Positions 1 through 60,263 of a stretch of DNA of 60,263 bases are shown here, one piece after another. The stretch covers positions 1 through 60,263 of the forward strand of contig JAYTTH010000316.1 of assembly GCA_043745515.1 (NCBI GenBank), given 5' to 3'. The number at the start of each line of letters is the position of its first letter. Position 1 is the stretch's first letter. Origin of the DNA: Pseudobdellovibrionaceae bacterium (GTDB lineage Bacteria; Bdellovibrionota; Bdellovibrionia; Bdellovibrionales; Bdellovibrionaceae). A model generated the notes under the pieces. The model ran no database searches and had not been told where the DNA came from. It saw only the letters and a program-made list of their open reading frames with translations. The translations under genes and the position numbers were made by a program.

Positions 1-76
1 GGTGGATTTGCACTTTTTGAAGTTCGATTCAAGAGAACTAGTGAAAATAAATGGAAAATAAGCTATTTCCAAGCCC

Positions 77-997
77 ATGCCGGCTAATCAGCAAAAAAAG
101 CGATTCACCAAAGTAAATATTGAAATTAGCAATATCTGCAATCTCCAGTGCAGCTTTTGTCCGGAAGTAATTCGCACAAAAAAACTCATATCGTTAGATT
201 TATTTGATCGAATAATTCGGCAAGTCGCGCCATTAACAGAACAGGTTTGTTTTCATCTTATGGGTGATCCGCTTGTACACCCAGAGCTTTCTTCCTTGAT
301 CAGCATTTGCTACCAATATGACGTAAAAATATTTTTCGTTACGAACGGAATTTTGCTAAGAGAGCAGCAGCAAGAGTTACTATTGCATACCGCTTTTAGG
401 CAGGTGAACTTTTCACTACATAGTTTTCATGATAATTTTCCAGATAAAGACCCAACCGAGTATTTAAATCGCATTTTTAGCTATACGGAACGCGCATTCA
501 TCGAAAGGCACGATCTTTATTTAAATTATCGCCTTTGGAACTTGCAAGATGTCCGTGGTACCAGTGAAAAAAATAGATCTCTACTTCGTCGAATAGAAGA
601 TTATTTTAAAATATTGATTGGTACCGATATTGATGTCCGAAATAAAAAAAGTATTCATCTGAAAAATCGATTGTATCTTCATTTTGACACAGAATTTATC
701 TGGCCATCAATAGATCTTCCAGTGCTAGGTTTGTCAGGCACCTGCTATGGATTGTCTTCGCATTTTGGCATATTGGTTGATGGCACCGTGGTGCCCTGCT
801 GCTTGGATAAAGAAGGCGAAATTCCCCTTGGCTCCGTTGAAACGGAATCACTTATCGATATCTTAAATAGTCCACGCTCAAAGGCCATTCTAGAAGGATT
901 CAAAAAAAATAAACTTGTAGAAAATCTATGCCAGCGTTGCCAATACATCGAGCGATTTCAAAACGTGGGACCCAAGTCTGAATCACTTGGACTTTGA
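77..997 (+). CDS. radical SAM / SPASM-like domain protein
   Basis: 306-aa ORF. N-terminal CNLQCSFC (CxxxCxxC) radical-SAM cluster motif. Cys-rich C-terminus (VVPCCLDKEGE, CQRCQY) as in SPASM/twitch extensions. The 3' end overlaps the convergent helicase gene by 15 nt. Confidence 0.8.
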   Translation: MPANQQKKRFTKVNIEISNICNLQCSFCPEVIRTKKLISLDLFDRIIRQVAPLTEQVCFHLMGDPLVHPELSSLISICYQYDVKIFFVTNGILLREQQQELLLHTAFRQVNFSLHSFHDNFPDKDPTEYLNRIFSYTERAFIERHDLYLNYRLWNLQDVRGTSEKNRSLLRRIEDYFKILIGTDIDVRNKKSIHLKNRLYLHFDTEFIWPSIDLPVLGLSGTCYGLSSHFGILVDGTVVPCCLDKEGEIPLGSVETESLIDILNSPRSKAILEGFKKNKLVENLCQRCQYIERFQNVGPKSESLGL

Positions 998-2110
998 AGG
1001 GTTGGATTTAATCGATTCCAATTTTTTAATAAAGGATTCATCACGTTCAGTTACAAAATTGATCACGAGACCTTTTCGGCCGGCACGAGCCGTACGACCA
1101 ACGCGGTGAACATAATTTTCCATTTCTTTTGGTAAATGATAATTTACAACTCGGCCTATATGGTCAATATCAAGGCCGCGCGAACCTAAATCTGTTGAAA
1201 TTAACAAATCTACTTTGCCTTCACGAAATGCTTTTAAGTTATTGCGACGAATGATTTTATCCATTTCGCCTCTATAAACCAGACACTTATACCCATTGTC
1301 TTTAAGTAAATCAGACAAAGTGTCACATTGTTGTCGAGTATTTGTAAAAACTAATGTTCCTCCGTCTATCTTTTCTGCCAGCAGTTTTTGCATTAACGGA
1401 AACCGTTTTCCATCTACGACTGTTTTATTAATTGTTTTCAATGTTGGCACCAATTTCTGGCTACCCGAGCTACGAATTATTTCGGCCCCTGCAAACAATT
1501 TATTTATTAATTCTTGAACCACAGGGGAAACGGTTGCTGAAAACAAACCCATCTGGCAACTAGTCGGGCAATCTTCTTCTATTCGAATCGCATCTGATAA
1601 AAAGCTTTGATCGAGCATTTGATCGACTTCATCGAAAATTAAAATTCGAATATCCGTCATATTTACAAGTTCACGTTCGATCAGCTGAACGAGTCGCCCC
1701 GGCGTTGCGACCAAAACTTCAAAAGGACCTTTGACATTTCGTTTAGCAACATCAAGGGCGGTTCCGCCAAGGACAGTCCGGACTCGCAACCTTGTCGAAT
1801 GAGTAAGCGGTTTAAATACCTTGGACACCTGTTCCCCAAGTTCTCGGGTGGGTACGATCACGGCGGCGCGAGGCCTGCTTTCTTCAGTGATGGCTTGCCC
1901 TTGGTTTTCCAGCGATTTTAGCAAATGTAAAATGGGCAATACATAGGCTAATGTTTTACCGCTGCCTGTTTCTGAAACCCCGACGATAGATTTGCCATCT
2001 AAAAAAACAGGAATGGATCGACTCTGAATTTCAGTCGGAGTGACCAATCCTTTTTCATTCAAGAACGCCTGCAATGTTGGTAATAACTTAAAACTAGAAA
2101 AAGAGCCCAT
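983..2110 (-). CDS. DEAD-box ATP-dependent RNA helicase
   Basis: Motifs SETGSGKTLAY (I), PTRELG (Ia), FDEVD (II variant), SAT (III), HRVGRTARAG (VI). Start placed at MGSFSSF (ATG 2110, AGGA about 8 nt upstream). The ORF is open up to 2200. Confidence 0.85.
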   Translation of the reverse strand: MGSFSSFKLLPTLQAFLNEKGLVTPTEIQSRSIPVFLDGKSIVGVSETGSGKTLAYVLPILHLLKSLENQGQAITEESRPRAAVIVPTRELGEQVSKVFKPLTHSTRLRVRTVLGGTALDVAKRNVKGPFEVLVATPGRLVQLIERELVNMTDIRILIFDEVDQMLDQSFLSDAIRIEEDCPTSCQMGLFSATVSPVVQELINKLFAGAEIIRSSGSQKLVPTLKTINKTVVDGKRFPLMQKLLAEKIDGGTLVFTNTRQQCDTLSDLLKDNGYKCLVYRGEMDKIIRRNNLKAFREGKVDLLISTDLGSRGLDIDHIGRVVNYHLPKEMENYVHRVGRTARAGRKGLVINFVTERDESFIKKLESIKSNPSKSK

Positions 2111-2236
2111 ATTGATTTTGTCCTTTAGGATGGCACTATATTTACTATACTGTGGAACTGCAAGCTTTACGGTGTAGGAGGCGTTATGCGGATACGACAA
2201 ATGGGATTTTCTTCACGGCTGAAGGCCCACAGAAAC

Positions 2237-2512
2237 ATGGTTACCCTAGAAACCCTCCGGTTCATTTCTGAATTTCTATTGGATGGCAACGCCAGGCAGG
2301 CCGCTTTACGATCAGGTATCCCAGAAACCTATGCAACAAGGCACGGTCAATGGTTAAAAAAACATCCTATTGTAAAAAAGGCGCTGGAATCAGAACTAGA
2401 TGATCGCGACTTAAAACAACTAAGCAAGTCTTTGGCTGAAATTGAAAAGCAGATGGATGTATGTAGAAAAATACTTGGAATTGACTCTCTTAGCTGGCCT
2501 AAATTACTTTAA
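2237..2512 (+). CDS. small HTH protein resembling the N-terminal domain of phage terminase small subunits (Terminase_2-like)
   Basis: RFISEFLLDGNARQAALRSGIPETYATRHGQWLKKHPIVKKAL matches the F..eYl.dGNa.qAa..AGys..A signature. Start chosen at MVTLETL. The ORF is open from 2186. No other phage genes are nearby. Confidence 0.5.
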   Translation: MVTLETLRFISEFLLDGNARQAALRSGIPETYATRHGQWLKKHPIVKKALESELDDRDLKQLSKSLAEIEKQMDVCRKILGIDSLSWPKLL

Positions 2513-2594
2513 AAATGGTTGAGTTATGGCATCTGGGACGTTAAAACACATTAATTAAGAAAGACCGTTTTTCTTATTCCAAAAGAGGGAACCC

Positions 2595-3134
2595 ATGAAA
2601 CTTTCGTTTATTTTAACTGTTTTGTTTTTAAATTTTGAACTAAACGCTCAATCTATCGGAACCCTTTCTTACGGCGGCACTGGTTGTCCAAAAAATAGTC
2701 TTACTTATGCTTTATCTTCAGGCCAGCAAGAACTTGTTTTGGACTACAACAGGTTTTTTGTTCGAAGTGGTCCCGGAACTAATAAATCACTGGATCGAAA
2801 GTATTGTAACCTAGCTATCCCCGTTCACGTTCCAGCAGGATATGAAATTGCATTGGCTACTGAATCTGAAGGCAAAGCATTGGTTCGAGCTACGGGAAAA
2901 GCCACCTTAAATGTGGAGAGCTTTTTTCCAGGTACGTCTGGAATTAAAAACACAAAGGTGTTCAAACTAGGCCACTATAATGTAACTATAGGGGATTCCG
3001 AAAATTCAATTGCCTGGAGTACTTGTGGTTCCGACACCATCCTCAGAATGAATATTTCGGCAACGACCCAAAAAGATGCTGCCCTTTATTTAAATCAACT
3101 TCGGTTCAAACTATTTCTTAGATCCTGCAAATAG
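2595..3134 (+). CDS. secreted protein, DUF4360-like
   Basis: Signal peptide MKLSFILTVLFLNFELNA. Conserved-looking Cys contexts GTGCPKNS, RKYCNLAIPVHVPAGY and WSTCGSDTILRMNI fit my recollection of DUF4360. Confidence 0.6.
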   Translation: MKLSFILTVLFLNFELNAQSIGTLSYGGTGCPKNSLTYALSSGQQELVLDYNRFFVRSGPGTNKSLDRKYCNLAIPVHVPAGYEIALATESEGKALVRATGKATLNVESFFPGTSGIKNTKVFKLGHYNVTIGDSENSIAWSTCGSDTILRMNISATTQKDAALYLNQLRFKLFLRSCK

Positions 3135-3150
3135 TAATTTGATTCAATCT

Positions 3151-3193
3151 CGACCTAAGGTGAGGTGACCCACTTCACTTTGGTCGAATTTTG
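3151..3193 (+). terminator. intrinsic terminator after the 2595-3134 gene
   Basis: CGACC-T-AAGGTGAGGTG-ACC-CACTTCACTTT-GGTCG forms about a 16-bp stem (two G-U pairs, one bulge). It is followed by AATTTTGAGTTT. Confidence 0.6.
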
Positions 3194-3237
3194 AGTTTCC
3201 AGCCCTTAGCTTTCGCTTATATATTACGAATTAGAGT

Positions 3238-4581
3238 ATGAAAATGAAAAACTTTTTCAAACATGTCATCGTATCTAAACAACAATTTATCCAATCGGCA
3301 GTTGTACTTTTGATCATGGGTATTACAAGCACCGCAGCCATAGGATTTTATCGCTACAAAACTCAAGAAAATATGCGCCTAAACACGTTTGCACAGCTTC
3401 AAATTTTAAAATCGGCGATTGTGCAACCGCTGTGGAATATGGATACAAAGGCCATCAAGCATATTGTGGAGTCTGTATTGGCTGACGAATCGAACTCTAT
3501 CCTTTCGATTCGGGTTTTTGATACTGAGTTGCACGATCAAGAAAATAGCATTTTAGTTTCACAAAATGGGCCGGAATGGACCAACCAAACTTTTGTTGAA
3601 TTGAAAAACCAAGATGACCATCTCTTTTTAGAATCACCAGTTTCCTACAAAGGCGCTCAACTAGGTACCATCCAGATAATTTTCAATATATCCGACATAC
3701 AGCAAGAAATGGCCAGGATATCGTTGTTACTTGCTATCGGACTTTTATTTGTCACCGGCCTTACAGCATCTCTATTTGTGACTCTTCATTTGCGGCGATT
3801 GTCAAAAGAACTGAAAAAACAAGTAGAAGAACGCACTCATCAATTGGATAGCCAAAGAATGGCCATGGTAAATTCATCTAGGTTGGCGGCACTTGGCGAA
3901 ATGTCTGCTGGCATCGCTCATGAAATTAATAATCCGTTAGCTGTAATCGAAGGAACCACGCAACTAATTTCACGAGCTGTCGATCAGCAAGAAAATCCTA
4001 AAAAAATTGAAGCCCATTTAGAAAAGATATCCAAAATGGTTACCCGTATTTCTAAAATTATTAACGGTTTACGCGCATTCTCAAGGGATGCCAGTCAAGA
4101 ACCAAAAACAGAATTTTTGGTCGAACGGTTTTTTTCTGATATTTCGGATCTTTGCCATTCCAAGCTAACTAACAAACAAATTGAAATTCAATTTGTCGTG
4201 GATGATAAAAGCACAACATTGCACGCACGGGAGGTTCAATTGTCACAGGTAATTATTAACATGATTAATAATTCAGTTGATGCAATTGATAGCCTTGATC
4301 ATAAATGGATACGGGTCGAATGCTTTTCAAATGTAAATTCCACAGTTCTTTCAATCACCGATTCAGGATTTGGAATTCCAATTGAAGTACAGAAAAAAAT
4401 GTTACAACCTTTTTTTACCACTAAAGAACAAGGTAAGGGAACCGGACTGGGCCTCAGTATCTCTATCGGTATTATTGAAGCACATCAAGGCAAGCTTGAA
4501 TATTGCCAAGGTCAAAAACACACTAGATTTGAAATCTGCCTTAAAAAACACAGTCCGACAGTACAGAAATCTGCAGCCTAA
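3238..4581 (+). CDS. sensor histidine kinase
   Basis: Two TM segments flank a periplasmic region. H-box SAGIAHEINNPL, N-box NMINNSVDA, G-boxes DSGFGIP and GTGLGLS. Confidence 0.85.
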   Translation: MKMKNFFKHVIVSKQQFIQSAVVLLIMGITSTAAIGFYRYKTQENMRLNTFAQLQILKSAIVQPLWNMDTKAIKHIVESVLADESNSILSIRVFDTELHDQENSILVSQNGPEWTNQTFVELKNQDDHLFLESPVSYKGAQLGTIQIIFNISDIQQEMARISLLLAIGLLFVTGLTASLFVTLHLRRLSKELKKQVEERTHQLDSQRMAMVNSSRLAALGEMSAGIAHEINNPLAVIEGTTQLISRAVDQQENPKKIEAHLEKISKMVTRISKIINGLRAFSRDASQEPKTEFLVERFFSDISDLCHSKLTNKQIEIQFVVDDKSTTLHAREVQLSQVIINMINNSVDAIDSLDHKWIRVECFSNVNSTVLSITDSGFGIPIEVQKKMLQPFFTTKEQGKGTGLGLSISIGIIEAHQGKLEYCQGQKHTRFEICLKKHSPTVQKSAA

Positions 4582-4582
4582 A

Positions 4583-5314
4583 CTATTTAATTCCATATTT
4601 TATTTCAAGATTTTTAAAAAATCCATCTTGTCTCATTTTTTCTAAACCTGCTTCAAAAGCCTTTGGGTCCACCGTGCTGGACTTTAAAATACCACATTTT
4701 ATAGGAATAGATTCAACCAATAAAGATTCGGCAGATTTTAAAGAACTAATTTTATGCGCTTGAACTTGCCAATGAAAAGTTCCGAGTTCTATAAAAATGT
4801 ACTGAACGCGTTTTTTTTCCAATAGACCAATGTTAATGGCTTCATTCTGAGTATCCAAGCGTTTTAATTTTCCCTGCGAGATAAGATCCTCTAAGTTTTT
4901 ATAGACATATCCTGTTACGGTTCCCAGTCTTTTTCCATTTAAATCCGACAACTTTTTGATTGCTTGAGTTCCCTTCTTCCAAACAATTCCATTGGCAAAA
5001 TGAAATAGTGGCGAGGACCAATAATACATTTCTGGCTTTGAAACCCAAGATTCATTTGTGAGGCAACGAATGTCAATTTTATCGCTAGCCACCGCAGATT
5101 CAACTCGGTTTCTAGAATAATAATGAAATTCAGATTTTGAATCCAATTGTTTTGAAATGCCTTCAAATATTTCCTTCATAGCGCCGCCAACTAGAGCTTT
5201 TTCCTTATCCACGTAGGCATACGGCTCTGTCCATGATTCGACTACAGAATAACGAATTGCCTTAGGTTTGGCGTCGGCAAGACTTAAAATAGAGATTAGA
5301 AAAAATAGTAGCAT
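4583..5314 (-). CDS. periplasmic substrate-binding protein (family-3-like)
   Basis: Signal peptide MLLFFLISILSLADA. Size and motifs (GTVTGYVY, LDTQNEAINIGLLEKKRVQY) resemble polar amino-acid binding proteins. Convergent with the kinase gene. Confidence 0.55.
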   Translation of the reverse strand: MLLFFLISILSLADAKPKAIRYSVVESWTEPYAYVDKEKALVGGAMKEIFEGISKQLDSKSEFHYYSRNRVESAVASDKIDIRCLTNESWVSKPEMYYWSSPLFHFANGIVWKKGTQAIKKLSDLNGKRLGTVTGYVYKNLEDLISQGKLKRLDTQNEAINIGLLEKKRVQYIFIELGTFHWQVQAHKISSLKSAESLLVESIPIKCGILKSSTVDPKAFEAGLEKMRQDGFFKNLEIKYGIK

Positions 5315-5456
5315 TTCAAAATTATTATCAGACTGACACTCTGATTGCTACAGTTCTTTTCCCCGATTGACATACTAATCAATATTGTCTGAGAATAGAG
5401 CCATTGCATATAGTGGAATCTTGCATTGAAGGCTTTAAAAAAAAGGAGACTTTTTT

Positions 5457-6062
5457 GTGGTAAACTCAGCATTCACTATGGGGAAAGGGCGACTTGAAGC
5501 CTTCAGTGACGGTGTCTTGGCAATCCTTATTACCATCATGGTTTTAGAATTGAAAGTACCACATGGTGACAGTCTAGTGGTTTTGATTCCTATGATTCCA
5601 ATTTTTCTTTGCTATGTTTTAAGTTTTATTTATCTTGGAATATATTGGAACAATCATCACCACTTGTTACACATGTGTAAAAATGTTACGGGATCAATTC
5701 TGTGGGCAAATCTTCATTTGCTGTTCTGGCTTTCATTGGTTCCATTTGCAACGGGCTGGTTGGGTGAAAATCATTTTTCAGGAATGCCCGCGGGAATTTA
5801 TGGTGTGGTGCTGTTTATGGCTGGCGTGGCATACTACATTTTGCAACAAACAATTGTGAAATCTCAGGGGCCAGATTCCATTTTAAAAAAAGCGATTGGC
5901 AGAGATTGGAAAGGGAAGTCTTCCCCTTTATTCTATTTACTTGCGATTTCGTTTTCTTTTTGGTCGTCCTGGGCAGCATTGGGAATATATGTATTTGTCG
6001 CACTTATGTGGCTTATTCCGGATCGTCGAATTGAACTCATTTTAAATTCGCAAAACAAATAA
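5457..6062 (+). CDS. TMEM175/DUF1211-family putative K+ channel (paralog 1)
   Basis: RLEAFSDGVLAILITIMVLEL signature plus a second-repeat WLSLVPFATGW. GTG start with AGGAGA 7 nt upstream. Alignable over its whole length with 57385-57963. Confidence 0.75.
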   Translation: MVNSAFTMGKGRLEAFSDGVLAILITIMVLELKVPHGDSLVVLIPMIPIFLCYVLSFIYLGIYWNNHHHLLHMCKNVTGSILWANLHLLFWLSLVPFATGWLGENHFSGMPAGIYGVVLFMAGVAYYILQQTIVKSQGPDSILKKAIGRDWKGKSSPLFYLLAISFSFWSSWAALGIYVFVALMWLIPDRRIELILNSQNK

Positions 6063-6118
6063 AAAGATTTTATGAATGTAGTAGACAGTTTTTAAATGAG
6101 CTAAGTATACTGCGAACT

Positions 6119-6661
6119 ATGAATAAAAAATCTATCCTAATTGCGTGTTTAATTTTTGTACTAGGAATTGGCCTAATGGTTTATGTTGCTCTCAATACAA
6201 GTTGCACAGTTTCAGTTGATCGTAGTTTTGATGCGTCCCCGGAAAGAATTTGGAAAATTTGGATCGATCCAGAAATGATGAAACATTGGTGGGGACCCAA
6301 AAACTACACTGCGCCTGTAATTCAAAATGATGTGCGTTTAGATGGACGATTTTTATTTTCGATGAAAAGCTCAGAAGGAAAACAGAATTGGAACGCCGGT
6401 CATTATATCGAAGTCGTCCCGTTTCAAAAACTTGTGTACCTAATGTATTTTTCTGACGACAAAGGTAAAATGATTCAAGCTTCGGATATTGGAATACCTG
6501 GACAGTGGCCAGATGAAATTAAAGTGTCCGTTGAGTTCAAAGAATCGGGCGGGCAAACAACTATTTCTGTCGTAGAAGAAGGTATACCTACTATTTTGTA
6601 TTTTTTTGCGAAAATGGGATGGAATCAACAATTTGACAAACTTGAATCACTTTCTAAATAG
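6119..6661 (+). CDS. SRPBCC/AHSA1-domain protein with N-terminal TM anchor
   Basis: DASPERIWKIWIDPEMMKHWWGP and the length are typical of Activator-of-Hsp90-ATPase-homolog-1-like SRPBCC proteins. Confidence 0.7.
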   Translation: MNKKSILIACLIFVLGIGLMVYVALNTSCTVSVDRSFDASPERIWKIWIDPEMMKHWWGPKNYTAPVIQNDVRLDGRFLFSMKSSEGKQNWNAGHYIEVVPFQKLVYLMYFSDDKGKMIQASDIGIPGQWPDEIKVSVEFKESGGQTTISVVEEGIPTILYFFAKMGWNQQFDKLESLSK

Positions 6662-6727
6662 ATTTTCCAAAAAAATAGTTGGTTTATAGAGGATAAAAAT
6701 AGAAATAGTTTACGAATCCTTCGATTA

Positions 6728-7681
6728 CTATACTACTTGATCGGATTGTAGGCGACACACAGTTTTTGAATCACCAATTTCAATTTGAACAGTCACATGT
6801 TGTATTTTAAATTGTTTATCTAAGTCTTCTGATATTTTGGCCAACACCTCATCACCAGGATGTCCTGCAGGCATCATTAAATGCACAGTCAATGCGATTT
6901 CTTTCGTGCTCATTGCCCAAACATGCAAATCATGCAGAGCGCTCACACCTCTGATTGAAGATAAATATGTCTTAAGCTTATTTGTATCAATCCCCGCGGG
7001 AACCGCGGCCAACGCTAATATAAATGATTCACTTAATAGACTCCAGGTTCCGATAACTATGATGACACCGATTACAATACTGACTATCGAATCTAAAACA
7101 AGCCATCCCGTGAAGCTCATAATGGCTCCGGTCACAACGACTCCCAATGAAACCAACGCATCTGCGGCCATGTGCATGCAGGCACCACGAATATTTAAAT
7201 CAGACTTTCTTCCTGATGCAAAAAGCAGCGCAGTGGTCCCATTTATTAAAATTCCAATAGCGGCTACTGACATGACGACTGCGCTAGAAACGGTTTCTGG
7301 ATTTCCCAACCTTACGATAGCTTCCCAAATTATCCCACCGACCACCAAAAGCAAAACAATAGCATTAACTAACGCTGCCAAAATGGAGGAATGGCCAAAT
7401 CCATACGTAAATCGCCCAGATGGTTTTTTTTTACCTAGCCAGGTCGCTCCCCATGCTAGCAATAACCCCAGTACGTCGCTTAAATTGTGACCTGCATCGG
7501 CCATCAATGCGAGTGAGTTGGCATAGTATCCGTAGCCGGCTTCTATGATGACAAACATTGAATTCAAAGCAATGCCAATGGCAAACGCTTTTGAAAAATC
7601 AATGGGTGCATGACTATGACCATGATGGGAATGGTCGTGATCGTGTTTATGGTCATGAGAGTGATCGTGAGTATGCACCAT
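6728..7681 (-). CDS. cation diffusion facilitator (CzcD/ZitB-like) metal efflux transporter
   Basis: His-rich N-terminus HTHDHSHDHKHDHDHSHHGHSH. Six TM segments. ADAGHNLSDV and HMAADALVS motifs. C-terminal cytoplasmic domain. Confidence 0.85.
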   Translation of the reverse strand: MVHTHDHSHDHKHDHDHSHHGHSHAPIDFSKAFAIGIALNSMFVIIEAGYGYYANSLALMADAGHNLSDVLGLLLAWGATWLGKKKPSGRFTYGFGHSSILAALVNAIVLLLVVGGIIWEAIVRLGNPETVSSAVVMSVAAIGILINGTTALLFASGRKSDLNIRGACMHMAADALVSLGVVVTGAIMSFTGWLVLDSIVSIVIGVIIVIGTWSLLSESFILALAAVPAGIDTNKLKTYLSSIRGVSALHDLHVWAMSTKEIALTVHLMMPAGHPGDEVLAKISEDLDKQFKIQHVTVQIEIGDSKTVCRLQSDQVV

Positions 7682-7705
7682 TATGAAACCTTTTTTAGCA
7701 TGATT

Positions 7706-8533
7706 TTAAATAATTCCTTTTATCATTCGAGTAATTTTATCTCGCGCTTGCTCTGTAGTTTTCCACTTTGGCTCCATTAGTTCTTCAACCAATTCACGCT
7801 GTTGTGTGTGAACCTGAATCAAATTTAAAAGCGCTGCTTTTACACTGATTCTGTCAGGTGTGGGAAAACTAGAATGCATACGCTGAATAAATTCTAACTG
7901 TCCCCGATCTTCTAATCTGCGAGTAACAAAAGGCTCGTTACCTTCCAAACGAGCGTGCCACATTTGCGGAACCGAACGCAGAAGGTCCAAATGTGAAGCG
8001 CAATCATAGGATTCGCCTCGACCTGCGTGGGACCAAAAATAGTGCGACCACATCCAAAATCTTTCTTCTTCATGGACTACATTTGACCAATCGGCAGGTT
8101 TTTTAAATGCCTGATTTACTTGAGTGACCCATGTTTCTAGTCGGGCCTCTTTATCAAAAACCGTGGCAATGGGGCCGCCTGAACTGGACGGTAAATCCTT
8201 TTCTATATAAAAATTTAAATCCACATGAATGTGCGGTTCAAAAAGATAAATAATGAAATGGGGTTTTACGTGATCCGCATCCATCCGATGAAACCACAAA
8301 GGCAGCGGCCATTCAAATCGGCGAAGCCAAATTTTTTCCCGCGCTTCTGTACTTGAACAAACAAATCCCAGATCCAAATCACTGTAAAAGTCCATTCCTC
8401 CGGCCGCTCCGCTACCAGATACAAAAGCAGCTTCAATTCCATCCTGAGAAATAAAATAATCCAATAAATTCTGACAGAGCTTCTTGTGCTCTGGAAGATT
8501 AATCATATGTTTAAATGATTCGGTATTTATCAT
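7706..8533 (-). CDS. nucleotidyltransferase-domain protein (Pol-beta fold)
   Basis: GSGAAGGMDFYSDLDLGF matches the G[SG]-x(9-13)-DxD minimal nucleotidyltransferase motif. Substrate unknown. Confidence 0.6.
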   Translation of the reverse strand: MINTESFKHMINLPEHKKLCQNLLDYFISQDGIEAAFVSGSGAAGGMDFYSDLDLGFVCSSTEAREKIWLRRFEWPLPLWFHRMDADHVKPHFIIYLFEPHIHVDLNFYIEKDLPSSSGGPIATVFDKEARLETWVTQVNQAFKKPADWSNVVHEEERFWMWSHYFWSHAGRGESYDCASHLDLLRSVPQMWHARLEGNEPFVTRRLEDRGQLEFIQRMHSSFPTPDRISVKAALLNLIQVHTQQRELVEELMEPKWKTTEQARDKITRMIKGII

Positions 8534-8779
8534 CTAATTTTTAGAGCGTTTTCACTTGAGCAACCAGTTGTGTGATTCATAATCCAGCTTCCTTATTTAC
8601 TCATTTTAGAAATTGGATCACGATTGTCAAGAAGGGGTAAATCTATACAATTCAGTATTAATACGGCTGATTTAAAAATGTGAGCTATACTTTAGACCGG
8701 GAACCATAATCTTAATTCCCAAAGATTTTCTGTTCACGATTATTGACGGCAATGTGGCGGCTCTTTAATGTTAGAGGTT

Positions 8780-9994
8780 ATGTCTAACACAACTACGCGA
8801 AGTAAATCTGAAAATTTTTTTTTAATATTTATGTTAGGTATTTTGAATGCCATTACCCCATTTTCTATTGATTTGTATTTGCCTGCTTTTCCTGAAATTG
8901 CTCTTTCACTTAACACCACCCTAGCCAAGGTTGGTTTTTCTGTTTCAAGCTATTTTATTGGGTATGCGTTTGGGCAGCTTTTGTATGGACCACTTTTAGA
9001 TCGCTTTGGACGTAAACCTCCCCTCTATGTGGGCATAGTAATTTATATTTTAGCTTCTTTAGCTTGTATGACTTCGAGTTCCATTGACCAACTTATGCTC
9101 TATCGGGTCGTCCAAGCGTTAGGGGGCTGTGTTACTGGGGTGGCGGCGATGGCTATGGTGAAAGATTTCTTCCCAGCTAGCGAGGGGGCTAAAATTTTTT
9201 CGCTTTTGATGTTGGTTTTAAGTGCATCACCTTTGTTAGCTCCATCAATTGGAAGTTTCATTGCTGCTGCTTGGGGCTGGCAAGCGACATTTGCTGTCCT
9301 GGCATTTATGGCCTTTTCGGTAATGGCTATAGTGTTTTTCTTTTTACCCACATCCTATACCGGCGACAAATCTATAGTCTTAAGCCCTATCCCTATATTG
9401 AATAGTTACAAAGAAATTTTGAACGTTCCCAAGTTTTTAACCTACACTGTGGCGGGATCGTTTTCATTCGCCGGTCTCTTTGTATACATAGCTGCATCCC
9501 CCGCTATTTTTATGGACGGCTTTAAAGTGAGTCCTCAGATATACAGCGCTATTTTTGCATTTCTTGCAGTGGGAATGATTGGCGGCACACAATTAAATAT
9601 TCCACTCATGAAGCATTTCAGCAGTGAATCAATTTTTAAAACTTCTGTGAGAGTACAAGTGTTGCTTGGTGGCGTTTTTATGTTTGGCGCATGGAATAAC
9701 TGGTATGGCCTGGGGACTACGATTGCCTTTCTATTTGCGGTTCTTTCTTGTGCCGGCATTGCCTCTCCCAACGCGACTTCCCTTGCCTTGTCACCTTTTT
9801 CGAAAAATGCAGGAACGGCATCGGCGACACTTGGTTTTTTACAATTGGGTATCGGTTCGGCGATTTCGGGCACTATTGGGCTGTTTGATATCAAAGGAAC
9901 GTTACCAACCGCTTCAGTCATATTTTTTTCTGCTATAATTTCATTGTCCGTCCTTATTTTAGGCAAGCAGTCGGTCGTTTCAAGATCGGCTTAA
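8780..9994 (+). CDS. MFS transporter, Bcr/CflA drug-efflux subfamily
   Basis: 12-TM protein. The N-terminus FFLIFMLGILNAITPFSIDLYLPAFPEIA parallels E. coli Bcr. GPLLDRFGRKP is MFS motif A. The ORF is open from 8768. Confidence 0.8.
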   Translation: MSNTTTRSKSENFFLIFMLGILNAITPFSIDLYLPAFPEIALSLNTTLAKVGFSVSSYFIGYAFGQLLYGPLLDRFGRKPPLYVGIVIYILASLACMTSSSIDQLMLYRVVQALGGCVTGVAAMAMVKDFFPASEGAKIFSLLMLVLSASPLLAPSIGSFIAAAWGWQATFAVLAFMAFSVMAIVFFFLPTSYTGDKSIVLSPIPILNSYKEILNVPKFLTYTVAGSFSFAGLFVYIAASPAIFMDGFKVSPQIYSAIFAFLAVGMIGGTQLNIPLMKHFSSESIFKTSVRVQVLLGGVFMFGAWNNWYGLGTTIAFLFAVLSCAGIASPNATSLALSPFSKNAGTASATLGFLQLGIGSAISGTIGLFDIKGTLPTASVIFFSAIISLSVLILGKQSVVSRSA

Positions 9995-10149
9995 CCAGCT
10001 GAATTTACAAAGGTTTACCTACAATTGAATCGATTTTTTTGTCGTAAATCGTCACATTGTCAAATTTAAAACAGGTGAGGGATTTTTAAATTTCATCTAT
10101 TATCTCGCTTTGGATTTCTATTTTTAGTTAACAAAAAACCGGAGCCCAG

Positions 10150-11283
10150 TTGAAGAAACAGATTCACCTATTTTTTCTAATTATTTTTTCTATTTCCCTG
10201 TTTACCGGAGGCCTTGCCGACGCCTCGTCGCGATCTAGCTCGGCCGCTTGTTTTAATTTCTATAAGGCAAGTTTAAAAAAACACAAGCGATTTTGGCGAG
10301 AATCTGGTCCAACCGCTATCGGTGACGACGATGAACCAAAATACAAACCGAAAGGTCGTGTCGTTGAAATCGATAGAAATGTCGAAGCCAGCAATCAGTG
10401 CCAAACTTACGAATGTTATCTTTTTGCAGCGATCAATTTTATCAATGTTCTAAACAAATCTCGATTTGGTGATAAATCAGAAATGGTATCAGAACCTTTT
10501 CTCGTCGCGCATAAATTTTTAGAGCACATAAAAGATGGCCTTCGATATGGCCCAGATGACCCGCGTGTTATCCATGATTTAGAGGGGGGCTTTGCCTATG
10601 AAGCTTTTTTCCTATCTCGATCAGTGGGACTCATTCCAAAAAAGTCATGGCAACCGATAGTGCCTTTTCCGGATTGGAACATGGCCAATATTTATCATGT
10701 TCTGAAAAAAAAAGTATCAGAACACCATGAAGAATTAAAGAAACTGGCAAAAAGCTATGGATGGGACTCACCAAGGTTGATACGGGCCCAGCAAGACTCG
10801 TTTGACGAATTGAAAAATGTTATTTTAAAATTTTCAGGAACCTTGCCCGAGGAAATTATTATTAATGGAAAATCGTATACGCCACAAGCCTGGGAAGAAC
10901 TCAATGGAATTCCTCGACTATCCACTCTTGATATTATAAATAAAGAAGGAAATTTTTTACCTGACAACTACTCGGCAGTCCTAAGAAAAACAATGACAGC
11001 TTTTGGCGGGCACTTTCGGGTTGAGGATGGAAACTACAATTCAATTATTTTGAATATCAAAAAATATGTCGATCAGGGCATGCCCGTCATTGTGGATTTA
11101 AATTGGAAACGCGAGGGTCATTCCATGTTGGTCGTTGGCTATGAAATAGATGACAACGATAATATTATCCGGTTCAAGGTTATGAACAGCTGGGGCAAAG
11201 ATTTTGCCAATAATGGATTCGCTTGGTACACCGTCGACGATTTGTGGAAAAACATCACTGGAACGTATCATTTCTCAAAATAA
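10150..11283 (+). CDS. secreted papain-like (C1 family) cysteine peptidase
   Basis: Signal peptide. Catalytic contexts NQCQTYECYLFAA (Q, C), EGHSMLVVGY (H), VMNSWG (N). TTG start with GGAG upstream. Confidence 0.65.
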   Translation: MKKQIHLFFLIIFSISLFTGGLADASSRSSSAACFNFYKASLKKHKRFWRESGPTAIGDDDEPKYKPKGRVVEIDRNVEASNQCQTYECYLFAAINFINVLNKSRFGDKSEMVSEPFLVAHKFLEHIKDGLRYGPDDPRVIHDLEGGFAYEAFFLSRSVGLIPKKSWQPIVPFPDWNMANIYHVLKKKVSEHHEELKKLAKSYGWDSPRLIRAQQDSFDELKNVILKFSGTLPEEIIINGKSYTPQAWEELNGIPRLSTLDIINKEGNFLPDNYSAVLRKTMTAFGGHFRVEDGNYNSIILNIKKYVDQGMPVIVDLNWKREGHSMLVVGYEIDDNDNIIRFKVMNSWGKDFANNGFAWYTVDDLWKNITGTYHFSK

Positions 11284-11416
11284 GTCTCATCTACTAATTA
11301 AACTTCTAAGTCCCTAATGCAACTGTGTCTCGACGTGCCAAGACCGGACTCAAATACCATAGCTTTCAAAAAATTTCGGCTTTATGATTTGCTAAACATT
11401 CCCAGGAAGGACGACT

Positions 11417-12199
11417 ATGCAAATTTCAAACAATACGATTTTAATTACTGGCGGTACGAGCGGAATTGGCCTTGAACTTGTAAAACAACTTAGCGTTTTC
11501 AATAACACTCTTATTGTTACCGGGCGTGACCAATCTAAACTGGAAAAAGCAAAAAAACAGTTTCCGAAAATTCACACTCTTCAAAGTGATGTCAGCGACC
11601 CGGCTGCCATTTCCGAGTTGTTTGATAAAGTAACCAAAGAGTTTCCAAACCTGAATATACTTATCAATAATGCTGGAATTATGAAAACGATTAATTTGCA
11701 CACGGCAGGGGATGACTTGCGGGATTTGACAAAAGAAATCGATATTAATTTAAATGGACCCATTCGCATGGTAAAAAAATTTCTACCCCATTTAAAAACA
11801 AAACAGGCAGCGGCAATTATGAATGTCACGTCCGGTTTGGCCTTTGTTCCACTACCGACGTCACCCGTATATTGCTCTACAAAAGCGGCACTTCATTCGT
11901 TTACTTTATCGCTGCGAGTGCAACTTAAAAATACAAAAATCCAAGTATTTGAATTGGCTCCACCAGCTACTGAAACAGAACTCCTTGGGGACTTTAACAG
12001 CGAAGACATGAAGGGTGTTTCAATAATGAAAGTCGACAAAATGGTCGAATGTGCGGTCAAAGGAATGCAAAATGATCAGCTCGAAATTCGGCCAGGGCAA
12101 AGCAATCAATTGAAATTTATGAGCCGAATGGCTCCCCAGTTTATTTTGAGCCAGCTTAGCAAATCCACAGACCGAATGCTTTCTAATTCTAAACAGTAG
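11417..12199 (+). CDS. SDR-family oxidoreductase
   Basis: TGGTSGIGL cofactor motif, NNAG, and YCSTK (YxxxK) active site. Confidence 0.85.
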   Translation: MQISNNTILITGGTSGIGLELVKQLSVFNNTLIVTGRDQSKLEKAKKQFPKIHTLQSDVSDPAAISELFDKVTKEFPNLNILINNAGIMKTINLHTAGDDLRDLTKEIDINLNGPIRMVKKFLPHLKTKQAAAIMNVTSGLAFVPLPTSPVYCSTKAALHSFTLSLRVQLKNTKIQVFELAPPATETELLGDFNSEDMKGVSIMKVDKMVECAVKGMQNDQLEIRPGQSNQLKFMSRMAPQFILSQLSKSTDRMLSNSKQ

Positions 12200-12204
12200 T
12201 CTAT

Positions 12205-12601
12205 TTACAGAGCGGCTTCGATGGCTTTAATTATAGTAGAGTCATCGGGCATCAGGTTGAACAACAGTTAGAAAACGATACAACGGATGCTGGCCTTTGC
12301 CCTTTACCACTATTTTTTGGAACATTGTAAACTTCACTCCAAAATTCAGTGTGCAAAATTCTAGAATTTCAGCGTTTGAGCCAGGCTCCTGACCTTCGAA
12401 TTCATTTGCAGGAAATCCTAACACTTCAAATCCTTTTTCTTGATACGATTCAAATATCTTTTCTAGCGCTTCATATTGAGGAGTTAGTCCACATTTTGAA
12501 GCCACGTTCACGATAAGGCAGACTTTGCCCTTAAATGAAGAAAGATTTGTTTCTTGCCCGTTGATTTTTGGTGCCGCAAATTCATATATTGTTTGGTTTA
12601 T
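12205..12601 (-). pseudogene. glutathione peroxidase pseudogene
   Basis: Reading frame INQTIYEFAAPKINGQETNLSSFKGKVCLIVNVASKCGLTPQY...HPLYRFL. ATA occupies the start position behind GAGGAA. There is no ATG/GTG/TTG upstream of the internal GTG at 12511. The WNF(T/E)KFL segment is absent. The C-terminal PDDSTIIKAIEAAL* lies in another frame. Confidence 0.7.
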
Positions 12602-12996
12602 AGATTCCTCGCTTTTTAAGAATTTATCCTAAATTAGGGACCAGCAAAGTTCCAAGGAAATTGAATGAAAATGCTAAAGTACTTTAGTTTATTTAAATCG
12701 AGTGTAGACTCAGAATGCTAAAAGGTTTTTAATGAAAGCGTATTCATTGTTGTTTATATATATTTTATTTTTAGGCTCCCATTGCTTTTCTGAAGAAAAA
12801 AAGACAGATTTTTTTCGAAACCCTATAAAAAAATGTCTGTCCAGTTAACCTGCCCTTGAATTCAATAAAGTTAAGGTGGTGAAATGATGATAATGTCCAA
12901 TGCTGAATTTTACAATATGGAACGCTGGCAATGCCTTCTCCGCTATTTCAGCTACCGACACCATTTGGGATTTTTTTAATCAGTAAGAAAATTTTC

Positions 12997-13893
12997 CTAT
13001 TGAAACAATGGCTTCAGTTTCGATTCTATAAAAGTAGAAACTTCACGCACTTTTCGGGACAACATACGCTGTGGCGGATAAACAAGATGTATCGGAGCCT
13101 CCTCTAATCCCCAGCTGGACAATACAGTCACAAGCTCTTTGCTTTCCAAATACCGGGCAGTCATGGAACTTGGCAACAAAGTGATTCCAAGTCCTGCTTT
13201 CGCCAACGCCAGAGCCATACCTTTGTGATTGATTTTCCAATTGGGATTGAATTCAACTTTCTCTTTTCGAGTTCCATTGGTTACTAGCCATTCATTTCGG
13301 TGACTGTTGGGTCCGAGTGGTGAAAAAATGCAACGGTGTTTTGTTAGATCACTGGGTTTTTTGGGTGTTCCAAATTTTTCTAAATATCCCGAAGATGCTA
13401 CAAAATTAAAAGACGATTTTCCTAAAAATTTTGCCTTTAAAGTGGAATCTTTTAGTTTTCCGCCACGAATTCCAATATCGGTCTCGGTGCGAACTAAATC
13501 AACATAGCCGTCGGTTAGATTCAAATCGAATTCTAAGCCGGGATGTAAAACACTCAATTCCGCAACAATGGGCGCTAATAAAACTTGACCAAAATCCTCG
13601 GGGGCTGTGATTCGAACAATACCCGTGAGTTCCTCGCTATCATTGGAAATATTTTTCTCAAGACCTGAAATTTGCTGAATAATCGGCTGCACATCTCGAA
13701 AAAGTTTTCGTCCGGCAGCGGTGACTTGAAACGAGCGAGTGGTCCTCAATATCAAGTGTTGTTTAAGATCTCTTTCCAGTCGCACCATAGCGCGACTCAC
13801 TCGGGATACGGGCTGTTTTAATCGTGCGGCCGCTTGGGTCATCGAGCCCGCTTCGACTACTGCTACAAAGGTATTTAACAGATTTAAATCCAC
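12997..13893 (-). CDS. LysR-family transcriptional regulator
   Basis: N-terminal wHTH MDLNLLNTFVAVVEAGSMTQAAARLKQPVSRVSRAMVRLE plus a LysR substrate-binding domain. Divergent from the DoxX gene. Confidence 0.9.
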   Translation of the reverse strand: MDLNLLNTFVAVVEAGSMTQAAARLKQPVSRVSRAMVRLERDLKQHLILRTTRSFQVTAAGRKLFRDVQPIIQQISGLEKNISNDSEELTGIVRITAPEDFGQVLLAPIVAELSVLHPGLEFDLNLTDGYVDLVRTETDIGIRGGKLKDSTLKAKFLGKSSFNFVASSGYLEKFGTPKKPSDLTKHRCIFSPLGPNSHRNEWLVTNGTRKEKVEFNPNWKINHKGMALALAKAGLGITLLPSSMTARYLESKELVTVLSSWGLEEAPIHLVYPPQRMLSRKVREVSTFIESKLKPLFQ

Positions 13894-14008
13894 TAGGACT
13901 CCTATTTTTCTATTTATGCAAAAATGATTACTGATTTTGTCTACTTTTGCAAATCACTTTTTAAGGAGATACTCATATCAGTTAAAACACTTTTTTCGGA
14001 GGTAATTT

Positions 14009-14455
14009 ATGAGTGCATTAAAGAAAATTCTAAATACAACAGAGGCCTATGGACCGTTAGTAGCGCGTTTGGCTTTGGGACTGGTGATTTTCCCACATGG
14101 AGCACAGAAACTATTGGGCTGGTTTGGTGGCTATGGCTTTGAAGGCACGATGGGGTTTTTTACATCCCAAGGCATGCCTTACATCGTCGCCCTCTTGCCA
14201 ATCATAGCTGAATTTTTTGGCGCCCTGGGTTTAATTACTGGTCTATTTACCCGAATAGCTGCCTTTGGAGTCGGCTTCACAATGTTGGTTGCGGCTCTGA
14301 TGGTTCACTTGCCCAATGGTTTTTTTATGAACTGGTTCGGGCAGCAAAAAGGCGAAGGCGTCGAGTATTTCATTTTGGCTATTGGCCTTGCCATTAGCTT
14401 GATTATCACAGGCGGTGGAAAGCTTTCCGTCGATGGGGTATTAGCTAAAAAGTGA
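14009..14455 (+). CDS. DoxX-family membrane protein
   Basis: LVARLALGLVIFPHGAQKLLGWFGGYG signature with four TM segments. Confidence 0.8.
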   Translation: MSALKKILNTTEAYGPLVARLALGLVIFPHGAQKLLGWFGGYGFEGTMGFFTSQGMPYIVALLPIIAEFFGALGLITGLFTRIAAFGVGFTMLVAALMVHLPNGFFMNWFGQQKGEGVEYFILAIGLAISLIITGGGKLSVDGVLAKK

Positions 14456-14470
14456 TTCCATTAGTTTCAT

Positions 14471-14505
14471 AAAAAAGGATTTAGAAAAATTCTAAATCCT
14501 TTTTG
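14471..14505. terminator. bidirectional intrinsic terminator
   Basis: AAAAA-AGGATTTAGA-AAAAT-TCTAAATCCT-TTTTG is a perfect 10-bp stem flanked by an A-tract and a T-tract. It lies between the convergent genes ending at 14455 (+) and 14527 (-). Confidence 0.8.
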
Positions 14506-14526
14506 TATTGTTTTTATTTTTCCGAA

Positions 14527-15723
14527 TTAGTCTGCGTTAACGTTAACTGTTGTAAAAGTAGCTCCAGCAAAACCAGTTATCCAAGTCGATGCGGCAGTGT
14601 AGGAACCCCCAGTAAGCAAAAAAGCAACAGATGAGGTCAAGCCGGTGTTACCGGCACCACAAGTTGAAGCTGTATCAGAGCCGCGAATATAGCAGTTGGT
14701 ATTTGTAGTTTCTGGCCAATTTGCTATTGTTTGCACTTGAACTCGCGTTGTGGGGCTTCCACCAGATCCATTTGTTGCACTCCAAAGTCGTGCTTTAATT
14801 CCAGATGTTAAATTTCCCGCTGCTGTAATCAAAACCCCGCCAGGACCAGATTGTCCAGGGGCATCTTGAATATTTGAATACCCAAACGAAATGCTTTCGA
14901 TGTCGCCAAGAGTTGATCCATTTACTGCTAAATCAGCGTACAACTTAATATGGCGATTCCATCCGCAACTACCACTTTCTGTGCAATCAATGCGCTCCAT
15001 TCTGGCTTCATATCGTAATTCACCTGTAGCGCTATCAAGGGAGCCATAGGTAGTGCCTCGTTTAGTCGTGCTTTGATCTTCATATGAAGCAAATTCAGCT
15101 TTCGTTCCCGAAATTTTCGTAGCCACTTTGTAAGTTCCAAAACTAGGAACATCGATTGATATCCCGCTGTCAAAATAAGTATTAAAGGCGGCTGGTTTAG
15201 AGGCCGTCGCTGTCACTGTCATCGTTCCAGCACCAATATTAGAAATTTGAGTAGCTGTAAAACAGGTCGCATTGACAGCCATGGAAATTGAATGGGCAGC
15301 TCCATCAAATGTTAGCCCCGCGTTTTCCAATGCACACGAAATGCTTTTAACCATGGCAAACCCGCCTTGAATGGTATCAGGAGATCCATCATTCACGGTC
15401 ATTTTGCAATACGCCATCGTGCCTGGATAACCACCTTGGGATTGATTCAAACTGCCCGGTTGACCATGAGTGTCGCACGCGGACGCACTTAGAAAAGGGT
15501 GTAGTTCGTTGTCACCCTGAACACTAGCAGTTCCAGTCCCACCTAAACTTCCACCCGTTGTTGCGACCGCTGCTGAAATGCTGGTCATAATTCCGGACGG
15601 CTTGTCAGAACTTAATGTTGTTCCAGCGGTTGTAGCTGCGGGGTCACTATTTTTTTTGCAAGCCACTCCAGCAATTATTAAAACACAGAGTGCTACTATT
15701 CGAATTTTATTTGAACTCGTCAT
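14527..15723 (-). CDS. Gly/Thr/Ser/Ala-rich lipoprotein, function unknown
   Basis: Signal peptide with lipobox IIAGVAC. Low-complexity G/T/S/A-rich mature part with several Cys pairs. No domain recognised. Confidence 0.7.
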   Translation of the reverse strand: MTSSNKIRIVALCVLIIAGVACKKNSDPAATTAGTTLSSDKPSGIMTSISAAVATTGGSLGGTGTASVQGDNELHPFLSASACDTHGQPGSLNQSQGGYPGTMAYCKMTVNDGSPDTIQGGFAMVKSISCALENAGLTFDGAAHSISMAVNATCFTATQISNIGAGTMTVTATASKPAAFNTYFDSGISIDVPSFGTYKVATKISGTKAEFASYEDQSTTKRGTTYGSLDSATGELRYEARMERIDCTESGSCGWNRHIKLYADLAVNGSTLGDIESISFGYSNIQDAPGQSGPGGVLITAAGNLTSGIKARLWSATNGSGGSPTTRVQVQTIANWPETTNTNCYIRGSDTASTCGAGNTGLTSSVAFLLTGGSYTAASTWITGFAGATFTTVNVNAD

Positions 15724-15907
15724 GGGTTCTCCTTTGATTTATAAGAGGATATCCCCCGTTATTTTATTGTCAAATCAAGGACCCTTAATAGCCTAGTCCT
15801 GCGGATTTCGCTCGAGCTAATGGTCTAGGTAACAACCCACTGTGCCGTCTTGCCTAGGGGCCTTTCATTCTGTCACAATTAGCCTTCAACATTAGGAGAT
15901 TTATTCT

Positions 15908-16354
15908 GTGACCAACAAAAAAAAATACAATGGCAGCTGCCATTGCGGAAAAGTTAGATTTCATGTTTTCTTAGATCTTTCAACAGGCACGGGTCGCTGC
16001 AACTGCACGTTCTGTACTAAAACTCGCTACTGGGGAAAAATGGTAAAACCCGAAGAATTTGAGTTACTTTCTGGCTCTGACTGTTTGACTGACTATACAA
16101 AAAGTACACCTTTAGTTTTTCATAAAAGTGATTACGTCGAAGACAACACTAGCCACCATCTATTTTGTAAACACTGCGGAGTTCGATCTTTTGGCAAAGG
16201 CCATATTCCCGAGGTTGGCGGCGAATACTATTCTGTAAATATCGCTTGCCTGGATGATGTAGATTTTAAGGAAGCGATGGCAGCGCCTATTCAATACTTT
16301 GATGGGCGAACCAATAATTGGTTTTCCACACCAGATTACACGAGCCATTTGTAG
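15908..16354 (+). CDS. GFA/CENP-V family protein (glutathione-dependent formaldehyde-activating-like)
   Basis: GSCHCGKVRF, CNCTFC and CKHCG zinc-binding Cys clusters. GTG start with AGGAG upstream. Confidence 0.75.
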   Translation: MTNKKKYNGSCHCGKVRFHVFLDLSTGTGRCNCTFCTKTRYWGKMVKPEEFELLSGSDCLTDYTKSTPLVFHKSDYVEDNTSHHLFCKHCGVRSFGKGHIPEVGGEYYSVNIACLDDVDFKEAMAAPIQYFDGRTNNWFSTPDYTSHL

Positions 16355-16370
16355 TGAGCCTATTTAGCTG

Positions 16371-17660
16371 ATGTCAAAAATATTTAAACATCTCTATTTT
16401 TGGGTTTTGTTTGCCATAGTTCTTGGCGCGACAATAGGCCTAATAGATCCAGAGACAGGTGAAAAACTTAAACCGCTGGGCGAGGGATTTATTTCATTAG
16501 TCAAAATGATGATCGCGCCTATTATTTTTTGCACAGTAGTCACCGGAATTGCCGGCGCGGGTGATATGAAAAAAGTTGGTCGAATAGGCTTTAAGGCCCT
16601 TCTTTATTTTGAAATCGTTTCAACTCTAGCACTTGCGCTTGGACTAGTGATTGCGAACCTTCTTAAACCCGGCCAAGGGTTTAACGCTTCCCTCACAAGC
16701 TTAGATACAGTTGCAACTAACAGCTTTACTCAGACCGCCTCGCACCTATCTACGATTGATTTTATCATGCATATCATTCCCAAAACATTTTTGGATGCGT
16801 TTACAGGATCGGGCGATTTATTGCAGGTGCTATTGATTTCGGTCCTTTTTGGCTGGTCCTTAAATTCAGCCGGTGAAAAAGGAACTTCGATTTTGAAATT
16901 AATTGAATCCATCTCTGGAATTTTATTTTCTATGATCAGCGCGATTATGAAACTCGCGCCAATTGGAGCCGGCGGAGCCATGGCCTATACTATTGGAAAA
17001 TTCGGATTAAAATCACTGCTCCCACTTGCCTTTTTGATGGGTTGTTTTTATCTTACATGTTTTTTGTTTGTAACAGTTATTTTAGGCATGGTCTGCAGGC
17101 TGGCTGGTTTCAGTGTTTTCAAGTTTCTTCGCTATATACGTCAAGAACTGCTATTAGTCTTAGGCACCTCGTCTTCAGAAAGTGCCCTCGTTCCACTTAT
17201 GAACAAATTAGAACGCCTTGGTTGTAAAAAAGCGGTTGTTGGATTGGTCGTTCCAGCGGGATATTCTTTTAATTTAGATGGCACAAATATCTACATGACA
17301 TTGGCCGCACTATTTATTGCTCAAGCATTCAATATCGATTTATCAATTACTCAGCAGCTTAGTATATTAGGGGTTGCCATCATTACCTCCAAAGGTGCAT
17401 CTGGTGTTACAGGGGCTGGCTTTATTACTTTGGCGGCCACTCTGGCCGTAGTTCCCGAAGTGCCAGTTGCTGGAATGGCGTTAATATTAGGTGTCGATCG
17501 TTTTATGTCTGAAGGTCGTGCTCTTACCAATATTATAGGAAATGGAATTGCCACTTTAGTTGTTTCTAAATGGGAAAATGAATTGGACCATGCCCAACTG
17601 GATCGGGAACTTTCGCTAAAAAGCGATCTCGGGTTGGGCGATCCGATTTACAAAATCTAA
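16371..17660 (+). CDS. dctA: dicarboxylate/amino acid:cation symporter (C4-dicarboxylate transporter DctA-like)
   Basis: N-terminus [19 protein letters not shown] parallels DctA. DAACS-family motifs [13 protein letters not shown] and [12 protein letters not shown]. Confidence 0.8.
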
Positions 17661-18503
17661 CTAGTGCGAACGAATACTTGCCAAGGTAGAATTTATCCAA
17701 TGGGCGTAAGGCACAATTCGTGTGTAAATCGAGTATCCACTACAGTCATTGCCCCCCGTTCCTGAGCCTCGGCTGGTGACACCCCAAAGTTGTAACTCGT
17801 CCTTCACCTTTATGAAGGCCGGTCCGCCAGAATCTCCATGGCAAGCACCGATCCCTTTGGTTTGATCAAGTAGAACTTCTGATGTACTAAAACGAGCATT
17901 TGAAATTGGAATTTCTACCACCCGCAATCGGCCAGCGCCCGTGGAGGAATTTCCATCACTCAGTCCGTACCCGGCCAAGATCGCCGTTTCATTATTTTTG
18001 AGAGGGCGCGAGGAAGGCAATAGTTGGGCTGGCCGAAAACCATTAGGCAGACCTCCAGAAAATTTAATGAGGGCTAAATCGCCAGTATTTTGCTGGGCGT
18101 TTTTATTTTTTTGCCAAAGCGGCGACACCCTAATCACATCCACAGATCGCAAATTTTTTTCAGACACCAGAAGTCCAAATTTTATTCGCAAATCGGCAGC
18201 ATTGCCTTCTGCACAATGGGCGGCTGTAACTAAAACATCCTCTGCGATTATGGAGGCCGTGCAAAGAGCGCCTTGCCTAATGTCAAGTAAACCAACAATA
18301 GATTCTTTAATTGGATCAGAGGCGCGTACTGATTTGCCCCCAATTATAAAATCTGTAACCTCATCAATCTGCCTGGTCTCTTTTGGATTAGTGACCGCAG
18401 TCGTTGTTTCATTGTTTGAATCCGGCTGACTGCAAGCAATCATCGACAGAAATATCCATGAAGCGATCCATTTTCTAATTTTAATATTTTTTTCTATTTT
18501 CAT
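17661..18503 (-). CDS. secreted trypsin-like (S1) serine protease lipoprotein
   Basis: Catalytic TAAHC (H), GDLALIKF (D), GDSGGP (S). Start at MKIEKN (AGGAG upstream) with lipobox SMIAC. The ORF is open to 18533. Confidence 0.85.
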   Translation of the reverse strand: MKIEKNIKIRKWIASWIFLSMIACSQPDSNNETTTAVTNPKETRQIDEVTDFIIGGKSVRASDPIKESIVGLLDIRQGALCTASIIAEDVLVTAAHCAEGNAADLRIKFGLLVSEKNLRSVDVIRVSPLWQKNKNAQQNTGDLALIKFSGGLPNGFRPAQLLPSSRPLKNNETAILAGYGLSDGNSSTGAGRLRVVEIPISNARFSTSEVLLDQTKGIGACHGDSGGPAFIKVKDELQLWGVTSRGSGTGGNDCSGYSIYTRIVPYAHWINSTLASIRSH

Positions 18504-18559
18504 AGTGTCTCCTAGTCTAGGAAGACTCTGCAAAAAAGTAACACAAAATTCTGATTAGA

Positions 18560-18620
18560 TTTCTGGAATTTACTTTCATTTTTCGGAATTACAAATGAAA
18601 TTCAAAATCTTTCCCGGAAT
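18560..18620 (-). promoter_or_regulatory. three TTTC-N(1-3)-GGAAT repeats upstream of the S1 protease gene
   Basis: TTTCTGGAATT (18560-18570), TTTCGGAATT (18581-18590), TTTCCCGGAAT (18610-18620). These are half-palindromic TTC..GAA cores spaced about 21 and 30 bp apart. Confidence 0.35.
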
Positions 18621-18623
18621 AAA

Positions 18624-20087
18624 TTAAATTTCCATTTGATGTTTTGGGGATGTGGTGTAGCGAACGGGAGCGGGCTTTTTTAATTGTGCACTTGCCGGTC
18701 GACGCCTTGGAAGTGACAATGAAAACGTGCTACCATTGCCTGGACCGCTTGTTGCGCGAACGGATCCACCATGAGCTTCAACTATTTTTTTAACGACCGA
18801 TAGACCCACTCCGGCGCCTTCATTGGCAGTTTTTCTTGCCTGCCAAAAATGATCAAATATTTCAGCTAATTTATTTTCAGGAATTCCTGGCCCACTATCG
18901 GAAACTGAAATATTAACAAATTGCTGGTCACTTCGCACCTTTACTATAACTTTTCCATGTTTAGGACTAAACTTGATAGCGTTGCCAATTAAGTGAGACA
19001 ATGCCCGGATGACTCGTTCGCGGTCCATGAAGGCCAAGACCGGAGGATTGGCCGATTCAAATTGAAGTCTAACGTCATTTTTCTTGGCCAATGGTTGCAA
19101 CATTAATTGGGCGTCGTCTAAAATTTCATCAATTGCCATTTGGTCCAATCGCAAATTAAGACCATCAAGAATTGCAGTTTTTTGATCACAAATATTTTTT
19201 ACTACTTTATCAATTTCATTCACTGTGCTTTTGATCAGCTCACCACTGTCTCTTACTGAGCTTGAATCAGAAAAATCATTCAAAAATTCGGCGATTTGGT
19301 GTAAATGACCCATCGGCTCTTTAAGATCATGCGAAATGGCGGAAACAAACTCGTCTCTAATTAAAATTGCTTTTTGAGCTTCACTATAGAGCCGGTCTCT
19401 TTCGGCTGTTTGTTGCTTTCTATCTGACAATACTCGAAGAATTAAAAAAGCCATTCCGAAGAATATAAAAATTAGGCTTCCAGTCAGCCAGGCCATTCCT
19501 CTTGGAATTTGCTGTTCAAATCCGGCCGCGGCGCTCTGAGCCTCGCTGCGAACACGTTCCAATTCGGCATTCTGAATTTTAGCAATATCATCTAGACCTT
19601 CATTAACTTGTTTAAGCAGCGAAACTGTTTTTGATTGGTAAAATTGTCCGACAATTTTTGATTCCGTCTGTTTTTCGCGATATTCCATTGCTTGATCAAA
19701 AAATTCTTGTTGAAGTTGTTGTGACGCGCCCATTTTATTTATAATTTCAGGAATTTGAGGTAACGAATATTTTTTTTCAAAATTGGACAGCGCTTCCGCA
19801 AGCAGCTGTTTGTCCAGTTTCTGTTTATCAAATAAAACTTTGGATCCAAGTAAAAAGAATGAACGACTATTGGCAACTTGCGATTCTGCCAAATATCTAA
19901 TTCGCTCAATATCCACAAGCGCAGCTGAATTGACTATCGCCACTGCATTTTTTGCCATGATCGCTTGACGTAATTTAAAAGCGTAGCCCCAAGCTCCAGA
20001 AAGCACGACTACAAAAAGAACGAGCAAAACGATTAAAAAATTCTTCTCTATATTGGATTGATTTGGCTTGTTTATGTTTTTATTCAT
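18624..20087 (-). CDS. sensor histidine kinase (CHASE3-like periplasmic domain)
   Basis: N-terminal TM, an extracytoplasmic helical domain (ANSRSFFLLGSKVLFDKQ), and a second TM. H-box SHDLKEPMGH. G-boxes DSGPGIP and GAGVGLSV. Start at MNKNINK. The ORF is open to 20126. Confidence 0.85.
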   Translation of the reverse strand: MNKNINKPNQSNIEKNFLIVLLVLFVVVLSGAWGYAFKLRQAIMAKNAVAIVNSAALVDIERIRYLAESQVANSRSFFLLGSKVLFDKQKLDKQLLAEALSNFEKKYSLPQIPEIINKMGASQQLQQEFFDQAMEYREKQTESKIVGQFYQSKTVSLLKQVNEGLDDIAKIQNAELERVRSEAQSAAAGFEQQIPRGMAWLTGSLIFIFFGMAFLILRVLSDRKQQTAERDRLYSEAQKAILIRDEFVSAISHDLKEPMGHLHQIAEFLNDFSDSSSVRDSGELIKSTVNEIDKVVKNICDQKTAILDGLNLRLDQMAIDEILDDAQLMLQPLAKKNDVRLQFESANPPVLAFMDRERVIRALSHLIGNAIKFSPKHGKVIVKVRSDQQFVNISVSDSGPGIPENKLAEIFDHFWQARKTANEGAGVGLSVVKKIVEAHGGSVRATSGPGNGSTFSLSLPRRRPASAQLKKPAPVRYTTSPKHQMEI

Positions 20088-20288
20088 ACAGACGGAATAG
20101 CAAGTGCGTTTACTATGAGCAATCAATTTTTTGCTAAATGAAACTGAGCGGGGTCTCGCCCAAAATTAAATTTATAATCATGCACTAAATCATTCCCTAC
20201 AGCTAAAATTTACGACAATAATTGCTACTATTGAACCAATTTAGGTTGCCCAGTCTTTAGTTTAGTTTTTCGAGTCTTTTAACTACTG

Positions 20289-20459
20289 TTAAATCTCCAA
20301 ATCTAATCGTTCACCATCAAAGAAAGAAACCCCTCTCGCGGCGTGAGGCTTTCCGTCACGCTCTGCATTTTATTTGAAAGTTGCGACTCTGCCCATAGTA
20401 ATATATTGAATGTGGCGAATTACTCGTTTTGCAAAATCTGAGATAGTCATTCTGATCAT
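20289..20459 (-). pseudogene. relic of an MGMT/alkyltransferase-like (YbaZ/Atl-type) gene
   Basis: Minus-strand frame M(IR)MTISDFAKRVIRHIQYITMGRVATFK*NAERDGKPHAARGVSFFDGERLDLEI*. It fits the iP.GrV.TYG.iA...G.P.aARaVG signature. There is an in-frame TAA at 20370-20372, and the relic stops before the PCHRV active site. Confidence 0.5.
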
Positions 20460-20587
20460 GGGGTCTCAGGAAACTTGATATTTTCAACTAGTCGAAAGAA
20501 AAAAACTGAATTCTTTTGCATTTTTAGAACCAAATATTTTCTGAAACTCGACTATCCATTTCGTCGTCATTACCCTAAACTGTTTCT

Positions 20588-21049
20588 ATGTCCTCTATGA
20601 CAAAAAAAAAGCAAGTAATAGTTCTCAATGGCTCAATTTCAAGTTACACAGATTTGCCTCCTTTGGAAAATATCGAAAACACATCCATTTTAGAAATCCA
20701 CTTTGGTCCGAATATTTTTTTAAATAGCACTGGAATACGCGATTGGATCCTTTGGCTAAGACCTGTTTCACTAAAGCCCGAAATTAGAATTGAGTTTTAC
20801 GAATGTTCTTTCAGTGTAATTTTGCTAGTGAATATGATTTCAAGTTTTAAACCCGCAAACGGCAAAATCATTTCGTTTTATGTTCCCTATTTTTCAGAAA
20901 ATACAGGTGAGTCCAAAAAGATCCTAATGCAAGTAGGTGTTGACGTCATAGACGGTAAATTTACGCTTCCAAAGGTCACTGACAGCGAAGGCCACACGAT
21001 GGAATTGGATGTAGATGAAAAGAAATTTTTTAAATTTCTAAATTCCTAA
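20588..21049 (+). CDS. STAS-like protein with conserved C-terminal extension (paralog A)
   Basis: 153 aa. FLNSTGIRDWILWL resembles the STAS/SpoIIAA DSSG-loop region. Shares SFYVP(Y/F)FSE, DS(E/K)G..MELDV and (F/Y)F.FL with the 21073-21543 product. Confidence 0.6.
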   Translation: MSSMTKKKQVIVLNGSISSYTDLPPLENIENTSILEIHFGPNIFLNSTGIRDWILWLRPVSLKPEIRIEFYECSFSVILLVNMISSFKPANGKIISFYVPYFSENTGESKKILMQVGVDVIDGKFTLPKVTDSEGHTMELDVDEKKFFKFLNS

Positions 21050-21072
21050 GCCGGACACCCTGTTCAGGAGAT

Positions 21073-21543
21073 CTAACGTCGCTTCAAAAATGAAAAATAT
21101 TTTATTGGATTCACATCCAGTTCCATATATTCGCCTTTGGAATCTTTAATATCTGGGATCCTTAAAAATCCATTTATTTGATAGTCCTCGCCCAAATGAA
21201 ATAGAACATCTTTCCGCTCTTGTGACTCTTCACTAAAAAATGGCACGTAAAAGGACTTTACAGTAATTAAGTTAGTAATAAACCCACTAATTTTACTAAA
21301 ATTATTTACAAATACAAAAGGGCATTCTTCTAAAGTTAAGTCTTTGAATTCCTTGTTTTCCTGAATCCATTTACACCAAATTCGAATTCCATAAGAATTG
21401 ATTAAGGTTATTTTTTTCATATTTATAGACAAGGGCTTCGATTTATCAATTGGCGGAATAACAATATGTTCGTTTAGAGGTCCTGAAAACGTCCAAATAT
21501 TTTCTGTTAAATTGGAAGTAATTACGCATTTGAATTGATCCAT
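21073..21543 (-). CDS. STAS-like protein with conserved C-terminal extension (paralog B)
   Basis: 156 aa. LINSYGIRIWCKWI motif. Paralogous to 20588-21049. Lies 6 nt downstream of the kinase-like gene. Confidence 0.6.
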   Translation of the reverse strand: MDQFKCVITSNLTENIWTFSGPLNEHIVIPPIDKSKPLSINMKKITLINSYGIRIWCKWIQENKEFKDLTLEECPFVFVNNFSKISGFITNLITVKSFYVPFFSEESQERKDVLFHLGEDYQINGFLRIPDIKDSKGEYMELDVNPIKYFSFLKRR

Positions 21544-21549
21544 ATCCCT

Positions 21550-22383
21550 CTACTCAGTGTATATATGCAGGTTTTTTGGCAATTGACTTCGCGAGGCTGA
21601 ACTCAACTTATACGCAAACGAACAGCAAACTAAAGTTTGAATTCCTTGTTTGACTCCGATATAGACACTTGCAGCTGATTCAAAAATCATAAAAGCGCCA
21701 ATTCCGGCACCACCACTAGAATAGTTAATTACGTTAGACAGATCGCTGTCGTAACATTTTTTGATTCGAGCCAAAAGTCGTTCAACATTTAAAGTGCCAA
21801 ACTGATCCTTGCAACCAAGCACAATGCGGGCGCCGTCGTTCCCAACAAACATATAGGGACGCTTAGAGCTATCAATTCGAACATTGCGAAAGTCTCGTTC
21901 AACTCCTGGATTTTCGTTATTAAAATCCATATAGGGCGCATTGTAAATTGCGTTAGTAAACAATTCGTCAGCCGTATTCAAAACTTCATACAACAATGAA
22001 GAGGCCTTAGTAAGGCCTTTGATATAATTTTCGATTTGCGCCAAAACATTGAATTTGTCGGTTGGGTTATTAATATCAAAGAAAACCCCTTGAAGTTTTT
22101 TTTCGGATGCTTCATCTGGATTTTCTTGTCCAAAAATTGCAGACAAAGGAAAAGAGAAATATTTATCTGGGTCCTTCGCCATTTTTTGAGCCAGAGCTAT
22201 TTCTTGGGCGTGAGCCAGATTTGATTTTTGAACAAAGTGTCGGATTTTCTTGTTTAGGCACATTTGTAAAATTGTTTGTGCAGAAGCATTGTCAGTGAAT
22301 ATAAAATCTCCCAAGTTTTCTTCAGGGTGAATTTCATCTATATTTAAACATTTAATTCCTGGAACATCGAATTCATCGGGCAT
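21550..22383 (-). CDS. GHKL/anti-sigma-factor-kinase-like protein (SpoIIAB/RsbW-like C-terminal domain)
   Basis: 277 aa. ADELFTNAIYNAP fits the N-box E..TNAi.H. KDQFGTL fits the DxGxG region. SSGGAGIGAFMI fits the G2 box (compare GMGFTIM in SpoIIAB). The N-terminal 130 aa or so are unassigned. Confidence 0.55.
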   Translation of the reverse strand: MPDEFDVPGIKCLNIDEIHPEENLGDFIFTDNASAQTILQMCLNKKIRHFVQKSNLAHAQEIALAQKMAKDPDKYFSFPLSAIFGQENPDEASEKKLQGVFFDINNPTDKFNVLAQIENYIKGLTKASSLLYEVLNTADELFTNAIYNAPYMDFNNENPGVERDFRNVRIDSSKRPYMFVGNDGARIVLGCKDQFGTLNVERLLARIKKCYDSDLSNVINYSSGGAGIGAFMIFESAASVYIGVKQGIQTLVCCSFAYKLSSASRSQLPKNLHIYTE

Positions 22384-22464
22384 GTCAGAATTAAATCATT
22401 GTCGCGGACTCTTATAAAGCAAGTAAATCAAAACCTAGACAGATGTCGATATAAATGCATTTAA

Positions 22465-23250
22465 CTAATCTATTTCTATTTTTTTAGCGAATACGGGCAG
22501 TATAAAAATTGAACCCAGCAAGCAAAATAGAAAAAAGAGACTCACAAATTTGAAAATCTTTGCAAGTCCAGCTGATATTTTATTATTTTTTGCTAAAGTC
22601 TCGAAACTTGTTACGTAGATAATTTCACACGCTCCATTTTCAATGTCTGTTCTAACCACACTTGTTTTTCTTGGCGGTCCTTCGTTAACGCTGTAGTTTA
22701 CAAGTTGCCCTGAAATATGAATCTCATCTCCGATCTTTGAAGATGAAATGAGTTTTTGAATTTCAATATTTTCGGGAATTAGATGGTTATTTGAAAGCTG
22801 GTTTATTTGAAACGATTGCCAAACACTTAAACTATTTGTGCTGGCATAGCAGGTCCAAGCGCCATGGTTAAACGACATTTTGGAAAGATTTGGGTTTAAA
22901 ATATTGGCACCCCAAATTACGCAAATGTCCTTTGTGTTGATAAAGTCATTCCAAGCTTCATGAACAGTGTCGGTCCAGCTATTCGATTCATGGTCGGCAA
23001 CAACTAGACCCCAGATTTCATAATCGAAAACTGGCTCAATTTTGTAGGAGTGGCCATTTGCTTTGGTGATAAACGGCTTTTTTGTAGTTGGGGTCTGCCG
23101 CGGCTCCCTTTGAAGCAGATCGCCCGATTCAAAGCGACTAGGAAGTTTAACCATATACCAAGAGCTTATTGCCCAAAGACAACTCGAAATGACCAAAGAT
23201 TTTATTAAAAAAAGCGACCAGCTAACATTATACTTCATTCTTGAATCCAA
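22465..23250 (-). CDS. membrane protein anchored at both termini, function unknown
   Basis: TM segments near both ends flank a domain of about 190 aa (WTDTVHEAWNDFINTKDICVIWGANI). No family recognised. Same strand, just upstream of the kinase-like gene. Confidence 0.6.
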   Translation of the reverse strand: MDSRMKYNVSWSLFLIKSLVISSCLWAISSWYMVKLPSRFESGDLLQREPRQTPTTKKPFITKANGHSYKIEPVFDYEIWGLVVADHESNSWTDTVHEAWNDFINTKDICVIWGANILNPNLSKMSFNHGAWTCYASTNSLSVWQSFQINQLSNNHLIPENIEIQKLISSSKIGDEIHISGQLVNYSVNEGPPRKTSVVRTDIENGACEIIYVTSFETLAKNNKISAGLAKIFKFVSLFFLFCLLGSIFILPVFAKKIEID

Positions 23251-23350
23251 TTTTTTATTCTATCCAAAGTTTAGATCCAAAACTTTTTAAATACCAATTC
23301 TTTTGGCTCCATGCTCCAATGTGCCTAAATTCTCGGGAAGATGCGGTGCC

Positions 23351-25139
23351 ATGAAAAGTTTGTCTTTAACTCTACTTAAAAATGAAACCGTTCGATCTGC
23401 AAAACGATTTCCCGTGACCTTTCTTTTTGTTTTAATAGCCACGGCCACTCTTATAACAATGAGCGAAATGCATTTCAAATTCAACGAAGGGCATCCTCTG
23501 ACTGAACATGCTCGTTTTAATTCTGGCTTTCCCGATTTCATTGGCCTTTCATCTTATTGCAGAGAGCAAGCCTAAATGGCTTGCTGTGCCTTCAAAGTGG
23601 GTTCCCTATTTATCTTTTATTCCATTGCTCGCTTTTTTTAGCTGGAGGCAAACCCACTATGGCGCGGGGGAATGGATTCGCTACTTTCACTGGGTACTTT
23701 ATAGTCATCTTCTGGTTGCGTTTGCTCCATTTTTGCGGGTCTCAAACTCGCGAGAATTTTGGAACTTCAACTACTCACTATTTATTAATTTTCTAATTAG
23801 TCGATTTTTTGGATTATTTCTTTGGGCCGGTTTTAGTTTAGCGCTGGCGGCCGTGGGAGCGCTGTTAGAGATACCTATATCATCGGAAATCTATTTCAAT
23901 TTATCCTCACTATGCCTAGTTTTAATTTCTACGCTTCATTTTTTGGCCCTGATGCCTGAATCAATCAATTTTGATGAAGTACGGCCAAGGCTATTAAAGA
24001 TTTTCTGCCAATATATATTGGTTCCACTCAACGTCACCTATATCGCCATTTTATATATTTATTTAATTAAAATTCTGATTACTGGTGATTGGCCAAAAAG
24101 AATGATTTCATGGTTGGTGTCTGGTGTTTCCATACTGGGAGTTTTTGCGCTTTTGATGATGGCGACCTTTTTTGACCAATATGAAACCCGGTGGATGAGA
24201 AAATTCCAATCCATCTACTATATAAGCATAATTCCGTTGCTAATTATGGGGCTTGTTTCTCTTTTTCAACGAATTGACCAATATCGATTGACCGAAAAAC
24301 GTTATGCTTTAATTGCTTTAAGTCTTTGGCTCATTGGAATTGCAGTTTACAATTTGATCTCAAAAGCAAAAAATATTTTAGCAATTCCAGTTTCGCTATT
24401 TATTGTATTATTGTTCACATCTTATGGTCCCTGGGGAATGTATCAAATGTCCTAGCTGAGTCAAAAGTCACGACTAGTAGAACTACTAGAAAAAAGTGAC
24501 GCCATTAAAAACGGATTTTTAGGCAAAAGCAGCAAAGATATTTCGCCGGACGACGCAAAAGAAATTATTCAAATTTTAGGCTATTTGGTATACTTTCATG
24601 GTTCAGAACCCCTTCCCTCGTTTTTTACCAAAGAAGATGCTGCTGAATTAGTTAGAATCTCAAAAAAAGATTCAAGCTACTTGATCTACGACGAAGTAGG
24701 TAATTTTATGGAAAAGCGACTTGCCTTACCACACGGCCTTTACCTAAACAAGGGCGATGATCTTTCAAAATATGTTTATTATGATAACCAAAATTGCATG
24801 GTTCAGTTAAGTAAAGATTTACTATTTTTTAGATTTGATTCGGGACACGTAATCTATCCTTCAGTTGGCACGGGGAAATCTTACGAATTGTTCATAAGCG
24901 ATTCAAATTTTACCATCCAACTAAAAGAAAACGGAAAAGTCATTTTTGACCACGATTTAAAGTCTTTCGTAGCGGAAATAATGGATTTGGATTCCGAGCA
25001 AAAGAGCATTGCTTGGACATTTAATGCTCAAGGCCTTGAAGTAACACTCATCCCGCAGCACATTTCTGCCGACAACTACGCAAAGGGGCTTAGAAACCTA
25101 TCGTTTACAGGCTCTCTTTTGGTACGATTTTTAAAATAA
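23351..25139 (+). pseudogene. DUF4153-like polytopic membrane protein, disrupted
   Basis: The N-terminus MKSLSLTLLKNETVRSAKRFPVTFLFVLIATATLI is in frame 2, and the body (23508-24455) is in frame 0, so a frameshift lies near 23480-23510. An in-frame TAG at 24453-24455 is followed by 43 stop-free codons that run into the 24585-25139 ORF in the same frame. Confidence 0.65.
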
Positions 25140-25162
25140 ATAGACAAGAATAAATAGACAAG
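25135..25162 (+). repeat. perfect 14-bp tandem duplication AATAAATAGACAAG x2
   Basis: Copies at 25135-25148 and 25149-25162. The first copy contains the stop codon of the upstream reading frame. Confidence 0.9.
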
Positions 25163-25208
25163 GTCGAGTCTTTTGCTATTATCCCTTCTGCATAATCCAG
25201 GAGACTAA

Positions 25209-25838
25209 ATGATTCGAATTATTTTATTCCCAATACTATTTTTAATTTCCATATCAGCACTAGGGGCCGAAAAGGAATTAGAGTTAAAAATGAATCCAAA
25301 TGGTCAACCGGTTTTTGGAATTCAATATGCCTATGACTACGATTTTGCTTGGGCCTTTACCTTTACGACAACTCTTTCCAATTTGGATCTAGAATCCATA
25401 CCAAATACTGTTTTTTGGAATGTCCTACAATCCAAACAAAACAATCTTGTTTTTTCATGGAAAGAAATTAGTAAAATTGCATTACAAACCGGAACTATTA
25501 GCCTTCGAGACAAATCCGAAGTCAGTATTTTACTGCCAAATTTAAAAACGGCAAAGGTTGTTTTTGCACTTAAAACGCACCAGGGCACGTTTGAAATTCT
25601 TTATTCAATCCCGATCGGTCCGCTTTGTCAGAACTTTTCGACAAATCACTTTGTCGATATGACAAATTCATCAAAAAAGGGATGCGATGTGCAGGCCAAA
25701 GATATTCCGGACGCTCAGGCAGAGTGCCATTCCTGGGCAGAGGAACTTTTAGATTTCGTTCATCAAAAGCTAATCTCCTGCGCCACGGCAAAAGCCCATT
25801 TTGCAACTCGTGGCTGCGGCACTTTGGTCTGTCAGTAG
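25209..25838 (+). CDS. secreted protein, function unknown
   Basis: Signal peptide MIRIILFPILFLISISALGA. GGAGA Shine-Dalgarno. Cys-containing C-terminal region. No family recognised. Confidence 0.6.
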   Translation: MIRIILFPILFLISISALGAEKELELKMNPNGQPVFGIQYAYDYDFAWAFTFTTTLSNLDLESIPNTVFWNVLQSKQNNLVFSWKEISKIALQTGTISLRDKSEVSILLPNLKTAKVVFALKTHQGTFEILYSIPIGPLCQNFSTNHFVDMTNSSKKGCDVQAKDIPDAQAECHSWAEELLDFVHQKLISCATAKAHFATRGCGTLVCQ

Positions 25839-27059
25839 ATGTCTGACGATTCACTTTTACAATGTCCATCGCTGATACCAAAGATTGCGCTAAATCGTGA
25901 TATCACTAAACATTTGAAACGCGGTCATCGTTGGATTTTTGCAAATTCATTTGATGAAAAAGCCAAAGTGTCTTCAGGTATTTCATTTTTGACCTATAAA
26001 AACGAACTTTTGGGTCTTGGTGTCGTTCAAGCGGATACCCAGCTGCGATTTCGTCTGTTTGTATTAGCTGATGAAATTTATTTTAAAAAAAATAACCCTC
26101 AAAAAACCCTATCCCAATGGGCTAACATCCAGTGGGAAAAAGCCAGTCAGGTGCGATTGTCATTGGATAGTACTGTTACCAATTCTTTTCGGCTATCTAA
26201 TGGCGAGGGAGATGGAATGCCGGGACTTATCGTCGATATTTACAATAACACGGCCGTAATAAAACACGATCATCCCATTATGGAATCCATTTGGGATAAA
26301 CATGAAATCGCCAAGCAAATTGTATTGCTGTACCCTTACATTAAATGCGTGTATCTAAAACGCCGAAATGACGATGACGTTAAAGGTGAAAATGTTTTAG
26401 GCACTTTGGCCGAAGAGACCATTTTCAAGGAAAACAATATGTTGTTTGCATCAAATATTCGCGATGCTGCTAAAACAGGATTTTTCTTAGACCAACGGGA
26501 CAATCGACATTATCTGAAGAATTTTTCAAAAGACAAATCAGTTTTGAATCTGTTTAGTTACACTGGCGGCTTTTCAGTATTCGCCGGAGCAGGCGGCGCG
26601 CGATCGGTCACCAGCGTAGACATTGCAAAAGTGGCTATTCAAGCAGTCCATCGAAATTTTGAAATTAATAATCTAAAAACCCATACTCAGAATATTGCTA
26701 CAGACGCCTTTGCTTACGTTGAACAAGAAATTAAATCAAAAACAAAATTTGATTTGGTTGTCACGGATCCACCCAGTTTTGCCCCTAATGAAAAATCAGT
26801 TCCGCAGGCTACGGCGGCCTATACTAAAATTTATTCTGATTCTTTAAAATTAGTTAAGGCTAATGGACTATTTGCCGCAAGTTCGTGTTCAAGCCATATT
26901 TCAACCCAGGCTTTTTTAGACATTACAAAGGAATCGTTTTCGAAGTCGCGGCTTCGAGGAACCATCATACATATGGGTGCACAGCCCTTTGACCACCCCT
27001 TTCCGCTTGCCATGGAAGAACTGCGCTACCTAAAGTTTGCATTGTTCAGAGTCGATTAG
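25839..27059 (+). CDS. rlmI: class I SAM-dependent 23S rRNA m5C methyltransferase, RlmI-like
   Basis: Colinear with E. coli RlmI: KRGHRWIF (PUA-like N-terminus), GEGDGMPGLIVD, KTGFFLDQRDNR, FSYTGGFSV, VVTDPPSF, SCSSH. Confidence 0.75.
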   Translation: MSDDSLLQCPSLIPKIALNRDITKHLKRGHRWIFANSFDEKAKVSSGISFLTYKNELLGLGVVQADTQLRFRLFVLADEIYFKKNNPQKTLSQWANIQWEKASQVRLSLDSTVTNSFRLSNGEGDGMPGLIVDIYNNTAVIKHDHPIMESIWDKHEIAKQIVLLYPYIKCVYLKRRNDDDVKGENVLGTLAEETIFKENNMLFASNIRDAAKTGFFLDQRDNRHYLKNFSKDKSVLNLFSYTGGFSVFAGAGGARSVTSVDIAKVAIQAVHRNFEINNLKTHTQNIATDAFAYVEQEIKSKTKFDLVVTDPPSFAPNEKSVPQATAAYTKIYSDSLKLVKANGLFAASSCSSHISTQAFLDITKESFSKSRLRGTIIHMGAQPFDHPFPLAMEELRYLKFALFRVD

Positions 27060-27237
27060 ATTTCGCTAATTTAGTCCGATTACAAAAAATTCCAAATCTT
27101 CCTTATCTGTTAGGTTTTTCGCGGTTTAATAATAGCCAAGTTATTTCTATGTCTTATATAGATTTTTTTATTCTCCATTTAGATTGAATCTTACTGGCTT
27201 ATTGATATCCTCCTTTCCAAATTGGGGAGGGGTTTCC

Positions 27238-27717
27238 ATGCAGCGATTATTTTTTTTCAAAAAAAATATTTTACCTTTTGTCTTTGTAACGATTTTAAGT
27301 GTTGTTTCAAAAGCCAACGTCGACGAGTCCTGTCTAGACCACGGTAAGCTTTTGAATGTTATAAATGAGCAAGTCTTAAATTGGAAAAAGACAACAACGA
27401 ATGCATTCATGGCTCGGGCTCGAATTCAAGGCGTTGTGGATCAGAACTTTCCTGACCATTCTGGTCATAGACATTTTTCACTGCGGATCGGGCCATTGGC
27501 GACCGATCATATTGAAGTAATTTATAATCTCACTTTTGGAAATTTACCGACTCCTAAAATTGGTGATATCGCAGAAGCCTGTGGCGATTATATTACCTCA
27601 ATCGCCAAGACTGGCGGATTTCCACCATCTCCGGATGGTGCGATTATTCACTGGGTGCATCGCAGCCCAAGTGGACACGACCCTGGTTACGTAATTCTTA
27701 ACGGTATAAAATTTTAA
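27238..27717 (+). CDS. secreted DUF3465-like protein
   Basis: Signal peptide after ATG 27238 (GGAGG upstream). HSGHRHFSLRI, IGDIAEACGDY and GAIIHWVHRSPSGHDPGYVILNG match the DUF3465 pattern (HQ.F, GD.v.G.Y, iHWtH.dp, GwI). The ORF is open from 27184. Confidence 0.65.
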   Translation: MQRLFFFKKNILPFVFVTILSVVSKANVDESCLDHGKLLNVINEQVLNWKKTTTNAFMARARIQGVVDQNFPDHSGHRHFSLRIGPLATDHIEVIYNLTFGNLPTPKIGDIAEACGDYITSIAKTGGFPPSPDGAIIHWVHRSPSGHDPGYVILNGIKF

Positions 27718-27728
27718 AAGAAGGGTAT

Positions 27729-28142
27729 ATGAAAAACATAACTTTTTTAGCCTTTACAGTATTTATTTCGACGCTGTTTTTTTGGTTTGCTCAAGCGGAC
27801 ACAGCTAACCCAAAACGAGAACTCTTGCAGGACATTAAAGCCGAAACTAGGCGATGTGCCTTGCAACTTTTGGCTCCGAATGGACATGGACAGAAAGTAA
27901 TTGGCTATGTTTCCCTTTGCCCAACTTTAAAAATTATTTCCCAAGGTGTCGCTCAAATTTATATCGATGGTGACTGGTTAGGCGCGAAAATAGCGGAGTC
28001 TCCTGAATCAGATGGGGGAGATCTTGATGATCTCTATATTTTTAACTCCCGTGGCATATTGCTTGCAAAACGAACCAATATACCAGCCTTTGATATGATC
28101 ATTGTGGCAATGGCAGGCACAACTGAATTGAAACATCGGTAG
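27729..28142 (+). CDS. secreted protein, function unknown
   Basis: Signal peptide. 137 aa. No family recognised. Confidence 0.55.
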   Translation: MKNITFLAFTVFISTLFFWFAQADTANPKRELLQDIKAETRRCALQLLAPNGHGQKVIGYVSLCPTLKIISQGVAQIYIDGDWLGAKIAESPESDGGDLDDLYIFNSRGILLAKRTNIPAFDMIIVAMAGTTELKHR

Positions 28143-28144
28143 AA

Positions 28145-28699
28145 ATGATGGCCAAATTACTTTTTACATTATTAATTTTGGCCACACATTCACTTTGGGC
28201 AATGCCCGCTCAAATATTGCTAATGAGGCATTGCGAAATACCTCTCGTCTGAAATGAACTATCCCCCCAAGGGTGGCGACGAGCTCAAGCGCTACCGACA
28301 CTTTTTGTTCGACCTGAACTGCGAAGGTTTGGCTTGCCAGTGGGTCTTTATGCAATGGCCCCCTCTCATCCTGGCGGCTCTATTCGCGCTATTCAAACTT
28401 TGTCTATCACTTCTAAAGCTTTAAACGAACCTATCAATGCTCAGTTTACTAAAGATTTAGTTCCTCAGTTAGTGGCCCAAATAAAAAACAATTCTGCTTT
28501 CAATGGAAAATTTATTGTGATTTGTTGGGAACATACAGTGCTTTTAGAAATAGCACGAGAATTTGGCTTGCCTAACCCTCCGGATTGGCCAGATCCTCAA
28601 TTCGATCGAATGTGGAATATGAATTTTTCTCCGCAAGGACAGCTAACTGGGTTTCAAAATTTACCAGAACGCCTTTTACCAACTGATAATCCAAAATAA
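28145..28699 (+). pseudogene. histidine-phosphatase-superfamily protein interrupted by an in-frame TGA
   Basis: MMAKLLFTLLILATHSLWAMPAQILLMRHCEIPLV-TGA-NELSPQGWRRAQALPTLF... is continuous in one frame. It has a signal peptide and an RH(C)E catalytic motif, and LSPQGWRRAQAL fits the LS..G..RA..L motif. TGA is at 28250-28252. Confidence 0.65.
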
Positions 28700-28721
28700 T
28701 AAATTCGCAAAAGGAAAATAG

Positions 28722-29058
28722 AATGAAGACGATGGCGATCGCCTTTGGGTCATTGATCCAAAGACAGCTAAAGTCACAACTACTATCAAAATTCCCGGGG
28801 TACCAGAAGTTCTTGAGTTTGATTCAGCTTCAAACCATATTTATTTAAATATCAAAGATAAAGACACTGTCGTCAGTATCGATCCCTTAACAAACAAAAT
28901 AGATGCAACTTGGACGACGGCACCTGCTGTTTCGCCGCATGGATTGGTTGTTGAAAGGCGCACATACCCTAGCTGTCGATCCTAAAACTCATGATGTTTG
29001 GGTTTCCTATGCGGATAAAGAGCATAGCTATTTTCAGAGATTTTCACCAACACTATAA
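28722..29058 (+). pseudogene. C-terminal relic of a YVTN/YncE-type beta-propeller protein
   Basis: Frame with no start codon: DDGDRLWVIDPKTAKVTTTIKIPGVPEVLEFDSASNHIYLNIKDKDTVVSIDPLTNKIDATW...HGLVV. It continues after a frameshift near 28970 as LAVDPKTHDVWVSYADKEHSYFQRF*. Confidence 0.55.
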
Positions 29059-29193
29059 AAGCGACATCAAACCGGGTAGTACAAGATACACCAAAGTGTC
29101 CCTAATTAGGTAGTAGCCTAAAATTAAAGCGATCGCTTTCCAGCCATGCGATTTCATCGTGGCCTTGAATCCTTCAGATTTAAACGATTTCAC
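29053..29193 (-). CDS. possible small membrane protein (46 aa)
   Basis: Not in the ORF track because it is under 60 aa. Sequence VKSFKSEGFKATMKSHGWKAIALILGYYLIRDTLVYLVLPGLMSLL*. One hydrophobic helix. Directly downstream of 29201-29785. Confidence 0.3.
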   Translation of the reverse strand: MKSFKSEGFKATMKSHGWKAIALILGYYLIRDTLVYLVLPGLMSLL

Positions 29194-29200
29194 TATGTTT

Positions 29201-29785
29201 CTAATTTGAGCCATTCTGCATTTCCTTAACACTATTTAAATTCGTTCGAAAACGTCTCACTAAGGACGGAATAACCATCATAGCCACCATAATAATCACC
29301 GCCGCCCAAGTGCCATCACCCAATATATTATTCAACCAAATTGTAGAAGCCATAACAACCCCAAAGAAAAACATATCCCCCAAAATGGCAATCGCCCATC
29401 CAGATATAAAACCGTGTCCAGCAGCCATAGCGGCCGCACGACCAGTCATTGGGTCAACTCCAAATGCAATTGTGACAAGTAAAAATGGTCCCGGCTTGGA
29501 ACCATAACCGGATATAGTTCGCGAAGTCGATTTTTTAATAGCGTCACCCAGGTTAGCTAAAAATTTCGACCGTTTACTTCCATATATAAAGAGCATCATT
29601 AGTGGTTCAAATAAAAATGCCAGAAGAATATCGGACACAAAATAAAGTAGCAACATCGACATCCATCCAATCCCTTTGCTCTGCGCCAATACCACTCCGG
29701 CGGGTATCCCCCCGCCAATAGGAATTACAAAAAGCAAAAAGACGTCCCACGCATTTGTTAATGAACTGAAAGAAAACGCATCCAT
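29201..29785 (-). CDS. polytopic membrane protein (possibly COG2426 small-multidrug-export-like)
   Basis: Four to five TM segments. IPIGGGIPAGVVLAQSKGIGW resembles the family motif. The family assignment is tentative. Confidence 0.55.
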   Translation of the reverse strand: MDAFSFSSLTNAWDVFLLFVIPIGGGIPAGVVLAQSKGIGWMSMLLLYFVSDILLAFLFEPLMMLFIYGSKRSKFLANLGDAIKKSTSRTISGYGSKPGPFLLVTIAFGVDPMTGRAAAMAAGHGFISGWAIAILGDMFFFGVVMASTIWLNNILGDGTWAAVIIMVAMMVIPSLVRRFRTNLNSVKEMQNGSN

Positions 29786-29838
29786 ACCCAGCTATCTTCC
29801 TTGATTCGATTCATGGAGGCAAGAAATTCTCGCCAGCC

Positions 29839-29859
29839 GAGCACCATATGAGGGTGCTC
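29839..29859 (-). terminator. hairpin between tandem minus-strand genes (weak terminator candidate)
   Basis: GAGCACC-ATATGAG-GGTGCTC is a perfect 7-bp stem. There is no clear U-tract. Confidence 0.3.
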
Positions 29860-29862
29860 AAT

Positions 29863-30849
29863 CTAAACATTTACCAATGAAGCACCCAATATTTCCTGAA
29901 CCATTGCTTGAACTGCGTTTTTAATTTCAACTGAGCCTTTTACTGTTCTTGCCGATCTAGATAAATCTATAATAGTTTGAAAGGATTCAGGAAATTGAGT
30001 CAAAAGAGACGGTAAATCAGGCGTAATTTCATTTTTTGAAATTCTGTATAGAAGCTCGTCTAAAACCGCCAAATGAGTTTTAGAACTATAGCTGGGCGGC
30101 TGAGCCAAATCATCAAGTACCACACCGATAGTGTAAGGTAAAATAAGTGCAGAAATATTTGGCTTAGAGACTGATTTGAAATACCAAGCGATAGCGGTAT
30201 TAACTCTTTCGGCATTGCTCTTAAGAAGAGGCCAGTGCACGTGATCCACCCCTGCAATATGGGCAATTAGATCATGAGTCCCCATAAAAGCCAGTTTTCC
30301 TTGCCGAATCAGGTTTGAAAATAAAAGCGCATCATTGTTTTCAATTTCCCAAAAGTTGGTTTGATAATATCCTTTTGATGGATCAAAACCGCCAAATAGC
30401 GAATTCATTCCCCAGGATTTTATCAAAACAAGTTCTATATTTTGCAAACCCGCAATTTTATATATGATTTCAGGAAAAATAAAAAGTGAATGAAGTGTGC
30501 CATCTTCATTACACGAAAGTTCTGGATGAATGACTTCATAGAAGCCTTTGGTCCTTAGCTCAAGTCGCTGGCTGTCCAATGAAAATATTCGCACGCCAAA
30601 TAAACCGTTCCATTCAATAAACTCGACACGCAATGATTCCCTTCGGACCATCTTAGCTTCCGGTGCACAAAAAATAAAACGAGCCAACTCGTCATTAACG
30701 GTTCCGACTTCTCTGGCAATTCCATAACTTGCAATTATCGAAGCCAATTTTATATCAGCCGAAAAGGACGTCACTTCTGACAATCGTTCAAACTCCCTTC
30801 GAAGGAGAAGAATGTCCCCCGAAGTCAAACTTACAACTTGATGCTTCAT
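29863..30849 (-). CDS. hypothetical cytoplasmic protein (328 aa), no family recognised
   Basis: Long ORF with ordinary composition. His-rich patch FMGTHDLIAHIAGVDHVHWP. Stop lies 3 nt... rather, the upstream small gene ends 3 nt before this start. Confidence 0.6.
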   Translation of the reverse strand: MKHQVVSLTSGDILLLRREFERLSEVTSFSADIKLASIIASYGIAREVGTVNDELARFIFCAPEAKMVRRESLRVEFIEWNGLFGVRIFSLDSQRLELRTKGFYEVIHPELSCNEDGTLHSLFIFPEIIYKIAGLQNIELVLIKSWGMNSLFGGFDPSKGYYQTNFWEIENNDALLFSNLIRQGKLAFMGTHDLIAHIAGVDHVHWPLLKSNAERVNTAIAWYFKSVSKPNISALILPYTIGVVLDDLAQPPSYSSKTHLAVLDELLYRISKNEITPDLPSLLTQFPESFQTIIDLSRSARTVKGSVEIKNAVQAMVQEILGASLVNV

Positions 30850-30852
30850 AAG

Positions 30853-31125
30853 TTAGGAGTTGAAAGAAGCGTAAACGTCATGAATGCCCTGACTTACCGA
30901 CGAAGTGGCCACGGGCAAAACGTCCGCATTAAATCCACGCGCTTTACAGGCCGCGGGAACTTTTAGCCACGTGCTTTCTATCGACTTTAGCGACGCAACG
31001 TTAAGTTTTTCAGTTTTGGACTCCAATTTCAGAGCCTGGGCACTTTGAATCGGAACCAGGGGGCTTGCCGCAATCAAAAAATTCACGGCGCCGACTAGAA
31101 CACGCGCAGCTGTAGTTTGAATCAT
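30853..31125 (-). CDS. small secreted protein (90 aa)
   Basis: Start at MIQTTAARVLVGAVNFLIAASPLVPIQSAQA (signal peptide) with AAGGAGA 7 nt upstream. The ORF is open to 31206. Confidence 0.55.
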   Translation of the reverse strand: MIQTTAARVLVGAVNFLIAASPLVPIQSAQALKLESKTEKLNVASLKSIESTWLKVPAACKARGFNADVLPVATSSVSQGIHDVYASFNS

Positions 31126-31356
31126 AAATATTTCTCCTTGTTTTTGGGTCACACCGCGTGACTTGGACCGACTGTGCCAGAGTCTATAAAAACAAAAAAG
31201 AAACAAATTTGAAATATATGTTTCTAATACCGAAACATTATTTTTTGCTAGTTATAGCCAAAGAAAATTCCATTTCCAAATAGCTTCTTTACAAATAAGG
31301 GGCAGCCAATTAAATTTACCCTATAAAACCAAGCAATATCTGATATTTACCGATAT

Positions 31357-31413
31357 TCAACCATTTGGTTGACAATAGGTACCGATTTGACTAATAATCA
31401 ACCATATGGTTAA
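31357..31413 (+). promoter_or_regulatory. two palindromic operator candidates for the ArsR-family repressor
   Basis: TCAACCA-TT-TGGTTGA (31357-31372) and TCAACCATATGGTTAA (31398-31413). The second has the perfect core AACCATATGGTT and contains the arsR-like ATG at 31406. Centres are 41 bp apart. Confidence 0.6.
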
Positions 31414-31771
31414 CATTCAATCTTCAGAACTCGATCAACTGTTTTATGCGCTTTCAGATCCCACTCGCCGCCAGATTTTAAAAATGCTACACGATGGGGT
31501 TCATACTATTGGCGCACTCAGTGAACCTTTTGAAATATCGCTCGCGGCTATTTCGAAACACGTTAAAATTCTAGAAAATGCAAACCTTCTAAACCGTAAA
31601 AAATTGGGTCGAATTCATGAGTGCTCGCTAAACCCAGAAGCATTGAAAACTGCTGAAGAATGCATTCAATTTTACACTCATTTTTGGAATGACCGGCTGG
31701 ATAACCTGGCCAATCAATTAGAAAACAAGACTACTGTAACCAACCAACCTAAAAAACCAAGGAGAAAATAA
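31406..31771 (+). CDS. ArsR/SmtB-family transcriptional regulator
   Basis: LSDPTRRQILKML and ISLAAISKHVKILENANLL form the wHTH. Confidence 0.85.
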   Translation: MVNIQSSELDQLFYALSDPTRRQILKMLHDGVHTIGALSEPFEISLAAISKHVKILENANLLNRKKLGRIHECSLNPEALKTAEECIQFYTHFWNDRLDNLANQLENKTTVTNQPKKPRRK

Positions 31772-31772
31772 A

Positions 31773-32585
31773 ATGACCTATCAAATGAAAACCGAAAAAA
31801 TTATCGGACGAATGGCAAGCGATGTCTTTCAGGCATTGAAAGAGGGGTTGCTTTTTATGAACTGTGGGGCAGATTCAAGCACGATTAAAATTGATTTTAG
31901 AGTGGGCGGAAAATACTATATCGATTTTAGAAATCATACACTTTCAAACTACGGCGAATTTATTGAAATTATTCCAAATAAAAAAATTGTTTTCACTTGG
32001 TGCCAATCCTTTGGACCGGATCAGGCTCCTGATACTCATGTAGCCATCGAATTGTTTGAAGACGGATCAAAAACACGGTTGGTGCTTTTGCATACTGGAT
32101 TTAAAACCAAAGAAATGGCTGACAATCATGAAAAAGGCTGGAATGCTGGTTTCGCTGATTTTGGAAATGAAATTCAAGATGGTCGCCTTCGTCTACTGCG
32201 CACTTTTGAAACATCTGCAGAAAATCTTTATTCCATATGCAAAAACCCTGAAACATTTTTTGCCTTTATGGGCGATCTATCCAAAGGATTCGTGGATTTT
32301 AAAGTCGGTGGAAAATATCAATTGCCAACGGCAAAAGGTGAAATCAAAGGCGAATTTTTGGATATCCTTCCCAACCAAAAAATTGCGTTGTCCTGGTTAG
32401 TTGGTTATGCTGGACCACTTTTGGATAGCAAAGTTACCCTAACGATAAATAAAAAAGACGACGGTGGTTCAACATTGGAACTTGTTCATTCCGGCCTTCA
32501 TTCAGTCGCGGACAAAAAGGCCCATCGTTTTGGTTGGGAAACCGTGACTAAAAAAATAAAAGAAAAGGTTGTAAGTTTTCAGTAG
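31773..32585 (+). CDS. tandem SRPBCC/AHSA1-domain protein
   Basis: Two repeats of the AHSA1-like module (FRVGGKYYIDF...GEFIEIIPNKKIVFTW and FKVGGKYQLP...GEFLDILPNQKIALSW). Starts 1 nt after the ArsR stop. Confidence 0.75.
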   Translation: MTYQMKTEKIIGRMASDVFQALKEGLLFMNCGADSSTIKIDFRVGGKYYIDFRNHTLSNYGEFIEIIPNKKIVFTWCQSFGPDQAPDTHVAIELFEDGSKTRLVLLHTGFKTKEMADNHEKGWNAGFADFGNEIQDGRLRLLRTFETSAENLYSICKNPETFFAFMGDLSKGFVDFKVGGKYQLPTAKGEIKGEFLDILPNQKIALSWLVGYAGPLLDSKVTLTINKKDDGGSTLELVHSGLHSVADKKAHRFGWETVTKKIKEKVVSFQ

Positions 32586-32685
32586 AAAAATTTGAAACGA
32601 TTGATTGGCGCCTAATGGGCGTCATTCGATGAAAACCAAATCTGCAAATCGAATTATTTGCGGTCATCATTAAAAACTTTTCAAA

Positions 32686-32886
32686 CTATTTCCTTAAAGA
32701 ATATTCAAATGGATTTTCGCTGCGATTCTCAATTTCTTTTTCTATAAACTTGCTTACAAGCAACTTTTGTTTCTCAGATAGCGCCTTCTCAAAGAAATCT
32801 CCCTTCATTTCTTTCAATTCCGCGGATGCCGCATTCAAAAGCCGAGAAAAACAACATAGAATGAGTAAAACAAAATTACCTTTCAA
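32686..32886 (-). CDS. small secreted protein (66 aa)
   Basis: Signal peptide MKGNFVLLILCCFSRLLNA. Overlaps the upstream methyltransferase stop by 4 nt. Confidence 0.45.
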   Translation of the reverse strand: MKGNFVLLILCCFSRLLNAASAELKEMKGDFFEKALSEKQKLLVSKFIEKEIENRSENPFEYSLRK

Positions 32887-33560
32887 AACGAACCCCCTAA
32901 AGACTTTTCGATGATGCGACTGAGGCAGACCAGATCGGTACCTCGGATATCTCCTACCAAATCCACCCGCAATTGACCATCAGAAATCTCAAGGATTTGG
33001 TCAGATAAACTAATTTTTCGCTCTTCTTGATTGCGTACCAGTATATAGGATTTGCCGGTAATTGAAAGTCGACTTTGAATAAAAAAAATCAAACTATTGA
33101 AATCGGAATCAATAAAAAACCTGGAACGCATTTTTAATTCAGAGGTTGGGAGTTTTCCGTGGCCTTTGAAGAAATATGGCGGGTTGCATAGTATTAAATC
33201 ATAAAACCGCTGGGGTTTTGACTTTAATAGTTCGCTGTAGTTTTCATTTATAAATTGAACTTTTGTTCCCCGACTTTTCATACTAGCTTGATTTTTTTCA
33301 AAGTGTGGCCAATAAGCATTTTGAACTTCGAGAAAGTCAAAAACGTAGGGTGCAGTTATTTTACTTTGCCGGCAATGGTAAAGAAAATCCATTCCAACTA
33401 TGCCGCAGCCAGCACACAAATCAAGGGCACTATCCACTGTGTTCCCGGTTTCCCTGTAGAACTCAAAAACGTGCCGGGCTAAAAACACAGAATCATGCGA
33501 AAATTTATAGTCTTCCGGTTGCGAATATTGAAAAGTTGGAAAATAATTTATTGACGTCAT
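32883..33560 (-). CDS. NPPY-motif class I SAM-dependent methyltransferase (TrmN6/YfiC-like)
   Basis: LDLCAGCGIVG (motif I) and LCNPPYF (motif IV of N6-adenine and N-methyltransferases). ATG 33560 forms an ATGA overlap with the GH1 stop. The ORF is open to 33581. Confidence 0.7.
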   Translation of the reverse strand: MTSINYFPTFQYSQPEDYKFSHDSVFLARHVFEFYRETGNTVDSALDLCAGCGIVGMDFLYHCRQSKITAPYVFDFLEVQNAYWPHFEKNQASMKSRGTKVQFINENYSELLKSKPQRFYDLILCNPPYFFKGHGKLPTSELKMRSRFFIDSDFNSLIFFIQSRLSITGKSYILVRNQEERKISLSDQILEISDGQLRVDLVGDIRGTDLVCLSRIIEKSLGGSF

Positions 33561-34963
33561 GTTGAATTCGACCTGATCCAATCACGGTACCAGAAAAAAC
33601 TTTTCTTTTTTATGCGTCGTAAATCTTTAAGATCAGTTTCATCACGATTAACATATACCAAACCATATCGTTTTTGATAACCATTTAGCCAGCTTAAGAC
33701 ATCCGTAAAAGACCAAACAAAATACCCTAATGCGGGAACTCCATCTTGAATTGTGGCTTGCATTGCCAAAACGTGGCTTTTTAAATATTCTATTCGAGCA
33801 TAATCATGAATTTCAGACTCACAAGTGATTTGATCAAAGTCACCCAATCCATTTTCTGTGATCATCAATGGCAGTGAATAGCGATTATAAAGTCGACTAA
33901 GTCCAAATCGCAAACCGGCAGGATCGATATTCCAATCCCAAGCTGTTCGCTCTAGAGTTGAGTTTTTTACTGTTTTAAAAAGTCCAGGTATTCCCGAGTC
34001 GGTCCCGCTGCCTTTAATTCCCGTAGTATTGAAATGGCCCTCTGTAGTTCCTCCTTCGAGTGGATTTCTTTCATAGGTCAAACTTTGGTAATAGTTTATT
34101 CCAATGAAATCTGGTTTACCCATTTTTAATAGCTCAAAGTCGCCCGGCAATATAGTTTGTGCTAAATTGTTGTTTTCCAACCACCGCATTACTGTTTCAG
34201 GATAGGTACCCGCAACGTATGCATTAAGCCACCAAGAATTTATAAACTCATCAGCCATTTCGCAGGCCAAAATATCATCAGGGTGCGGTGTTGAAGAATA
34301 GCTTGGCGAATAAGCAAAGCTCGGACCGATCATCCCCTTCCTATTCATCTGCCGAAAACTTTGAATGACTTTAGCATTTGCCAAAAGGGCAATATGATTA
34401 GCTTCGTAAAACCGTTTGCGATCCTTGACTGCAGGCGGGTGCAATCCGTTTACATAGGCATGCATTAAATGATAATTCTGTTCGTTCCAGGTTATCCAAT
34501 TTAGAACCCGATCGCCAAAGCATCCAAAAAGAGTCCGACAGAATAGATCAAAATGTTCTATAATCTTTCGAGACTCCCAGGCTCCATATTCCTGCATAAG
34601 GCTCTGAGGAACATCCCAATGATGTAAAGTTACAACCGGGACTATTTTATTTTTTAAAAGCTCGTCGATTAAATTGTCATAAAATTTTAATCCGGCTTCG
34701 TTAACTGATCCCTCGCCTTTAGGAAAAATCCGCGGCCAACTGACGGAAAATCTATACGCCTTCAACCCCGCTTCTTTCATCAAAGCCACATCGTCTTTGT
34801 AGCGATGGTAGTGATCTACCGCGACATCGCCATTTGAGTTTTTAAAAGTAGCCCCGGAATTTTTGGTAAAGTCATCCCATATTGACGGACCTTTTCCGTC
34901 CTCATTCCATGCCCCTTCGACTTGATAGGCAGCTGAAGCGGCCCCCCACAAAAAATTATCCAT
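33557..34963 (-). CDS. glycoside hydrolase family 1 beta-glucosidase / 6-phospho-beta-glucosidase
   Basis: FLWGAASAAYQVEGAWNEDGKGPSIWD, WITWNEQN (acid/base Glu region), ITENG (nucleophile Glu). Confidence 0.9.
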   Translation of the reverse strand: MDNFLWGAASAAYQVEGAWNEDGKGPSIWDDFTKNSGATFKNSNGDVAVDHYHRYKDDVALMKEAGLKAYRFSVSWPRIFPKGEGSVNEAGLKFYDNLIDELLKNKIVPVVTLHHWDVPQSLMQEYGAWESRKIIEHFDLFCRTLFGCFGDRVLNWITWNEQNYHLMHAYVNGLHPPAVKDRKRFYEANHIALLANAKVIQSFRQMNRKGMIGPSFAYSPSYSSTPHPDDILACEMADEFINSWWLNAYVAGTYPETVMRWLENNNLAQTILPGDFELLKMGKPDFIGINYYQSLTYERNPLEGGTTEGHFNTTGIKGSGTDSGIPGLFKTVKNSTLERTAWDWNIDPAGLRFGLSRLYNRYSLPLMITENGLGDFDQITCESEIHDYARIEYLKSHVLAMQATIQDGVPALGYFVWSFTDVLSWLNGYQKRYGLVYVNRDETDLKDLRRIKKKSFFWYRDWIRSNST

Positions 34964-35073
34964 TTATTACTAACTTTCCTTAGCTGTAGTTTAGGTCAAA
35001 TTTCTCAATTTAAATGTACCTAAGGCCGCTAGCTTAGGCAAGGCACAGAGGTTGCGTAAATTCTCAATTTCAT

Positions 35074-36849
35074 TTGCCCGAATTGGATTCTGGAGACTAT
35101 TATGCCGACGTGTACAAACTTAGAGACTACCAACAGCAGGCTGTTAATAATGTCATCAGGTTTTTTCAGAAAAAACAAGAGCCTGCCGTTATCGTATTGC
35201 CAACCGGAGCTGGAAAAAGTTTGGTAATTGCCGAACTGGCTCGCATTGCTAAAGGGCGCGTCTTAGTTCTTGCCCACGTAAAAGAACTCGTAGAACAGAA
35301 TTACGATAAATACAAAAGTTATGGTCTATCAGCTGGAATATTTTCAGCTAGCCTAGGCAAAAAAGATTGGGATCAAAAAGCTATTTTTGGTGGCGTTCAG
35401 TCTGTCGCTCGCGCGCCGGATGATTTTTTTCATAATTTTTCTTTACTTGTCATCGATGAATGTCATCGCGTCGCCGATGAAGGCTCTACACAATATCAAG
35501 AGATAATTAAAAAGCTATTGGATCGAAACCCAGGACTGTTTATTTTGGGCCTAACCGCGACGCCCTACCGCATGGGCCTCGGGTGGATTTATGAATACTC
35601 CGAGGCCGGTGAAATCAAAACGGACAAAAAGCGATTTTTCAAACGATGTGTTTATGAATTACCACTTTCCTATATGATTAAAAACAAATTCCTAACTACG
35701 CCGGTAAAGGTAGACATCCCCGTCACTAGTTATGATTTTTCAGAACTAACTGACAATAACAGGTCCTATACGATTTCAGAAGTGGAAGAGATTTTAAAAA
35801 GCCAAAAACGCCTGACCCCGTTGATTATAAAAAATATTATAGATATCACCGAACGGTTTAACCGCCAAGGTGTAATGATCTTTAGTAGTTCTGTTAAACA
35901 TGCTGAAGAAATAATGACCTACTTACCGCCAGACGAGTCTAGACTCGTTGTGGGTGATACTGAAATTAAGGACCGAGACAAAATTATTAAGGATTTTAAA
36001 AACAAAAAATTCAAATATCTCGTAAATGTTTCGGTTTTGACGACAGGATTTGATGCGCCTCATGTAGATGTAATTGCGATCTTGCGTCCGACCGAATCAA
36101 ATAGCCTCTATCAACAAATTATTGGACGCGGGTTGCGTTTGTCTGACGAAAAAAAAGATTGTTATGTTTTGGACTACACGGGAATGGGCCATGATATTTT
36201 TGCTCCGGACATAGCGGACAAGCGACCTGCCAAAGACACGGTGGCCGTCGTCGTACCCTGCCCCGCTTGCGGTTTTGAAAATGATTTTTGGGGCTACGCT
36301 GATGACGAAGGCAACATACTTGAACATTATGGACGCAAATGCCGAGGAGCCACTCAGGATCCCAATACTTTTGAAATTATACCATGTGGGTTTCGATTTC
36401 GATTTAAAATTTGTCACGTTTGCGGATCAGAGAATGATTTAACTGCGCGAGATTGTGGCAAATGCAAAGCGATACTAATCGATGCAGACACAAAATTAAA
36501 GCAGGCAAAACTTTCAAAAAATGCGCACGTGTTAACACCCGATCGAATTACCTTTGAAGAACGAAAAGACAAAAATTCACAACCTTATTTGGAAATTCGA
36601 TATTATGATTTTGATGCTAAATATCTTAGTGAAGCTCACTTTTTTTCTAACCCGTCTTCGATTAAAAAATTTAATATCAATTTCTTGCGATCCCATTTAA
36701 GGCGACCAGAACTTGCGGCCGATTTGGCGACTCCACAAGATGTCATTCGGTTTCAAAAGCTTTTTCGTCTGCCGGCTTTTGTTATCGCAAGAAAACAGGA
36801 TAAATTTTGGAAAATAACAGAAAAGGTATTTGCAGAAGAACTTGTTTGA
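35074..36849 (+). CDS. radD: SF2 DNA-repair helicase RadD (YejH-like)
   Basis: Colinear with E. coli RadD: [92 protein letters not shown], and zinc-ribbon CPACGF...[16 protein letters not shown] start at 35074. GTG at 35110 is an alternative. Confidence 0.85.
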
Positions 36850-36876
36850 GTACTGTTTAAAGATTTCAATATTGAC

Positions 36877-37062
36877 TCAATCGGATTGAGACATTTTATG
36901 AATTACAATCTGAATCGTCTTTGAATCAATTCCCGCAAGATGCAGCAGTTGGTGAGTTTTATTGAAATCGTCAGAGTCAACGGCTTCGAAAAACTCTTCA
37001 ATTTTGCCAATTTCGGCGAGCTTTTCAAGAACCAAAGTCCCTTCAAAATCACTTTCATCCAT
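36877..37062 (-). CDS. small acidic protein (61 aa), function unknown
   Basis: ORF only. No recognisable motif. Confidence 0.4.
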   Translation of the reverse strand: MDESDFEGTLVLEKLAEIGKIEEFFEAVDSDDFNKTHQLLHLAGIDSKTIQIVIHKMSQSD

Positions 37063-37123
37063 ATAAAGTCCTAGCTAAATATTTTTCCGCGAATTCCAAA
37101 CAACCACCTTGCAGAGTTTGATA

Positions 37124-38242
37124 TTAACTACAACTATTGGCTAAGCCAAATAAGCTTATATACAACCCAACTATCAAAAATCCAAGCTCGAGCCAACCGT
37201 GAAGCATTGCGAGTCCAAAATAAGCTTGGCCAAACCAAGGCGTAAAAACCCATATAAATAGTGCCAGTAGTCCGCCCAAGACCAAAAGTGAAAACGTCTT
37301 TGGGCCGCAATCACCTTTGAGCTCTTCCAAGCTTTTTCGAAAAGATTTTGGAACAATATTTTTATCCAAGCACTGTGGGATGGCCTGTAACCAAATAAAG
37401 TAGTGCAGGGAAAGCCCAAAAGAATAGAGAACAATCATTCGATCCCAAACCATCTGGTTTTGCGACCAAGAAGCTAGAACCCAACCTCGGATTTCAAATG
37501 ACTGTGTAGAGATAAAATTTAAATTGGGCATCGAAATCCAGTTGTCTAAAAAACCGTAAAAAACAAAAAAATGAAATGTCGCAAATAAGAAAGTGGCCGA
37601 ATACGCCACAAATTTTTCTTCCAATTTTTTAGAAGCACAGATCCAATGTCCAAAAGCTTCCCAATTATGGAAAATCAATGCAAAACCTATAAAAGCCAAT
37701 GGATCCGCCCAAGCAAGTCCTAAAATTGCAAAAATTGTCATTCCAGTTAGCAAAAAAACCAGCCCATGGCGAATTGAAAAAAATTTTACCCTTATAAATG
37801 ACAAGGCCGAAATAGATAAAATAATTTCCCAAAAGCCATAGGGAACATCGGGAGGGACCAAAAATTTAGGAACTAAAAAACGAATTCCAAGCGAAAGACT
37901 TGTTAGAAATAGAAAGATTTTAAAGATTCTAGTTCTATCTTTTATAAAAGTCCCAACACACCGGCTTAGAAATCGAAAACTCGCGACAAGGTGAGGGTAA
38001 CCCAGAATCACCGGGCCAAATACAAGTAGTACCAAAGACCAATTTAAACTTAGATACAGGTATAAAATACTGAAAAAAAGAAAGCTAACGCCCAGCCTCC
38101 TTGATCGATTAGAATAAACTCTTCGTAATAGCGAGCTTTTTAAAGTTATGCGAAACAATGCTATCCGAAAATTATCCAAGACACCAACAATCCAGTTGGC
38201 AGAAAATTTCAGCAAAAAGCTTTGAAGACTTGCCGTACTCAT
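37124..38242 (-). CDS. polytopic membrane protein (about 10 TM), function unknown
   Basis: Hydrophobic throughout, with conserved-looking His contexts (GYPHLVASF, IFHNWEAFGHW, LSLHYFIW, AMLHGW). A Brp/Blh-type dioxygenase fold is conceivable but not supported. Confidence 0.6.
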   Translation of the reverse strand: MSTASLQSFLLKFSANWIVGVLDNFRIALFRITLKSSLLRRVYSNRSRRLGVSFLFFSILYLYLSLNWSLVLLVFGPVILGYPHLVASFRFLSRCVGTFIKDRTRIFKIFLFLTSLSLGIRFLVPKFLVPPDVPYGFWEIILSISALSFIRVKFFSIRHGLVFLLTGMTIFAILGLAWADPLAFIGFALIFHNWEAFGHWICASKKLEEKFVAYSATFLFATFHFFVFYGFLDNWISMPNLNFISTQSFEIRGWVLASWSQNQMVWDRMIVLYSFGLSLHYFIWLQAIPQCLDKNIVPKSFRKSLEELKGDCGPKTFSLLVLGGLLALFIWVFTPWFGQAYFGLAMLHGWLELGFLIVGLYISLFGLANSCS

Positions 38243-38330
38243 TATTGTTTACAAATCCTTTGGAATGCAGATAATCTCTTGAAGGTAGCGCAAGATCAAG
38301 AACACTTTTGACATTTAAATCGAGGAAATA

Positions 38331-39020
38331 ATGGTCCAAAATAAATTAAGGCAAATTACAAATAACTGTCTGCCCAAATTTCTAATCTTATTGCTGATTG
38401 GTGGATCTTGTTTTGCAAAAATGGCTGCACCAATGTCAGTCTCAGCGTCCGATACTGTGTCATTTTATAAATCACAGCAAAAAACCAAGAAATTGTCATC
38501 AGAAGATTCTAAAAAATTGAATCTGGCATTGTTTGCCCGCGATTTTTTCGATATCTCAGAATTTTTTATTTCTGGATACGGAACTACCACAGAGGAAAAA
38601 ATCAAAGCGGTGAGTTTGAATTCAATAGCTCGGTCCATAGAAATGGCAATTCAACAAAAATCAAGTTGGGACAATCAAAAAACGGCTAGCGATCTGTCAA
38701 AGATGAAGCAAGCTGGTGAGCTGGTTAAAAAAGCGTTAGGAAAGGATTCCTATGTGGTAGCTTGGTTTAGCTATCAAAATGGCGACAAAGGTGAAGCGAA
38801 GTCGATTCTTTCACGTGCTTTTGATAATTCCTACAACGAAGTTATGAAGCTAAAAGAATTAACTGGATTTAGAAACGAAAATCCACTTCAGCAAGCTGAA
38901 TTAACGTCAAAGGCTCTGATTCCGATGGCAACTGATCCTGAAAATAAGTCACGCGAATTACAAATGAAAAAAATGCGTACACACTTGAGTGGGCTTCCAA
39001 ATATGCAAATCATGACCTAG
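38331..39020 (+). CDS. secreted protein, function unknown
   Basis: Signal peptide ...LLIGGSCFAKMAAP. Helical, Lys/Glu-rich. Confidence 0.55.
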   Translation: MVQNKLRQITNNCLPKFLILLLIGGSCFAKMAAPMSVSASDTVSFYKSQQKTKKLSSEDSKKLNLALFARDFFDISEFFISGYGTTTEEKIKAVSLNSIARSIEMAIQQKSSWDNQKTASDLSKMKQAGELVKKALGKDSYVVAWFSYQNGDKGEAKSILSRAFDNSYNEVMKLKELTGFRNENPLQQAELTSKALIPMATDPENKSRELQMKKMRTHLSGLPNMQIMT

Positions 39021-39023
39021 CCA

Positions 39024-39950
39024 ATGTGCTATTCAGCCATGATAGAAGCAGATCTACGAACTCTAGAAAAGCAATTCGGCGTCAAAATTGATTGGAGCAG
39101 TTTTGATGAAGCTTATAATATAAGATCTAAGTACTCACTCGCGATGATTCCTTCAGGATTGGACTCTTTTATTATTAAATATGCCGAAACGCCCGTTCAA
39201 AAACGATTGGCGAAAATGGCAAAAGAGCATTATAAAAATGAAATTGATAAAACTTCCATTAAACTTAAAAAATTCGAACAAGATGTAAAAGATTTCGAAT
39301 TAAAATTAAAAAGCGGATCAAAAGCCAAAGATTTGCCAGATAAATTGGAAAAGCGAATGGCTACAGTTCAAAAGCAGAAAGATAAAATTTTAAATCTTGG
39401 AAAAATCGAAGAAAAAGGCGCGACTCGAATTTTCCCAAATTATTACGCCCCAGTCATTGTCAATGGTACTAAAGATCGACTGATTCGGTTGATGAGATAT
39501 CATCTCTGTCCAAAAAATGGAAAAGAACTCAATACATTCAAATACAATTTATTTAATGCTAGAAAAGATCGACTGTTAGATTCCCAGATTTGGAAACCAA
39601 TTTTTGGAAAGCAACACGCCCTATTTCCCTTCTATAGATTTTATGAAAGTGTTACCGATGAAAATGGCAAATCAAAGGAAATTTATTTTGAGCCGGAAGA
39701 TCAAAAAATTATGTGGTCGGCTGCAATCTTTGAAGTATCCAAGATTGATAACGGAATTCTGCACTCCTTCGCAGCCATAACTGACGAGCCTCCAAGCGAG
39801 GTTTCTGCAGCCGGACACGATCGTTGCCCAGTTTTTTTGGCACGGGATAGTTTAGATAAATGGCTAAATCCAAATGGCTTTAAAAAAGAAGAACTAATTG
39901 CTTTGCTTGGACATATAGTTCGGGCCAATTTTCAAAATAAGGTAGCGTAA
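39024..39950 (+). CDS. SOS response-associated peptidase (SRAP/YedK family) with a large N-proximal insertion
   Basis: Met-Cys2 N-terminus (MCYS). LFNARKDRL, HALFPFYRFYES, AAITDEPPSEV and GHDRCPVFLARDSLDKWLNP match SRAP core motifs. A Lys-rich segment of about 100 aa follows the first beta-strand region. Confidence 0.7.
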   Translation: MCYSAMIEADLRTLEKQFGVKIDWSSFDEAYNIRSKYSLAMIPSGLDSFIIKYAETPVQKRLAKMAKEHYKNEIDKTSIKLKKFEQDVKDFELKLKSGSKAKDLPDKLEKRMATVQKQKDKILNLGKIEEKGATRIFPNYYAPVIVNGTKDRLIRLMRYHLCPKNGKELNTFKYNLFNARKDRLLDSQIWKPIFGKQHALFPFYRFYESVTDENGKSKEIYFEPEDQKIMWSAAIFEVSKIDNGILHSFAAITDEPPSEVSAAGHDRCPVFLARDSLDKWLNPNGFKKEELIALLGHIVRANFQNKVA

Positions 39951-39969
39951 TTGCTTTTCACTAATTGCG

Positions 39970-40842
39970 CTATACCAAAAAATCTAGGCCGCCTTTAATG
40001 GCTGCAATCTGAGCATCTATGCAAATTGCATCAGTAACCTTCGGACTATCAGGGTACACTTCGGTGGTAGTTGTGTATTCTGCTTCTGAAAATCCAGCAC
40101 ATAAATTTAACTTTTTAAGAGGGTAATTGATTACCCCGTCTTGTTCAATTGCCACTCCGATAATTTTAGCTTTTTCATCTGGAGGCGCGATATGAGTTAC
40201 TCTTCTTACGGCATCCACAACGGCTTTTTGAAATTCCCTTTGAGGATTCTCTGCATTTCCAACCGCATAAAACCCATCTGGGATTTCTGAAAATTCTTGT
40301 GTGATTCCGTCTCGTTTTTCTAAAGCTGGCCTAAATACAGTATTATCTGTATCTGTTGTTTCATGAAGATCAAAGTGGGCATAAGGTTTGACGTTATGAA
40401 GCGACATGACGTCCATAAACAAACGACATTCTTCAGCGGGGCTATCTTTAAAAAAGGAGCGATTGGGGTCAATTGCTTTCGAATTCCACCTATTGATGGT
40501 TTCATAAGCCCACGGGCTTATGCAAGGCACGCAGACAAAATTAAAACTCTCTAAATAAAGCAACGCCGACGATTGAAAAAAACCCAGCGCCCCTTGCACG
40601 CCGCTTGTTTCGTATCCATGCACACCGCCGGTGACTAGTATCGTTTTTTTTTTGACGTCAAAGTTTTTTGATTTGATAAGGAACAAAGGATATTTCTCTG
40701 GATTTAAAGACAGCGCGCCATATTGGATTATTTCAAAATTATTTTTCAGCGAATTAATTTTGGTAATAACGTCGCGGGGGTAGGAACGTTTTATAGATTG
40801 CTCGGCAAACCAATTTCCTATTTCTTTTTGTCCCCATTTCAT
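39970..40842 (-). CDS. M14-family zinc carboxypeptidase-like protein
   Basis: GGVHGYETSG (HxxE zinc ligands) and FDLHETT (third ligand region). Confidence 0.7.
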   Translation of the reverse strand: MKWGQKEIGNWFAEQSIKRSYPRDVITKINSLKNNFEIIQYGALSLNPEKYPLFLIKSKNFDVKKKTILVTGGVHGYETSGVQGALGFFQSSALLYLESFNFVCVPCISPWAYETINRWNSKAIDPNRSFFKDSPAEECRLFMDVMSLHNVKPYAHFDLHETTDTDNTVFRPALEKRDGITQEFSEIPDGFYAVGNAENPQREFQKAVVDAVRRVTHIAPPDEKAKIIGVAIEQDGVINYPLKKLNLCAGFSEAEYTTTTEVYPDSPKVTDAICIDAQIAAIKGGLDFLV

Positions 40843-40853
40843 TTGAATTACCC

Positions 40854-41234
40854 TTACCGCGTAAGTTGCAGGACTACGCCTATAATAGTTCCAAAAATAA
40901 GAACCATGTTGACTCCAAAGCTCGGTGGAAAAATTCGTTTAGTTGGATTTTTAATGTAGGTGATTGAATAGATTTGGCGAAATACAATAAAGCAAACTCC
41001 AAGTACATAGGCCCAAATATGGCTTACGTAATAGGTGAATCCAAGCAAAGCGGGAATAAACACCACGACTTGCTCCATAGTGTTTTGGTGGACGCGGAAT
41101 AGCCGCTCCCAGGTTTCGTGACCAGTGGTTTTTGGAGGCAACACTCCGTATTTAGGACGAGCAATTCCAGTGCGAAGACCAAAAAACTGAAATTGAACAA
41201 GGGCGACCATTATTATTACTATTGAATATTCCAA
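40854..41234 (-). CDS. MAPEG-family membrane protein
   Basis: Three to four TM segments. FRVHQNTMEQ matches the MAPEG R.h.N..E motif. Confidence 0.75.
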   Translation of the reverse strand: MEYSIVIIMVALVQFQFFGLRTGIARPKYGVLPPKTTGHETWERLFRVHQNTMEQVVVFIPALLGFTYYVSHIWAYVLGVCFIVFRQIYSITYIKNPTKRIFPPSFGVNMVLIFGTIIGVVLQLTR

Positions 41235-41548
41235 ACTTTACTCCTGGTTCTATTTTGAATTTGACTGGAATTTGTATCGTCATACATTGCTGAACAGATC
41301 TCAATCAAAAAGCCACTACAATCTTGAACATAACCAACGATTTGTCCCAAGGCTTTTTCTAAAGTGCACTTACAGCTTGAGCACTGGCTCTTATCGCTTT
41401 TGAAAATCCTATTTTTGACCAAAGTCTTACAAACTCGATTTTACCGAACGTCCTAAAGTATCATCTCGTCGGTTAGACTTTTGTCGGATTCGGCTACCTA
41501 GAGTCCAATTAACTTAAGAATATGACCTATTTCCCGATGAAGCAATAG

Positions 41549-44500
41549 ATGACCGTTAACAAAAATTTACCCAGCTCTCCATTGGATAAAAACAACGAGG
41601 AGCGCCTTTTTAATCGCTTACACTATACCATTCTTGGCGCGGTGATTATTTATATTCCACTGTTTTTTTGGATGGGCGCTCGGGAATCAGCGATGTTTTT
41701 GTTTCTTAGTCTTGTCCTATTAAACTCATCGATTTTCATTCTATCCCATACTAATAAACCGGATATTGCACGATTGTTGTTAATTTTTACATGCAATTTA
41801 GATTTATTTATTTGCTCGCTTGGCGTAGGTCATGTCGGTCTGCTTCAACTTTATAGTTTTCCATTCATGGCAATGAGTTTGTTTCTTTTTAAATCTAGAA
41901 AATGGAATTTTGTAATGTGCGGTGGTTTTTTATCGGTTGCCTCTGGCGTGCTTGTTTCACTAAAGTTTCTGAGCACTGTTGTGGAACACAAGCTGCTTGA
42001 TAACGCTCAGTCGGACACGTTTGCTTTGTTCAATTTTATTGGGTCTTCGCTGATGACGGGTTCCTTTTTCTATTTTTTCGTTAAAGACTATGTGAAAACA
42101 GACAAAATTCAAAACGAACGGGGTCGCCTTTTATCCATACTTGACGCTTCGCCGGATTTTATTGGAATAGCTGATATGCAGGGAAACCTGAAATACCATA
42201 ATCCCTCTGCTAAAAAATTGATTGGATTACCCAATGATGCTGACATGAGTAATCTCAATATCAAAGACATGCACCCCGAATGGGCTGGCAAACTTGTTGT
42301 AAGCGAAGGGATTCCAATAGCCATGTCTGGTCGACCTTGGCGCGAAGAAACGGCATTGCTTCATCGTGACGGACACGAAATTGCCGTTTCTCAAGTGTTG
42401 ATGTTACATCGCGATGAAAATGGCGATCCCGAGTACCTTTCGACGGTCATACAGGATATTACCGAAATTAAACGAAAAGCGTGTGAAGAAAAATTGGCTC
42501 AAGATATCGATCGGTTTTTGGCAACTGCCAACGATCCAAATGAAATCTATCGCGAAGTGTGTCGTGCGGTCAGTCAGTTTTTTAACTTTTCGATTGGAAT
42601 TTATTGGAAGCTTAGTGAATCGGCTACACATTTGGAGTTTTCTGAATCGTTCAATACTGATGATCAGGCGCATAAAAAGTTTGTTAACGATTCAAAAAAA
42701 TATTCTTTTAAATTGGGCCAAGGCCTACCTGGTCGAATCTGGATGAAAAGAGAAATTGTAGAATGGGAAAATTTAAACAAAGACGAATCATTTTTACGTA
42801 AAGATTTAATTAATTTAAATAAAATTACTTTTGGATTTGGCTTTCCTATTTTGTTTGAGGGGCAATTTTTTGGCTGTTTTGAATTCTACTCTAGCGGTCA
42901 GATTAAACTAACAGAGAATTTTACCCAGACTTTAGCTGGTATCAAAAAAAGAATAGCCCAGCGGATTATTTACCTACGCTCCGAGTACAAACTTAAAAAC
43001 AACGAGCGAAGACTCAAATATGCACTCGAAGGATCCAATGATGGAATGTGGGACTGGGATTTATTGACCAATGAAGTCTATGTTAGTGAAAAACTATCCC
43101 GGATTTTCGGAGACTCACAAACAATTCGACTGGGGAAAACGCACACACGAGACGGAATAATTCACCCTGAGGATCTTAAAAGAGTAGACGTTTCAATGCA
43201 ACTACACCTTAGTGGTCGAACTGAATTTCATGAAGTGGAAACACGAATGAAAACTTTAGACGGAAATTATGTTTGGATTTTAACTCGCGGGAAAATAAGT
43301 GAGCGTGATCTAACGGGCAAACCTATTCGAATGACTGGAGTTCACATCGATATTCAGCGAATAAAAGAAATTCAATTAAAATTGGAAGAGGCTGAAAAGC
43401 TTGCGACGTCGGCCGCAAATGCCAAAGCTGAATTTTTAGCAACCATGAGTCATGAAATTCGCACGCCCATGAACGGCGTTATTGCAATGAGCGGCCTGCT
43501 GCTAGAAACGCCACTCAATCCAGAACAAAAAGAATTTGCTAATACAGTAGTTCAATCGGGAAAAACTCTACTTATGTTAATAAATGATTTGCTCGACTAT
43601 TCAAAGATTGAAGCAGGGAAAATGGATATCGAAGAATTTGAGTTTGATTTCAACTCGTTTCTACGCGAGTTATCAAAGCCATTTTACTATTCCGCTGAAA
43701 AGAAAAAAATTAAATTCGCTATTGAAACAAAAAGTTTTAAGAAAATGATAAAAGGCGATTCAGGCCGTATTGGACAAATAGTTAGCAATCTAGTATCTAA
43801 TTCTATTAAATTTACTAAAGACGGTGAAATTCGTATCAAGGCCGATTTAGTCGAACAAAGAGACACTACCCAATTAACTTTATTGGTAGTGGATACCGGC
43901 ATGGGTATTCCTGAATCTGCAAAGGCCAGAATGTTTCATGCATTTTCACAAGCTGACAATTCAATCAGTCGCCAATTTGGTGGCACGGGACTAGGTTTAT
44001 CAATATCCAAACGCCTTGTAGATCTAATGAACGGCGAAATTAGTTTTGAAAGCGAAATCGGCAAGGGCACTACTTTCAAAGTCACCCTGACTCTTAAAAC
44101 AGGAACTGATATTTCACAAGAATACCATCCAGAAATTCTGCAAGAAAAAAATCAAGTCGGAGGGCGAATATTGGTAGCAGAAGACAACCCAGTCAACCAG
44201 CTTATCATTTCAAAACTGCTCGAAAATTTGGGTTGTAATTATCTTGTAGTTTCCAACGGCAACGAGGCTTTGGATGCGCTCAGACTGTCGCCTTATGATC
44301 TGATATTGATGGATTGCCGGATGCCTGAAATGGATGGCTATGAGGCCACGGCCAATATTCGCCGTTCAGAGACGTTAGAAAGTAAAATACCAATCATCGC
44401 TTTGACTGCCAACGCTTCCAAAGAAGATGAAAACAGATGCAAAGCAGCCGGAATGGATGCCTATTTGACCAAACCGGTTGCGAAAACCGATCTTGAAAAA

Positions 44501-44557
44501 ATGCTAAGACGATTTATTTCCGAAAGCGCAAAAACTAGAGGCTCCGGAGCCGCCTAG
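41549..44557 (+). CDS. hybrid sensor histidine kinase / response regulator (multi-TM, PAS-GAF-PAS)
   Basis: N-terminal 5-6 TM segments. PAS (DFIGIADMQGNLKYHNPSA), a GAF-like region, a second PAS (NDGMWDWDLLTNEVY). H-box SHEIRTPMNG, HATPase GTGLGLSI, C-terminal receiver (ILVAEDNPVNQ, DLILMDCRMPEMDG, LTKP). Confidence 0.9.
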   Translation: MTVNKNLPSSPLDKNNEERLFNRLHYTILGAVIIYIPLFFWMGARESAMFLFLSLVLLNSSIFILSHTNKPDIARLLLIFTCNLDLFICSLGVGHVGLLQLYSFPFMAMSLFLFKSRKWNFVMCGGFLSVASGVLVSLKFLSTVVEHKLLDNAQSDTFALFNFIGSSLMTGSFFYFFVKDYVKTDKIQNERGRLLSILDASPDFIGIADMQGNLKYHNPSAKKLIGLPNDADMSNLNIKDMHPEWAGKLVVSEGIPIAMSGRPWREETALLHRDGHEIAVSQVLMLHRDENGDPEYLSTVIQDITEIKRKACEEKLAQDIDRFLATANDPNEIYREVCRAVSQFFNFSIGIYWKLSESATHLEFSESFNTDDQAHKKFVNDSKKYSFKLGQGLPGRIWMKREIVEWENLNKDESFLRKDLINLNKITFGFGFPILFEGQFFGCFEFYSSGQIKLTENFTQTLAGIKKRIAQRIIYLRSEYKLKNNERRLKYALEGSNDGMWDWDLLTNEVYVSEKLSRIFGDSQTIRLGKTHTRDGIIHPEDLKRVDVSMQLHLSGRTEFHEVETRMKTLDGNYVWILTRGKISERDLTGKPIRMTGVHIDIQRIKEIQLKLEEAEKLATSAANAKAEFLATMSHEIRTPMNGVIAMSGLLLETPLNPEQKEFANTVVQSGKTLLMLINDLLDYSKIEAGKMDIEEFEFDFNSFLRELSKPFYYSAEKKKIKFAIETKSFKKMIKGDSGRIGQIVSNLVSNSIKFTKDGEIRIKADLVEQRDTTQLTLLVVDTGMGIPESAKARMFHAFSQADNSISRQFGGTGLGLSISKRLVDLMNGEISFESEIGKGTTFKVTLTLKTGTDISQEYHPEILQEKNQVGGRILVAEDNPVNQLIISKLLENLGCNYLVVSNGNEALDALRLSPYDLILMDCRMPEMDGYEATANIRRSETLESKIPIIALTANASKEDENRCKAAGMDAYLTKPVAKTDLEKMLRRFISESAKTRGSGAA

Positions 44558-44562
44558 TGGGC

Positions 44563-45264
44563 TTACTGAGGAAGATCAAAAAGAATATACTCAGACCCTT
44601 TTGTCCATTTTAAATCCAATTCTTCCATGCCGCTCACTCCAGCGCCATCACCGGCTTTTAACATAGTCGTTTCTACAGTAACTTCGCCCCTGATTACCTG
44701 AATCCAAACCTTTCGGCGGGCAGAGGTTTTGAGACGTTTTTCACCGGCCTCCAAAGCGTTGACTGCATACATATCCACATCTTGGTTGATCATGACGGAT
44801 CCGTTGCGGCCGCTGTGTGACGCTACCAAAATTAAATCGTTGCTCGCGAATTCTTTAGCAAACGATTTCTGATCGTAGCTAGGAGCCATTCCCATTTTAT
44901 CAGGGACAATCCATATCTGTAAAAAATGAGTCGTTTTGTCTTTGAAATGATTGTATTCAGAATGCCGAACGCCAGTGCCCGCGCTCATACGTTGAACTTC
45001 GCCGGGTTTTATAACTGAATCTGTTCCCATCGAGTCACGGTGTTCAATCGCACCTTCAATTACGTAAGAAATAATTTCCATATCGCGATGTCCGTGGGTT
45101 CCAAAACCAGTACCTCCGTCGATGCGATCTTCATTGATTACCCGAAGAGGGCCAAATCCCATGAATTTTTCATCATAAAAATCGGCAAAGGAAAAAGTAT
45201 GTTTTGATTTTAGCCAGCCATGGTTAGCATCGCCCCGATCAATTGATTTTCTTACTTGAATCAT
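44563..45264 (-). CDS. pirin-family protein
   Basis: GFGTHGHRDMEIISYV matches the pirin metal site HPHRGfE. Bicupin length. Divergent from a LysR regulator. Confidence 0.85.
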   Translation of the reverse strand: MIQVRKSIDRGDANHGWLKSKHTFSFADFYDEKFMGFGPLRVINEDRIDGGTGFGTHGHRDMEIISYVIEGAIEHRDSMGTDSVIKPGEVQRMSAGTGVRHSEYNHFKDKTTHFLQIWIVPDKMGMAPSYDQKSFAKEFASNDLILVASHSGRNGSVMINQDVDMYAVNALEAGEKRLKTSARRKVWIQVIRGEVTVETTMLKAGDGAGVSGMEELDLKWTKGSEYILFDLPQ

Positions 45265-45392
45265 AAATTGCTCCTTTTGTATGACCGTTAACTTACCCTA
45301 ATATACGCCTTGCAGTGGCTCCATGATAATAATCATTTTTTATATTCTTGATCTGTTTTTTAGATCATGTTTTAGTGGGTTTAGGGGCCATA

Positions 45393-46256
45393 ATGAATCT
45401 AGAGCAACTAGAGGCAGTCAATGCCGTAGCAGAATTTGGCAGTTTCCGGACCGCTGCTGACAAACTGAATCGTTCGCAACCGGCACTGAGCGCGACGATA
45501 AAACAGCTCGAAGAAGAATTTGAAATTCTGATTTTTGATCGCACTGATTATCGTCCAAAATTAACGGACGCGGGTTCGGCTTTTTTAAAAGTCGCTAAAG
45601 TGACCCTAGAATCTGCGAACTACACCACTCGGGTTGCTACCGAGCTGGGTAAGAAAAAGGCGGATACAGAGCTTTCTATTTCTATTGATCCACTGGTTTC
45701 TAATAAATACATCGAATGGATTGCACTGGAATGTTCGCGCCCAGTCTTGCCGGTGAATCTAATTATCGATCATTCAATTCTAACTGAAAATTTGCAGGCC
45801 CTGCTGAACGGAAATCTCGATCTAGCTATCGGCCAAAAGCCAGATACAGCAGGGGCTATAGAGTCGATCCACCTAGAGAATATTTTACTATTTGGAGTCC
45901 TTTCGCGTCGACTCCTTCAGGAAAAGAAAAAGGCTACGAAATCATTACTAAAGCAATACCCGCAGATTCTAGTTTACAATCGAAAAGCCAACGAATCCGC
46001 AAACGATGCTTTTTCCAATCTTATTGGGCACAAAATATTTGTCCCCGATCATCATACAAAATTGAAGTTAATAAAATGTGGAATTGGCTGGGGCCGAATT
46101 TCAAAAAGCGAATTTGAACGAAACAAAGAATTTGTCCAAATTGAATATGACCTCTGTAAGCCAGTTAATTTGGATTTGTGTTTACTTAGACCAAAGCTTA
46201 GGCCTATCAGCGCCATTGCACGGGCTGTTTGGAAAGCGTTTGAGGAAAAATCTTAA
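45393..46256 (+). CDS. LysR-family transcriptional regulator
   Basis: MNLEQLEAVNAVAEFGSFRTAADKLNRSQPALSATIKQLE wHTH. The ORF is open from 45348. Confidence 0.85.
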   Translation: MNLEQLEAVNAVAEFGSFRTAADKLNRSQPALSATIKQLEEEFEILIFDRTDYRPKLTDAGSAFLKVAKVTLESANYTTRVATELGKKKADTELSISIDPLVSNKYIEWIALECSRPVLPVNLIIDHSILTENLQALLNGNLDLAIGQKPDTAGAIESIHLENILLFGVLSRRLLQEKKKATKSLLKQYPQILVYNRKANESANDAFSNLIGHKIFVPDHHTKLKLIKCGIGWGRISKSEFERNKEFVQIEYDLCKPVNLDLCLLRPKLRPISAIARAVWKAFEEKS

Positions 46257-46276
46257 TAACTTGTTGTCTTCAAAAT

Positions 46277-46735
46277 TTAAATAATCTTTTTAGAAAGCTC
46301 TATCGAGCGTTGCAATAATTTAAACGATTGCTCATGCAAGTTTTCATTATTTTTTACATAATCCATATTATGCTCCATTTCTTCCGCAGACCATCCCAAG
46401 GAATGGGCGACGAACGGAAACTGAGGCACTACCCCAGGGTGCGATGACAAAGGCTCGGCTGAGTTTTCAAGGGCGGAGCCAGTTTTATGATTAAACTGCC
46501 AATAGTGCCAAGGGCATTCAATGCAACCTTTTTTAAGTTTTCCTTTGGCAAGGGGACCGCCCATGTGATTGCATTTATTATTAAGCGCCCCGAAATTACC
46601 ATCATGAAAACTTAATACGACTTTTTTATTATCAAATTCAAATTCTTTTAAAAAACCGGATGATTCAAGCTCATCAGCGAGGTCTTCCGCGATTCCTACA
46701 AAAAACCAATCCCCAACCTTACTATTTGTATTCAT
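46277..46735 (-). CDS. Rieske [2Fe-2S] domain protein
   Basis: CNHMGGPL (CxH) and CPWHYW (CxxH) cluster ligands. Confidence 0.8.
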   Translation of the reverse strand: MNTNSKVGDWFFVGIAEDLADELESSGFLKEFEFDNKKVVLSFHDGNFGALNNKCNHMGGPLAKGKLKKGCIECPWHYWQFNHKTGSALENSAEPLSSHPGVVPQFPFVAHSLGWSAEEMEHNMDYVKNNENLHEQSFKLLQRSIELSKKII

Positions 46736-46811
46736 AAATGAAAAATAGCACGGGAGTCAGCTAATTTCAAGAATTCAAGAAATGCCCTTTCGAAGTAATC
46801 GACATTACAAA

Positions 46812-47333
46812 TTATTTTAAACCCTCGATCAAATTTTTATAATTTTTAAGACCTTTTTCAAAAGGCTTGCCCATTATCGTATCCATCATCAATCCAAAGT
46901 ATCGTTTAAAATAGGATAGATCTTGATCAAACGTCCACTGCATCTCTGTAATTGAATCCGATTTGGAATTCAAAATCCAACGCACCATTCCTTCGCCCGC
47001 CATAGGTTTATAGAATTCCATTTTTAAATTGATATTTTTATTTGGTTCAATTGCAACGATTGTCATTTTACCTTCTCCCGTTTTTTTGCCGACCCAAGAA
47101 AGTGAAGATCCAATTCCGTCTCCGGTTATATTGGTTTTATGAGTTTCGTCCCCGTCTGGGAACGGATTCCATTTGTTGTATTCTTTTAGATCTGTCAGTT
47201 TTGAAAAAACAACCGCGACTGGCGCATTAATTTCAATAGATCTCGACATTGAAAATTTAGACGACAAAAAAACAGGGAGAATCAAAATGATCAGAACCAT
47301 CAGAATCAAGGTAAAAATTGATTTTTTGAACAC
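46812..47333 (-). CDS. SRPBCC-family (polyketide-cyclase-like) protein with N-terminal TM/signal segment
   Basis: Hydrophobic N-terminus followed by an SRPBCC-type pattern of about 140 aa (INAPVAVVFSKLTDLKEYNKWNPF). Confidence 0.6.
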   Translation of the reverse strand: MFKKSIFTLILMVLIILILPVFLSSKFSMSRSIEINAPVAVVFSKLTDLKEYNKWNPFPDGDETHKTNITGDGIGSSLSWVGKKTGEGKMTIVAIEPNKNINLKMEFYKPMAGEGMVRWILNSKSDSITEMQWTFDQDLSYFKRYFGLMMDTIMGKPFEKGLKNYKNLIEGLK

Positions 47334-47390
47334 AAATATCTCCTTTAATTTTATTTAATGAATTTCTAAATACCAATAAACTCTTTCAGT

Positions 47391-47762
47391 TTATTTCATC
47401 GAATGTAACCCTATAACATTGCTTTCAGTGTCAATAACCAAAGATATAAAGCCATACTGACCGATGGAAAATTTAGATTTATCTATTTTTCCACCATATT
47501 TTTCGACACGCTTTTCTTCAATAAGGCAGTCTTCACTTCCAAAATACACTATCGTACTTATACCACTTGGTTTTAGACCTTGCATTTTTACAAGGGAACC
47601 CGAACAACCCCAACTTTCGGAATCAGATGGGAACCCCCACATTTCTGTCACAGGAGCGTCCGACATTTTTGTTAAAGAAATATTAAAAACTTTTTCATAA
47701 AACGCTTTTGCACGTTCCATATTATCAACGTATATTTCAAACCATCTAATCGGATTTTTCAT
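47391..47762 (-). CDS. VOC (glyoxalase/bleomycin-resistance) family protein
   Basis: MKNPIRWFEIYVDNMERAKAFYEKVF is a typical VOC N-terminus. The ORF is open to 47786. Confidence 0.75.
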   Translation of the reverse strand: MKNPIRWFEIYVDNMERAKAFYEKVFNISLTKMSDAPVTEMWGFPSDSESWGCSGSLVKMQGLKPSGISTIVYFGSEDCLIEEKRVEKYGGKIDKSKFSIGQYGFISLVIDTESNVIGLHSMK

Positions 47763-48183
47763 ATTGTAAGCTTGCAACAATCCCAAAATAAAGCAAACGA
47801 TTTAATACCAATTTTTCACTGTCGCCTATTAAAACTAGAGTAGACTAAATCTTGAATGGTTCCCCAGTGCGTCCTGTGTTTTGATTCAAAACAGTTTATT
47901 TTTAGTTCGAAATCTGAATATTGCAAAATGGCCAAACCGCTGCATTTTTCTGATCCCGTTTTTGAAAAGGAACTGGCCTGGGTCTAAGTATTTCAAAAGG
48001 AATTGCCGAAGTTAAAAAATAGCTTAGCATATCGCTTGCTAAAACGAAGCCTCTAAAAATGCTCAAGCGAGAGGTCTCTATTGCTTTGCACGCCGAACCA
48101 CTTCGAGATGTGACCACGTGGTTTCATCATTGTGGACGCATTTCCAAAATATTTCTCTCGCTCTTCACGAAAAAATTAATATT

Positions 48184-48471
48184 TCAAAATCGGGCGGAAA
48201 TGTTACAATATAATAAATAGGCGGCACAACTTATCAATACTGAAAAAGTAAGCGCCATTCCTGTCACTCGATATTTGAAATTTTCTTTTTTTTGGCTCAA
48301 TCCAAAGGCGTGAAGAATTCGACCCAGAACTAAACAAAGACCTTAAAGATGAATAAATAAAGGATGATCCTTTTGTTGCTCGACCAAAAAAATCATCAGC
48401 AGTGCAAACGGCGTATATTCAGAAAAATTAGAATGCACGCGCATTGCGCGTAGCATTTTTGCATTAGTTCC
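48184..48471 (-). pseudogene. 5'-truncated MAPEG (YecN-like) gene relic with in-frame TAA
   Basis: Frame AKMLRAMRVHSNFSEYTPFALLMIFLVEQQKDHPLFIHL-TAA-GLCLVLGRILHAFGLSQKKENFKYRVTGMALTF...*. RVHSNFSEY and RILHAFG are MAPEG motifs. TAA is at 48343-48345. The N-terminal 35-40 aa or so are missing. Confidence 0.6.
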
Positions 48472-48476
48472 CTACC

Positions 48477-48956
48477 TTATGCCTTGTCGAAGGCCATTTT
48501 CAATTTCTTAATATCAAGCTTAATCATTTTCCACATTTCTGCTGTCATGGCTTCCTTTTTAGCTTTGTTTTTCGTGGTGTTCCACTGATCAAACGCTGCT
48601 GGTACAATCTGCCATCTGACTCCGAATTTGTCGATCAGCCAACCGCACTGAACGGGTTTGCCGCCACCAGCCACTAGTTTTTTCCAATAGAAGTCTATTT
48701 CGCGTTGGGTTTTGCAAGGGACCACAAATGAAATGGACTCGTTGAACGGCATTTCAACAAAGCCATTCAAGAGCATTAGCTTTTGACCCAAAATTGTTAA
48801 ATGCGCGGTCAGTACCGAACCCTCCTTGACGCCCATAGGGTTCTTGCCCCAATAGGAAAAAGCCCCTACTTTTGTCCCTTTGAAAACAGATTTATAAAAT
48901 TTCACCATTTCAGCAGCGCTACTATTAGACCAAACGCAAGCATATGATTTTATCAT
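48477..48956 (-). CDS. VOC-superfamily protein, PhnB-like (3-demethylubiquinone-9 3-methyltransferase domain)
   Basis: CGWLIDKFGVRWQIVP is the hallmark C-terminal motif of this family. Confidence 0.75.
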   Translation of the reverse strand: MIKSYACVWSNSSAAEMVKFYKSVFKGTKVGAFSYWGKNPMGVKEGSVLTAHLTILGQKLMLLNGFVEMPFNESISFVVPCKTQREIDFYWKKLVAGGGKPVQCGWLIDKFGVRWQIVPAAFDQWNTTKNKAKKEAMTAEMWKMIKLDIKKLKMAFDKA

Positions 48957-49056
48957 TTGAGCGATCTCCTTTGCTCAAAATCTACCCCAGCAAATTGAAT
49001 GGATCTACATGCCATGCGTAAAATCAAAGTTAGCAAGCCACCTATCGTTCCAAATA

Positions 49057-49102
49057 TTTATACCCGGGTAATATTGACTTTTGTGTTTTATACGGGTAAT
49101 AT
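49057..49102 (+). promoter_or_regulatory. direct repeat TTTATAC(CC)GGGTAATAT x2 upstream of the DUF2239 gene
   Basis: Copies at 49057-49074 (contains the perfect palindrome TACCCGGGTA) and 49087-49102, 30 bp apart. Confidence 0.4.
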
Positions 49103-49120
49103 CTCAAGAAGAGGTTTAAA

Positions 49121-49714
49121 ATAGAAAAATTTGATCGACAATTCTACACCGCTTTCGACGGCCATAAGTTAATTGCTCAAGGTGCCTTGGATGAAGTCGT
49201 GCTAAAAGTTAAAAAAAGACAGCTTTCCCATCCTCAAGCGGCTGTGCTTGTATTTAGTGACTCGACAGGAAAGCAAATGGATTTTGATCTGCGCGGTTCA
49301 GACAAAGAAATCCTACAAAGACTTGAAACGTTCATCGCGCCAAATATGAAATCACCACCGACCGCCGGTCCTGGGCGCCCCAAGCTAGGTGTGGTCGCAA
49401 GGGAAGTTTCCCTATTGCCCAAACACTGGGAGTGGCTTTCCACACAATCCGAAGGAGCTTCTGGAACAATCCGCAGATTAATTGACTCCGCTAGGTCTTT
49501 TACAACCCCGGCAATCCGGCTAAAGCAATATCAAGAAAGAACTTACAAATTTATGGAAGCCATCGCCGGAAATCTACCTGGCTACGAAGAAGCACTTCGC
49601 GCGTTGTATTCAAAAAACAAAACAAAATTTAGAGACCATATTTCTGCTTGGCCACAAGACGTTAGGGCCCACGCTATCGAGCTAGCAAATCCAGTATTTG
49701 AAACTGAAAAGTAA
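49121..49714 (+). CDS. DUF2239-family protein (apparent ATA start)
   Basis: GPGRPKLGVVAREVSLLPKHWEWL and a YTAFDGHKLIAQGALDEV N-terminus. The frame is open from 49100. GAGG lies 6 nt before ATA 49121. The first canonical start (TTG 49187) would remove the conserved N-terminus. Confidence 0.6.
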   Translation: MEKFDRQFYTAFDGHKLIAQGALDEVVLKVKKRQLSHPQAAVLVFSDSTGKQMDFDLRGSDKEILQRLETFIAPNMKSPPTAGPGRPKLGVVAREVSLLPKHWEWLSTQSEGASGTIRRLIDSARSFTTPAIRLKQYQERTYKFMEAIAGNLPGYEEALRALYSKNKTKFRDHISAWPQDVRAHAIELANPVFETEK

Positions 49715-49773
49715 TTTACTTGGATAGGCATTTTGATAGTGTATTCTAAAATTTGGTGAAAAACAGGGACAAT

Positions 49774-50973
49774 ATGTCAGTTATAAATGATCGCTTTCTA
49801 AAATGGCTCAGCGCTGGAGCCGGTATAATCTTGGGTGGCATTTTATTATTTGGAATTGATTACTATCCGGTTGCAGTGGATTTTTTAAATCGTATTCCAG
49901 ATCAAAACCAAGAAAAATTTTTAGATATGCACACTCATGTTGCTTGCCTTGGCCCCGACGTTCCTGTCGAAACAGACTGTTACGTATCGCCTGATATGCG
50001 TAGTAGCTACAAATTTTCAATTTATCTAAAAGCGTTTGGGATGACGGAAGAGTCCTTAAAAACCGAAGGCGGCCTTGCCATTTTTGATCATTTAGCTGAA
50101 AAAATCCAATCGTCCCAGCGGATTAAAGCCGCGGTAGTTTTGGCAATGGATGGATTTGTTAATCGCACCACTGGAGCTTTGGATTGGCAAAATACACAAA
50201 TCTATGTTCCCAATGAGTTTGTACTCAAAGGTCTTAAAGACAAACCACGAGGCGTTTTTTATTTTGGCGCCAGTGTGAATCCGTATCGCAAAGATGCGCT
50301 TCAACGCCTAGTGCAAATGAAAAATGAAGGTGCGGTTTTAATTAAGTGGATTCCTTCTATTATGAATATTGATCCGGCCGACCCGCAATTGATAGAGTAT
50401 TATAAAAAACTGGTTGAACTGGACTTGGTGCTTCTAACCCATACAGGACGCGAATTAAGTTTTTCAGGGGCCAAGGATGAACTATGCGATCCCCTGAGAT
50501 TAAAATTGCCACTCAGTTTAGGAGTTAAAATCATTGCGGCTCATGTGGCAACAACCGGTGAAAATCAAAACGAATCTGATTTTTCAAGACTTTCAAAACT
50601 GATGGACGAACCCAAGTATAAAGATCAATTGTTTGCGGATATTTCCGCAATCACTCAATTTAATCGAATTAAAATGTTAAAAGGAATTTTAAAAAATCCC
50701 GTGTTTAAAGGGCACCTAGTGAATGGCACAGATTGGCCCTTGATTGAAGTCAGTGTGGGTATCAACTCTAGCTTGAGTTTAAATTTAACGCCGTATCACT
50801 TATACAATCTGCCCTTCTTGAATCTTGGACTTGATAGTTCACAAATTAGGATTTTAGATTCTATTTCTAACACATTTGATCGTGACGTTCGAATGAAAGA
50901 ATTTTATGGAGTTACAACTGAGATCTTTGGTCTTGCTGAAAAAATTCTAACGCTACCAAAAAACCCGTATTAG
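49774..50973 (+). CDS. amidohydrolase-superfamily (TIM-barrel metal hydrolase) protein with N-terminal TM
   Basis: LDMHTHVA (HxH metal motif), LLTHTGRE, IIAAHVATTG. The ORF is open from TTG 49753. Confidence 0.6.
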   Translation: MSVINDRFLKWLSAGAGIILGGILLFGIDYYPVAVDFLNRIPDQNQEKFLDMHTHVACLGPDVPVETDCYVSPDMRSSYKFSIYLKAFGMTEESLKTEGGLAIFDHLAEKIQSSQRIKAAVVLAMDGFVNRTTGALDWQNTQIYVPNEFVLKGLKDKPRGVFYFGASVNPYRKDALQRLVQMKNEGAVLIKWIPSIMNIDPADPQLIEYYKKLVELDLVLLTHTGRELSFSGAKDELCDPLRLKLPLSLGVKIIAAHVATTGENQNESDFSRLSKLMDEPKYKDQLFADISAITQFNRIKMLKGILKNPVFKGHLVNGTDWPLIEVSVGINSSLSLNLTPYHLYNLPFLNLGLDSSQIRILDSISNTFDRDVRMKEFYGVTTEIFGLAEKILTLPKNPY

Positions 50974-51019
50974 TTTTTTTTTCTCAAATTTAAGTTATAA
51001 CTTTACTTAGCACCCAAAG

Positions 51020-51559
51020 TTATCGATTGGCATTTCTGCGCGGTTTTGCTGAAACGGTTTTCTTTTGACTTTCTCGGTGCGCTTCCAAAACAGCATCTTC
51101 GATTCGCTTTGCGCGAGTTTCAGCCTTCGAGGAATCGTCAATTCGTCTAATAATAAAGTTCTTTTTTCCAGCCGTTAAGTCGTCAAAATTCAAAGTCATA
51201 CCTTCAGCACGAAGGGCAGTTGCCAAGTCTTTTGGAATTTGAATATCAGCACGGTCAAGAACAGTGATGTTCACTTTTACCTTGTCGCCTTCTTTTAGAT
51301 CTGCTTCCTTGCGAACCTTAGCCCTGACTCGGATATAGTGTTGGCCTTCCCCTGCCGGAAATAGGCTCACTTTGAAGGGCTTTGAACTATTAACACGAGC
51401 CATGACCATTACAGCTGCCTTGGTTCCTAATGCCTTAGTGACAGCGGCAGGAACCGGAATGGCGCAATAGTCCATTCCTTCAGCCCAGTTTTCAAGTCGA
51501 GAATTGAACGCCAGTTGTTTTCCAGTTATGCCATGTTTCCGTTTTGCCGCCATTTTCAT
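51020..51559 (-). CDS. DUF1905 + YdeI/OmpD-associated family protein
   Basis: The N-terminal DUF1905-like beta domain (HYIRVRAKVRKEADLKEGDKVKVNITV) is followed by a YdeI-like helical tail (FIIRRIDDSSKAETRAKRIEDAV). Confidence 0.65.
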   Translation of the reverse strand: MKMAAKRKHGITGKQLAFNSRLENWAEGMDYCAIPVPAAVTKALGTKAAVMVMARVNSSKPFKVSLFPAGEGQHYIRVRAKVRKEADLKEGDKVKVNITVLDRADIQIPKDLATALRAEGMTLNFDDLTAGKKNFIIRRIDDSSKAETRAKRIEDAVLEAHRESQKKTVSAKPRRNANR

Positions 51560-51562
51560 TTG

Positions 51563-51591
51563 ATACTACTCAATAAAATTTTTGGTGTCTA
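51563..51591 (-). promoter_or_regulatory. sigma70-like promoter (copy A of a duplicated promoter-like module)
   Basis: Minus strand: TAGACA-17 nt-TAGTAT. The -10 element ends 3 nt before ATG 51559. The module is repeated at 57288-57316. Confidence 0.45.
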
Positions 51592-51651
51592 AGTAAAGTT
51601 CGATGTCGGAGGGTGGATTTTAGGGAAATACCTCTTGAAACTTCAAGTTGT

Positions 51652-52503
51652 TTAATCACGCCCGCGTACAGCTTTCGAAAAAGCAAACAACAATAGAAGC
51701 GCACATGCCATCATGGCCGCGCCGGCAAGCTGATGTGATGATAAAGATTCACCTAAAAAAATAAAAGCTCCCAGAATGCCAAAGACGGGTTCGCTGTACT
51801 GACCCAATAGATCTAGCTGCATGTTCTTTCTCAAAGCATAAGAATGTGCAAAAAAAGCCGACGGTAAAAGAAGTGCTAAACTAATTGTCGATCCTACTGT
51901 CGCCGTATTCCAACCATTGCAGTTAATCGATCCTTTCGTTAAAGCAATCAATGCAAATACAAAAAAAGAAAGAGTGTTGGTCGTTGCGCTAATTTCGATA
52001 TCGCTTAATTCAGTCTGCCAATTGTGAATGATCCATGTGAAAAAAGACCAGGTCAAAATACTTCCAAACAACGCCGTTAAGCTTAACGAGCTCACTTGAG
52101 AGGCCGAAAAAAAATCCACAAAAATCAAAGTGCCTAAAATAGCTAAGCTGCAAATAATGAAAATTCGAATTGAAAAGTGAACCCTCATAACAAAAAGACT
52201 TATCACCGGACAAAGCGCGTAAAAGAAAACATACCAACTCACAGGCACAGCTTTCAACGCGAAGACTTGAAAGTAGTAATGGATTGAAATCGTTCCGATA
52301 CCCATCAGTACGTAAGAAATCTTCAAGCGGCGTATTTTAGAAATCGCTTTGTAAAGAAACGGAAGAAAAAACAACGAAGATAGACCTAACCGAATCAATA
52401 AAAAACTAACTTCGTCAATATTTTGAAGGCCGATCTTCGCTAAGATTGGAGACAAGCCCCATACCAAATTAGCAAACAGCACGGCCAATACAGAAAAATT
52501 CAT
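51652..52503 (-). CDS. DMT-superfamily (EamA-like) transporter
   Basis: Ten TM segments in two EamA-like halves. The start forms an ATGA overlap with the upstream ATP-grasp frame. Confidence 0.8.
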   Translation of the reverse strand: MNFSVLAVLFANLVWGLSPILAKIGLQNIDEVSFLLIRLGLSSLFFLPFLYKAISKIRRLKISYVLMGIGTISIHYYFQVFALKAVPVSWYVFFYALCPVISLFVMRVHFSIRIFIICSLAILGTLIFVDFFSASQVSSLSLTALFGSILTWSFFTWIIHNWQTELSDIEISATTNTLSFFVFALIALTKGSINCNGWNTATVGSTISLALLLPSAFFAHSYALRKNMQLDLLGQYSEPVFGILGAFIFLGESLSSHQLAGAAMMACALLLLFAFSKAVRGRD

Positions 52504-53693
52504 ATTGTCTCCGATGGCAAAGCATAAAATGCTTTTTGCTTTCCTTGCGACGTAGCCATTTGAATCGATTCAAGATATTGTTTTACGGCCACTGGTGAAC
52601 CCGAAACAATTCCAATCCAAGACCAATTGTCTTTTCCCATAGCCGGAACAGTATTTCCGAAATCTAAGATTTGTGTTACGAATACATCTTTTTTTGGACT
52701 TGAATCTAAATTTAAGAACATTGATTCTTCTTTTAAACCATGGCAACAGAGATTGACATCTGGGGCTGATGATTCCAAAATTCGCCGATTTCTTTTTCGG
52801 GAAATAGCGTGATTTTAAGAACTTCAGTGAATATGTCCACAGGCGAAGCGTTATAGGCCGAAGATAAAATTTCACCGATTCCGCCACCGCCCAATCGACC
52901 TAAATTGGCATCGATCACAAAAGCTTCATTTTGATTGACCATCAGCTCGATATGAAAAAAAGCATTTTGAATTTCACTAGCCTTAATCAAATCAAATACT
53001 TTTTCATACGCTTGATTCTTAGTCGTAACGGCCAAACGATGTTCATAAGGAAATCCCGCCCAACTTTCGGTGTTTAATATCTTACGGCGACCCGTGCATC
53101 CTAAAATTTGGGCTTCTCCATTTCGTACAAAACCTTCGAGGCTAACAAGTTCTCCAGAAATATAAGCCTGAACCATCCATTCATCAGGCTGCAGATGATT
53201 TGGAATCTGCAAATTCTGAATGTGCTGGCTATAAATTTCAACTGATTGCTCCGCATTTACAATGCAAACCCCGATGCCTCCGGCCGTACACCGCGGTTTA
53301 AAAATAACCATTCCATATTTTTTTCTGAAATCCTCAATCTGCTTGAGTGGAATTCTATTTTTATTAAAGCTGAGCGAGGGAGGGCCTAGAATCCAAACCC
53401 CGCACCTTTAATGCTTGCGCAAGCTCGACAACCAGGTGAAGTCGAGAATCCAGAAATGTAGTTACAGCTTCAATCATCCAAACTTGAGCACAAATAAAGC
53501 AAAGCATTTCAGATACCGAGGTTGTATTTATATCGAAGTAATCAAATTCTTGAATTTGCTTCAAGGTATCGCTTTGATAGTTTTTTATCTCGACTAGAAA
53601 AACAGGTTCAAAACCAAGATTTCTAATCGAATTTCCCGAATAGCGGGCACCAATATCGGATGTTTCAACTACAATTATTTTTTTTCGACTCAT
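52500..53693 (-). pseudogene. ATP-grasp ligase gene split by two frameshifts
   Basis: Pre-ATP-grasp N-terminus (53364-53693, MSRKKIIVVETSDIGARY). ATP-grasp core in a different frame (52733-53311, MVIFKPRCTAGGIGVCIV ... FHIELM ... IDANLGRLGGGG). The C-terminal part returns to the first frame (52500-52778). Shift windows are about 53366-53407 and 52733-52815. Confidence 0.65.
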
Positions 53694-53715
53694 ACGAGCT
53701 CCTCGTGGTTAAGAT

Positions 53716-54069
53716 TTAAAACAGGATGAAATTGCGGAATTTCTGGAAGATAAGAACAACTCGAAAAAACTTTTGCAATGAAGGATCTAAACTAAAACCT
53801 TCTATTTGATTCCATTGCACTTTTGTTTTCATCCATTCGAGTACAAGCGTGTCTTGAGCTTCACGGGTCGTCTGCATAAGTACTTTTTTTCCTAAACTTT
53901 CAATTTCAGTAGAAATTTTATTATAAAATTTAGGCAGGGCCTTGATGTATAAATTCCATTTTGATCCATCGACTTGAAAAATACTAAATTGATTTAACTC
54001 GTTCCAAAGATAGGCTGAAATCCAAGAGTCATTATCCTGATTGATCCAGGCCGGATGACTTTTCGTCAA
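53716..54069 (-). CDS. hypothetical protein (possibly N-terminally truncated by an in-frame TAA)
   Basis: 117-aa ORF from a TTG with no Shine-Dalgarno. The same frame continues upstream through TAA (54106-54108) to ATG 54150, which is preceded by GAGGGA. Confidence 0.45.
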   Translation of the reverse strand: MTKSHPAWINQDNDSWISAYLWNELNQFSIFQVDGSKWNLYIKALPKFYNKISTEIESLGKKVLMQTTREAQDTLVLEWMKTKVQWNQIEGFSLDPSLQKFFRVVLIFQKFRNFILF

Positions 54070-54343
54070 ATGGAGATTTCCGTGTAGACGAAAGCTTCTT
54101 CGCTTTTATCGAAGATTCTCGCGAATTTCTAATAATAATGTGTGGCCCATAGTCCCTCGCAAATAGTTTCGAGAGGGTTAATTTCAAGTTTTAGGCCAGT
54201 CTTTTTTCGGCTAGGATCGAATACAATAATAGATGACTAACTTTCATTCCGAATTTCGAGAAAGTTCGTTTTAATTTTAGGAGTTTTAAGGAAATCAATT
54301 TAGCACGAAAGTGTTACCGATGTCTTCGGCACAGACCCAGGGA

Positions 54344-54359
54344 AAATGGTGGAGACGAA
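54344..54359 (+). repeat. core repeat copy 1 (AAATGGTGGAGACGAA)
   Basis: Shares the exact 11-mer AAATGGTGGAG with copies at 55497 and 57252, all in the same orientation. The reverse complement reads ...CTCCACCATTT, resembling a CCA-encoded tRNA or tmRNA 3' end. Confidence 0.8.
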
Positions 54360-54396
54360 GACTCAGAAGTCGAACCCGTGATTCATCTTCGAATCG

Positions 54397-54819
54397 TTAT
54401 TTAATTTCAAGCTGTACAGATGGATATTGCTCTTCGTAATTTTCACCGTCACATCCAAAATACGTGACCGTTCTTTTGGAAAAATCGACATCATAACTTA
54501 CGACTCCAGCTTTCCAAGTGGCCGCCAAAAATTCAGGAAATGTACTTTTCCCTGCCTTATCAATTCGTAGTGCATGAATGAGTGCTTCACGATCAAAATT
54601 TGAAACGTCAAATGTGCCTAAAGCGAGAGGTTCTCCCTGCATAACAACAGGACCTTCTTCTGTTAAAAACAAACTCTGACAAGACGGAAGTGACCAAATA
54701 TTTCGAGTCACACCAGATTGCCGCATGACCTCCGCCAGGTAAGGAAATCCACCTATCTTTGGTCGAATCTTAATTGCAAGCTTTTGTGCTTCTAGCAAAT
54801 TCGCAATCGCTTTACTCAT
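54397..54819 (-). CDS. DUF1398-family protein
   Basis: GGFPYLAEVMRQSGV, TFPEFLAATWKAGVVSYDVDF and TVTYFG match the DUF1398 pattern. Start at MSKAIANL. The ORF is open to 54846. Confidence 0.7.
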   Translation of the reverse strand: MSKAIANLLEAQKLAIKIRPKIGGFPYLAEVMRQSGVTRNIWSLPSCQSLFLTEEGPVVMQGEPLALGTFDVSNFDREALIHALRIDKAGKSTFPEFLAATWKAGVVSYDVDFSKRTVTYFGCDGENYEEQYPSVQLEIK

Positions 54820-54897
54820 ATCAGCCGACCTTTCATTAAAAACCAAGTTCTAAACTGCGGGAACTCTTGAGGACGACCCGAGTTCTCAAACTCTGAA

Positions 54898-54908
54898 TTT
54901 GGTGGAAG
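54898..54908 (+). repeat. degenerate copy of the core repeat (TTTGGTGGAAG)
   Basis: Matches the AAATGGTGGAG core at 9 of 11 positions. Lies between the DUF1398 and DUF1772 genes. Confidence 0.35.
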
Positions 54909-55023
54909 TGTATCCACTGAACCTTACTGCTTTAAATTACAAATTTGACTTACTGTCGGGGCAAAAATAAGTCAATCTGAGCTCGGCTTTTTGAACGCTA
55001 TATGCAGGAAAAATAGGAACTTA

Positions 55024-55455
55024 TCAACTAAGAGCCCAAACAAAAATACTCGTAGCGAAGATACCAAGAATCGTTCGCACAGCATGTAACTTTCCCCAAT
55101 GCCGAATGAGATCAACAGTAGTTGAATTGATCTCGGCTTCTTTAGTTGCAAGAAGTTTTTGATTCGTGGGCATGATAACAAGCAGAGTATAGGGCCAATT
55201 TGCAAGAATAAGAACTGCGCCAAAAATCCAACGCCAGTCCTGTGATTGAGTGTAGGCATAGATACCTGCTAAGCCAGAAAGCACAGCTAAAGTGGATTGC
55301 ATGATAAAGCCACTTTTGTAGCTAGGCGCCCATTGTTTTAAAAGCTGCTTAGGTTCCAAGTTCAGACGAGCAGGCTGCTCAGCGAAATTTATGTAGAATG
55401 CAGCACCAGCAAAAAGGGCAGCGAAAACCAATGCGAATAACCCAGCTAAAATCAT
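55024..55455 (-). CDS. DUF1772 (anthrone-oxygenase-like) membrane protein
   Basis: FAGAAFYINFAEQPARL and four TM segments are typical of DUF1772. Confidence 0.75.
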   Translation of the reverse strand: MILAGLFALVFAALFAGAAFYINFAEQPARLNLEPKQLLKQWAPSYKSGFIMQSTLAVLSGLAGIYAYTQSQDWRWIFGAVLILANWPYTLLVIMPTNQKLLATKEAEINSTTVDLIRHWGKLHAVRTILGIFATSIFVWALS

Positions 55456-55496
55456 ATTTCTCCTTAAGAAATGCCTTACGCTGTAAAACGTGAGAC

Positions 55497-55512
55497 AAAT
55501 GGTGGAGGCTGA
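55497..55512 (+). repeat. core repeat copy 2 (AAATGGTGGAGGCTGA)
   Basis: Exact 11-mer shared with copies 1 and 3. Lies 42 nt upstream (minus sense) of the DUF1772 start. Confidence 0.8.
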
Positions 55513-55637
55513 AACAGTCCACTAAAGCTTTGAAACTATTGAGCATTTAAAAGTGCCCATATACCGCACCCTATATTCCAATCAGTGCCTCAAAATATGA
55601 TCTAAAATCAATCCTATTTCCGCTGAGTCAGCCTTGG

Positions 55638-55668
55638 TGAAAAATGACATTATTATTGAAAAATGTCA
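55638..55668 (+). promoter_or_regulatory. direct repeats TGAAAAATG(A/T)CA x2 upstream of abiEi (operator candidate)
   Basis: Copies at 55638-55649 and 55657-55668. Together they also contain the inverted pair TGACAT...ATGTCA. They lie 22-52 nt upstream of the AbiEi start. Confidence 0.45.
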
Positions 55669-55689
55669 AATTATACCGAATAATAAATC

Positions 55690-56271
55690 ATGACTACTGC
55701 ACAGCAATCGAAACTAAAAAAACTTGGACCATTTTCAATCGCACAAGCGAAAGAAATCGGCATCAGTCAGCAAGAGCTTTCCCTACTGGTCAAAGAAGAT
55801 AAAATTATTCGAATGGAGCGAGGGATTTACCTGCACCCTGAAGCAGATAAATCGAGAGAGCTTGATTTTAAAATCGCTTGTGCGAAATTTGGTCCCAAAT
55901 CTGCGGTCGGAGGACTATCAGCCCTTTTCTATTATAATCTAGCCGATCAAGTCCCGCAGCAAACTTGGGTCATAGTTCCGCCCAACAAGCGGGTGATTTC
56001 CAAAAACTACCGCCTTATTCGCACAAAAACCCCTCTAAAACACGGCATCATCGAAGGTGACAGGTTCCGCATAGTCTCTATTGAAAGATCTATTGTAGAG
56101 GGCTTTAAGCTCGCCAGTAAAATCGGCGAAAGAACAGCGATCAAGGCAGCTCGCACCGCCATCCAACAAAAACTCACAACGCTGAATAAAATTGGAAAAA
56201 TGGCAAAAAACCTTGGTCTGGATTCAAGCCTCACTAAATACTTCGAAGTGATCATTGGGGCCATATCATGA
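55690..56271 (+). CDS. type IV toxin-antitoxin system AbiEi-family antitoxin/transcriptional regulator
   Basis: N-terminal wHTH-like FSIAQAKEIGISQQELSLLVKEDKIIRMERGIYLHP is typical of AbiEi. ATGA overlap with the downstream toxin frame. Confidence 0.75.
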   Translation: MTTAQQSKLKKLGPFSIAQAKEIGISQQELSLLVKEDKIIRMERGIYLHPEADKSRELDFKIACAKFGPKSAVGGLSALFYYNLADQVPQQTWVIVPPNKRVISKNYRLIRTKTPLKHGIIEGDRFRIVSIERSIVEGFKLASKIGERTAIKAARTAIQQKLTTLNKIGKMAKNLGLDSSLTKYFEVIIGAIS

Positions 56272-57064
56272 CAACAAAATCAAAAGGCGAATCCATACGA
56301 ACAAAACTGACTAAACTCTCGGCGAAACTTGGCGTCAGGTATGAAAATATAGTGACAGTTTTTTGATCGAGCGATTAGTCGCTAGATTTATTTCAGATAA
56401 ATCATTGGCAAGCCATCTTGTTTTCAAGGGTGGATTTGTCGGCTTGAAGATTTACGAATCACCAAGATACACCGTGGATCTAGACGCTTTGCTGGTAAAA
56501 TCCAATATCGAATCCACTTTAAAACTTGTAAAAGAAAAAGCAGAGTCCGATTTAAATGATGGTGTATGGTTTCGCTTTGAAAGTCAGGTCGATCTAGCGA
56601 CACAAGGTGAAGTTCTAAAGAATCTTCAAAAAGCACAGATTGTTCATTTTGATTTGGGTATTGGTGATCCAATTACTCCCGCTCCCCAACAAGAAAAAAC
56701 GTCATCACTGCTAAGTGAAAATTAAGAAATCAGTTGGTCAGTTTATTCAATTGAAACTATTTGTGCAGAAAAGCTTCATGCACTGATTTCTCACGGCGAT
56801 CAAAACTCTAGATCAAAAGATGTTCATGATCTTGCGATATTTTTACCGAAAGCCGACGGTAAAGTTCTCAAGGAAGCGATTACAAAGTGTTTTGCTTTTC
56901 GCAAAACTGATGTGCCGCCAAGCTTTTTAAATGTCTTGAAAAAACTTGATACCACAAGACTTGAAAAAGGATGGGCCAGTGCCGTTGCGTCAGTTCATGA
57001 GGCTTCAAGTTTTAAAGCGATGTTTAAAACTGTGCTGGATCAAATTTCTGGTTGGGAAAGCTAA
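56268..57064 (+). pseudogene. AbiEii/DUF1814 nucleotidyltransferase toxin, disrupted
   Basis: MTTKSKGESIRTKLTKLSAKLGVRYENIVTVF is followed by a frameshift in a T6 run (56359-56364). It continues LIERLVARF...LVFKGGF...RYTVDLDAL...FDLGIGDPITP. An in-frame TAA at 56723-56725 is followed by YSIETICAEKLHAL...NSRSKDVHDL...* in the same frame. Confidence 0.75.
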
Positions 57065-57131
57065 AGTCTTACAAACCGCCTGTAAGGGATTCGATTAATT
57101 CCTAAGCCACTTTTAAAATATATTTTATTCC

Positions 57132-57290
57132 TCATTGATGACACCAGTCTTCAGCCGCCTTTTTCTTTAAAGCGACATTGGGATCGTCCTTAAGGTGGCT
57201 TCCCTTAATTTCGACAAGCTCTAATTCTGCTTGATTTTTTCTTCGCACAAAAAATGGTGGAGGCGGAGTCGCCTTCGTAACTCGTTGATA
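57132..57290 (-). pseudogene. start-less relic resembling the C-terminal PD-(D/E)xK nuclease core of a restriction/helicase-type protein
   Basis: Frame YQRVTKATPPPPFFVRRKNQAELELVEIKGSHLKDDPNVALKKKAAEDWCHQ*. The (Y)TP..F.V ... lvEiKG ... K..aa..W pattern fits. There is no start codon apart from an internal GTG. Confidence 0.3.
57252..57267 (+). repeat. core repeat copy 3 (AAATGGTGGAGGCGGA)
   Basis: Exact 11-mer shared with copies 1 and 2. The reverse complement TCCGCCTCCACCA would give a G3:U70-type acceptor arm, but no T-arm or 5' half is present. Confidence 0.8.
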
Positions 57291-57316
57291 CTATACACTT
57301 AATTTTTTGGTGTCCA
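57288..57316 (-). promoter_or_regulatory. sigma70-like promoter (copy B of the duplicated promoter-like module)
   Basis: Minus strand: TGGACA-17 nt-TAGTAT (overlapping TATAGT). Its flanks match copy A (ACTTTACTT[A/G]GACACCAAAAA and TAGTATCA). It fires into the nuclease relic. Confidence 0.4.
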
Positions 57317-57384
57317 AGTAAAGTCCAAGTTGGTGTGGCGTATTTTGATGATATCGTTGGTGAGAAGATGGGATATGGCGGGAA

Positions 57385-57963
57385 CTACATTTCCTTCGTA
57401 ATGATCTTCTCGATTCTTTTATCTGGAATTAACCAAATCAGGGCCACTAACGTGTATATTGCAAACGACACTTTCGGCATCCAAAATGAGACAGGGATTC
57501 CTAAAATATAGCATCCCAAGGAAATATGTTCTTTAAACTTGTTTCCAATAGCCTTGTGAATAGTTGAATCAGAGTCGTGATTCTTTAATAAGCTTAATGG
57601 GACGAAGTAGTAACTAACTGCACAACCCAGCAGTATTATTCCATAAAGCGTAACAGTCATATCTTCGAAGTGGTTTTCCCCCATCCAGCCCGATGCGAAT
57701 GGAATAAGTGACAGCCAAAAGAGCAGAAACATATTTGCCCAAAGTACACGCCCATCAACACTTTTGACGGATTGAAACAGATGATGGTGGTTATTCCAGT
57801 AAATGCCCACGTACAGAAAGCTAATGACATAGCTCAAGAAAACAGGAAACAAGTTGAAAAGTGCTGACAATGAAGCTTCATGCGGCACTTTTATTTCTAG
57901 AACCATAATAGTGATAATAATTGCTATCACACCGGCACTAAACGCCTCTAAACGACCTTTATG
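57385..57963 (-). CDS. TMEM175/DUF1211-family putative K+ channel (paralog 2)
   Basis: RLEAFSAGVIAIIITIMVLEI, YVGIYWNNHHHLF, WLSLIPFASGW. Start at MHKGRLEAF by analogy with paralog 1. The ORF is open to 58011. Confidence 0.75.
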   Translation of the reverse strand, partial: HKGRLEAFSAGVIAIIITIMVLEIKVPHEASLSALFNLFPVFLSYVISFLYVGIYWNNHHHLFQSVKSVDGRVLWANMFLLFWLSLIPFASGWMGENHFEDMTVTLYGIILLGCAVSYYFVPLSLLKNHDSDSTIHKAIGNKFKEHISLGCYILGIPVSFWMPKVSFAIYTLVALIWLIPDKRIEKIITKEM

Positions 57964-58018
57964 CATAGCCGCACTCCCACTGTGCTCCCAAGATAATTTC
58001 GGGGGAGCCATCCATCTT

Positions 58019-58801
58019 TTACTTATTTAATGCTTTTATAATTAATTGCGCAACGGCTTTGCCAGAGTTTTGCTGTTGACCAGTAATAAGGTTCTTATCT
58101 TGGATCGCAAATGGCGAAAACGCAGGCTTGGCAACATACTTTGCGCCTATTTTTTTTGCCTCGTCCTCAATCCTAAACGGCATTACCTTCTGACCGACTA
58201 CTTTATCTGCAAAATCTTCTTCAGAGTTGGCAAAACCAGTCATCCGTCTGCCCTTAATAAAGGGCTTTCCATTTTTATTCTTTAAATCAAGTAGCAAAGC
58301 TGTACCATGGCAAAGTGCCGCCGTAGGTTTGCCCGTGGTGTAGAAGTCCATAAAGAGTTTTTGCAATTCATGATTATTTCTAAAGGTAAACATTGGTGAC
58401 TGACCACCAGCAATAACGATGGCTTTATAGTCCCCCAGTTTGACTTGCGAAATTGGCATCGTATTTTCCCAAAGTTTTGCTAACTCTGGCGTGTTTATAA
58501 AACCCATAGTAATCAAATCATGCTTTGAATATCCCGATTTATCACGAGGATCACTGTAGGCATCAAGCTCAACGTTCCCACCACTAGGGCTGGCAATTTC
58601 AACAGTATAGCCTGCTTCGGTAAATTCCAGGTAGGGATGGGTAAACTCTGCACCCCAAAAACCAACTGGCCAACCTAGTGTCGTCGACTTAGACGGGTTT
58701 GCTACCACTATTAAAATTTTGCCTTTTGAAACTTGCTGATCTGTCGCATGTGCGCTTGAAGCAAAGACAGATAGAAGTGCTGTAATTAAAATTTTCTTCA
58801 T
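58019..58801 (-). CDS. secreted DJ-1/PfpI-family (type 1 glutamine amidotransferase-like) protein
   Basis: Signal peptide MKKILITALLSVFASSAHA. Nucleophile elbow AALCHG. Confidence 0.8.
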   Translation of the reverse strand: MKKILITALLSVFASSAHATDQQVSKGKILIVVANPSKSTTLGWPVGFWGAEFTHPYLEFTEAGYTVEIASPSGGNVELDAYSDPRDKSGYSKHDLITMGFINTPELAKLWENTMPISQVKLGDYKAIVIAGGQSPMFTFRNNHELQKLFMDFYTTGKPTAALCHGTALLLDLKNKNGKPFIKGRRMTGFANSEEDFADKVVGQKVMPFRIEDEAKKIGAKYVAKPAFSPFAIQDKNLITGQQQNSGKAVAQLIIKALNK

Positions 58802-58818
58802 TGATGATTCTCCTTTTT

Positions 58819-59457
58819 TTAATTTTCTTTCACGAGCGAAAATGCAAATTCTCGACCCATGCCGAATTTATAAGCCGTCTTGATCCATAAAAGTGCGAAT
58901 GGCTCTAAAAGGCGGCTCGACTTAATGTCCCCAGCCTCAAGCGGCTGAAATCCAATTTCTTGGATAAGATTTTGGGTTTTGTGACGTGCCTCTTCGTCAT
59001 TACCACAAAAGTACATAGCTACTTTTCGATCCTCTATGGTTGGATTGGCCATTATATTGAATCCAACCGTATTGAATGCTTTTATAACTTTTGTCTTTGG
59101 TAAGCTTCTCTGCAAGGACTCGCCACCTGAATCATCACCAGATATGACAAGACCAGATAGGTCTATTTTCAGCGGATTCGTGCAGTCGACTAATATTTTT
59201 CCTTCAAGATATTTAGAGTATTCCTTAGCTACTGCTTCTACTGAATTCCAAGGTGTAGCTAAAAAAACAATCTCACTGCTTTCAATAGATTCCAGCACGG
59301 ACATGACCTGAGCGTTTGCACCGATCGACATTGCGAGTTCATTTACTTGCAAGTTCGATATATCCCTTGCCCCAAGAAACAGAGAGTGGCCCTTGGCGCC
59401 AAACCTTTTTGCAGGCGTACCGCCAACTTGCCCTGTGCCGATAAAACCAATTTTCAC
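58819..59457 (-). CDS. NADPH-dependent F420 reductase-like / NAD(P)-binding oxidoreductase
   Basis: Rossmann motif MKIGFIGTGQVGG. GTG start with AGGAGA upstream. Divergent from a LysR regulator. Confidence 0.7.
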   Translation of the reverse strand: MKIGFIGTGQVGGTPAKRFGAKGHSLFLGARDISNLQVNELAMSIGANAQVMSVLESIESSEIVFLATPWNSVEAVAKEYSKYLEGKILVDCTNPLKIDLSGLVISGDDSGGESLQRSLPKTKVIKAFNTVGFNIMANPTIEDRKVAMYFCGNDEEARHKTQNLIQEIGFQPLEAGDIKSSRLLEPFALLWIKTAYKFGMGREFAFSLVKEN

Positions 59458-59529
59458 GTTTAATCTCCTTTAATTAACCTAATTATGACCTCTATTTAAA
59501 TTGAAACAAGATACTTAATATGGGAATAC

Positions 59530-59550
59530 TTGTTCCATATTATGGAACAA
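59530..59550 (+). promoter_or_regulatory. LysR-type operator candidate (T-N11-A style inverted repeat)
   Basis: TTGTTCCAT-ATT-ATGGAACAA has perfect 9-bp arms. The right arm contains the LysR start codon at 59542. Confidence 0.5.
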
Positions 59551-60263
59551 TACCCAAATCTAGAATCAATTTTTCTTTTTATAAAGGTTGTCGAGTCATC
59601 AAGCTTCTCTAAAGTAGCCAAGCAGCAAAACGTACCTAAGGCTACCCTCAGTAGAAAAATCAATCAGCTTGAAAAATTTTATGGCGCTCAACTGCTTGTC
59701 AGAAATACTAGACACATTCAGTTGACTGAAGTTGGACGTGAAATTTTTCACAAATCAAACTCACTTTTGTCTTTACTTGAGGAAACTAAAGCCGATGTTT
59801 CAAAAAAAAAAGAACTGCCACACGGTCTTCTAAGAGTTACTGCAGGAGTGGAGTATGGCTTAAGCGTGGTTTCGCCTTTGGCAAATGCGTATTTAAAGAA
59901 ATTCCCTGATATAAACGTAGAACTCGATCTGACTGGACGTAGAGTTGATTTGATATACGAAGGATTCGATCTTGGCGTAAGAATTGGTCCTCTTGAGGAC
60001 TCGTCACTCGCAGTGCGAAAAATCGGGTCTTTTAAATATGGTCTTTTTTGTAGTCCAAAATATTTTAATGAAAACAAAATTATGAGTGTGGAAAAGTTAT
60101 CCAAAGTAGCTACTGTGGGGTTCACCAGGACGGGCAATAAAAAGTCATGGACCCTCGTTAATAAACTCGAAGAAAAAGCTATCAACGTAATGCCTAGATT
60201 GGTTTCAAACAATTACTGGGCGTTACTAAGTGCCGCTGAATCAGGAATGGGTGTAGTTTTCAT
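59542..60263 (+). CDS. LysR-family transcriptional regulator (3' end beyond the window)
   Basis: MEQYPNLESIFLFIKVVESSSFSKVAKQQNVPKATLSRKINQLE wHTH, then a LysR substrate-binding domain. The frame is open to the window edge. It is absent from the ORF track because it has no stop. The 59748-60212 minus ORF is its antisense shadow. Confidence 0.85.
   Translation, partial: MEQYPNLESIFLFIKVVESSSFSKVAKQQNVPKATLSRKINQLEKFYGAQLLVRNTRHIQLTEVGREIFHKSNSLLSLLEETKADVSKKKELPHGLLRVTAGVEYGLSVVSPLANAYLKKFPDINVELDLTGRRVDLIYEGFDLGVRIGPLEDSSLAVRKIGSFKYGLFCSPKYFNENKIMSVEKLSKVATVGFTRTGNKKSWTLVNKLEEKAINVMPRLVSNNYWALLSAAESGMGVVF

Follow-up and report, generated by a model that had tools for sequence, protein, structure and literature searches.

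Mostly young, probably genuine pseudogenes and gene remnants concentrated on one contig of a Pseudobdellovibrionaceae genome

How do so many damaged genes come to lie on a single contig? The window analysed here is the entire contig C316 (60,263 nucleotides) of G000, a Pseudobdellovibrionaceae metagenome-assembled genome (MAG) that is 83.7% complete and consists of 536 contigs with an N50 of 10 kb. A first-pass annotation had listed eleven damaged or relic loci on it and read them as AT-biased decay in a lineage that relaxes selection on accessory functions. The nearest relative of G000 is the sister MAG Pseudobdellovibrionaceae bacterium GL72_DN_metabat_174_sub (G005), which is collinear with the window along 1-51.5 kb at ~85% identity (median dS between the two genomes 0.65). 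Six contigs are 100% identical between both bins, so both stem from one assembly with the same technology and error profile; an independent assembly of the species was looked for and none was found. Lesions were called against G005, against the congeners G006 and G009 for AbiEii, and, for the ATP-grasp gene and its upstream neighbour, against homologues from Logan or databases. The genus comparison covered 10 genomes (nine congeners of G000), and the background damage rate was taken from ~0.5 Mb (~11%) of the sister genome, using orthologues of at least 100 aa away from contig edges.

Damaged loci and their lesions

Thirteen of the ~71 loci on the window, about one in six, are damaged or vestigial (Table 1), and the 11 catalogued broken genes make up 17% of the ancestral coding length. 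All eleven loci listed before are broken or vestigial against intact homologues, but the list was not exhaustive and two more were found, the esterase stubs and the Rieske-FMN_red remnant. An intact gene is present in G005 or other congeners at every comparable locus, as the comparison with orthologues in relatives revealed, and the lesions in G000 are therefore the derived state. Eleven of the 13 loci carry 20 lesions, namely eight point changes, four indels of 1-2 bp and eight deletions of 42-750 bp, so the description of most lesions as substitutions was inexact; seven genes were each hit independently two or three times, by lesions of more than one kind. The six in-frame stops and two ATA pseudo-starts reported earlier were all verified in their frames and are given below with their genes. 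An automatically called stop upstream of a DoxX-like gene (14009) was rejected, as the position precedes the true ATG.

Table 1. Damaged and vestigial loci on the window, with the evidence for each assignment
Locus	Position	Strand	Evidence
Glutathione peroxidase (gpx) pseudogene	12205-12601	-	Pfam GSHPx 8e-41; alignment with intact G005 gene
Esterase (PHB-depolymerase-like alpha/beta hydrolase), two stubs	12732-12986	+	Pfam Esterase_PHB 9e-11 on G005 protein
MGMT/Atl-like DNA-binding protein relic	20289-20459	-	Intact 123-aa G005 orthologue, Pfam DNA_binding_1 9e-23
DUF4153 membrane-protein pseudogene	23351-25139	+	Pfam DUF4153; alignment with intact 612-aa G005 gene
Secreted RHGE-motif protein	28145-28699	+	Alignment with intact 184-aa G005 gene
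YncE-like beta-propeller fragment, ~110 codons	28722-29058	+	Weak sub-threshold NCBIfam YncE and beta-propeller-repeat matches
Rieske-only remnant (152 aa) of Rieske-FMN reductase fusion	46277-46735	-	Pfam domains; tblastn pieces
MAPEG-family membrane-protein pseudogene	48184-48492	-	Pfam MAPEG 2e-18; alignment with intact 133-aa G005 gene
DUF2239 gene, start lost	49121-49714	+	Pfam DUF2239 4e-70, domain from residue 9; G005 alignment
ATP-grasp ligase pseudogene	52500-53693	-	Pfam ATP-grasp_4; single-ORF homologues of 406-416 aa, 70% and 51% identity
Pseudogene of uncharacterised 361-aa protein, operon head	53693-54150	-	Homologue on Logan contig L143
AbiEii toxin pseudogene	56268-57064	+	Pfam AbiEii 8e-26; intact 280-aa orthologues in G006 and G009
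TnsA-like PD-(D/E)xK endonuclease remnant	57132-57290	-	73% identical to part of P0045 (119 aa), residues 68-108

In gpx the start ATG has become ATA (12599-12601 on the minus strand), and a 149-bp frameshifting deletion lies between the short direct repeats GATGCCC / GCCCGATGAC; the G005 gene was read as 181 aa from an ATG with an SD in front. The broken copy is one of three in G000; the other two lie elsewhere in the genome, are intact and are more distantly related. The esterase gene, which in G005 is intact and encodes 333 aa, has lost ~750 bp, and what remains is a 5' stub with the signal peptide and another stub from the 3' end. The MGMT relic combines a 138-bp deletion with a change of CAG to TAA at 20370, and the DUF4153 gene, with DNA-level matches in six of the nine congeners, a 2-bp deletion near 23506 with a change of TGG to TAG at 24453; its fragments have omega values of 0.10-0.18.

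The RHGE protein is confined to G000 and G005 among the 10 genus genomes and has a 51% paralogue on contig C98 of G000. At 28250 a GGA codon has become TGA, and the motif RHGE reads RHCE; the omega of 0.06 means that the lesion is very young. Pfam and NCBIfam gave no match to this protein, which by motif only may be histidine-phosphatase-like. Overall, most family names proposed in the first-pass annotation have Pfam or homologue support, except the histidine phosphatase and the beta-propeller with its sub-threshold matches. The latter fragment is startless, frameshifted once and truncated at both ends; 324 bp are missing from G005 at the same junction, and the fragment was not found among 40 other genomes of the family.

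Further along the window, the Rieske-FMN_red gene has full-length orthologues of 360-375 aa in four of nine congeners (G005, G009, G004 and G001), and its FMN_red domain was removed in G000 by an in-frame deletion of ~200 codons. The product may still serve as a Rieske ferredoxin. The MAPEG pseudogene lacks ~30 initial codons and has a change of TTA to TAA at 48343 (omega 0.19). In DUF2239, a family present in four of the 10 genus genomes, the SD-preceded start ATG has become ATA (49121), and a product begun at TTG 49187, which is the next usable start, would lack 14 residues of the conserved domain.

A strain-specific island

The sister has nothing that corresponds to the stretch from 51.5 to 60.3 kb. 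On Logan contig L143 the operon with the ATP-grasp gene is intact and has three genes, for the 361-aa protein, the ATP-grasp ligase and EamA. In G000 the 361-aa-protein gene is interrupted by TAA at 54106, has lost ~0.6 kb internally and shifts frame close to its 3' end, and tblastn with the L143 product recovered only residues 1-37, 242-337 and 312-361, in two frames. The ATP-grasp gene is likewise found as three tblastn pieces in two frames. Near 53385 it lacks ~50 bp, equal to 16 codons plus a shift, and a second shift, of 1 bp, lies near 52745-52770.

The AbiEii pseudogene, which adjoins an AbiEi gene that is still intact (55690-56271; Pfam AbiEi_4), has lost 1 bp within a T run and a further 42 bp, and is interrupted by TAA at 56723. 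The TnsA-like remnant retains the motif ELVEIKG, whereas YIPDF has decayed to PPPPFF and both ends are gone; P0045 itself matches Pfam Tn7_TnsA-like_N (2e-12). Neither an integrase nor a transposase is left on the window. Some repeats resemble att sites; a tRNA origin for them did not emerge.

Local density and the rest of the genome

In an automatic test of orthologues, 7 of 52 were damaged on the window compared with 8 of 214 elsewhere in G000 (Fisher P = 0.013). Removal of the DoxX false alarm leaves 6 of 52 (P = 0.035), with the set from elsewhere not curated equivalently; the binomial probability of at least 7 of 52 at the background rate, false alarm included, is 0.003. The enrichment is inflated because the window was chosen for looking dense. 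Its intact genes exceed those elsewhere in dN (0.058 versus 0.036, P = 0.0005), dS (0.72 versus 0.63, P = 0.0003) and omega (0.089 versus 0.060, P = 0.02). The window holds kinases, LysR regulators, transporters, hydrolases and helicases, and no core translation or replication genes. Damage falls on accessory, stress and defence genes, and the helicases, the kinases, DctA and the RlmI-like methyltransferase are all intact, as had been noted before. The contig combines a fast-evolving, weakly constrained accessory neighbourhood (1-51.5 kb) with an island of defence and accessory genes that is strain-specific (51.5-60.3 kb). The broken genes are restricted to the clade, occur patchily or have paralogues as a backup; for gpx, the esterase and the RHGE protein, more distant paralogues are found at other sites in G000. 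In our judgement the loci are very likely mostly young, genuine pseudogenes and remnants in dispensable genes, concentrated on this contig through its content. Still, a weakly constrained region is insufficient for the asymmetry with the sister, which has 1 of 49 orthologues damaged in the syntenic stretch (P = 0.06 against 7 of 52 in G000), and chance and the selection of the window must contribute.

If instead selection on accessory functions were relaxed throughout the organism and mutation pressure were AT-biased, as in bacteria with small populations or a recent restriction to hosts, the window would be a representative sample of lineage-wide erosion. The high local density of damage would fit this, as would the slightly greater automatic rate over all assessed orthologues in G000 (15 of 266 compared with 10 of 275 in G005), but outside the window 8 of 214 orthologues are damaged in G000 (3.7%) and 9 of 226 in G005 (4.0%). 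Both genomes have an ORF density of 92.8%, and that of the window (86.7%) ranks 8th lowest among 85 contigs. An expansion of insertion sequences was not seen, G000 having three rve and two DDE_Tnp_1 matches, as its relatives do. Among the six point lesions that could be polarised with G005, six of seven base changes are from G/C to A/T; however, 47% of one-step routes to stop codons have this direction by code structure alone, and GC3 is practically the same in the two lineages (0.357 and 0.364). A mutational bias from G/C to A/T is moreover universal among bacteria (PMC2936535, PMC2936529). AT-biased decay as proposed earlier is therefore not demonstrated, and the normal rest of the genome speaks against both lineage-wide decay and a special AT drift, which makes this explanation very improbable.

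Very improbable, too, is an artefact of assembly or consensus in a medium-quality bin, by which low coverage, strain mixing or mis-joins would have broken genes that are intact in the cells. Even if the fragmentation of the MAG (536 contigs, N50 10 kb, 84% completeness), the contigs it has in common with another bin and a small indel in a T run suit such an origin, the sister bin, which came out of one assembly with it, is clean across the syntenic stretch (1 of 49 damaged). Length-weighted random placement of the 20 lesions would hit 16.9 genes rather than 11 (P(<=11) = 0.0002); the longest and the conserved genes were spared, and seven genes were hit repeatedly by unlike lesions. Eight lesions are sizeable deletions, among them some of 138-750 bp and one at a direct repeat or microhomology much shorter than any assembly k-mer, and a frameshift-type break was present in only 1 of 214 orthologues elsewhere in G000. 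Against G005 the broken genes have omega values of 0.06-0.23, low enough to indicate young lesions, and the top values belong to MAPEG and MGMT, both multiply damaged. The earlier view that simple sequencing error does not account for the damage thus held up. Single-lesion genes with very low omega, such as the RHGE protein and DUF2239, could be polymorphic, partly expressed or, in principle, consensus errors.

Functional recoding is hardly credible. In this reading the interrupted frames would be translated in spite of their lesions, by stop-codon read-through, insertion of selenocysteine at TGA, programmed frameshifting or initiation at ATA. The lone TGA of the low-omega RHGE gene and the good SD and conserved N-terminus kept by DUF2239 would suit it, and ATA is known as a very weak initiator in E. 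coli. But with TAA, TAG and TGA all present a reassigned code is ruled out, and the TGA stands where the sister has GGA for Gly, not Cys or Sec. An Rfam search found no element, SECIS included, and most broken genes have large deletions as well. ATA stands at only 2 of 125 mapped starts in G000 (both on the window, one in a gene dead anyway) and at 1 of 114 in G005.

For young pseudogenes in dispensable genes the following course can be proposed. A redundant or unneeded gene would receive a first disabling lesion, be it a nonsense change, the loss of the start, a small indel or a slippage deletion at microhomology. The disabled gene would then drift and accumulate further lesions, and the deletion bias usual in bacteria would trim its remains. 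Neighbours of the same operon or module may decay together, as could have happened to gpx and the esterase, the RHGE protein and the beta-propeller and, on the island, the 361-aa protein and the ATP-grasp gene as well as AbiEii and the TnsA-like gene. The lesions are presumably fixed in the natural population and probably abolish function, and we infer that redundancy or disuse caused selection to lapse.

Comparison with known systems

Like assemblies with long-read indel errors, the window has several frames split into neighbouring ORFs; unlike in these, indels of 1-2 bp are just 4 of 20 lesions, one of them in a homopolymer run, and damage is limited to a few accessory genes instead of affecting genes of all kinds. 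Mass pseudogenisation during reductive evolution is known from Mycobacterium leprae, Sodalis glossinidius and Serratia symbiotica (PMC3056288). Adjacent broken accessory and stress genes, several lesions per gene and deletional trimming are shared with such genomes, whereas G000 has a normal coding density, an ordinary pseudogene rate elsewhere, no bloom of insertion sequences and no AT shift relative to its sister. The intact AbiEi next to a thrice-broken AbiEii and a TnsA-like remnant resembles decaying defence and mobile-element islands, such as orphaned AbiE toxin-antitoxin modules whose toxin is inactivated; a difference is that the window retains neither integrase nor transposase.

Unitary pseudogenes of free-living and enteric bacteria are ordinary and turn over rapidly (Kuo and Ochman 2010, PMC2916853). 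The window differs from them in its local density, which is above the usual, and its organism differs from their hosts in being uncultured, known from a MAG alone and placed in a family of predatory bacteria. Such ordinary bacterial pseudogenes are reportedly also the subject of Liu et al. 2004 and Lerat and Ochman 2005. In all other respects compared, the loci are like them: they are strain- or species-specific and mostly young, they lie mainly in genes that were dispensable or redundant, which nonsense mutations, frameshifts or deletions broke and later erosion and deletion reduced, and their genome-wide share amounts to a few percent.

Damaged and vestigial loci

The window carries a cluster of pseudogenes that is dense locally but ordinary in other respects, within a MAG of medium quality. 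Thirteen of its approximately 71 loci are damaged or vestigial, and 11 of these share 20 lesions: eight point substitutions, four indels of 1-2 bp and eight deletions of 42-750 bp. The first-pass annotation had placed the in-frame stops and both ATA codons at start positions exactly (see table); its description of the lesions as mostly substitutions is slightly inaccurate, as there are just as many deletions. Neither the esterase remnant nor the shortened Rieske-FMN reductase was on its list. Pfam supports its family names GSHPx, MGMT DNA-binding domain, DUF4153, MAPEG, DUF2239, ATP-grasp and AbiEii. The name histidine phosphatase for a secreted protein, here called RHGE protein, was derived solely from its RHGE motif, and neither Pfam nor NCBIfam returned a match. 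The putative beta-propeller relic gave only sub-threshold YncE-like matches, and the nuclease relic matches a section of a 119-aa TnsA-like endonuclease at 73% identity.

Damaged loci and other features of the window, with the counterparts used for comparison (G005, sister MAG; G006 and G009, other genomes of the genus; C, contig)
Feature	Position in window	State	Counterpart
gpx	ATA at 12601-12599 (minus strand)	frameshift by loss of 149 bp between short direct repeats; SD-preceded start ATG to ATA	G005
Esterase	12732-12986	only 5' and 3' stubs left	333-aa gene, G005
MGMT/Atl-like	TAA at 20370 (minus strand)	CAG to TAA; 138-bp deletion	G005
DUF4153	TAG at 24453	TGG to TAG; 2-bp deletion	G005
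RHGE protein	28145-28699; TGA at 28250	RHGE to RHCE; GGA to TGA	G005
Rieske-FMN reductase fusion	46277-46735	about 200 codons gone in frame, 152-aa Rieske protein left	full length in four congeners
MAPEG	TAA at 48343 (minus strand)	TTA to TAA; first ~30 codons missing	G005
DUF2239	ATA at 49121	start ATG to ATA; next start trims 14 residues from Pfam domain	G005
ATP-grasp		1-bp shift; ~50-bp deletion	single-ORF homologues, 406-416 aa
Gene upstream of ATP-grasp	TAA at 54106 (minus strand)	TAA; ~0.6-kb internal deletion; 3' frameshift	361-aa product, Logan-contig operon
AbiEii	TAA at 56723	TAA; 42-bp deletion; 1-bp deletion in T run	intact 280-aa genes, two congeners
Amidohydrolase-like gene, 406 aa	49753-50973	intact	G005:C85:20222-21148, pseudogene
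180-aa ORF	6119-6661		none in G005
181-aa ORF of G005	between 31152 and 31391	missing	G005:C85:1457-2002
Three-gene operon	51652-54150	only exporter intact	Logan contig, run SRR22388231
TMEM175-family paralogues	5457-6062; 57385-58011		
Intergenic element	57251-57384		G006:C35:1923-2056; G005:C85:27158-27246; G009:C9:63400-63440; G000:C168:27482-27563
CTCCACCATTT, exact copies	54344; 55497; 57252 (minus strand)		

Judged from sequence, the broken genes would be unitary pseudogenes, with intact homologues in relatives and disabling lesions (20 in 11 genes). The sister MAG G005 carries an intact orthologue at the same locus for gpx, the esterase, the MGMT-like gene, DUF4153, the RHGE protein, the Rieske-FMN reductase, MAPEG and DUF2239. 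AbiEii is intact in G006 and G009, and the ATP-grasp gene and its upstream neighbour are intact in L143, a Logan contig, and in the homologue P0001. No homologue of the beta-propeller relic was found among 40 other genomes of the family, and its ancestral state is therefore not polarisable. An automatic call of a stop in a DoxX-like gene (14009-14455) was a false alarm caused by an over-long ORF start in G005, as were several other N-terminal stops. The 13 loci on this contig (C316) deserve pseudogene or remnant flags in the annotation of the MAG (G000).

Origin and age of the lesions

Several observations make a strong, if indirect, case for real lesions and against an assembly artefact. Random, length-weighted placement of 20 lesions would hit 16.9 genes rather than the 11 observed, and 11 or fewer were reached in 0.02% of 200,000 simulations (P = 0.0002). 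Such clustering within genes is characteristic of drift after the death of a gene and not of base-calling errors at random. Eight lesions are sizeable deletions, one of them flanked by microhomology far below the assembly k-mer length, and the highest omega values against G005 belong to MAPEG and MGMT, both multiply hit. In the syntenic stretch of G005 a single orthologue of 49 is damaged, the counterpart of the amidohydrolase-like gene; in G005 this counterpart is split into three pieces over two frames and contains one stop. An artefact of long-read sequencing would appear as single-base indels in homopolymers across all kinds of genes, core genes included. However, only four of the 20 lesions are 1-2-bp indels, frameshift-type breaks affect 1 of 214 orthologues in G000 beyond the window, and long core-like genes are intact.

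Six of the sampled G005 contigs are 100% identical to contigs of the other public MAG, G000 (C19, C26, C28, C36, C40 and C168 of G000 versus C7, C14, C15, C26, C28 and C97 of G005; 2.7-28 kb). For five pairs the match spans the full, equal length; C168 and C97 are also equal in length and were identical over the 18 kb compared. Therefore, G000 and G005 are bins of one metagenome assembly and not mutually exclusive. Sequencing technology and assembler were thus common to both, and where the two differ in gene damage, the data type is not the cause. Comparisons of their completeness, contamination and gene content are non-independent, as the bins overlap. An exact-match protein search with the neighbouring 406-aa methyltransferase found no independent assembly of the species, and a sequence pattern spanning the TAG/TGG site was not found in metagenome contigs. 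The closest relative in a protein-based scan of metagenome contigs had 68% amino acid identity, and none of the tested metagenome loci (L061-L064, L066, L070, L071) shared the neighbouring genes. We rejected the idea that the window is a degenerate second copy from a recent duplication, as only distant paralogues (32-51% identity) exist.

Compared with G005, the broken genes have omega values of 0.06-0.23 over a dS of about 0.65, a comparison in which the post-inactivation branch is too short to isolate. These values indicate purifying selection for most of the divergence and hence recent lesions, which fits the rapid turnover of bacterial pseudogenes (PMC2916853). Polarised by G005, six point lesions comprise seven base changes, six from G/C to A/T and one from T to A; the ancestral codons at the polarised stops were CAG, TGG, GGA and TTA. 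By the genetic code alone, G/C to A/T changes make up 47% of the one-step ways of reaching a stop when weighted by the codon usage of the window, and a G/C to A/T bias is universal in bacteria (PMC2936535, PMC2936529). The spectrum is compatible with this universal bias and contains nothing particular to the lineage, and it does not demonstrate the AT-biased decay of the earlier reading; GC3 is 0.357 in G000 and 0.364 in G005 (86,909 aligned codons).

Among 125 mapped starts in G000 with Shine-Dalgarno support, two changed from ATG to ATA, both on the window, compared with 1 of 114 in the opposite direction. We consequently rejected regular initiation at ATA; the changes in the window are ordinary start losses. 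Stop-codon reassignment or selenocysteine recoding is very unlikely because each of TAA, TAG and TGA is present as an in-frame stop, the TGA has replaced a codon for glycine rather than cysteine or selenocysteine, and no SECIS element or other Rfam match was found.

The neighbourhood and its terminal island

The window, 60,263 bp, is the whole of C316, which is the longest contig of G000 (3.81 Mb in 536 contigs, N50 10 kb, completeness 83.7%, contamination 1.9%), with a G+C content of about 40% and no tRNA or Rfam family found by ARAGORN and Rfam searches. It is approximately 85% identical at the DNA level to G005, the nearest of the genomes compared, with positions 1-29,741 collinear with G005 contig C63 and 29,745 to about 51,530 with C85; DNA comparison found no G005 counterpart for 51.5-60.3 kb. 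The gene content is regulatory, transport-related and hydrolytic, and no core information-processing genes were found on the window. As the first-pass annotation had observed, kinases, helicases, DctA and an RlmI-like methyltransferase are intact, the kinases including three histidine kinases; so are LysR regulators, MFS and CDF proteins, a GH1 enzyme and proteases. Intact genes of the window evolve faster than those elsewhere (medians: dN 0.058 vs 0.036, P = 0.0005; dS 0.72 vs 0.63, P = 0.0003; omega 0.089 vs 0.060, P = 0.02).

The broken genes are dispensable. They are patchy in the genus or backed by paralogues, in agreement with the earlier observation that decay strikes accessory genes. 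Of ten genomes of the genus, only G000 and G005 have the RHGE protein and four have DUF2239; the Rieske fusion is found in four of nine congeners, and DUF4153 has DNA-level matches in six of nine. G000 has three gpx paralogues, including the broken one, and for gpx, the esterase and the RHGE protein it retains more distant paralogues elsewhere. Because damaged genes tend to be neighbours or to share an operon, decay probably began independently about seven times rather than thirteen. We dropped the explanation that gpx and MAPEG decayed through lost glutathione synthesis: genomes of the genus gave only ATP-grasp matches of weak or ambiguous kind to GSH-S_ATP, and the incomplete G000 gave no match.

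We consider it improbable that one of two co-occurring sister species recently lost genes in a burst limited to this region, and that the burst marks an ecological split rather than chance. The zone with its raised synonymous rate could then be late-replicating, otherwise mutation-prone, or swept along with adaptive change. If this were true, coherent oxidative, alkylation and redox defences would have been lost (gpx, MAPEG, Atl/MGMT-like, Rieske-FMN reductase).

The last 9 kb form a strain-specific island. It holds a TnsA-like remnant and an AbiE module in which AbiEi is intact beside the broken AbiEii. The operon of an unknown 361-aa protein, an ATP-grasp ligase and an EamA exporter is conserved in the Logan contig, and Bdellovibrio-like MAGs contain homologues of the ATP-grasp gene. 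Several genomes of the genus share an intergenic element of about 90-130 bp at 80-92% conservation; on C168 it immediately precedes a gene with an N-terminus that, read by eye, resembles that of a P4-type integrase. The element contains CTCCACCATTT, which resembles a tRNA or tmRNA 3' end, and ARAGORN and Rfam found no tRNA, tmRNA or Rfam identity for motif or element. Three exact copies of the motif occupy a 2.9-kb stretch of the island. If a single mismatch is tolerated, this 11-mer has four matches in the window, a number reached by 5 of 100 shuffles; the count is barely above chance and only weakly suggests serial integration scars. The TMEM175-family (potassium-channel-like) genes are a pair of paralogues with 52% mutual identity, one near each end of the contig, the second within the island.

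A local cluster in an otherwise ordinary genome

The first-pass annotation had attributed the lesions to a lineage relaxing selection on accessory functions. Decay of accessory genes is real, but the attribution to the lineage is contradicted by the rest of the genome. We carried out a reciprocal comparison of ORFs of 100 aa or more between G000 and about 0.5 Mb of G005, leaving out shared contigs and contig edges. In G000, 7 of 52 orthologues were damaged on the window and 8 of 214 (3.7%) elsewhere; the corresponding numbers for G005 were 1 of 49 and 9 of 226 (4.0%). The window is thus a local outlier in G000 (Fisher P = 0.013, or 0.035 without the DoxX false alarm; binomial tail 0.003), and its choice for a dense look inflates this apparent significance. 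ORFs cover 92.8% of contigs of at least 12 kb in G000 (85 contigs) as well as in the G005 sample, and the 86.7% of the window ranks eighth lowest of the 85. Transposase-family matches in G000 (three rve, two DDE_Tnp_1) lie within the range of its congeners, in counts that may be affected by the frequent collapse or loss of repeats in MAGs. Background rate, ORF cover, GC3 and transposase counts therefore speak against genome-wide erosion, an AT shift or an IS bloom.

The window is mainly of use for calibration: broken genes may be strikingly dense in one stretch of a MAG, and genuinely so, and still be silent on the lineage. A two-way genome comparison combined with a check of density across the genome distinguishes such a local cluster of pseudogenes from erosion and from assembly error. 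For known mechanisms our findings have no consequences. Reductive genome evolution involves an excess of pseudogenes, low coding density, spread of insertion sequences and a shift towards A+T, whereas G000 exhibits none of these.

Follow-up and report, generated by a model that had tools for sequence, protein, structure and literature searches.

Locus organization and gene integrity

Within the window, by which we mean the whole analysed stretch of 60,263 nucleotides, three neighbouring genes form the module described here. K (21550-22383, minus strand) encodes a 277-aa GHKL putative serine kinase resembling SpoIIAB and RsbW and carrying an extra N-terminal domain. It is followed after 6 nt by S1 (21073-21543, minus strand), which encodes a STAS-like protein of 156 aa in the same orientation, and S2 (20588-21049, plus strand), coding for a 153-aa STAS-like paralog, converges on S1 across a gap of 23 bp. 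A preliminary description of this DNA had placed the three open reading frames at exactly these coordinates and strands, and all motifs it quoted were recovered (ADELFTNAIYNAP, KDQFGTL, SSGGAGIGAFMI, LINSYGIRIW, FLNSTGIRDW, SFYVP[YF]FSE and MELDV). It had also treated S1 and S2 as paralogs, which at 33% identity (E=5e-23) they truly are. Measured against the closest relative (L006, 94% identical), with which the locus is syntenic, dN/dS amounts to 0.042 for K, 0.052 for S1 and 0.109 for S2 at a dS of ~0.65; with dN/dS in this range (0.04-0.11), all three are real genes under purifying selection.

A Shine-Dalgarno-like, purine-rich GAGTAGAGGG (21546-21552, minus strand) overlaps the stop codon of K and lies just before the ATG of S1, which suggests that translation of the two genes may be coupled. 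For S2, the preliminary description had proposed a separate upstream region of 460 bp, a proposal that did not survive closer inspection. This DNA is largely taken up by a decayed MGMT/Ogt-like gene (~20322-20459, minus strand), of which residues 1-46 persist with an in-frame stop and a 138-bp deletion and which is intact in L006. The remnant leaves a true spacer of ~128 bp upstream of S2, and we rejected the idea of a dedicated regulatory region. Promoter-like sites between 18400 and 23700 did not exceed the shuffled expectation, the 23-bp spacer between S1 and S2 held neither a terminator nor repeats, and a Rfam scan of the entire window returned no match.

K is modelled as a SpoIIAB/RsbW-type kinase with an additional domain

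The AlphaFold (AF2) model of K (pLDDT 86.6, pTM 0.86) found its top PDB matches by Foldseek in SpoIIAB (1til_E, 1l0o_A and 1th8_A; target TM 0.74-0.78, prob 1.00), followed by RsbW (6m37/6m36; target TM 0.70-0.76, prob 1.00) and then by PDHK/BCKDK, CheA-P4 and HK853, the remaining top matches being GHKL kinases as well. Judged from this model, K adopts the Bergerat (GHKL) ATP-binding fold of the SpoIIAB/RsbW type, and the motif register on which the GHKL claim had originally been built holds. The N-box D139-E140-L-F-T-N144-A-I-Y-N148-A-P150 (21934-21969, minus strand) is aligned by hhalign to S45-E46-A-V-T-N50-A-I-I-H54 of SpoIIAB, such that E140, N144 and N148 correspond to E46, N50 and H54, and the replacement of His by Asn noted earlier is borne out at N148. 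The G1-box region G190-C-K-D193-Q-F-G196-T-L198 (21790-21816, minus strand) falls in register with the DDGxG of a neighbouring CheA-like HATPase_c and reads DxxG, not DxGxG; the G2 box G224-G-A-G-I-G229 (21697-21714, minus strand) is in register with SGRGVG of the CheA-like kinase, and with G3 included all three G boxes match the register of the neighbouring HATPase_c kinase. Residues ~211-223 form a low-confidence ATP lid (pLDDT 61-64 across 211-230). Among 237 homologues, E140, N144, D193, G196 and G229 are invariant (100%), and G225 and G227 are each conserved to 97%.

Upstream of the putative catalytic part, approximately residues 1-105 (22069-22383, minus strand) constitute a family-specific, acidic (pI 4.8) alpha/beta domain, predicted with a pLDDT of 90-97 from residue 31 on, in which P79 is kept in 96% and Q52 in 82% of the family. 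The preliminary description had recognised nothing in this part of the protein, and indeed the ~105-aa domain has no sequence match in Pfam, NCBIfam or PDB. We also considered that it might be a degenerate STAS domain, as in CapK, and found no similarity when the K profile was compared with the S profile by hhalign (prob 0.3%). The complete K protein likewise matched no Pfam or NCBIfam family, HATPase_c and HATPase_c_2 included; K profiles built from 22 and 150 sequences retrieved no PDB sequence at E<=10, and direct hhalign comparison with SpoIIAB and the CheA-like HATPase_c reached E values of only 0.0037 and 0.023, respectively. As Pfam, NCBIfam and PDB sequences offer no match, the GHKL assignment is founded on structure prediction combined with motif register.

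S1 and S2 combine a STAS-like domain with a zinc-ribbon-like extension

The AF2 model of S1 (pLDDT 94.6) was best matched by the STAS antagonists 4hyl, RsbV (6m36_B) and SpoIIAA (1thn_B/1th8_B), at prob 1.00 and target TM 0.57-0.69, with MlaB-type STAS proteins also among the fold matches; the model thus places S1 in the STAS fold, as had been suspected. N49-S50-Y51-G52 of S1 (21388-21399, minus strand), the predicted phospho-acceptor loop, lies where helix 50-62 begins and aligns with ymDStG of RsbV, ymSSaG of 4hyl and ymDSaG of TM1442. The earlier reading of NSxG as the counterpart of the DSSG loop holds, its serine aligning with the phospho-serine in the DSxG of RsbV-type proteins. Of the 145 S homologues, 143 retain S50, 143 retain G52 and 141 retain N49. 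In S2, the corresponding predicted loop is N46-S47-T48-G49 (20723-20734, plus strand), whose serine shares the alignment column of S50.

By sequence, S profiles matched STAS, slr1659 and ant_ant_sig weakly, with E values of 0.005-0.1 for STAS. Pfam STAS (PF01740) did not reach its curated threshold (best E 0.0055, in 7 of 56 S members), TIGR00377 stayed below threshold with a best E of 0.028, and the slr1659 superfamily gave a best E of 9.8e-5, S1 itself scoring 13.5 bits against a cut-off of 100. Since there is no significant sequence-based family assignment for either K or S, the fold assignments are derived from the AlphaFold models.

Members of the S family measure ~153-167 aa, compared with ~100-120 aa for single-domain STAS antagonists, and the additional ~60 aa form a strongly conserved C-terminal extension marked by the SFYVP and MELDV motifs. 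In S1 (residues 93-156; 21076-21267, minus strand) it is modelled as a beta-hairpin-rich, Cys-less module with strands at 97-104 and 109-117 plus short strands, and the predicted hairpins agree with zinc-ribbon topology. Cys occupies the column of S104 in 61, and that of S107 in 56, of 145 homologues, the complete CxxC...CxxC pattern occurs in 37 of 149 (~25%) and the first knuckle alone in 19, and Zn_ribbon-type Pfam matches were obtained in a few members. The window copies have no Cys at the knuckle positions (FSEES / KDSKG in S1, FSENT / TDSEG in S2). From model and alignment, the extension would be a zinc-ribbon-like two-knuckle module, of which the window copies are at best degenerate, metal-free derivatives. 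Of the preliminary claim of a novel shared extension, the sharing stands and the novelty calls for revision.

S2, for which the A3 profile gives E=6.5e-49, belongs to a distinct, conserved subfamily. Genes of this type adjoin K orthologs in three loci (L006, L008 and L064), in two of which (L008 and L064) the trio S2>K>S1 is conserved, and in L010 an S2-type gene adjoins a divergent second K.

Distribution and operons of the K-S family

The K family comprises 2,422 cluster representatives at E<=1e-3 (~2,400 clusters at 50% identity) and the S family 67 clusters, and every named K-family member is annotated as "hypothetical protein". The two families are tightly linked: in the co-occurrence check proposed earlier, S was found within 2 kb of 82 of the 88 assessable K genes (93%), directly downstream in 58 of these 82 and in a single ORF with K in 2. 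This linkage and the modelled folds were the two points on which the preliminary reading could have failed, and neither contradicted it. Furthermore, natural K-S fusions exist (P0194, P0206, P0212, L057 and L076; three are database proteins), the K and S paralog trees co-diverge, and single genomes contain several copies of the module that arose by duplication. All 88 assessable K genes come from Bdellovibrionota assemblies, and the family has so far come to light only in predatory Bdellovibrio-like bacteria. In the literature on Bdellovibrio partner switching, STAS, anti-sigma antagonists and slr1658/slr1659, we found nothing on the K-S family.

In relatives, the genes lie in a tight canonical operon, HAMP-PP2C > K > S > PAS-Hpt-HATPase kinase > REC > REC-DnaJ, with median gaps of -4 nt between PP2C and K, 9 nt between K and S, and 1 nt between S and the CheA-like kinase. 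Of 80 loci, 28 had a PP2C family member near K, 36 a CheA-like kinase and 37 REC proteins, the PP2C being of the HAMP or PAS type. In a variant, the order is PP2C>K>S>REC>HDOD>HK (L063, L071, L081 and L082), and in the group of L014 the PP2C gene is immediately preceded by a REC gene. Single cases extend the picture: next to a K-PAS-GGDEF fusion lies a divergent S gene, and one K-S fusion adjoins a Pkinase-AAA-GAF-SpoIIE protein.

The module had been called an orphan. This is true of the window locus, where an HMM built from 28 neighbour PP2Cs detected no PP2C in the 60 kb, but not of the relatives, whose operons also include a PP2C, a CheA-like kinase and receiver proteins. The preliminary statement that neither a PP2C nor a sigma factor lies near the window module is supported by this HMM and, for sigma factors, by a search with RpoE/SigF baits and no positive control, which found no sigma-70-family ORF in the window, nor any at distances of up to 10 kb from K in 84 loci. 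No sigma family occurs among the conserved K neighbours, and none was seen for the other window ORFs among the best 25 of 47 Pfam families, which leaves room for a weak ECF sigma.

Next to the module, Pfam identifies a transmembrane HisKA+HATPase_c histidine kinase (18624-20126, minus strand). Full-length homologues of it adjoin K-S in L006 and L053, and homologues of its catalytic core close the variant operon in L063, L071, L081 and L082, making it a possible signalling partner. The 261-aa double-TM protein encoded upstream had been put forward as the input; among 80 loci it has a homologue in the nearest relative L006 only, and as a family-wide input it was rejected.

A proposed divergent partner switch and its alternatives

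We propose that K, S1 and S2 constitute a lineage-specific, highly divergent partner-switching module, a reading to which we assign a probability of roughly 70% and in which phosphorylation, K-S binding and output are predictions. It is read as a new form of the well-known partner switching. In such a switch, K would bind unphosphorylated S and use ATP to phosphorylate it on Ser50 (S1) or Ser47 (S2), and a PP2C encoded elsewhere in the genome would remove the phosphate; as the 60-kb window contains no PP2C, reversibility at this locus is assumed in trans. The phosphorylation state of S would then decide whether K or S is free for an output protein. This output is probably not a sigma factor; most likely it would be a two-component kinase or phosphorelay, or a diguanylate cyclase in some lineages, contacted by a surface that either the family-specific N-terminal domain of K or the C-terminal module of S might provide. 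The window copy, with one kinase facing two competing STAS substrates or antagonists and no phosphatase of its own, could be viewed as a satellite of the canonical operon. S1 would be co-transcribed with K and probably translationally coupled to it; S2 would be expressed separately, so that a second input could change the S:K ratio.

A wider version of this proposal is possible, which we offer only tentatively: the K-S pair might represent a class of phospho-switch, overlooked until now and spread across the Bdellovibrionota, that in place of sigma-factor control directly gates His-Asp phosphorelays or the synthesis of c-di-GMP, with the N-terminal domain of K and the zinc-ribbon-derived module of S as new output- or input-binding surfaces. 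The several paralogous cassettes of a genome, the phosphatase-less window satellite with its one kinase and two STAS proteins among them, would cross-talk in a network supplied by one or a few PP2Cs, and control might extend to stages of the predatory life cycle.

Alternatively, the pair could follow a logic like that of CapK/CapS or SiaC, in which S is the effector and K solely a sensor kinase that sequesters nothing. The zinc-ribbon-like module of S would bind the target, which could be a nucleic acid or a protein, for instance the adjacent histidine kinase; the N-terminal domain of K would perceive the signal, and phosphorylation would switch how S oligomerises or binds its target. An extra module so strongly conserved (SFYVP, MELDV), the PAS-Hpt-HATPase kinase that follows S at a median of 1 nt, and the precedents CapS (STAS-wHTH) and SiaC-SiaD all fit this view, which we nevertheless consider unlikely: the K-PAS-GGDEF fusion puts the output domain on K, not on S, and the extension, slightly acidic (pI 5.2-5.8) and mostly devoid of zinc ligands, argues against nucleic-acid binding. 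The difference between this alternative and the partner switch lies only in which protein contacts the output.

MlaB, a STAS protein, serves as a structural or regulatory subunit for MlaF. By analogy, K might be a pseudokinase that binds ATP and does not phosphorylate, or an ATPase clamp, with S as a constitutive subunit whose serine is purely structural. The atypical G1 (DxxG), the lack of a canonical HATPase_c Pfam match for K, the missing phosphatase at the window locus and the MlaB-type proteins among the S1 fold matches would all be accommodated. Against it stand the 97-100% conservation of the catalytic Glu, the Mg-binding Asn, the adenine-binding Asp and the G2 glycines of K, the retention of the NSxG serine in 143 of 145 S sequences, and the repeated operon linkage to PPM/SpoIIE phosphatases, with overlapping start and stop codons; dephosphorylation is the known STAS-related role of these enzymes. 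We judge this alternative quite improbable.

Finally, a mobile toxin-antitoxin or anti-phage defence module of the CapK/CapS-VapC type, which the multi-copy, intragenomically duplicated modules and the co-option of a CapK/CapS-like pair into a toxin-antitoxin system might recall, is hardly credible, as PADLOC returned noise only (PtuA, E 0.0044, 13.9 bits; Csm2, E 0.027) and no significant match, the conserved neighbours are signalling proteins with no toxin or nuclease among them, and the locus is syntenic with L006 and shows but a modest dip in GC over 20-26 kb (0.355-0.379 vs ~0.40 elsewhere).

Partner switching is a textbook mechanism of bacterial decision making, and here a large family of this kind, with no Pfam, NCBIfam or PDB sequence match, has escaped annotation. 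It combines a putative kinase with an extra domain and a STAS protein with a zinc-ribbon-derived tail, and in relatives it is wired to HAMP-PP2C, PAS-Hpt kinase, receiver proteins and REC-DnaJ instead of a sigma factor. If the proposed mechanism is true, it would open a way into the signalling of predatory Bdellovibrio-like bacteria, about whose regulatory circuits little is known, and add a further case of partner switching with non-transcriptional outputs. In addition, new family models for genome annotation could be built from the K and S alignments.

Comparison with known systems

In Bacillus, SpoIIAB-SpoIIAA and RsbW-RsbV are the partner-switching pairs, served by the PP2C phosphatases SpoIIE, RsbU and RsbP. 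As far as the models can tell, K shares with these systems the GHKL fold and S the STAS fold, the Bacillus proteins being the best structural matches; the conserved Ser of S lies in an xSxG loop at the start of helix alpha2, as in SpoIIAA and RsbV; and kinase and STAS genes are adjacent, with a SpoIIE-family PP2C in the operons of relatives. In contrast to the SpoIIAB/RsbW systems, no sigma factor was found in the window or near the relatives (in a search that had no positive control), K possesses an extra ~105-aa N-terminal domain and S an extra ~60-aa C-terminal module, the S loop reads NSxG instead of DSxG, and G1 of K is DxxG. So great is this sequence divergence that the Pfam HATPase_c_2 and STAS models fail on K and S.

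A second comparison is offered by SiaABCD of Pseudomonas aeruginosa, which consists of the HAMP-PP2C SiaA, the kinase SiaB, the STAS-like DUF1987 protein SiaC and the diguanylate cyclase SiaD. The operons of relatives follow the same gene order of phosphatase, kinase, substrate and output enzyme, the phosphatase again being a HAMP-PP2C; K-S, too, is predicted to act on something other than a sigma factor, and one homologue of K carries a fused PAS-GGDEF. However, the fourth gene of the Bdellovibrionota operon encodes a PAS-Hpt-HATPase kinase and not a cyclase, and the window copy lacks such a fourth gene. No family named after SiaB or SiaC (DUF1987) appeared among the Pfam/NCBIfam matches of K, S1, S2 and their homologues at E<=1. 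Outputs other than sigma factors, and STAS proteins that end in an output domain, have precedents in SiaABCD, where the mechanism of SiaC has been described, and in HsbA/HsbD and BgrV/BgrR (PMC8457831).

Another non-sigma precedent is the two-gene cassette CapK/CapS, in which the HTH-STAS-GHKL kinase CapK phosphorylates CapS, a STAS-wHTH repressor and thus a STAS protein with a C-terminal effector domain, no sigma factor being involved (PMC13373217). As in K-S, an anti-sigma-type GHKL kinase with an additional N-terminal domain is paired with a STAS protein bearing a C-terminal module. The modules themselves differ, as the extra domain of K is an alpha/beta domain and not HTH-STAS, and that of S is predicted to be a Cys-less zinc-ribbon-like module and not a wHTH; moreover, the K-S context is one of signalling and not of immune operons, in line with the outcome of the PADLOC search.

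Partner switches fed by two-component systems are represented by RsbK-RsbY-RsbV-RsbW of Bacillus cereus and HptB-HsbR-HsbA of P. aeruginosa. Similarly, relatives encode an Hpt kinase and REC proteins beside the PP2C, kinase and STAS genes. In contrast to these switches, REC and PP2C are separate proteins in the K-S operons, K and S carry extra domains and the canonical operon includes a REC-DnaJ protein. Several antagonists per kinase also exist elsewhere (PMC10950880). Mycobacterial RsfA/RsfB and Chlamydia RsbV1/RsbV2 are of this kind, and it is these multi-antagonist systems that the window clade resembles, with its two STAS paralogs per kinase.

Results

The kinase-like gene and its two STAS-like neighbors

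The three ORFs have exactly the coordinates assigned to them in the preliminary description, and every motif quoted there is found in the translations: K, the GHKL kinase-like protein (21550-22383, minus strand, 277 aa); S1 (21073-21543, minus strand, 156 aa), which starts 6 nt past the K stop; and S2 (20588-21049, plus strand, 153 aa), convergent with S1 and separated from it by 23 bp. S1 and S2 are paralogs (33% identity, E=5e-23). The K stop codon is overlapped by the purine-rich GAGTAGAGGG, immediately 5' of the S1 ATG, which is consistent with translational coupling of K and S1. Against the closest relative, a Pseudobdellovibrionaceae MAG with identical gene order (locus L006), dN/dS was 0.042 for K, 0.052 for S1 and 0.109 for S2 (dS about 0.65), and therefore all three are functional genes. 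The GC content shows a minor dip at 20001-26000, with 0.355-0.379 over the module and its neighbors vs about 0.39-0.44 across large parts of the window.

Predicted folds of K and S

Single-sequence searches with K found no match in Pfam, NCBIfam or PDB, and a word-indexed search yielded 23 clusters, making the family seem tiny. An exhaustive profile search gathered 2,422 representatives at E<=1e-3, nearly all of 250-300 aa; with the threshold tightened to E<=1e-30, 375 remained. The AlphaFold model of K (22-sequence alignment, pLDDT 86.6, pTM 0.86) best matched SpoIIAB (1til_E, 1l0o_A, 1th8_A; target TM 0.74-0.78, prob 1.00) and RsbW (6m37, 6m36), followed by PDHK/BCKDK, CheA-P4 and HK853. Furthermore, E140, N144, D193, G196 and G229 never vary among 237 K sequences, with 97% conservation of G225 and G227. 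The predicted structure thus shows a GHKL fold with intact catalytic motifs, bearing out the kinase-like assignment.

For S1, the sole single-sequence match was the sub-threshold NCBIfam 'slr1659 superfamily regulator'; its family (S) comprises 67 clusters of 153-167 aa. The S1 model (56-sequence alignment, pLDDT 94.6) matched the STAS antagonists 4hyl, RsbV (6m36_B) and SpoIIAA (1thn_B, 1th8_B) with prob 1.00, and S50 and G52 are each retained in 143 of 145 S sequences. As modeled, S adopts a STAS fold, and its conserved serine falls on the canonical acceptor site, in agreement with the view of S1 and S2 as STAS-like paralogs.

Direct alignments lend weak support, placing both families in register with known folds: K DELFTNAIYN pairs with SpoIIAB SEAVTNAIIH (hhalign, E=0.0037), G1, G2 and the last G-T strand of an extended K profile fall on HATPase_c of a neighboring kinase (E=0.023), and the S profile iNSvGiR pairs with ymDStG of RsbV, ymSSaG of 4hyl and ymDSaG of TM1442 (E about 0.04). 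A 150-sequence K profile had no sequence match in PDB, and the K family therefore lies outside the reach of current sequence models. As to function, the decisive point is residue conservation in K and S.

Both families carry an additional domain. Residues 1 to about 105 of K are confidently modeled as an acidic (pI 4.8) alpha/beta domain (pLDDT 90-97, starting at residue 31) with family-specific conserved positions (P79 in 96%, Q52 in 82%); profile searches, including PDB, and comparison with the S family detected no relative of it. The C-terminal extension of S is modeled as a pair of beta-hairpins, whose turns carry CxxC...CxxC in 37 of 149 homologs and the first knuckle alone in 19 more. 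A few S members match zinc-ribbon Pfam models, and no cysteines occupy the turns in S1 (FSEES...KDSKG), in S2 (FSENT...TDSEG) or in any canonical-operon copy checked. The extension is most aptly viewed as a putative zinc-ribbon-type module, metal-free in most of the family; the paralogs do share it, as first proposed, whereas its supposed novelty gives way to a zinc-ribbon derivation. Its mild acidity (pI 5.2-5.8) argues against DNA binding.

Linkage of K and S

Scanning one genome per GTDB species, we found 99 K relatives; all 79 retained loci belong to Bdellovibrionota MAGs labeled Bdellovibrionales, Pseudobdellovibrionaceae, Bdellovibrio sp., Bdellovibrionia or Oligoflexia. Co-occurrence of kinase-like and STAS-like genes was upheld among 90 K genes (79 loci and the window): S lies directly downstream on the same strand in 58, forms a single ORF with K in 2, and lies within 2 kb in another arrangement in 22, while 6 K genes have no S nearby and 2, at contig ends, are not assessable. 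End-to-end K-S fusions also occur among database proteins (P0194, P0206, P0212), and at paralog-group level the K tree agrees with the S tree.

The window K clusters with its counterparts from L006, L007, L008, L009 and L064. S2 represents a separate S subfamily, whose members adjoin the K orthologs in L006, L008 and L064 (in the latter two as S2>K>S1>); in L010, an S2-type gene precedes a divergent second K. The trio of one kinase and two STAS proteins is therefore old and retained rather than a recent accident.

Whole K-S cassettes are duplicated in tandem or head-to-head in L016, L017, L019, L021 (7.7-10.8 kb), L001:6001-8709, L010, L011/L013 and L018, with up to three K genes per locus, and several genomes are represented by two or three separate loci. 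In a divergent K subclade, the order is reversed, S then K.

Operon partners in relatives

Neighbors within 5 kb of K were clustered and Pfam-annotated at 80 loci; a PP2C family member occurs at 28 of them, the Hpt kinase at 36 and REC proteins at 37. About 30 species share a canonical operon, [HAMP- or PAS-]SpoIIE/PP2C > K > S > PAS-Hpt-HATPase_c kinase > REC > REC-DnaJ (median intergenic gaps, in gene order, -4, 9, 1, 17 and 69 nt). A variant ends in REC > HDOD > HisKA-HATPase kinase (L063, L071, L081, L082), and a paralog group nearer the window is arranged S< K> Hpt-kinase> PP2C< REC< (L014-L021). The family thus recurs in operons with PPM phosphatases and His-Asp components. In addition, the fusion P0194 (455 aa; L086:5235-6602, plus strand) adjoins a 1,698-aa Pkinase-AAA_16-GAF-SpoIIE/PP2C protein (L086:44-5140, minus strand), and a 584-aa protein (L085:949-2703, plus strand), the sole example among the 150 representatives listed, has PAS and GGDEF (diguanylate cyclase) fused to an entire K domain and lies beside a divergently transcribed Cys4 zinc-ribbon S gene (L085:327-785, minus strand). 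No sigma family occurs among the conserved K neighbors, and a search run without a positive control found no sigma-70-family ORF in the window or any locus.

The conserved last gene of the canonical operon encodes a response regulator with N-terminal REC, a J-domain (DnaJ) and perhaps TPR repeats (643 aa at L024:13697-15625, plus strand; 22 other loci), an unusual architecture; as an output, a J-protein under REC control would be out of the ordinary. Directly upstream of this operon, HPPD, homogentisate dioxygenase-like and RibD genes are syntenic across many species (L025, L026, L031, L033-L036 and others), probably reflecting conserved synteny and not a functional link.

Surroundings of the module

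An HMM built from the 28 neighboring PP2Cs found no PP2C in the 60-kb window. The term orphan, used in the preliminary description, hence holds for the window, where neither phosphatase nor sigma factor was found, but not for the family, which has phosphatase and two-component partners and of which the module is a satellite. The window's only recurring neighbor of K-S is a transmembrane HisKA+HATPase_c histidine kinase (18624-20126, minus strand), full-length homologs of which adjoin K-S in L006 and L053; core homologs close the variant operon PP2C>K>S>REC>HDOD>HK in L063, L071, L081 and L082. Functionally, the window kinase is a candidate partner.

Two further suggestions did not survive. The 261-aa protein upstream (22465-23250, minus strand), with hydrophobic segments at both termini, had been proposed as the input; it has no significant family match (best NF010398, E=5.6e-4, far below cut-off) and a homolog in L006 only (84% identity, dN/dS 0.195), and hence does not qualify as a conserved partner. 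The 460-bp region upstream of S2 is mostly a dead gene: the remnant of an MGMT/Ogt-like gene (PF01035 DNA_binding_1; 20322-20459, minus strand) fills most of the interval between S2 and the histidine kinase. Its residues 1-46 are recognizable, matching the intact 123-aa gene L006:8986-9354 at 74% identity; it carries an in-frame stop, and the rest was removed by a 138-bp deletion.

Just past the 261-aa protein, on the opposite strand, lies the gene of a DUF4153 membrane protein (23508-24455, plus strand), followed by ORFs of 184 and 209 aa (24585-25139 and 25209-25838, both plus strand) that match nothing in Pfam or NCBIfam. The sole receiver-domain protein detected in the window is a 1,002-aa hybrid sensor kinase (41549-44554, plus strand; PAS x2-3, GAF, HisKA, HATPase_c, REC).

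Discussion

Folds, conservation and linkage together support the central reading of a partner-switching-like module composed of a GHKL kinase-like protein and two extended STAS-like paralogs. In our model, K would bind S and phosphorylate Ser50 of S1 or Ser47 of S2, a PP2C acting in trans would reverse this, and the phospho-state of S would set which of the two, K or S, contacts an output protein. S1 would be made stoichiometrically with K and S2 from its own promoter region, the separate expression offering a second input, as in systems with several antagonists per kinase. We give this overall picture, structural and inferred parts together, a probability of roughly 0.7. The output would be non-sigma, most plausibly a histidine kinase or phosphorelay and in some lineages a diguanylate cyclase; any specific assignment is doubtful.

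Our literature search found no paper on this family, and its proteins are named 'hypothetical protein' in public records, bar one S homolog with the JGI label 'anti-anti-sigma regulatory factor'. K-S is an unannotated family of considerable size in predatory bacteria; it brings two new accessory domains and has a putative non-sigma output. In its presumed working, the module is reminiscent of SpoIIAB/SpoIIAA and RsbW/RsbV, whereas it shares neither their sequence-model membership nor their single-domain architecture nor their sigma-factor linkage. With respect to gene order and phosphatase architecture, the operon comes closest to SiaABCD (PMC8457831); the pairing of an N-terminally enlarged kinase with a STAS protein that ends in an effector domain instead most resembles CapK/CapS (PMC13373217), and by sequence K-S is a member of neither system.

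Follow-up and report, generated by a model that had tools for sequence, protein, structure and literature searches.

Displaced 3' ends of the tmRNA gene ssrA probably delimit stacked island remnants in a Pseudobdellovibrionaceae genome

Our analysis indicates, with high probability, that the short direct repeats bracketing small gene units near the end of a Pseudobdellovibrionaceae contig originate from the tmRNA gene (ssrA) of the same organism, as displaced copies of its 3' end, and belong to the outer part of a stack of island remnants. The first-pass annotation of this 60,263-nt stretch (contig C316; here, the window) had read the repeats as scars of serial integration, and this reading is supported by the ssrA match, the presence of integrases elsewhere in the genome, the rarity of the motif, and synteny. 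The phenomenon is already known from the Islander signature and from the tandem ssrA islands of Dehalococcoides; the window is a new example of it.

Results

The 11-mer AAATGGTGGAG occurs three times without mismatch on the plus strand of the window, at 54344, 55497, and 57252. These same-orientation copies, noticed in the first pass, were recovered exactly and exceed what shuffled sequences yield (0.03 expected; none of 100 shuffles reaches three). In the 3.8-Mb genome, the 11-mer is found five times, where about two occurrences are expected by our own base-composition estimate. All five sites are accounted for by the ssrA 3' end, an island boundary at C168:27552, and the three copies in the window; the motif is thus not common genome-wide. 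The similarity also extends beyond the 11-mer, as had been proposed: copies A, B, and C are identical with the ssrA terminus over CCGCCTCCACCATTTT (16 nt), GCCTCCACCATTT (13 nt), and CTCCACCATTTTCCC (15 nt), respectively, while the 3' ends of the 21 detected tRNAs have at most 11 nt in common with them. All copies in the window are intergenic and include the CCA end, and the 11-mer is perfect in three of them, with otherwise dissimilar flanks. Neither ARAGORN nor Rfam detects a tRNA or tmRNA in the window itself. The features of the region are as follows.

57385..60261, no strand assigned: remnant alpha, island cargo ending at copy A and cut by the contig end
59530-60261, plus strand: alpha, LysR
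58819-59457, minus strand: alpha, F420-type oxidoreductase
58019-58801, minus strand: alpha, DJ-1/PfpI
57385-58011, minus strand: alpha, TMEM175 channel
57238..57396, minus strand: family-1 island right end, about 130 nt, finishing in copy A (nhmmer E value, 1.5e-42)
57251..57266, minus strand: copy A, probable displaced ssrA 3' fragment CCGCCTCCACCA plus TTTT, identical over 16 nt with the end of ssrA
55508..57250, no strand assigned: remnant beta, 1.75 kb
57135-57248, minus strand: beta, 38-codon 3' relic of a truncated gene
about 56268-57064, plus strand: beta, AbiEii pseudogene, broken (Pfam)
55690-56271, plus strand: beta, AbiEi, intact (Pfam)
55497..55509, minus strand: copy B, GCCTCCACCA plus TTT, identical over 13 nt with the end of ssrA
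54909..55496, minus strand: remnant gamma, 0.6 kb, one gene
55024-55455, minus strand: gamma, Anthrone_oxy/DUF1772 (Pfam)
54858..54908, minus strand: copy D, CTTCCACCA and, after it, the trailer AATTCAGAGTTTGAGAACTCGGGTCGTCC
54355..54857, minus strand: remnant delta, 0.55 kb, one gene
ATG at 54818 to stop at 54397, minus strand: delta, DUF1398 (Pfam)
54340..54378, minus strand: copy C, 15 nt identical to the ssrA end and its trailer, preceded by GGGTTCGAC..TCTTCGT
51640..54339, minus strand: remnant epsilon, a probable decayed operon with an ORF of unknown function, a fragmented ATP-grasp gene, and an EamA exporter
51558..51639, minus strand: family-1 right-end relic without an ssrA core (nhmmer E value, 2.3e-9)

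Copy D had been described as a 9-of-11 match at 54898; it is an 8-of-11 match at 54897, a similarity that by itself is at chance level. Because sites with up to two mismatches to the 11-mer occur at chance level (26, compared with 19.8 expected), this weak copy could be validated only by homology. It proved to be real, since 49 nt match the ssrA end and trailer of the congener G004 with 88% identity. This trailer also follows ssrA cores in about eight other contigs, and in one of these loci (L074) it is likewise followed by a DUF1398 gene (78% amino acid identity).

The first-pass statement that no copy has a T-arm holds in that none is formed, but copy C is preceded by the T-loop-like GGGTTCGAC, which aligns with the ssrA T-arm. 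The copy C region is identical at 26 of 31 nt to a site in another genome (G009:C106:4188) and aligns with the ssrA 3' domain. The stretch GGGTTCGAC..TCTTCGT may be a diverged, T-arm-like part of ssrA; we also considered that it is a copy of the trailer hairpin, and the alignment favors the ssrA 3' domain.

The search for an intact gene with a matching 3' end, suggested in the first pass, led to ssrA. The gene is intact once contigs C270 and C168 are joined across a 71-nt overlap, is recognized by ARAGORN as a 353-nt tmRNA and by Rfam as a match to RF00023, and ends in GGGGGTTCAATTCCCCCCGCCTCCACCA|TTTTCCCC. The suggested search for a nearby integrase was also successful: a 27-kb integrase-bearing island adjoins ssrA on C168, a contig that carries integrases of 388 and 210 amino acids, and a further copy of the 11-mer, at position 27552, closes the island. 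An arm-binding domain (PF13356, Arm-DNA-bind_3; E value, 6.6e-28) is encoded at C168:27721-27997, 170 nt past this ssrA copy. The P4-type integrase gene to which it belongs continues on contig C226, where the catalytic part lies at 406-792 and the contig end carries a 24-nt ssrA fragment reaching from the T-loop to CCA. A P4-type arm-binding N terminus and a tyrosine-recombinase domain beside an ssrA-derived attachment site are therefore found on C168/C226 and not in the window, whose contig has no PF00589 integrase. A contig that agrees with C168 in every base is binned in the congener G005; we assigned C168 to the present genome by exclusion, because G005 already possesses an ssrA 3' part, on contig C85. 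Contig-end overlaps joined C270 with C168 and C271 with C316, and no such overlap was found between C316 and C168 or C226; ssrA is on a different contig from the window.

A conserved island right end terminates in copy A. It includes direct repeats of ACTTGGAC and, at 57316..57288, a promoter-like TGGACA-17-TAGTAT directed at the core and outward. This right end shares 92% identity with the terminal part of the 27-kb island (C168:27482-27529). Homologues of this family-1 right end occur in 22 further contigs (9 from genomes and 13 from metagenomes). A recognizable (C)CTCCACCA-like ssrA core terminates 21 of them, and the remaining one, L084, has CCTCCGCCA at the place of the core. Viral contigs gave no match to the family right-end pattern. 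The ends on C168 and in G006 fold with a z score of about -2.2. Within the window, a core-less relic of the right end at 51558..51639 retains TAGACA-17-TAGTAT, abuts the ATG of a DUF1905 gene, and coincides with the border of the zone that is conserved in G005. The sequences before copies B and D match the family weakly (6 to 9 bits): the 40 nt upstream of copy B reach 8.6 bits in a 3-kb search, and the gamma gene is followed by about 120 nt that align weakly with the family right end.

The gene labels DUF1398, DUF1772, AbiEi, and AbiEii given in the first pass agree with Pfam, with AbiEii being broken. The "nuclease relic" could not be substantiated as a nuclease: it has no Pfam match, and its 38-amino-acid product has no relative in this genome or in the fetched loci. 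In G006:C35, intact AbiE homologues are separated from a copy-A-like end by 6.7 kb of other genes; in the window, the AbiE genes lie 0.2 kb beyond copy A, with a truncated gene right after the copy. AbiE genes near ssrA copies also occur in G009:C106, G001, and L085. Among 120 other genomes of the family that we searched, the DUF1772 gene is present in one (G084; 82% amino acid identity), where it directly precedes an intact right end and ssrA core. DUF1398 homologues in G004 and G006 are not flanked by ssrA copies, and no integrases were found near the DUF1398 genes of G006, G004, and G009. The DUF1398 gene of delta may thus be either cargo of an island or a long-standing resident.

Synteny with congeners agrees with the expectation of an insertion zone. 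In G005:C85, ssrA is followed, after about 7 kb, by 21 kb that are colinear with window positions 30,000-51,526 (82 to 85% identity), and order and orientation are the same in G004:C15 and G006:C35. The 30- to 51.5-kb part of the window is thus located downstream of ssrA in three congeners, in the predicted orientation, whereas the 51.6- to 60.3-kb part is not syntenic and varies between species. From the arrangement on these three contigs, the window contig is probably linked to ssrA in the present genome as well, and its copies would have the corresponding position and orientation relative to that gene.

Discussion

How could such a region arise? Integration into ssrA and tRNA genes and the resulting tandem arrays are established (PMC4383910; PMC3146451). 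Here, the attachment sites of tyrosine-integrase islands would contain a short duplicate of the terminal ssrA sequence, and the islands would recombine with the end of that gene. Each insertion would restore ssrA on the proximal flank of the island, while the old terminus would become a direct repeat on the distal flank, so that every later island, entering the regenerated gene, would push older ones outward. Deletions may then have stripped the older islands of their integrase ends and of most cargo. The 51.6- to 60.3-kb part of the window would represent the outer stack, with at least five remnants (alpha to epsilon), four ssrA cores (A, B, D, and C), and one core-less right-end relic. The order of insertion and the deletion history are inferred, and the copies in the window are probably now inactive.

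Two other origins of the repeats have to be weighed. The 11-mer could be a cis-regulatory motif (promoter, operator, or terminator) shared by downstream minus-strand genes and unrelated to ssrA, as the first-pass annotation had offered as an alternative. Gene starts do follow copies B and D at distances of 45 and about 80 nt, respectively, and the family right end has a promoter-like element with a -10-like TA[GA]TAT that most of the 23 compared loci retain. However, the motif occurs in this genome only at ssrA and island boundaries, the promoter-like hexamers are upstream of the 11-mer and not inside it, and the intervals from the copies to the gene starts contain no predicted promoter-like site. 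The region as a whole has 14 promoter-like sites, compared with 13.7 in shuffles, and likewise no excess of terminator-like sites, and the four copies in the window fold into hairpins no better than shuffled sequences. As an origin of the repeats, a regulatory motif is therefore largely refuted and very improbable; what stands of the idea is that copy A tips a conserved island end with an outward promoter-like element. The copies could also derive from another tDNA. CTCCACCA is a typical end of tRNA-Ala, an integrase adjoins tRNA-Ala(GGC) on contig C228, and our bin is an 84%-complete metagenome-assembled genome from which 21 tRNAs were recovered. But the tRNA-Ala that was detected ends in GGGTCCACCA and has 7 nt in common with the copies, whereas the ssrA matches span 13 to 16 nt and reach into the trailer. 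Moreover, the right ends at most other loci finish in CGCCTCCACCA, a core of the ssrA type, or in a sequence close to it, and the syntenic region lies downstream of ssrA. A source other than ssrA is accordingly extremely improbable.

A different question is whether the small units are dead. They might be mobilizable elements without integrases, similar to CIMEs or cassettes, each retaining an ssrA core and a right end, that the ssrA-specific integrases of neighboring islands can excise, shuffle, or co-transfer in trans, a concept published for Dehalococcoides ssrA islands without integration modules (PMC3146451). Integrases reside on C168 and C226, and the units are compact, consisting of an intact single ORF with flanks of 45 to 120 nt. 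Three copies retain a perfect 11-mer despite their dissimilar flanks, and between AbiE and the copy-C-like core there is one different cassette in G009 compared with two in the window. In addition, integrase-less mini-islands of 1.3 to 1.6 kb with HigBA plus one gene have kept both ends in three genomes. Against mobility speak the AbiEii pseudogene, the gene truncated right after copy A, and the barely recognizable right ends of B and D. Furthermore, because the attR core is chromosomal sequence, even dead scars should retain short intact cores. We therefore consider mobilizable units unlikely. A stronger form of the idea, to which we give similarly little weight, is that the one-gene units are a working, integron-like cassette store at ssrA, each composed of a gene, the approximately 130-nt right end with its outward promoter, and an ssrA core, which the resident ssrA-specific tyrosine integrases would excise, reorder, or exchange in trans. 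If this were true, the putative promoter of each unit would drive the next gene in the row. Stacked remnants of ssrA islands remain our preferred reading.

Such remnants can be compared with known systems. In the Islander approach, a regenerated tRNA or tmRNA gene and a displaced 3' fragment reveal an island, the fragments being clear of conserved coding domains and the island 2 to 200 kb in length (Hudson, Lau, and Williams 2015; PMC4383910). Like Islander islands, the present case comprises an intact ssrA gene, which matches the copies over 16, 13, and 15 nt and better than any detected tRNA, terminal 3' fragments as intergenic direct repeats in a tandem array, and tyrosine integrases (including the P4 type with Arm-DNA-bind_3) on the ssrA-proximal islands of C168/C226. 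Unlike Islander islands, the units in the window have no integrase and are 0.55 to 1.75 kb long; they would be removed by the integrase filter and the 2-kb minimum and are remnants rather than islands.

The tandem ssrA-specific islands of Dehalococcoides depend on the serine recombinase DsiB and a 20-bp repeat beginning in the T-loop, and their units, many of them without an integration module, have been discussed as possible cis-mobilizable elements or as fixed remnants (McMurdie et al. 2011; PMC3146451). Both cases have multiple ssrA 3'-end direct repeats, in a region that probably lies downstream of ssrA here as well, a hypervariable zone, and conserved sequence beside the repeats. They differ in that here the recombinases are of the tyrosine type, the core consists of the last 9 to 12 nt plus a T-run, and the units, with one or two genes, are much smaller.

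As far as CIMEs (Pavlovic et al. 2004) are described in PMC3146451, the units resemble them in being flanked by attachment site-derived repeats, in having no recombination or transfer genes, and in probably forming a tandem array with integrase-encoding islands, the right end of the C168 island being of the copy A type. Beta, gamma, and delta each have an ssrA core at either end, with copy A as the ssrA-proximal boundary of beta. Compared with that description, several units here contain pseudogenes, and the likeness is one of sequence. The likeness to integron cassette arrays is only superficial: one-gene units in the same orientation are separated by short repeats, but the window contains no IntI, attI, or Pc, and the repeats are ssrA termini, not attC palindromes.

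Our finding leaves the current understanding of tDNA-targeted integration unchanged, but it provides a clean worked example of how the gene from which a bare 11-mer repeat stems can be identified within a fragmented metagenome-assembled genome. Metagenomes can be screened for such islands by means of the conserved right end. For the Pseudobdellovibrionaceae, our finding points to the zone downstream of ssrA as a hypervariable store of accessory genes, including defense genes (AbiE, TOTE, Fic, and HigBA) and small stress and detoxification genes.

Short repeats matching the ssrA 3' end

The 11-mer AAATGGTGGAG occurs three times in the window, always on the plus strand (54344, 55497 and 57252), against 0.03 copies expected, and none of 100 dinucleotide-preserving shuffles reached three. 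This bears out the three same-orientation copies claimed by the first-pass annotation, while its fourth copy (9 of 11 positions at 54898) is actually an 8-of-11 match at 54897. With two mismatches allowed, the window holds 26 matches against 19.8 expected, a chance-level number. The 11-mer is not common genome-wide: the whole 3.8-Mb genome has only five copies, and the two outside the window both lie on contig C168 (C168:272 and C168:27552). No tRNA, tmRNA or Rfam match was found in the window. Pfam agrees with the earlier gene labels DUF1398, DUF1772 (Anthrone_oxy in Pfam) and AbiEi/AbiEii; the supposed nuclease relic is a 38-codon 3' piece without a Pfam match. The repeats (copies A to D) and the genes between them are as follows.

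54340-54378, copy C
54397-54846, minus strand, DUF1398 (remnant delta)
54858-54908, copy D
55024-55455, minus strand, Anthrone_oxy/DUF1772 (remnant gamma)
55497-55509, copy B
55690-56271, plus strand, AbiEi (remnant beta, which also holds a fragmented AbiEii recognized by Pfam)
57135-57248, minus strand, 38-codon 3' piece
57251-57266, copy A

The genome sampled is a 3.8-Mb metagenome-assembled genome (MAG) of 536 contigs, 84% complete, in which the window is contig C316. The MAG does hold an intact gene with a matching 3' end: the ssrA interior forms the start of C168, and joining C270 and C168 over a 71-nt overlap yields an intact 353-nt tmRNA (tag ANENVAMAA) with the terminus GGGGGTTCAATTCCCCCCGCCTCCACCA, followed by TTTTCCCC. 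Copy A has 16 nt in common with this terminus (CCGCCTCCACCATTTT), copy B 13 nt (GCCTCCACCATTT) and copy C 15 nt (CTCCACCATTTTCCC). No other short match to the ssrA end in the genome is as good as these three, except at the C168 and C226 island boundaries and in the tRNA-Phe of C347, where the T-arm (with its repeat) matches another portion of the ssrA 3' domain than the copies do. None of the 21 detected tRNA 3' ends has more than 11 nt in common with copy A, B or C. ssrA sits on another contig than the window, and no contig overlap joining the two was found.

Islands at ssrA and synteny with congeners

No integrase is encoded in the window, but integrases do occur near ssrA, where the first-pass annotation had proposed to look. 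Two integrases are encoded downstream of ssrA on C168 (a 388-aa tyrosine integrase and a second, short one), along with an HTH gene, a DnaB-like helicase and a TOTE AEP-primase/helicase; the ssrA core recurs at C168:27552, and 170 nt further lies a P4-type integrase N terminus (PF13356), cut by the contig end. C226 starts with the continuation of a P4-type-like integrase and ends in a 24-nt ssrA fragment (T-loop to CCA) plus a terminator-like trailer. ssrA is thus used in this genome by at least two types of island that differ in crossover position. The final gene of the 27-kb ssrA island (C168:24948-27410; L007:11949-14411) codes for a TOTE conflict-system protein of 820 aa in which an AEP-primase is fused to a helicase (PF22548, E 1.3e-89), a defence cargo at the attR end. 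C168 (27,997 bp) is base-for-base identical to contig C97 of the congener G005, a MAG listed as a separate species within the genus; probably one assembly contig was put in two bins. Because G005 has an ssrA 3' part of its own, which lies at one end of its C85, C168 was assigned to the genome of the window.

About 7 kb downstream of ssrA on G005:C85, 21 kb are colinear with window positions 30,000-51,526 (82-85% identity), in an orientation that puts ssrA past the high-coordinate end of the window, on the minus strand. The same order is seen in G004:C15 (ssrA at 56.2 kb, minus strand; DUF1398 homologue at 29.3 kb; window-homologous genes at 0.6-12.9 kb) and in G006:C35 (copy-A-like end, AbiE, DUF1398 and, further along, a homologue of window 40 kb). 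The content between these anchors differs in every species compared. Window positions 51.6-60.3 kb have no counterpart in G005 apart from an 89-nt right-end element, and the 54.3-57.3 kb suspected to be inserted fall within this variable region.

A conserved island right end

The stretch of about 130 nt upstream of copy A (57238-57396) resembles the corresponding sequence upstream of C168:27552, with 92% identity over 48 nt. A search pattern for this right end, from which the -10 hexamer was left out, found 13 metagenome contigs and, in species-representative genomes, 9 contigs, almost all of them from Pseudobdellovibrionaceae MAGs by label; it found none among viral contigs. Of the 22 contigs, 21 have a recognisable (C)CTCCACCA-type core at a fixed distance, where the right end finishes; the remaining one, L084, has CCTCCGCCA there. 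The right end contains a promoter-like TGGACA-17-TAGTAT directed towards the core, and most of 23 loci compared retain its -10 hexamer in the form TA[GA]TAT. A right-end profile searched against the genome recovered copy A (E 1.5e-42), C168:27416-27577 (E 2.8e-35) and window 51558-51639 (E 2.3e-9), and a 3-kb search placed copies B and D in the correct register with weak scores (6-9 bits). The 51558-51639 match (minus strand) is a right-end relic without an ssrA core that abuts the ATG of a DUF1905/YdeI-like gene. Since its -10-like TAGTAT ends 3 nt before this ATG, an island-derived promoter may now drive the gene and give a leaderless mRNA. In G005 the DUF1905 gene has a different 5' region.

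Remnants, mini-islands and trailers

The counterpart of beta in G006 has a copy-A-like end, 6.7 kb with Fic, PAS histidine kinase and NmrA-like genes, and intact AbiEii/AbiEi; in the window just 0.2 kb with a truncated gene is left before AbiE, and AbiEii is broken. AbiEi/AbiEii modules also lie near ssrA-derived cores in L085 and G001 (L037:14343-15711), which are unrelated contigs, and seem to be commonly carried at the attR side of ssrA islands.

Among 120 other family genomes searched, the DUF1772 gene of gamma turned up only in G084, which belongs to another genus (82% amino acid identity). There it stands last, ahead of an intact right end and core, in a 1.34-kb unit without integrase (core-HigB-HigA-DUF1772-right end). 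Such mini-islands (1.3-1.6 kb, no integrase) are present in G005:C85 (L061), G084:C81 (L068) and L067, in the order ssrA core, HigB (Gp49), HigA (HTH_37), one variable cargo gene and the family right end. Across these three genomes, which represent at least two genera, the mini-islands share 84-85% nucleotide identity and differ in the cargo gene alone (a 229-aa ORF in G005, DUF1772 in G084).

The copy D core and 40 nt of its trailer are 88% identical to the ssrA end and trailer of G004. This trailer type follows ssrA cores in about eight other contigs, in one of which (L074) DUF1398 comes directly after it (78% amino acid identity). Upstream of copy C, GGGTTCGAC..TCTTCGT has 26 of 31 nt in common with G009:C106:4188 and can be aligned both with the ssrA T-arm region and with the right end of a 12.8-kb G004 island. 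From these likenesses at both ends, delta resembles a much reduced G004-type island, with DUF1398 as putative cargo. The DUF1398 homologues of G004 and G006 each lie behind a short regulator-like gene, MarR-like judging from its C terminus, and have no ssrA copies beside them.

Comparison of the ssrA ends of G004, G006, G008, C168 and C226 with copy D revealed three terminator-like trailers in the genus (TTCAGAGTTTGAGAACCCGGGTCGTCC.., TTTAAATAAAAAAGCCAACCC..GGGTTGG and TTTTCCCCGTAC..ACGGGG). Each was probably supplied by the left end of a different island family, in which case the islands provide the working terminator of ssrA.

Other tDNA sites were seen in the genome. On C347 (3087-5225), a tRNA-Phe gene (3087-3162) is followed about 2 kb downstream by a direct repeat of about 55 nt of its 3' half that begins in the anticodon loop; the pair marks a further very small island or remnant, of anticodon-loop sublocation. 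On C228 (322-1009), tRNA-Ala(GGC) is followed within 150 nt by a tyrosine integrase gene on the opposite strand, probably a further tDNA island.

Relation to known tDNA islands

In the established model, part of the tDNA is carried in attP; integration restores the target gene and leaves its displaced 3' fragment at the far boundary of the island, and tandem arrays result when the restored site is used repeatedly (PMC4383910). The window data fit this model. Islands with an ssrA fragment in attP would have integrated, regenerating ssrA and leaving the old 3' end at the far boundary, and repeated use of the regenerated site would have built the tandem array. The main reading of the first-pass annotation, serial integration at a tRNA or ssrA 3' end followed by decay, is therefore supported, with ssrA as the source. 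The ssrA islands of Dehalococcoides form an array of the same kind, in which, as in the window, units lack integration modules (many of them in Dehalococcoides); these have been discussed as cis-mobilisable elements or fixed remnants (PMC3146451). Because the window units fall short of islands in integrase and size, they are best called remnants. The repeats are a new example of a known phenomenon; modestly interesting beyond it are the conserved island end with its promoter-like sequence and the recurrent mini-units without integrase.
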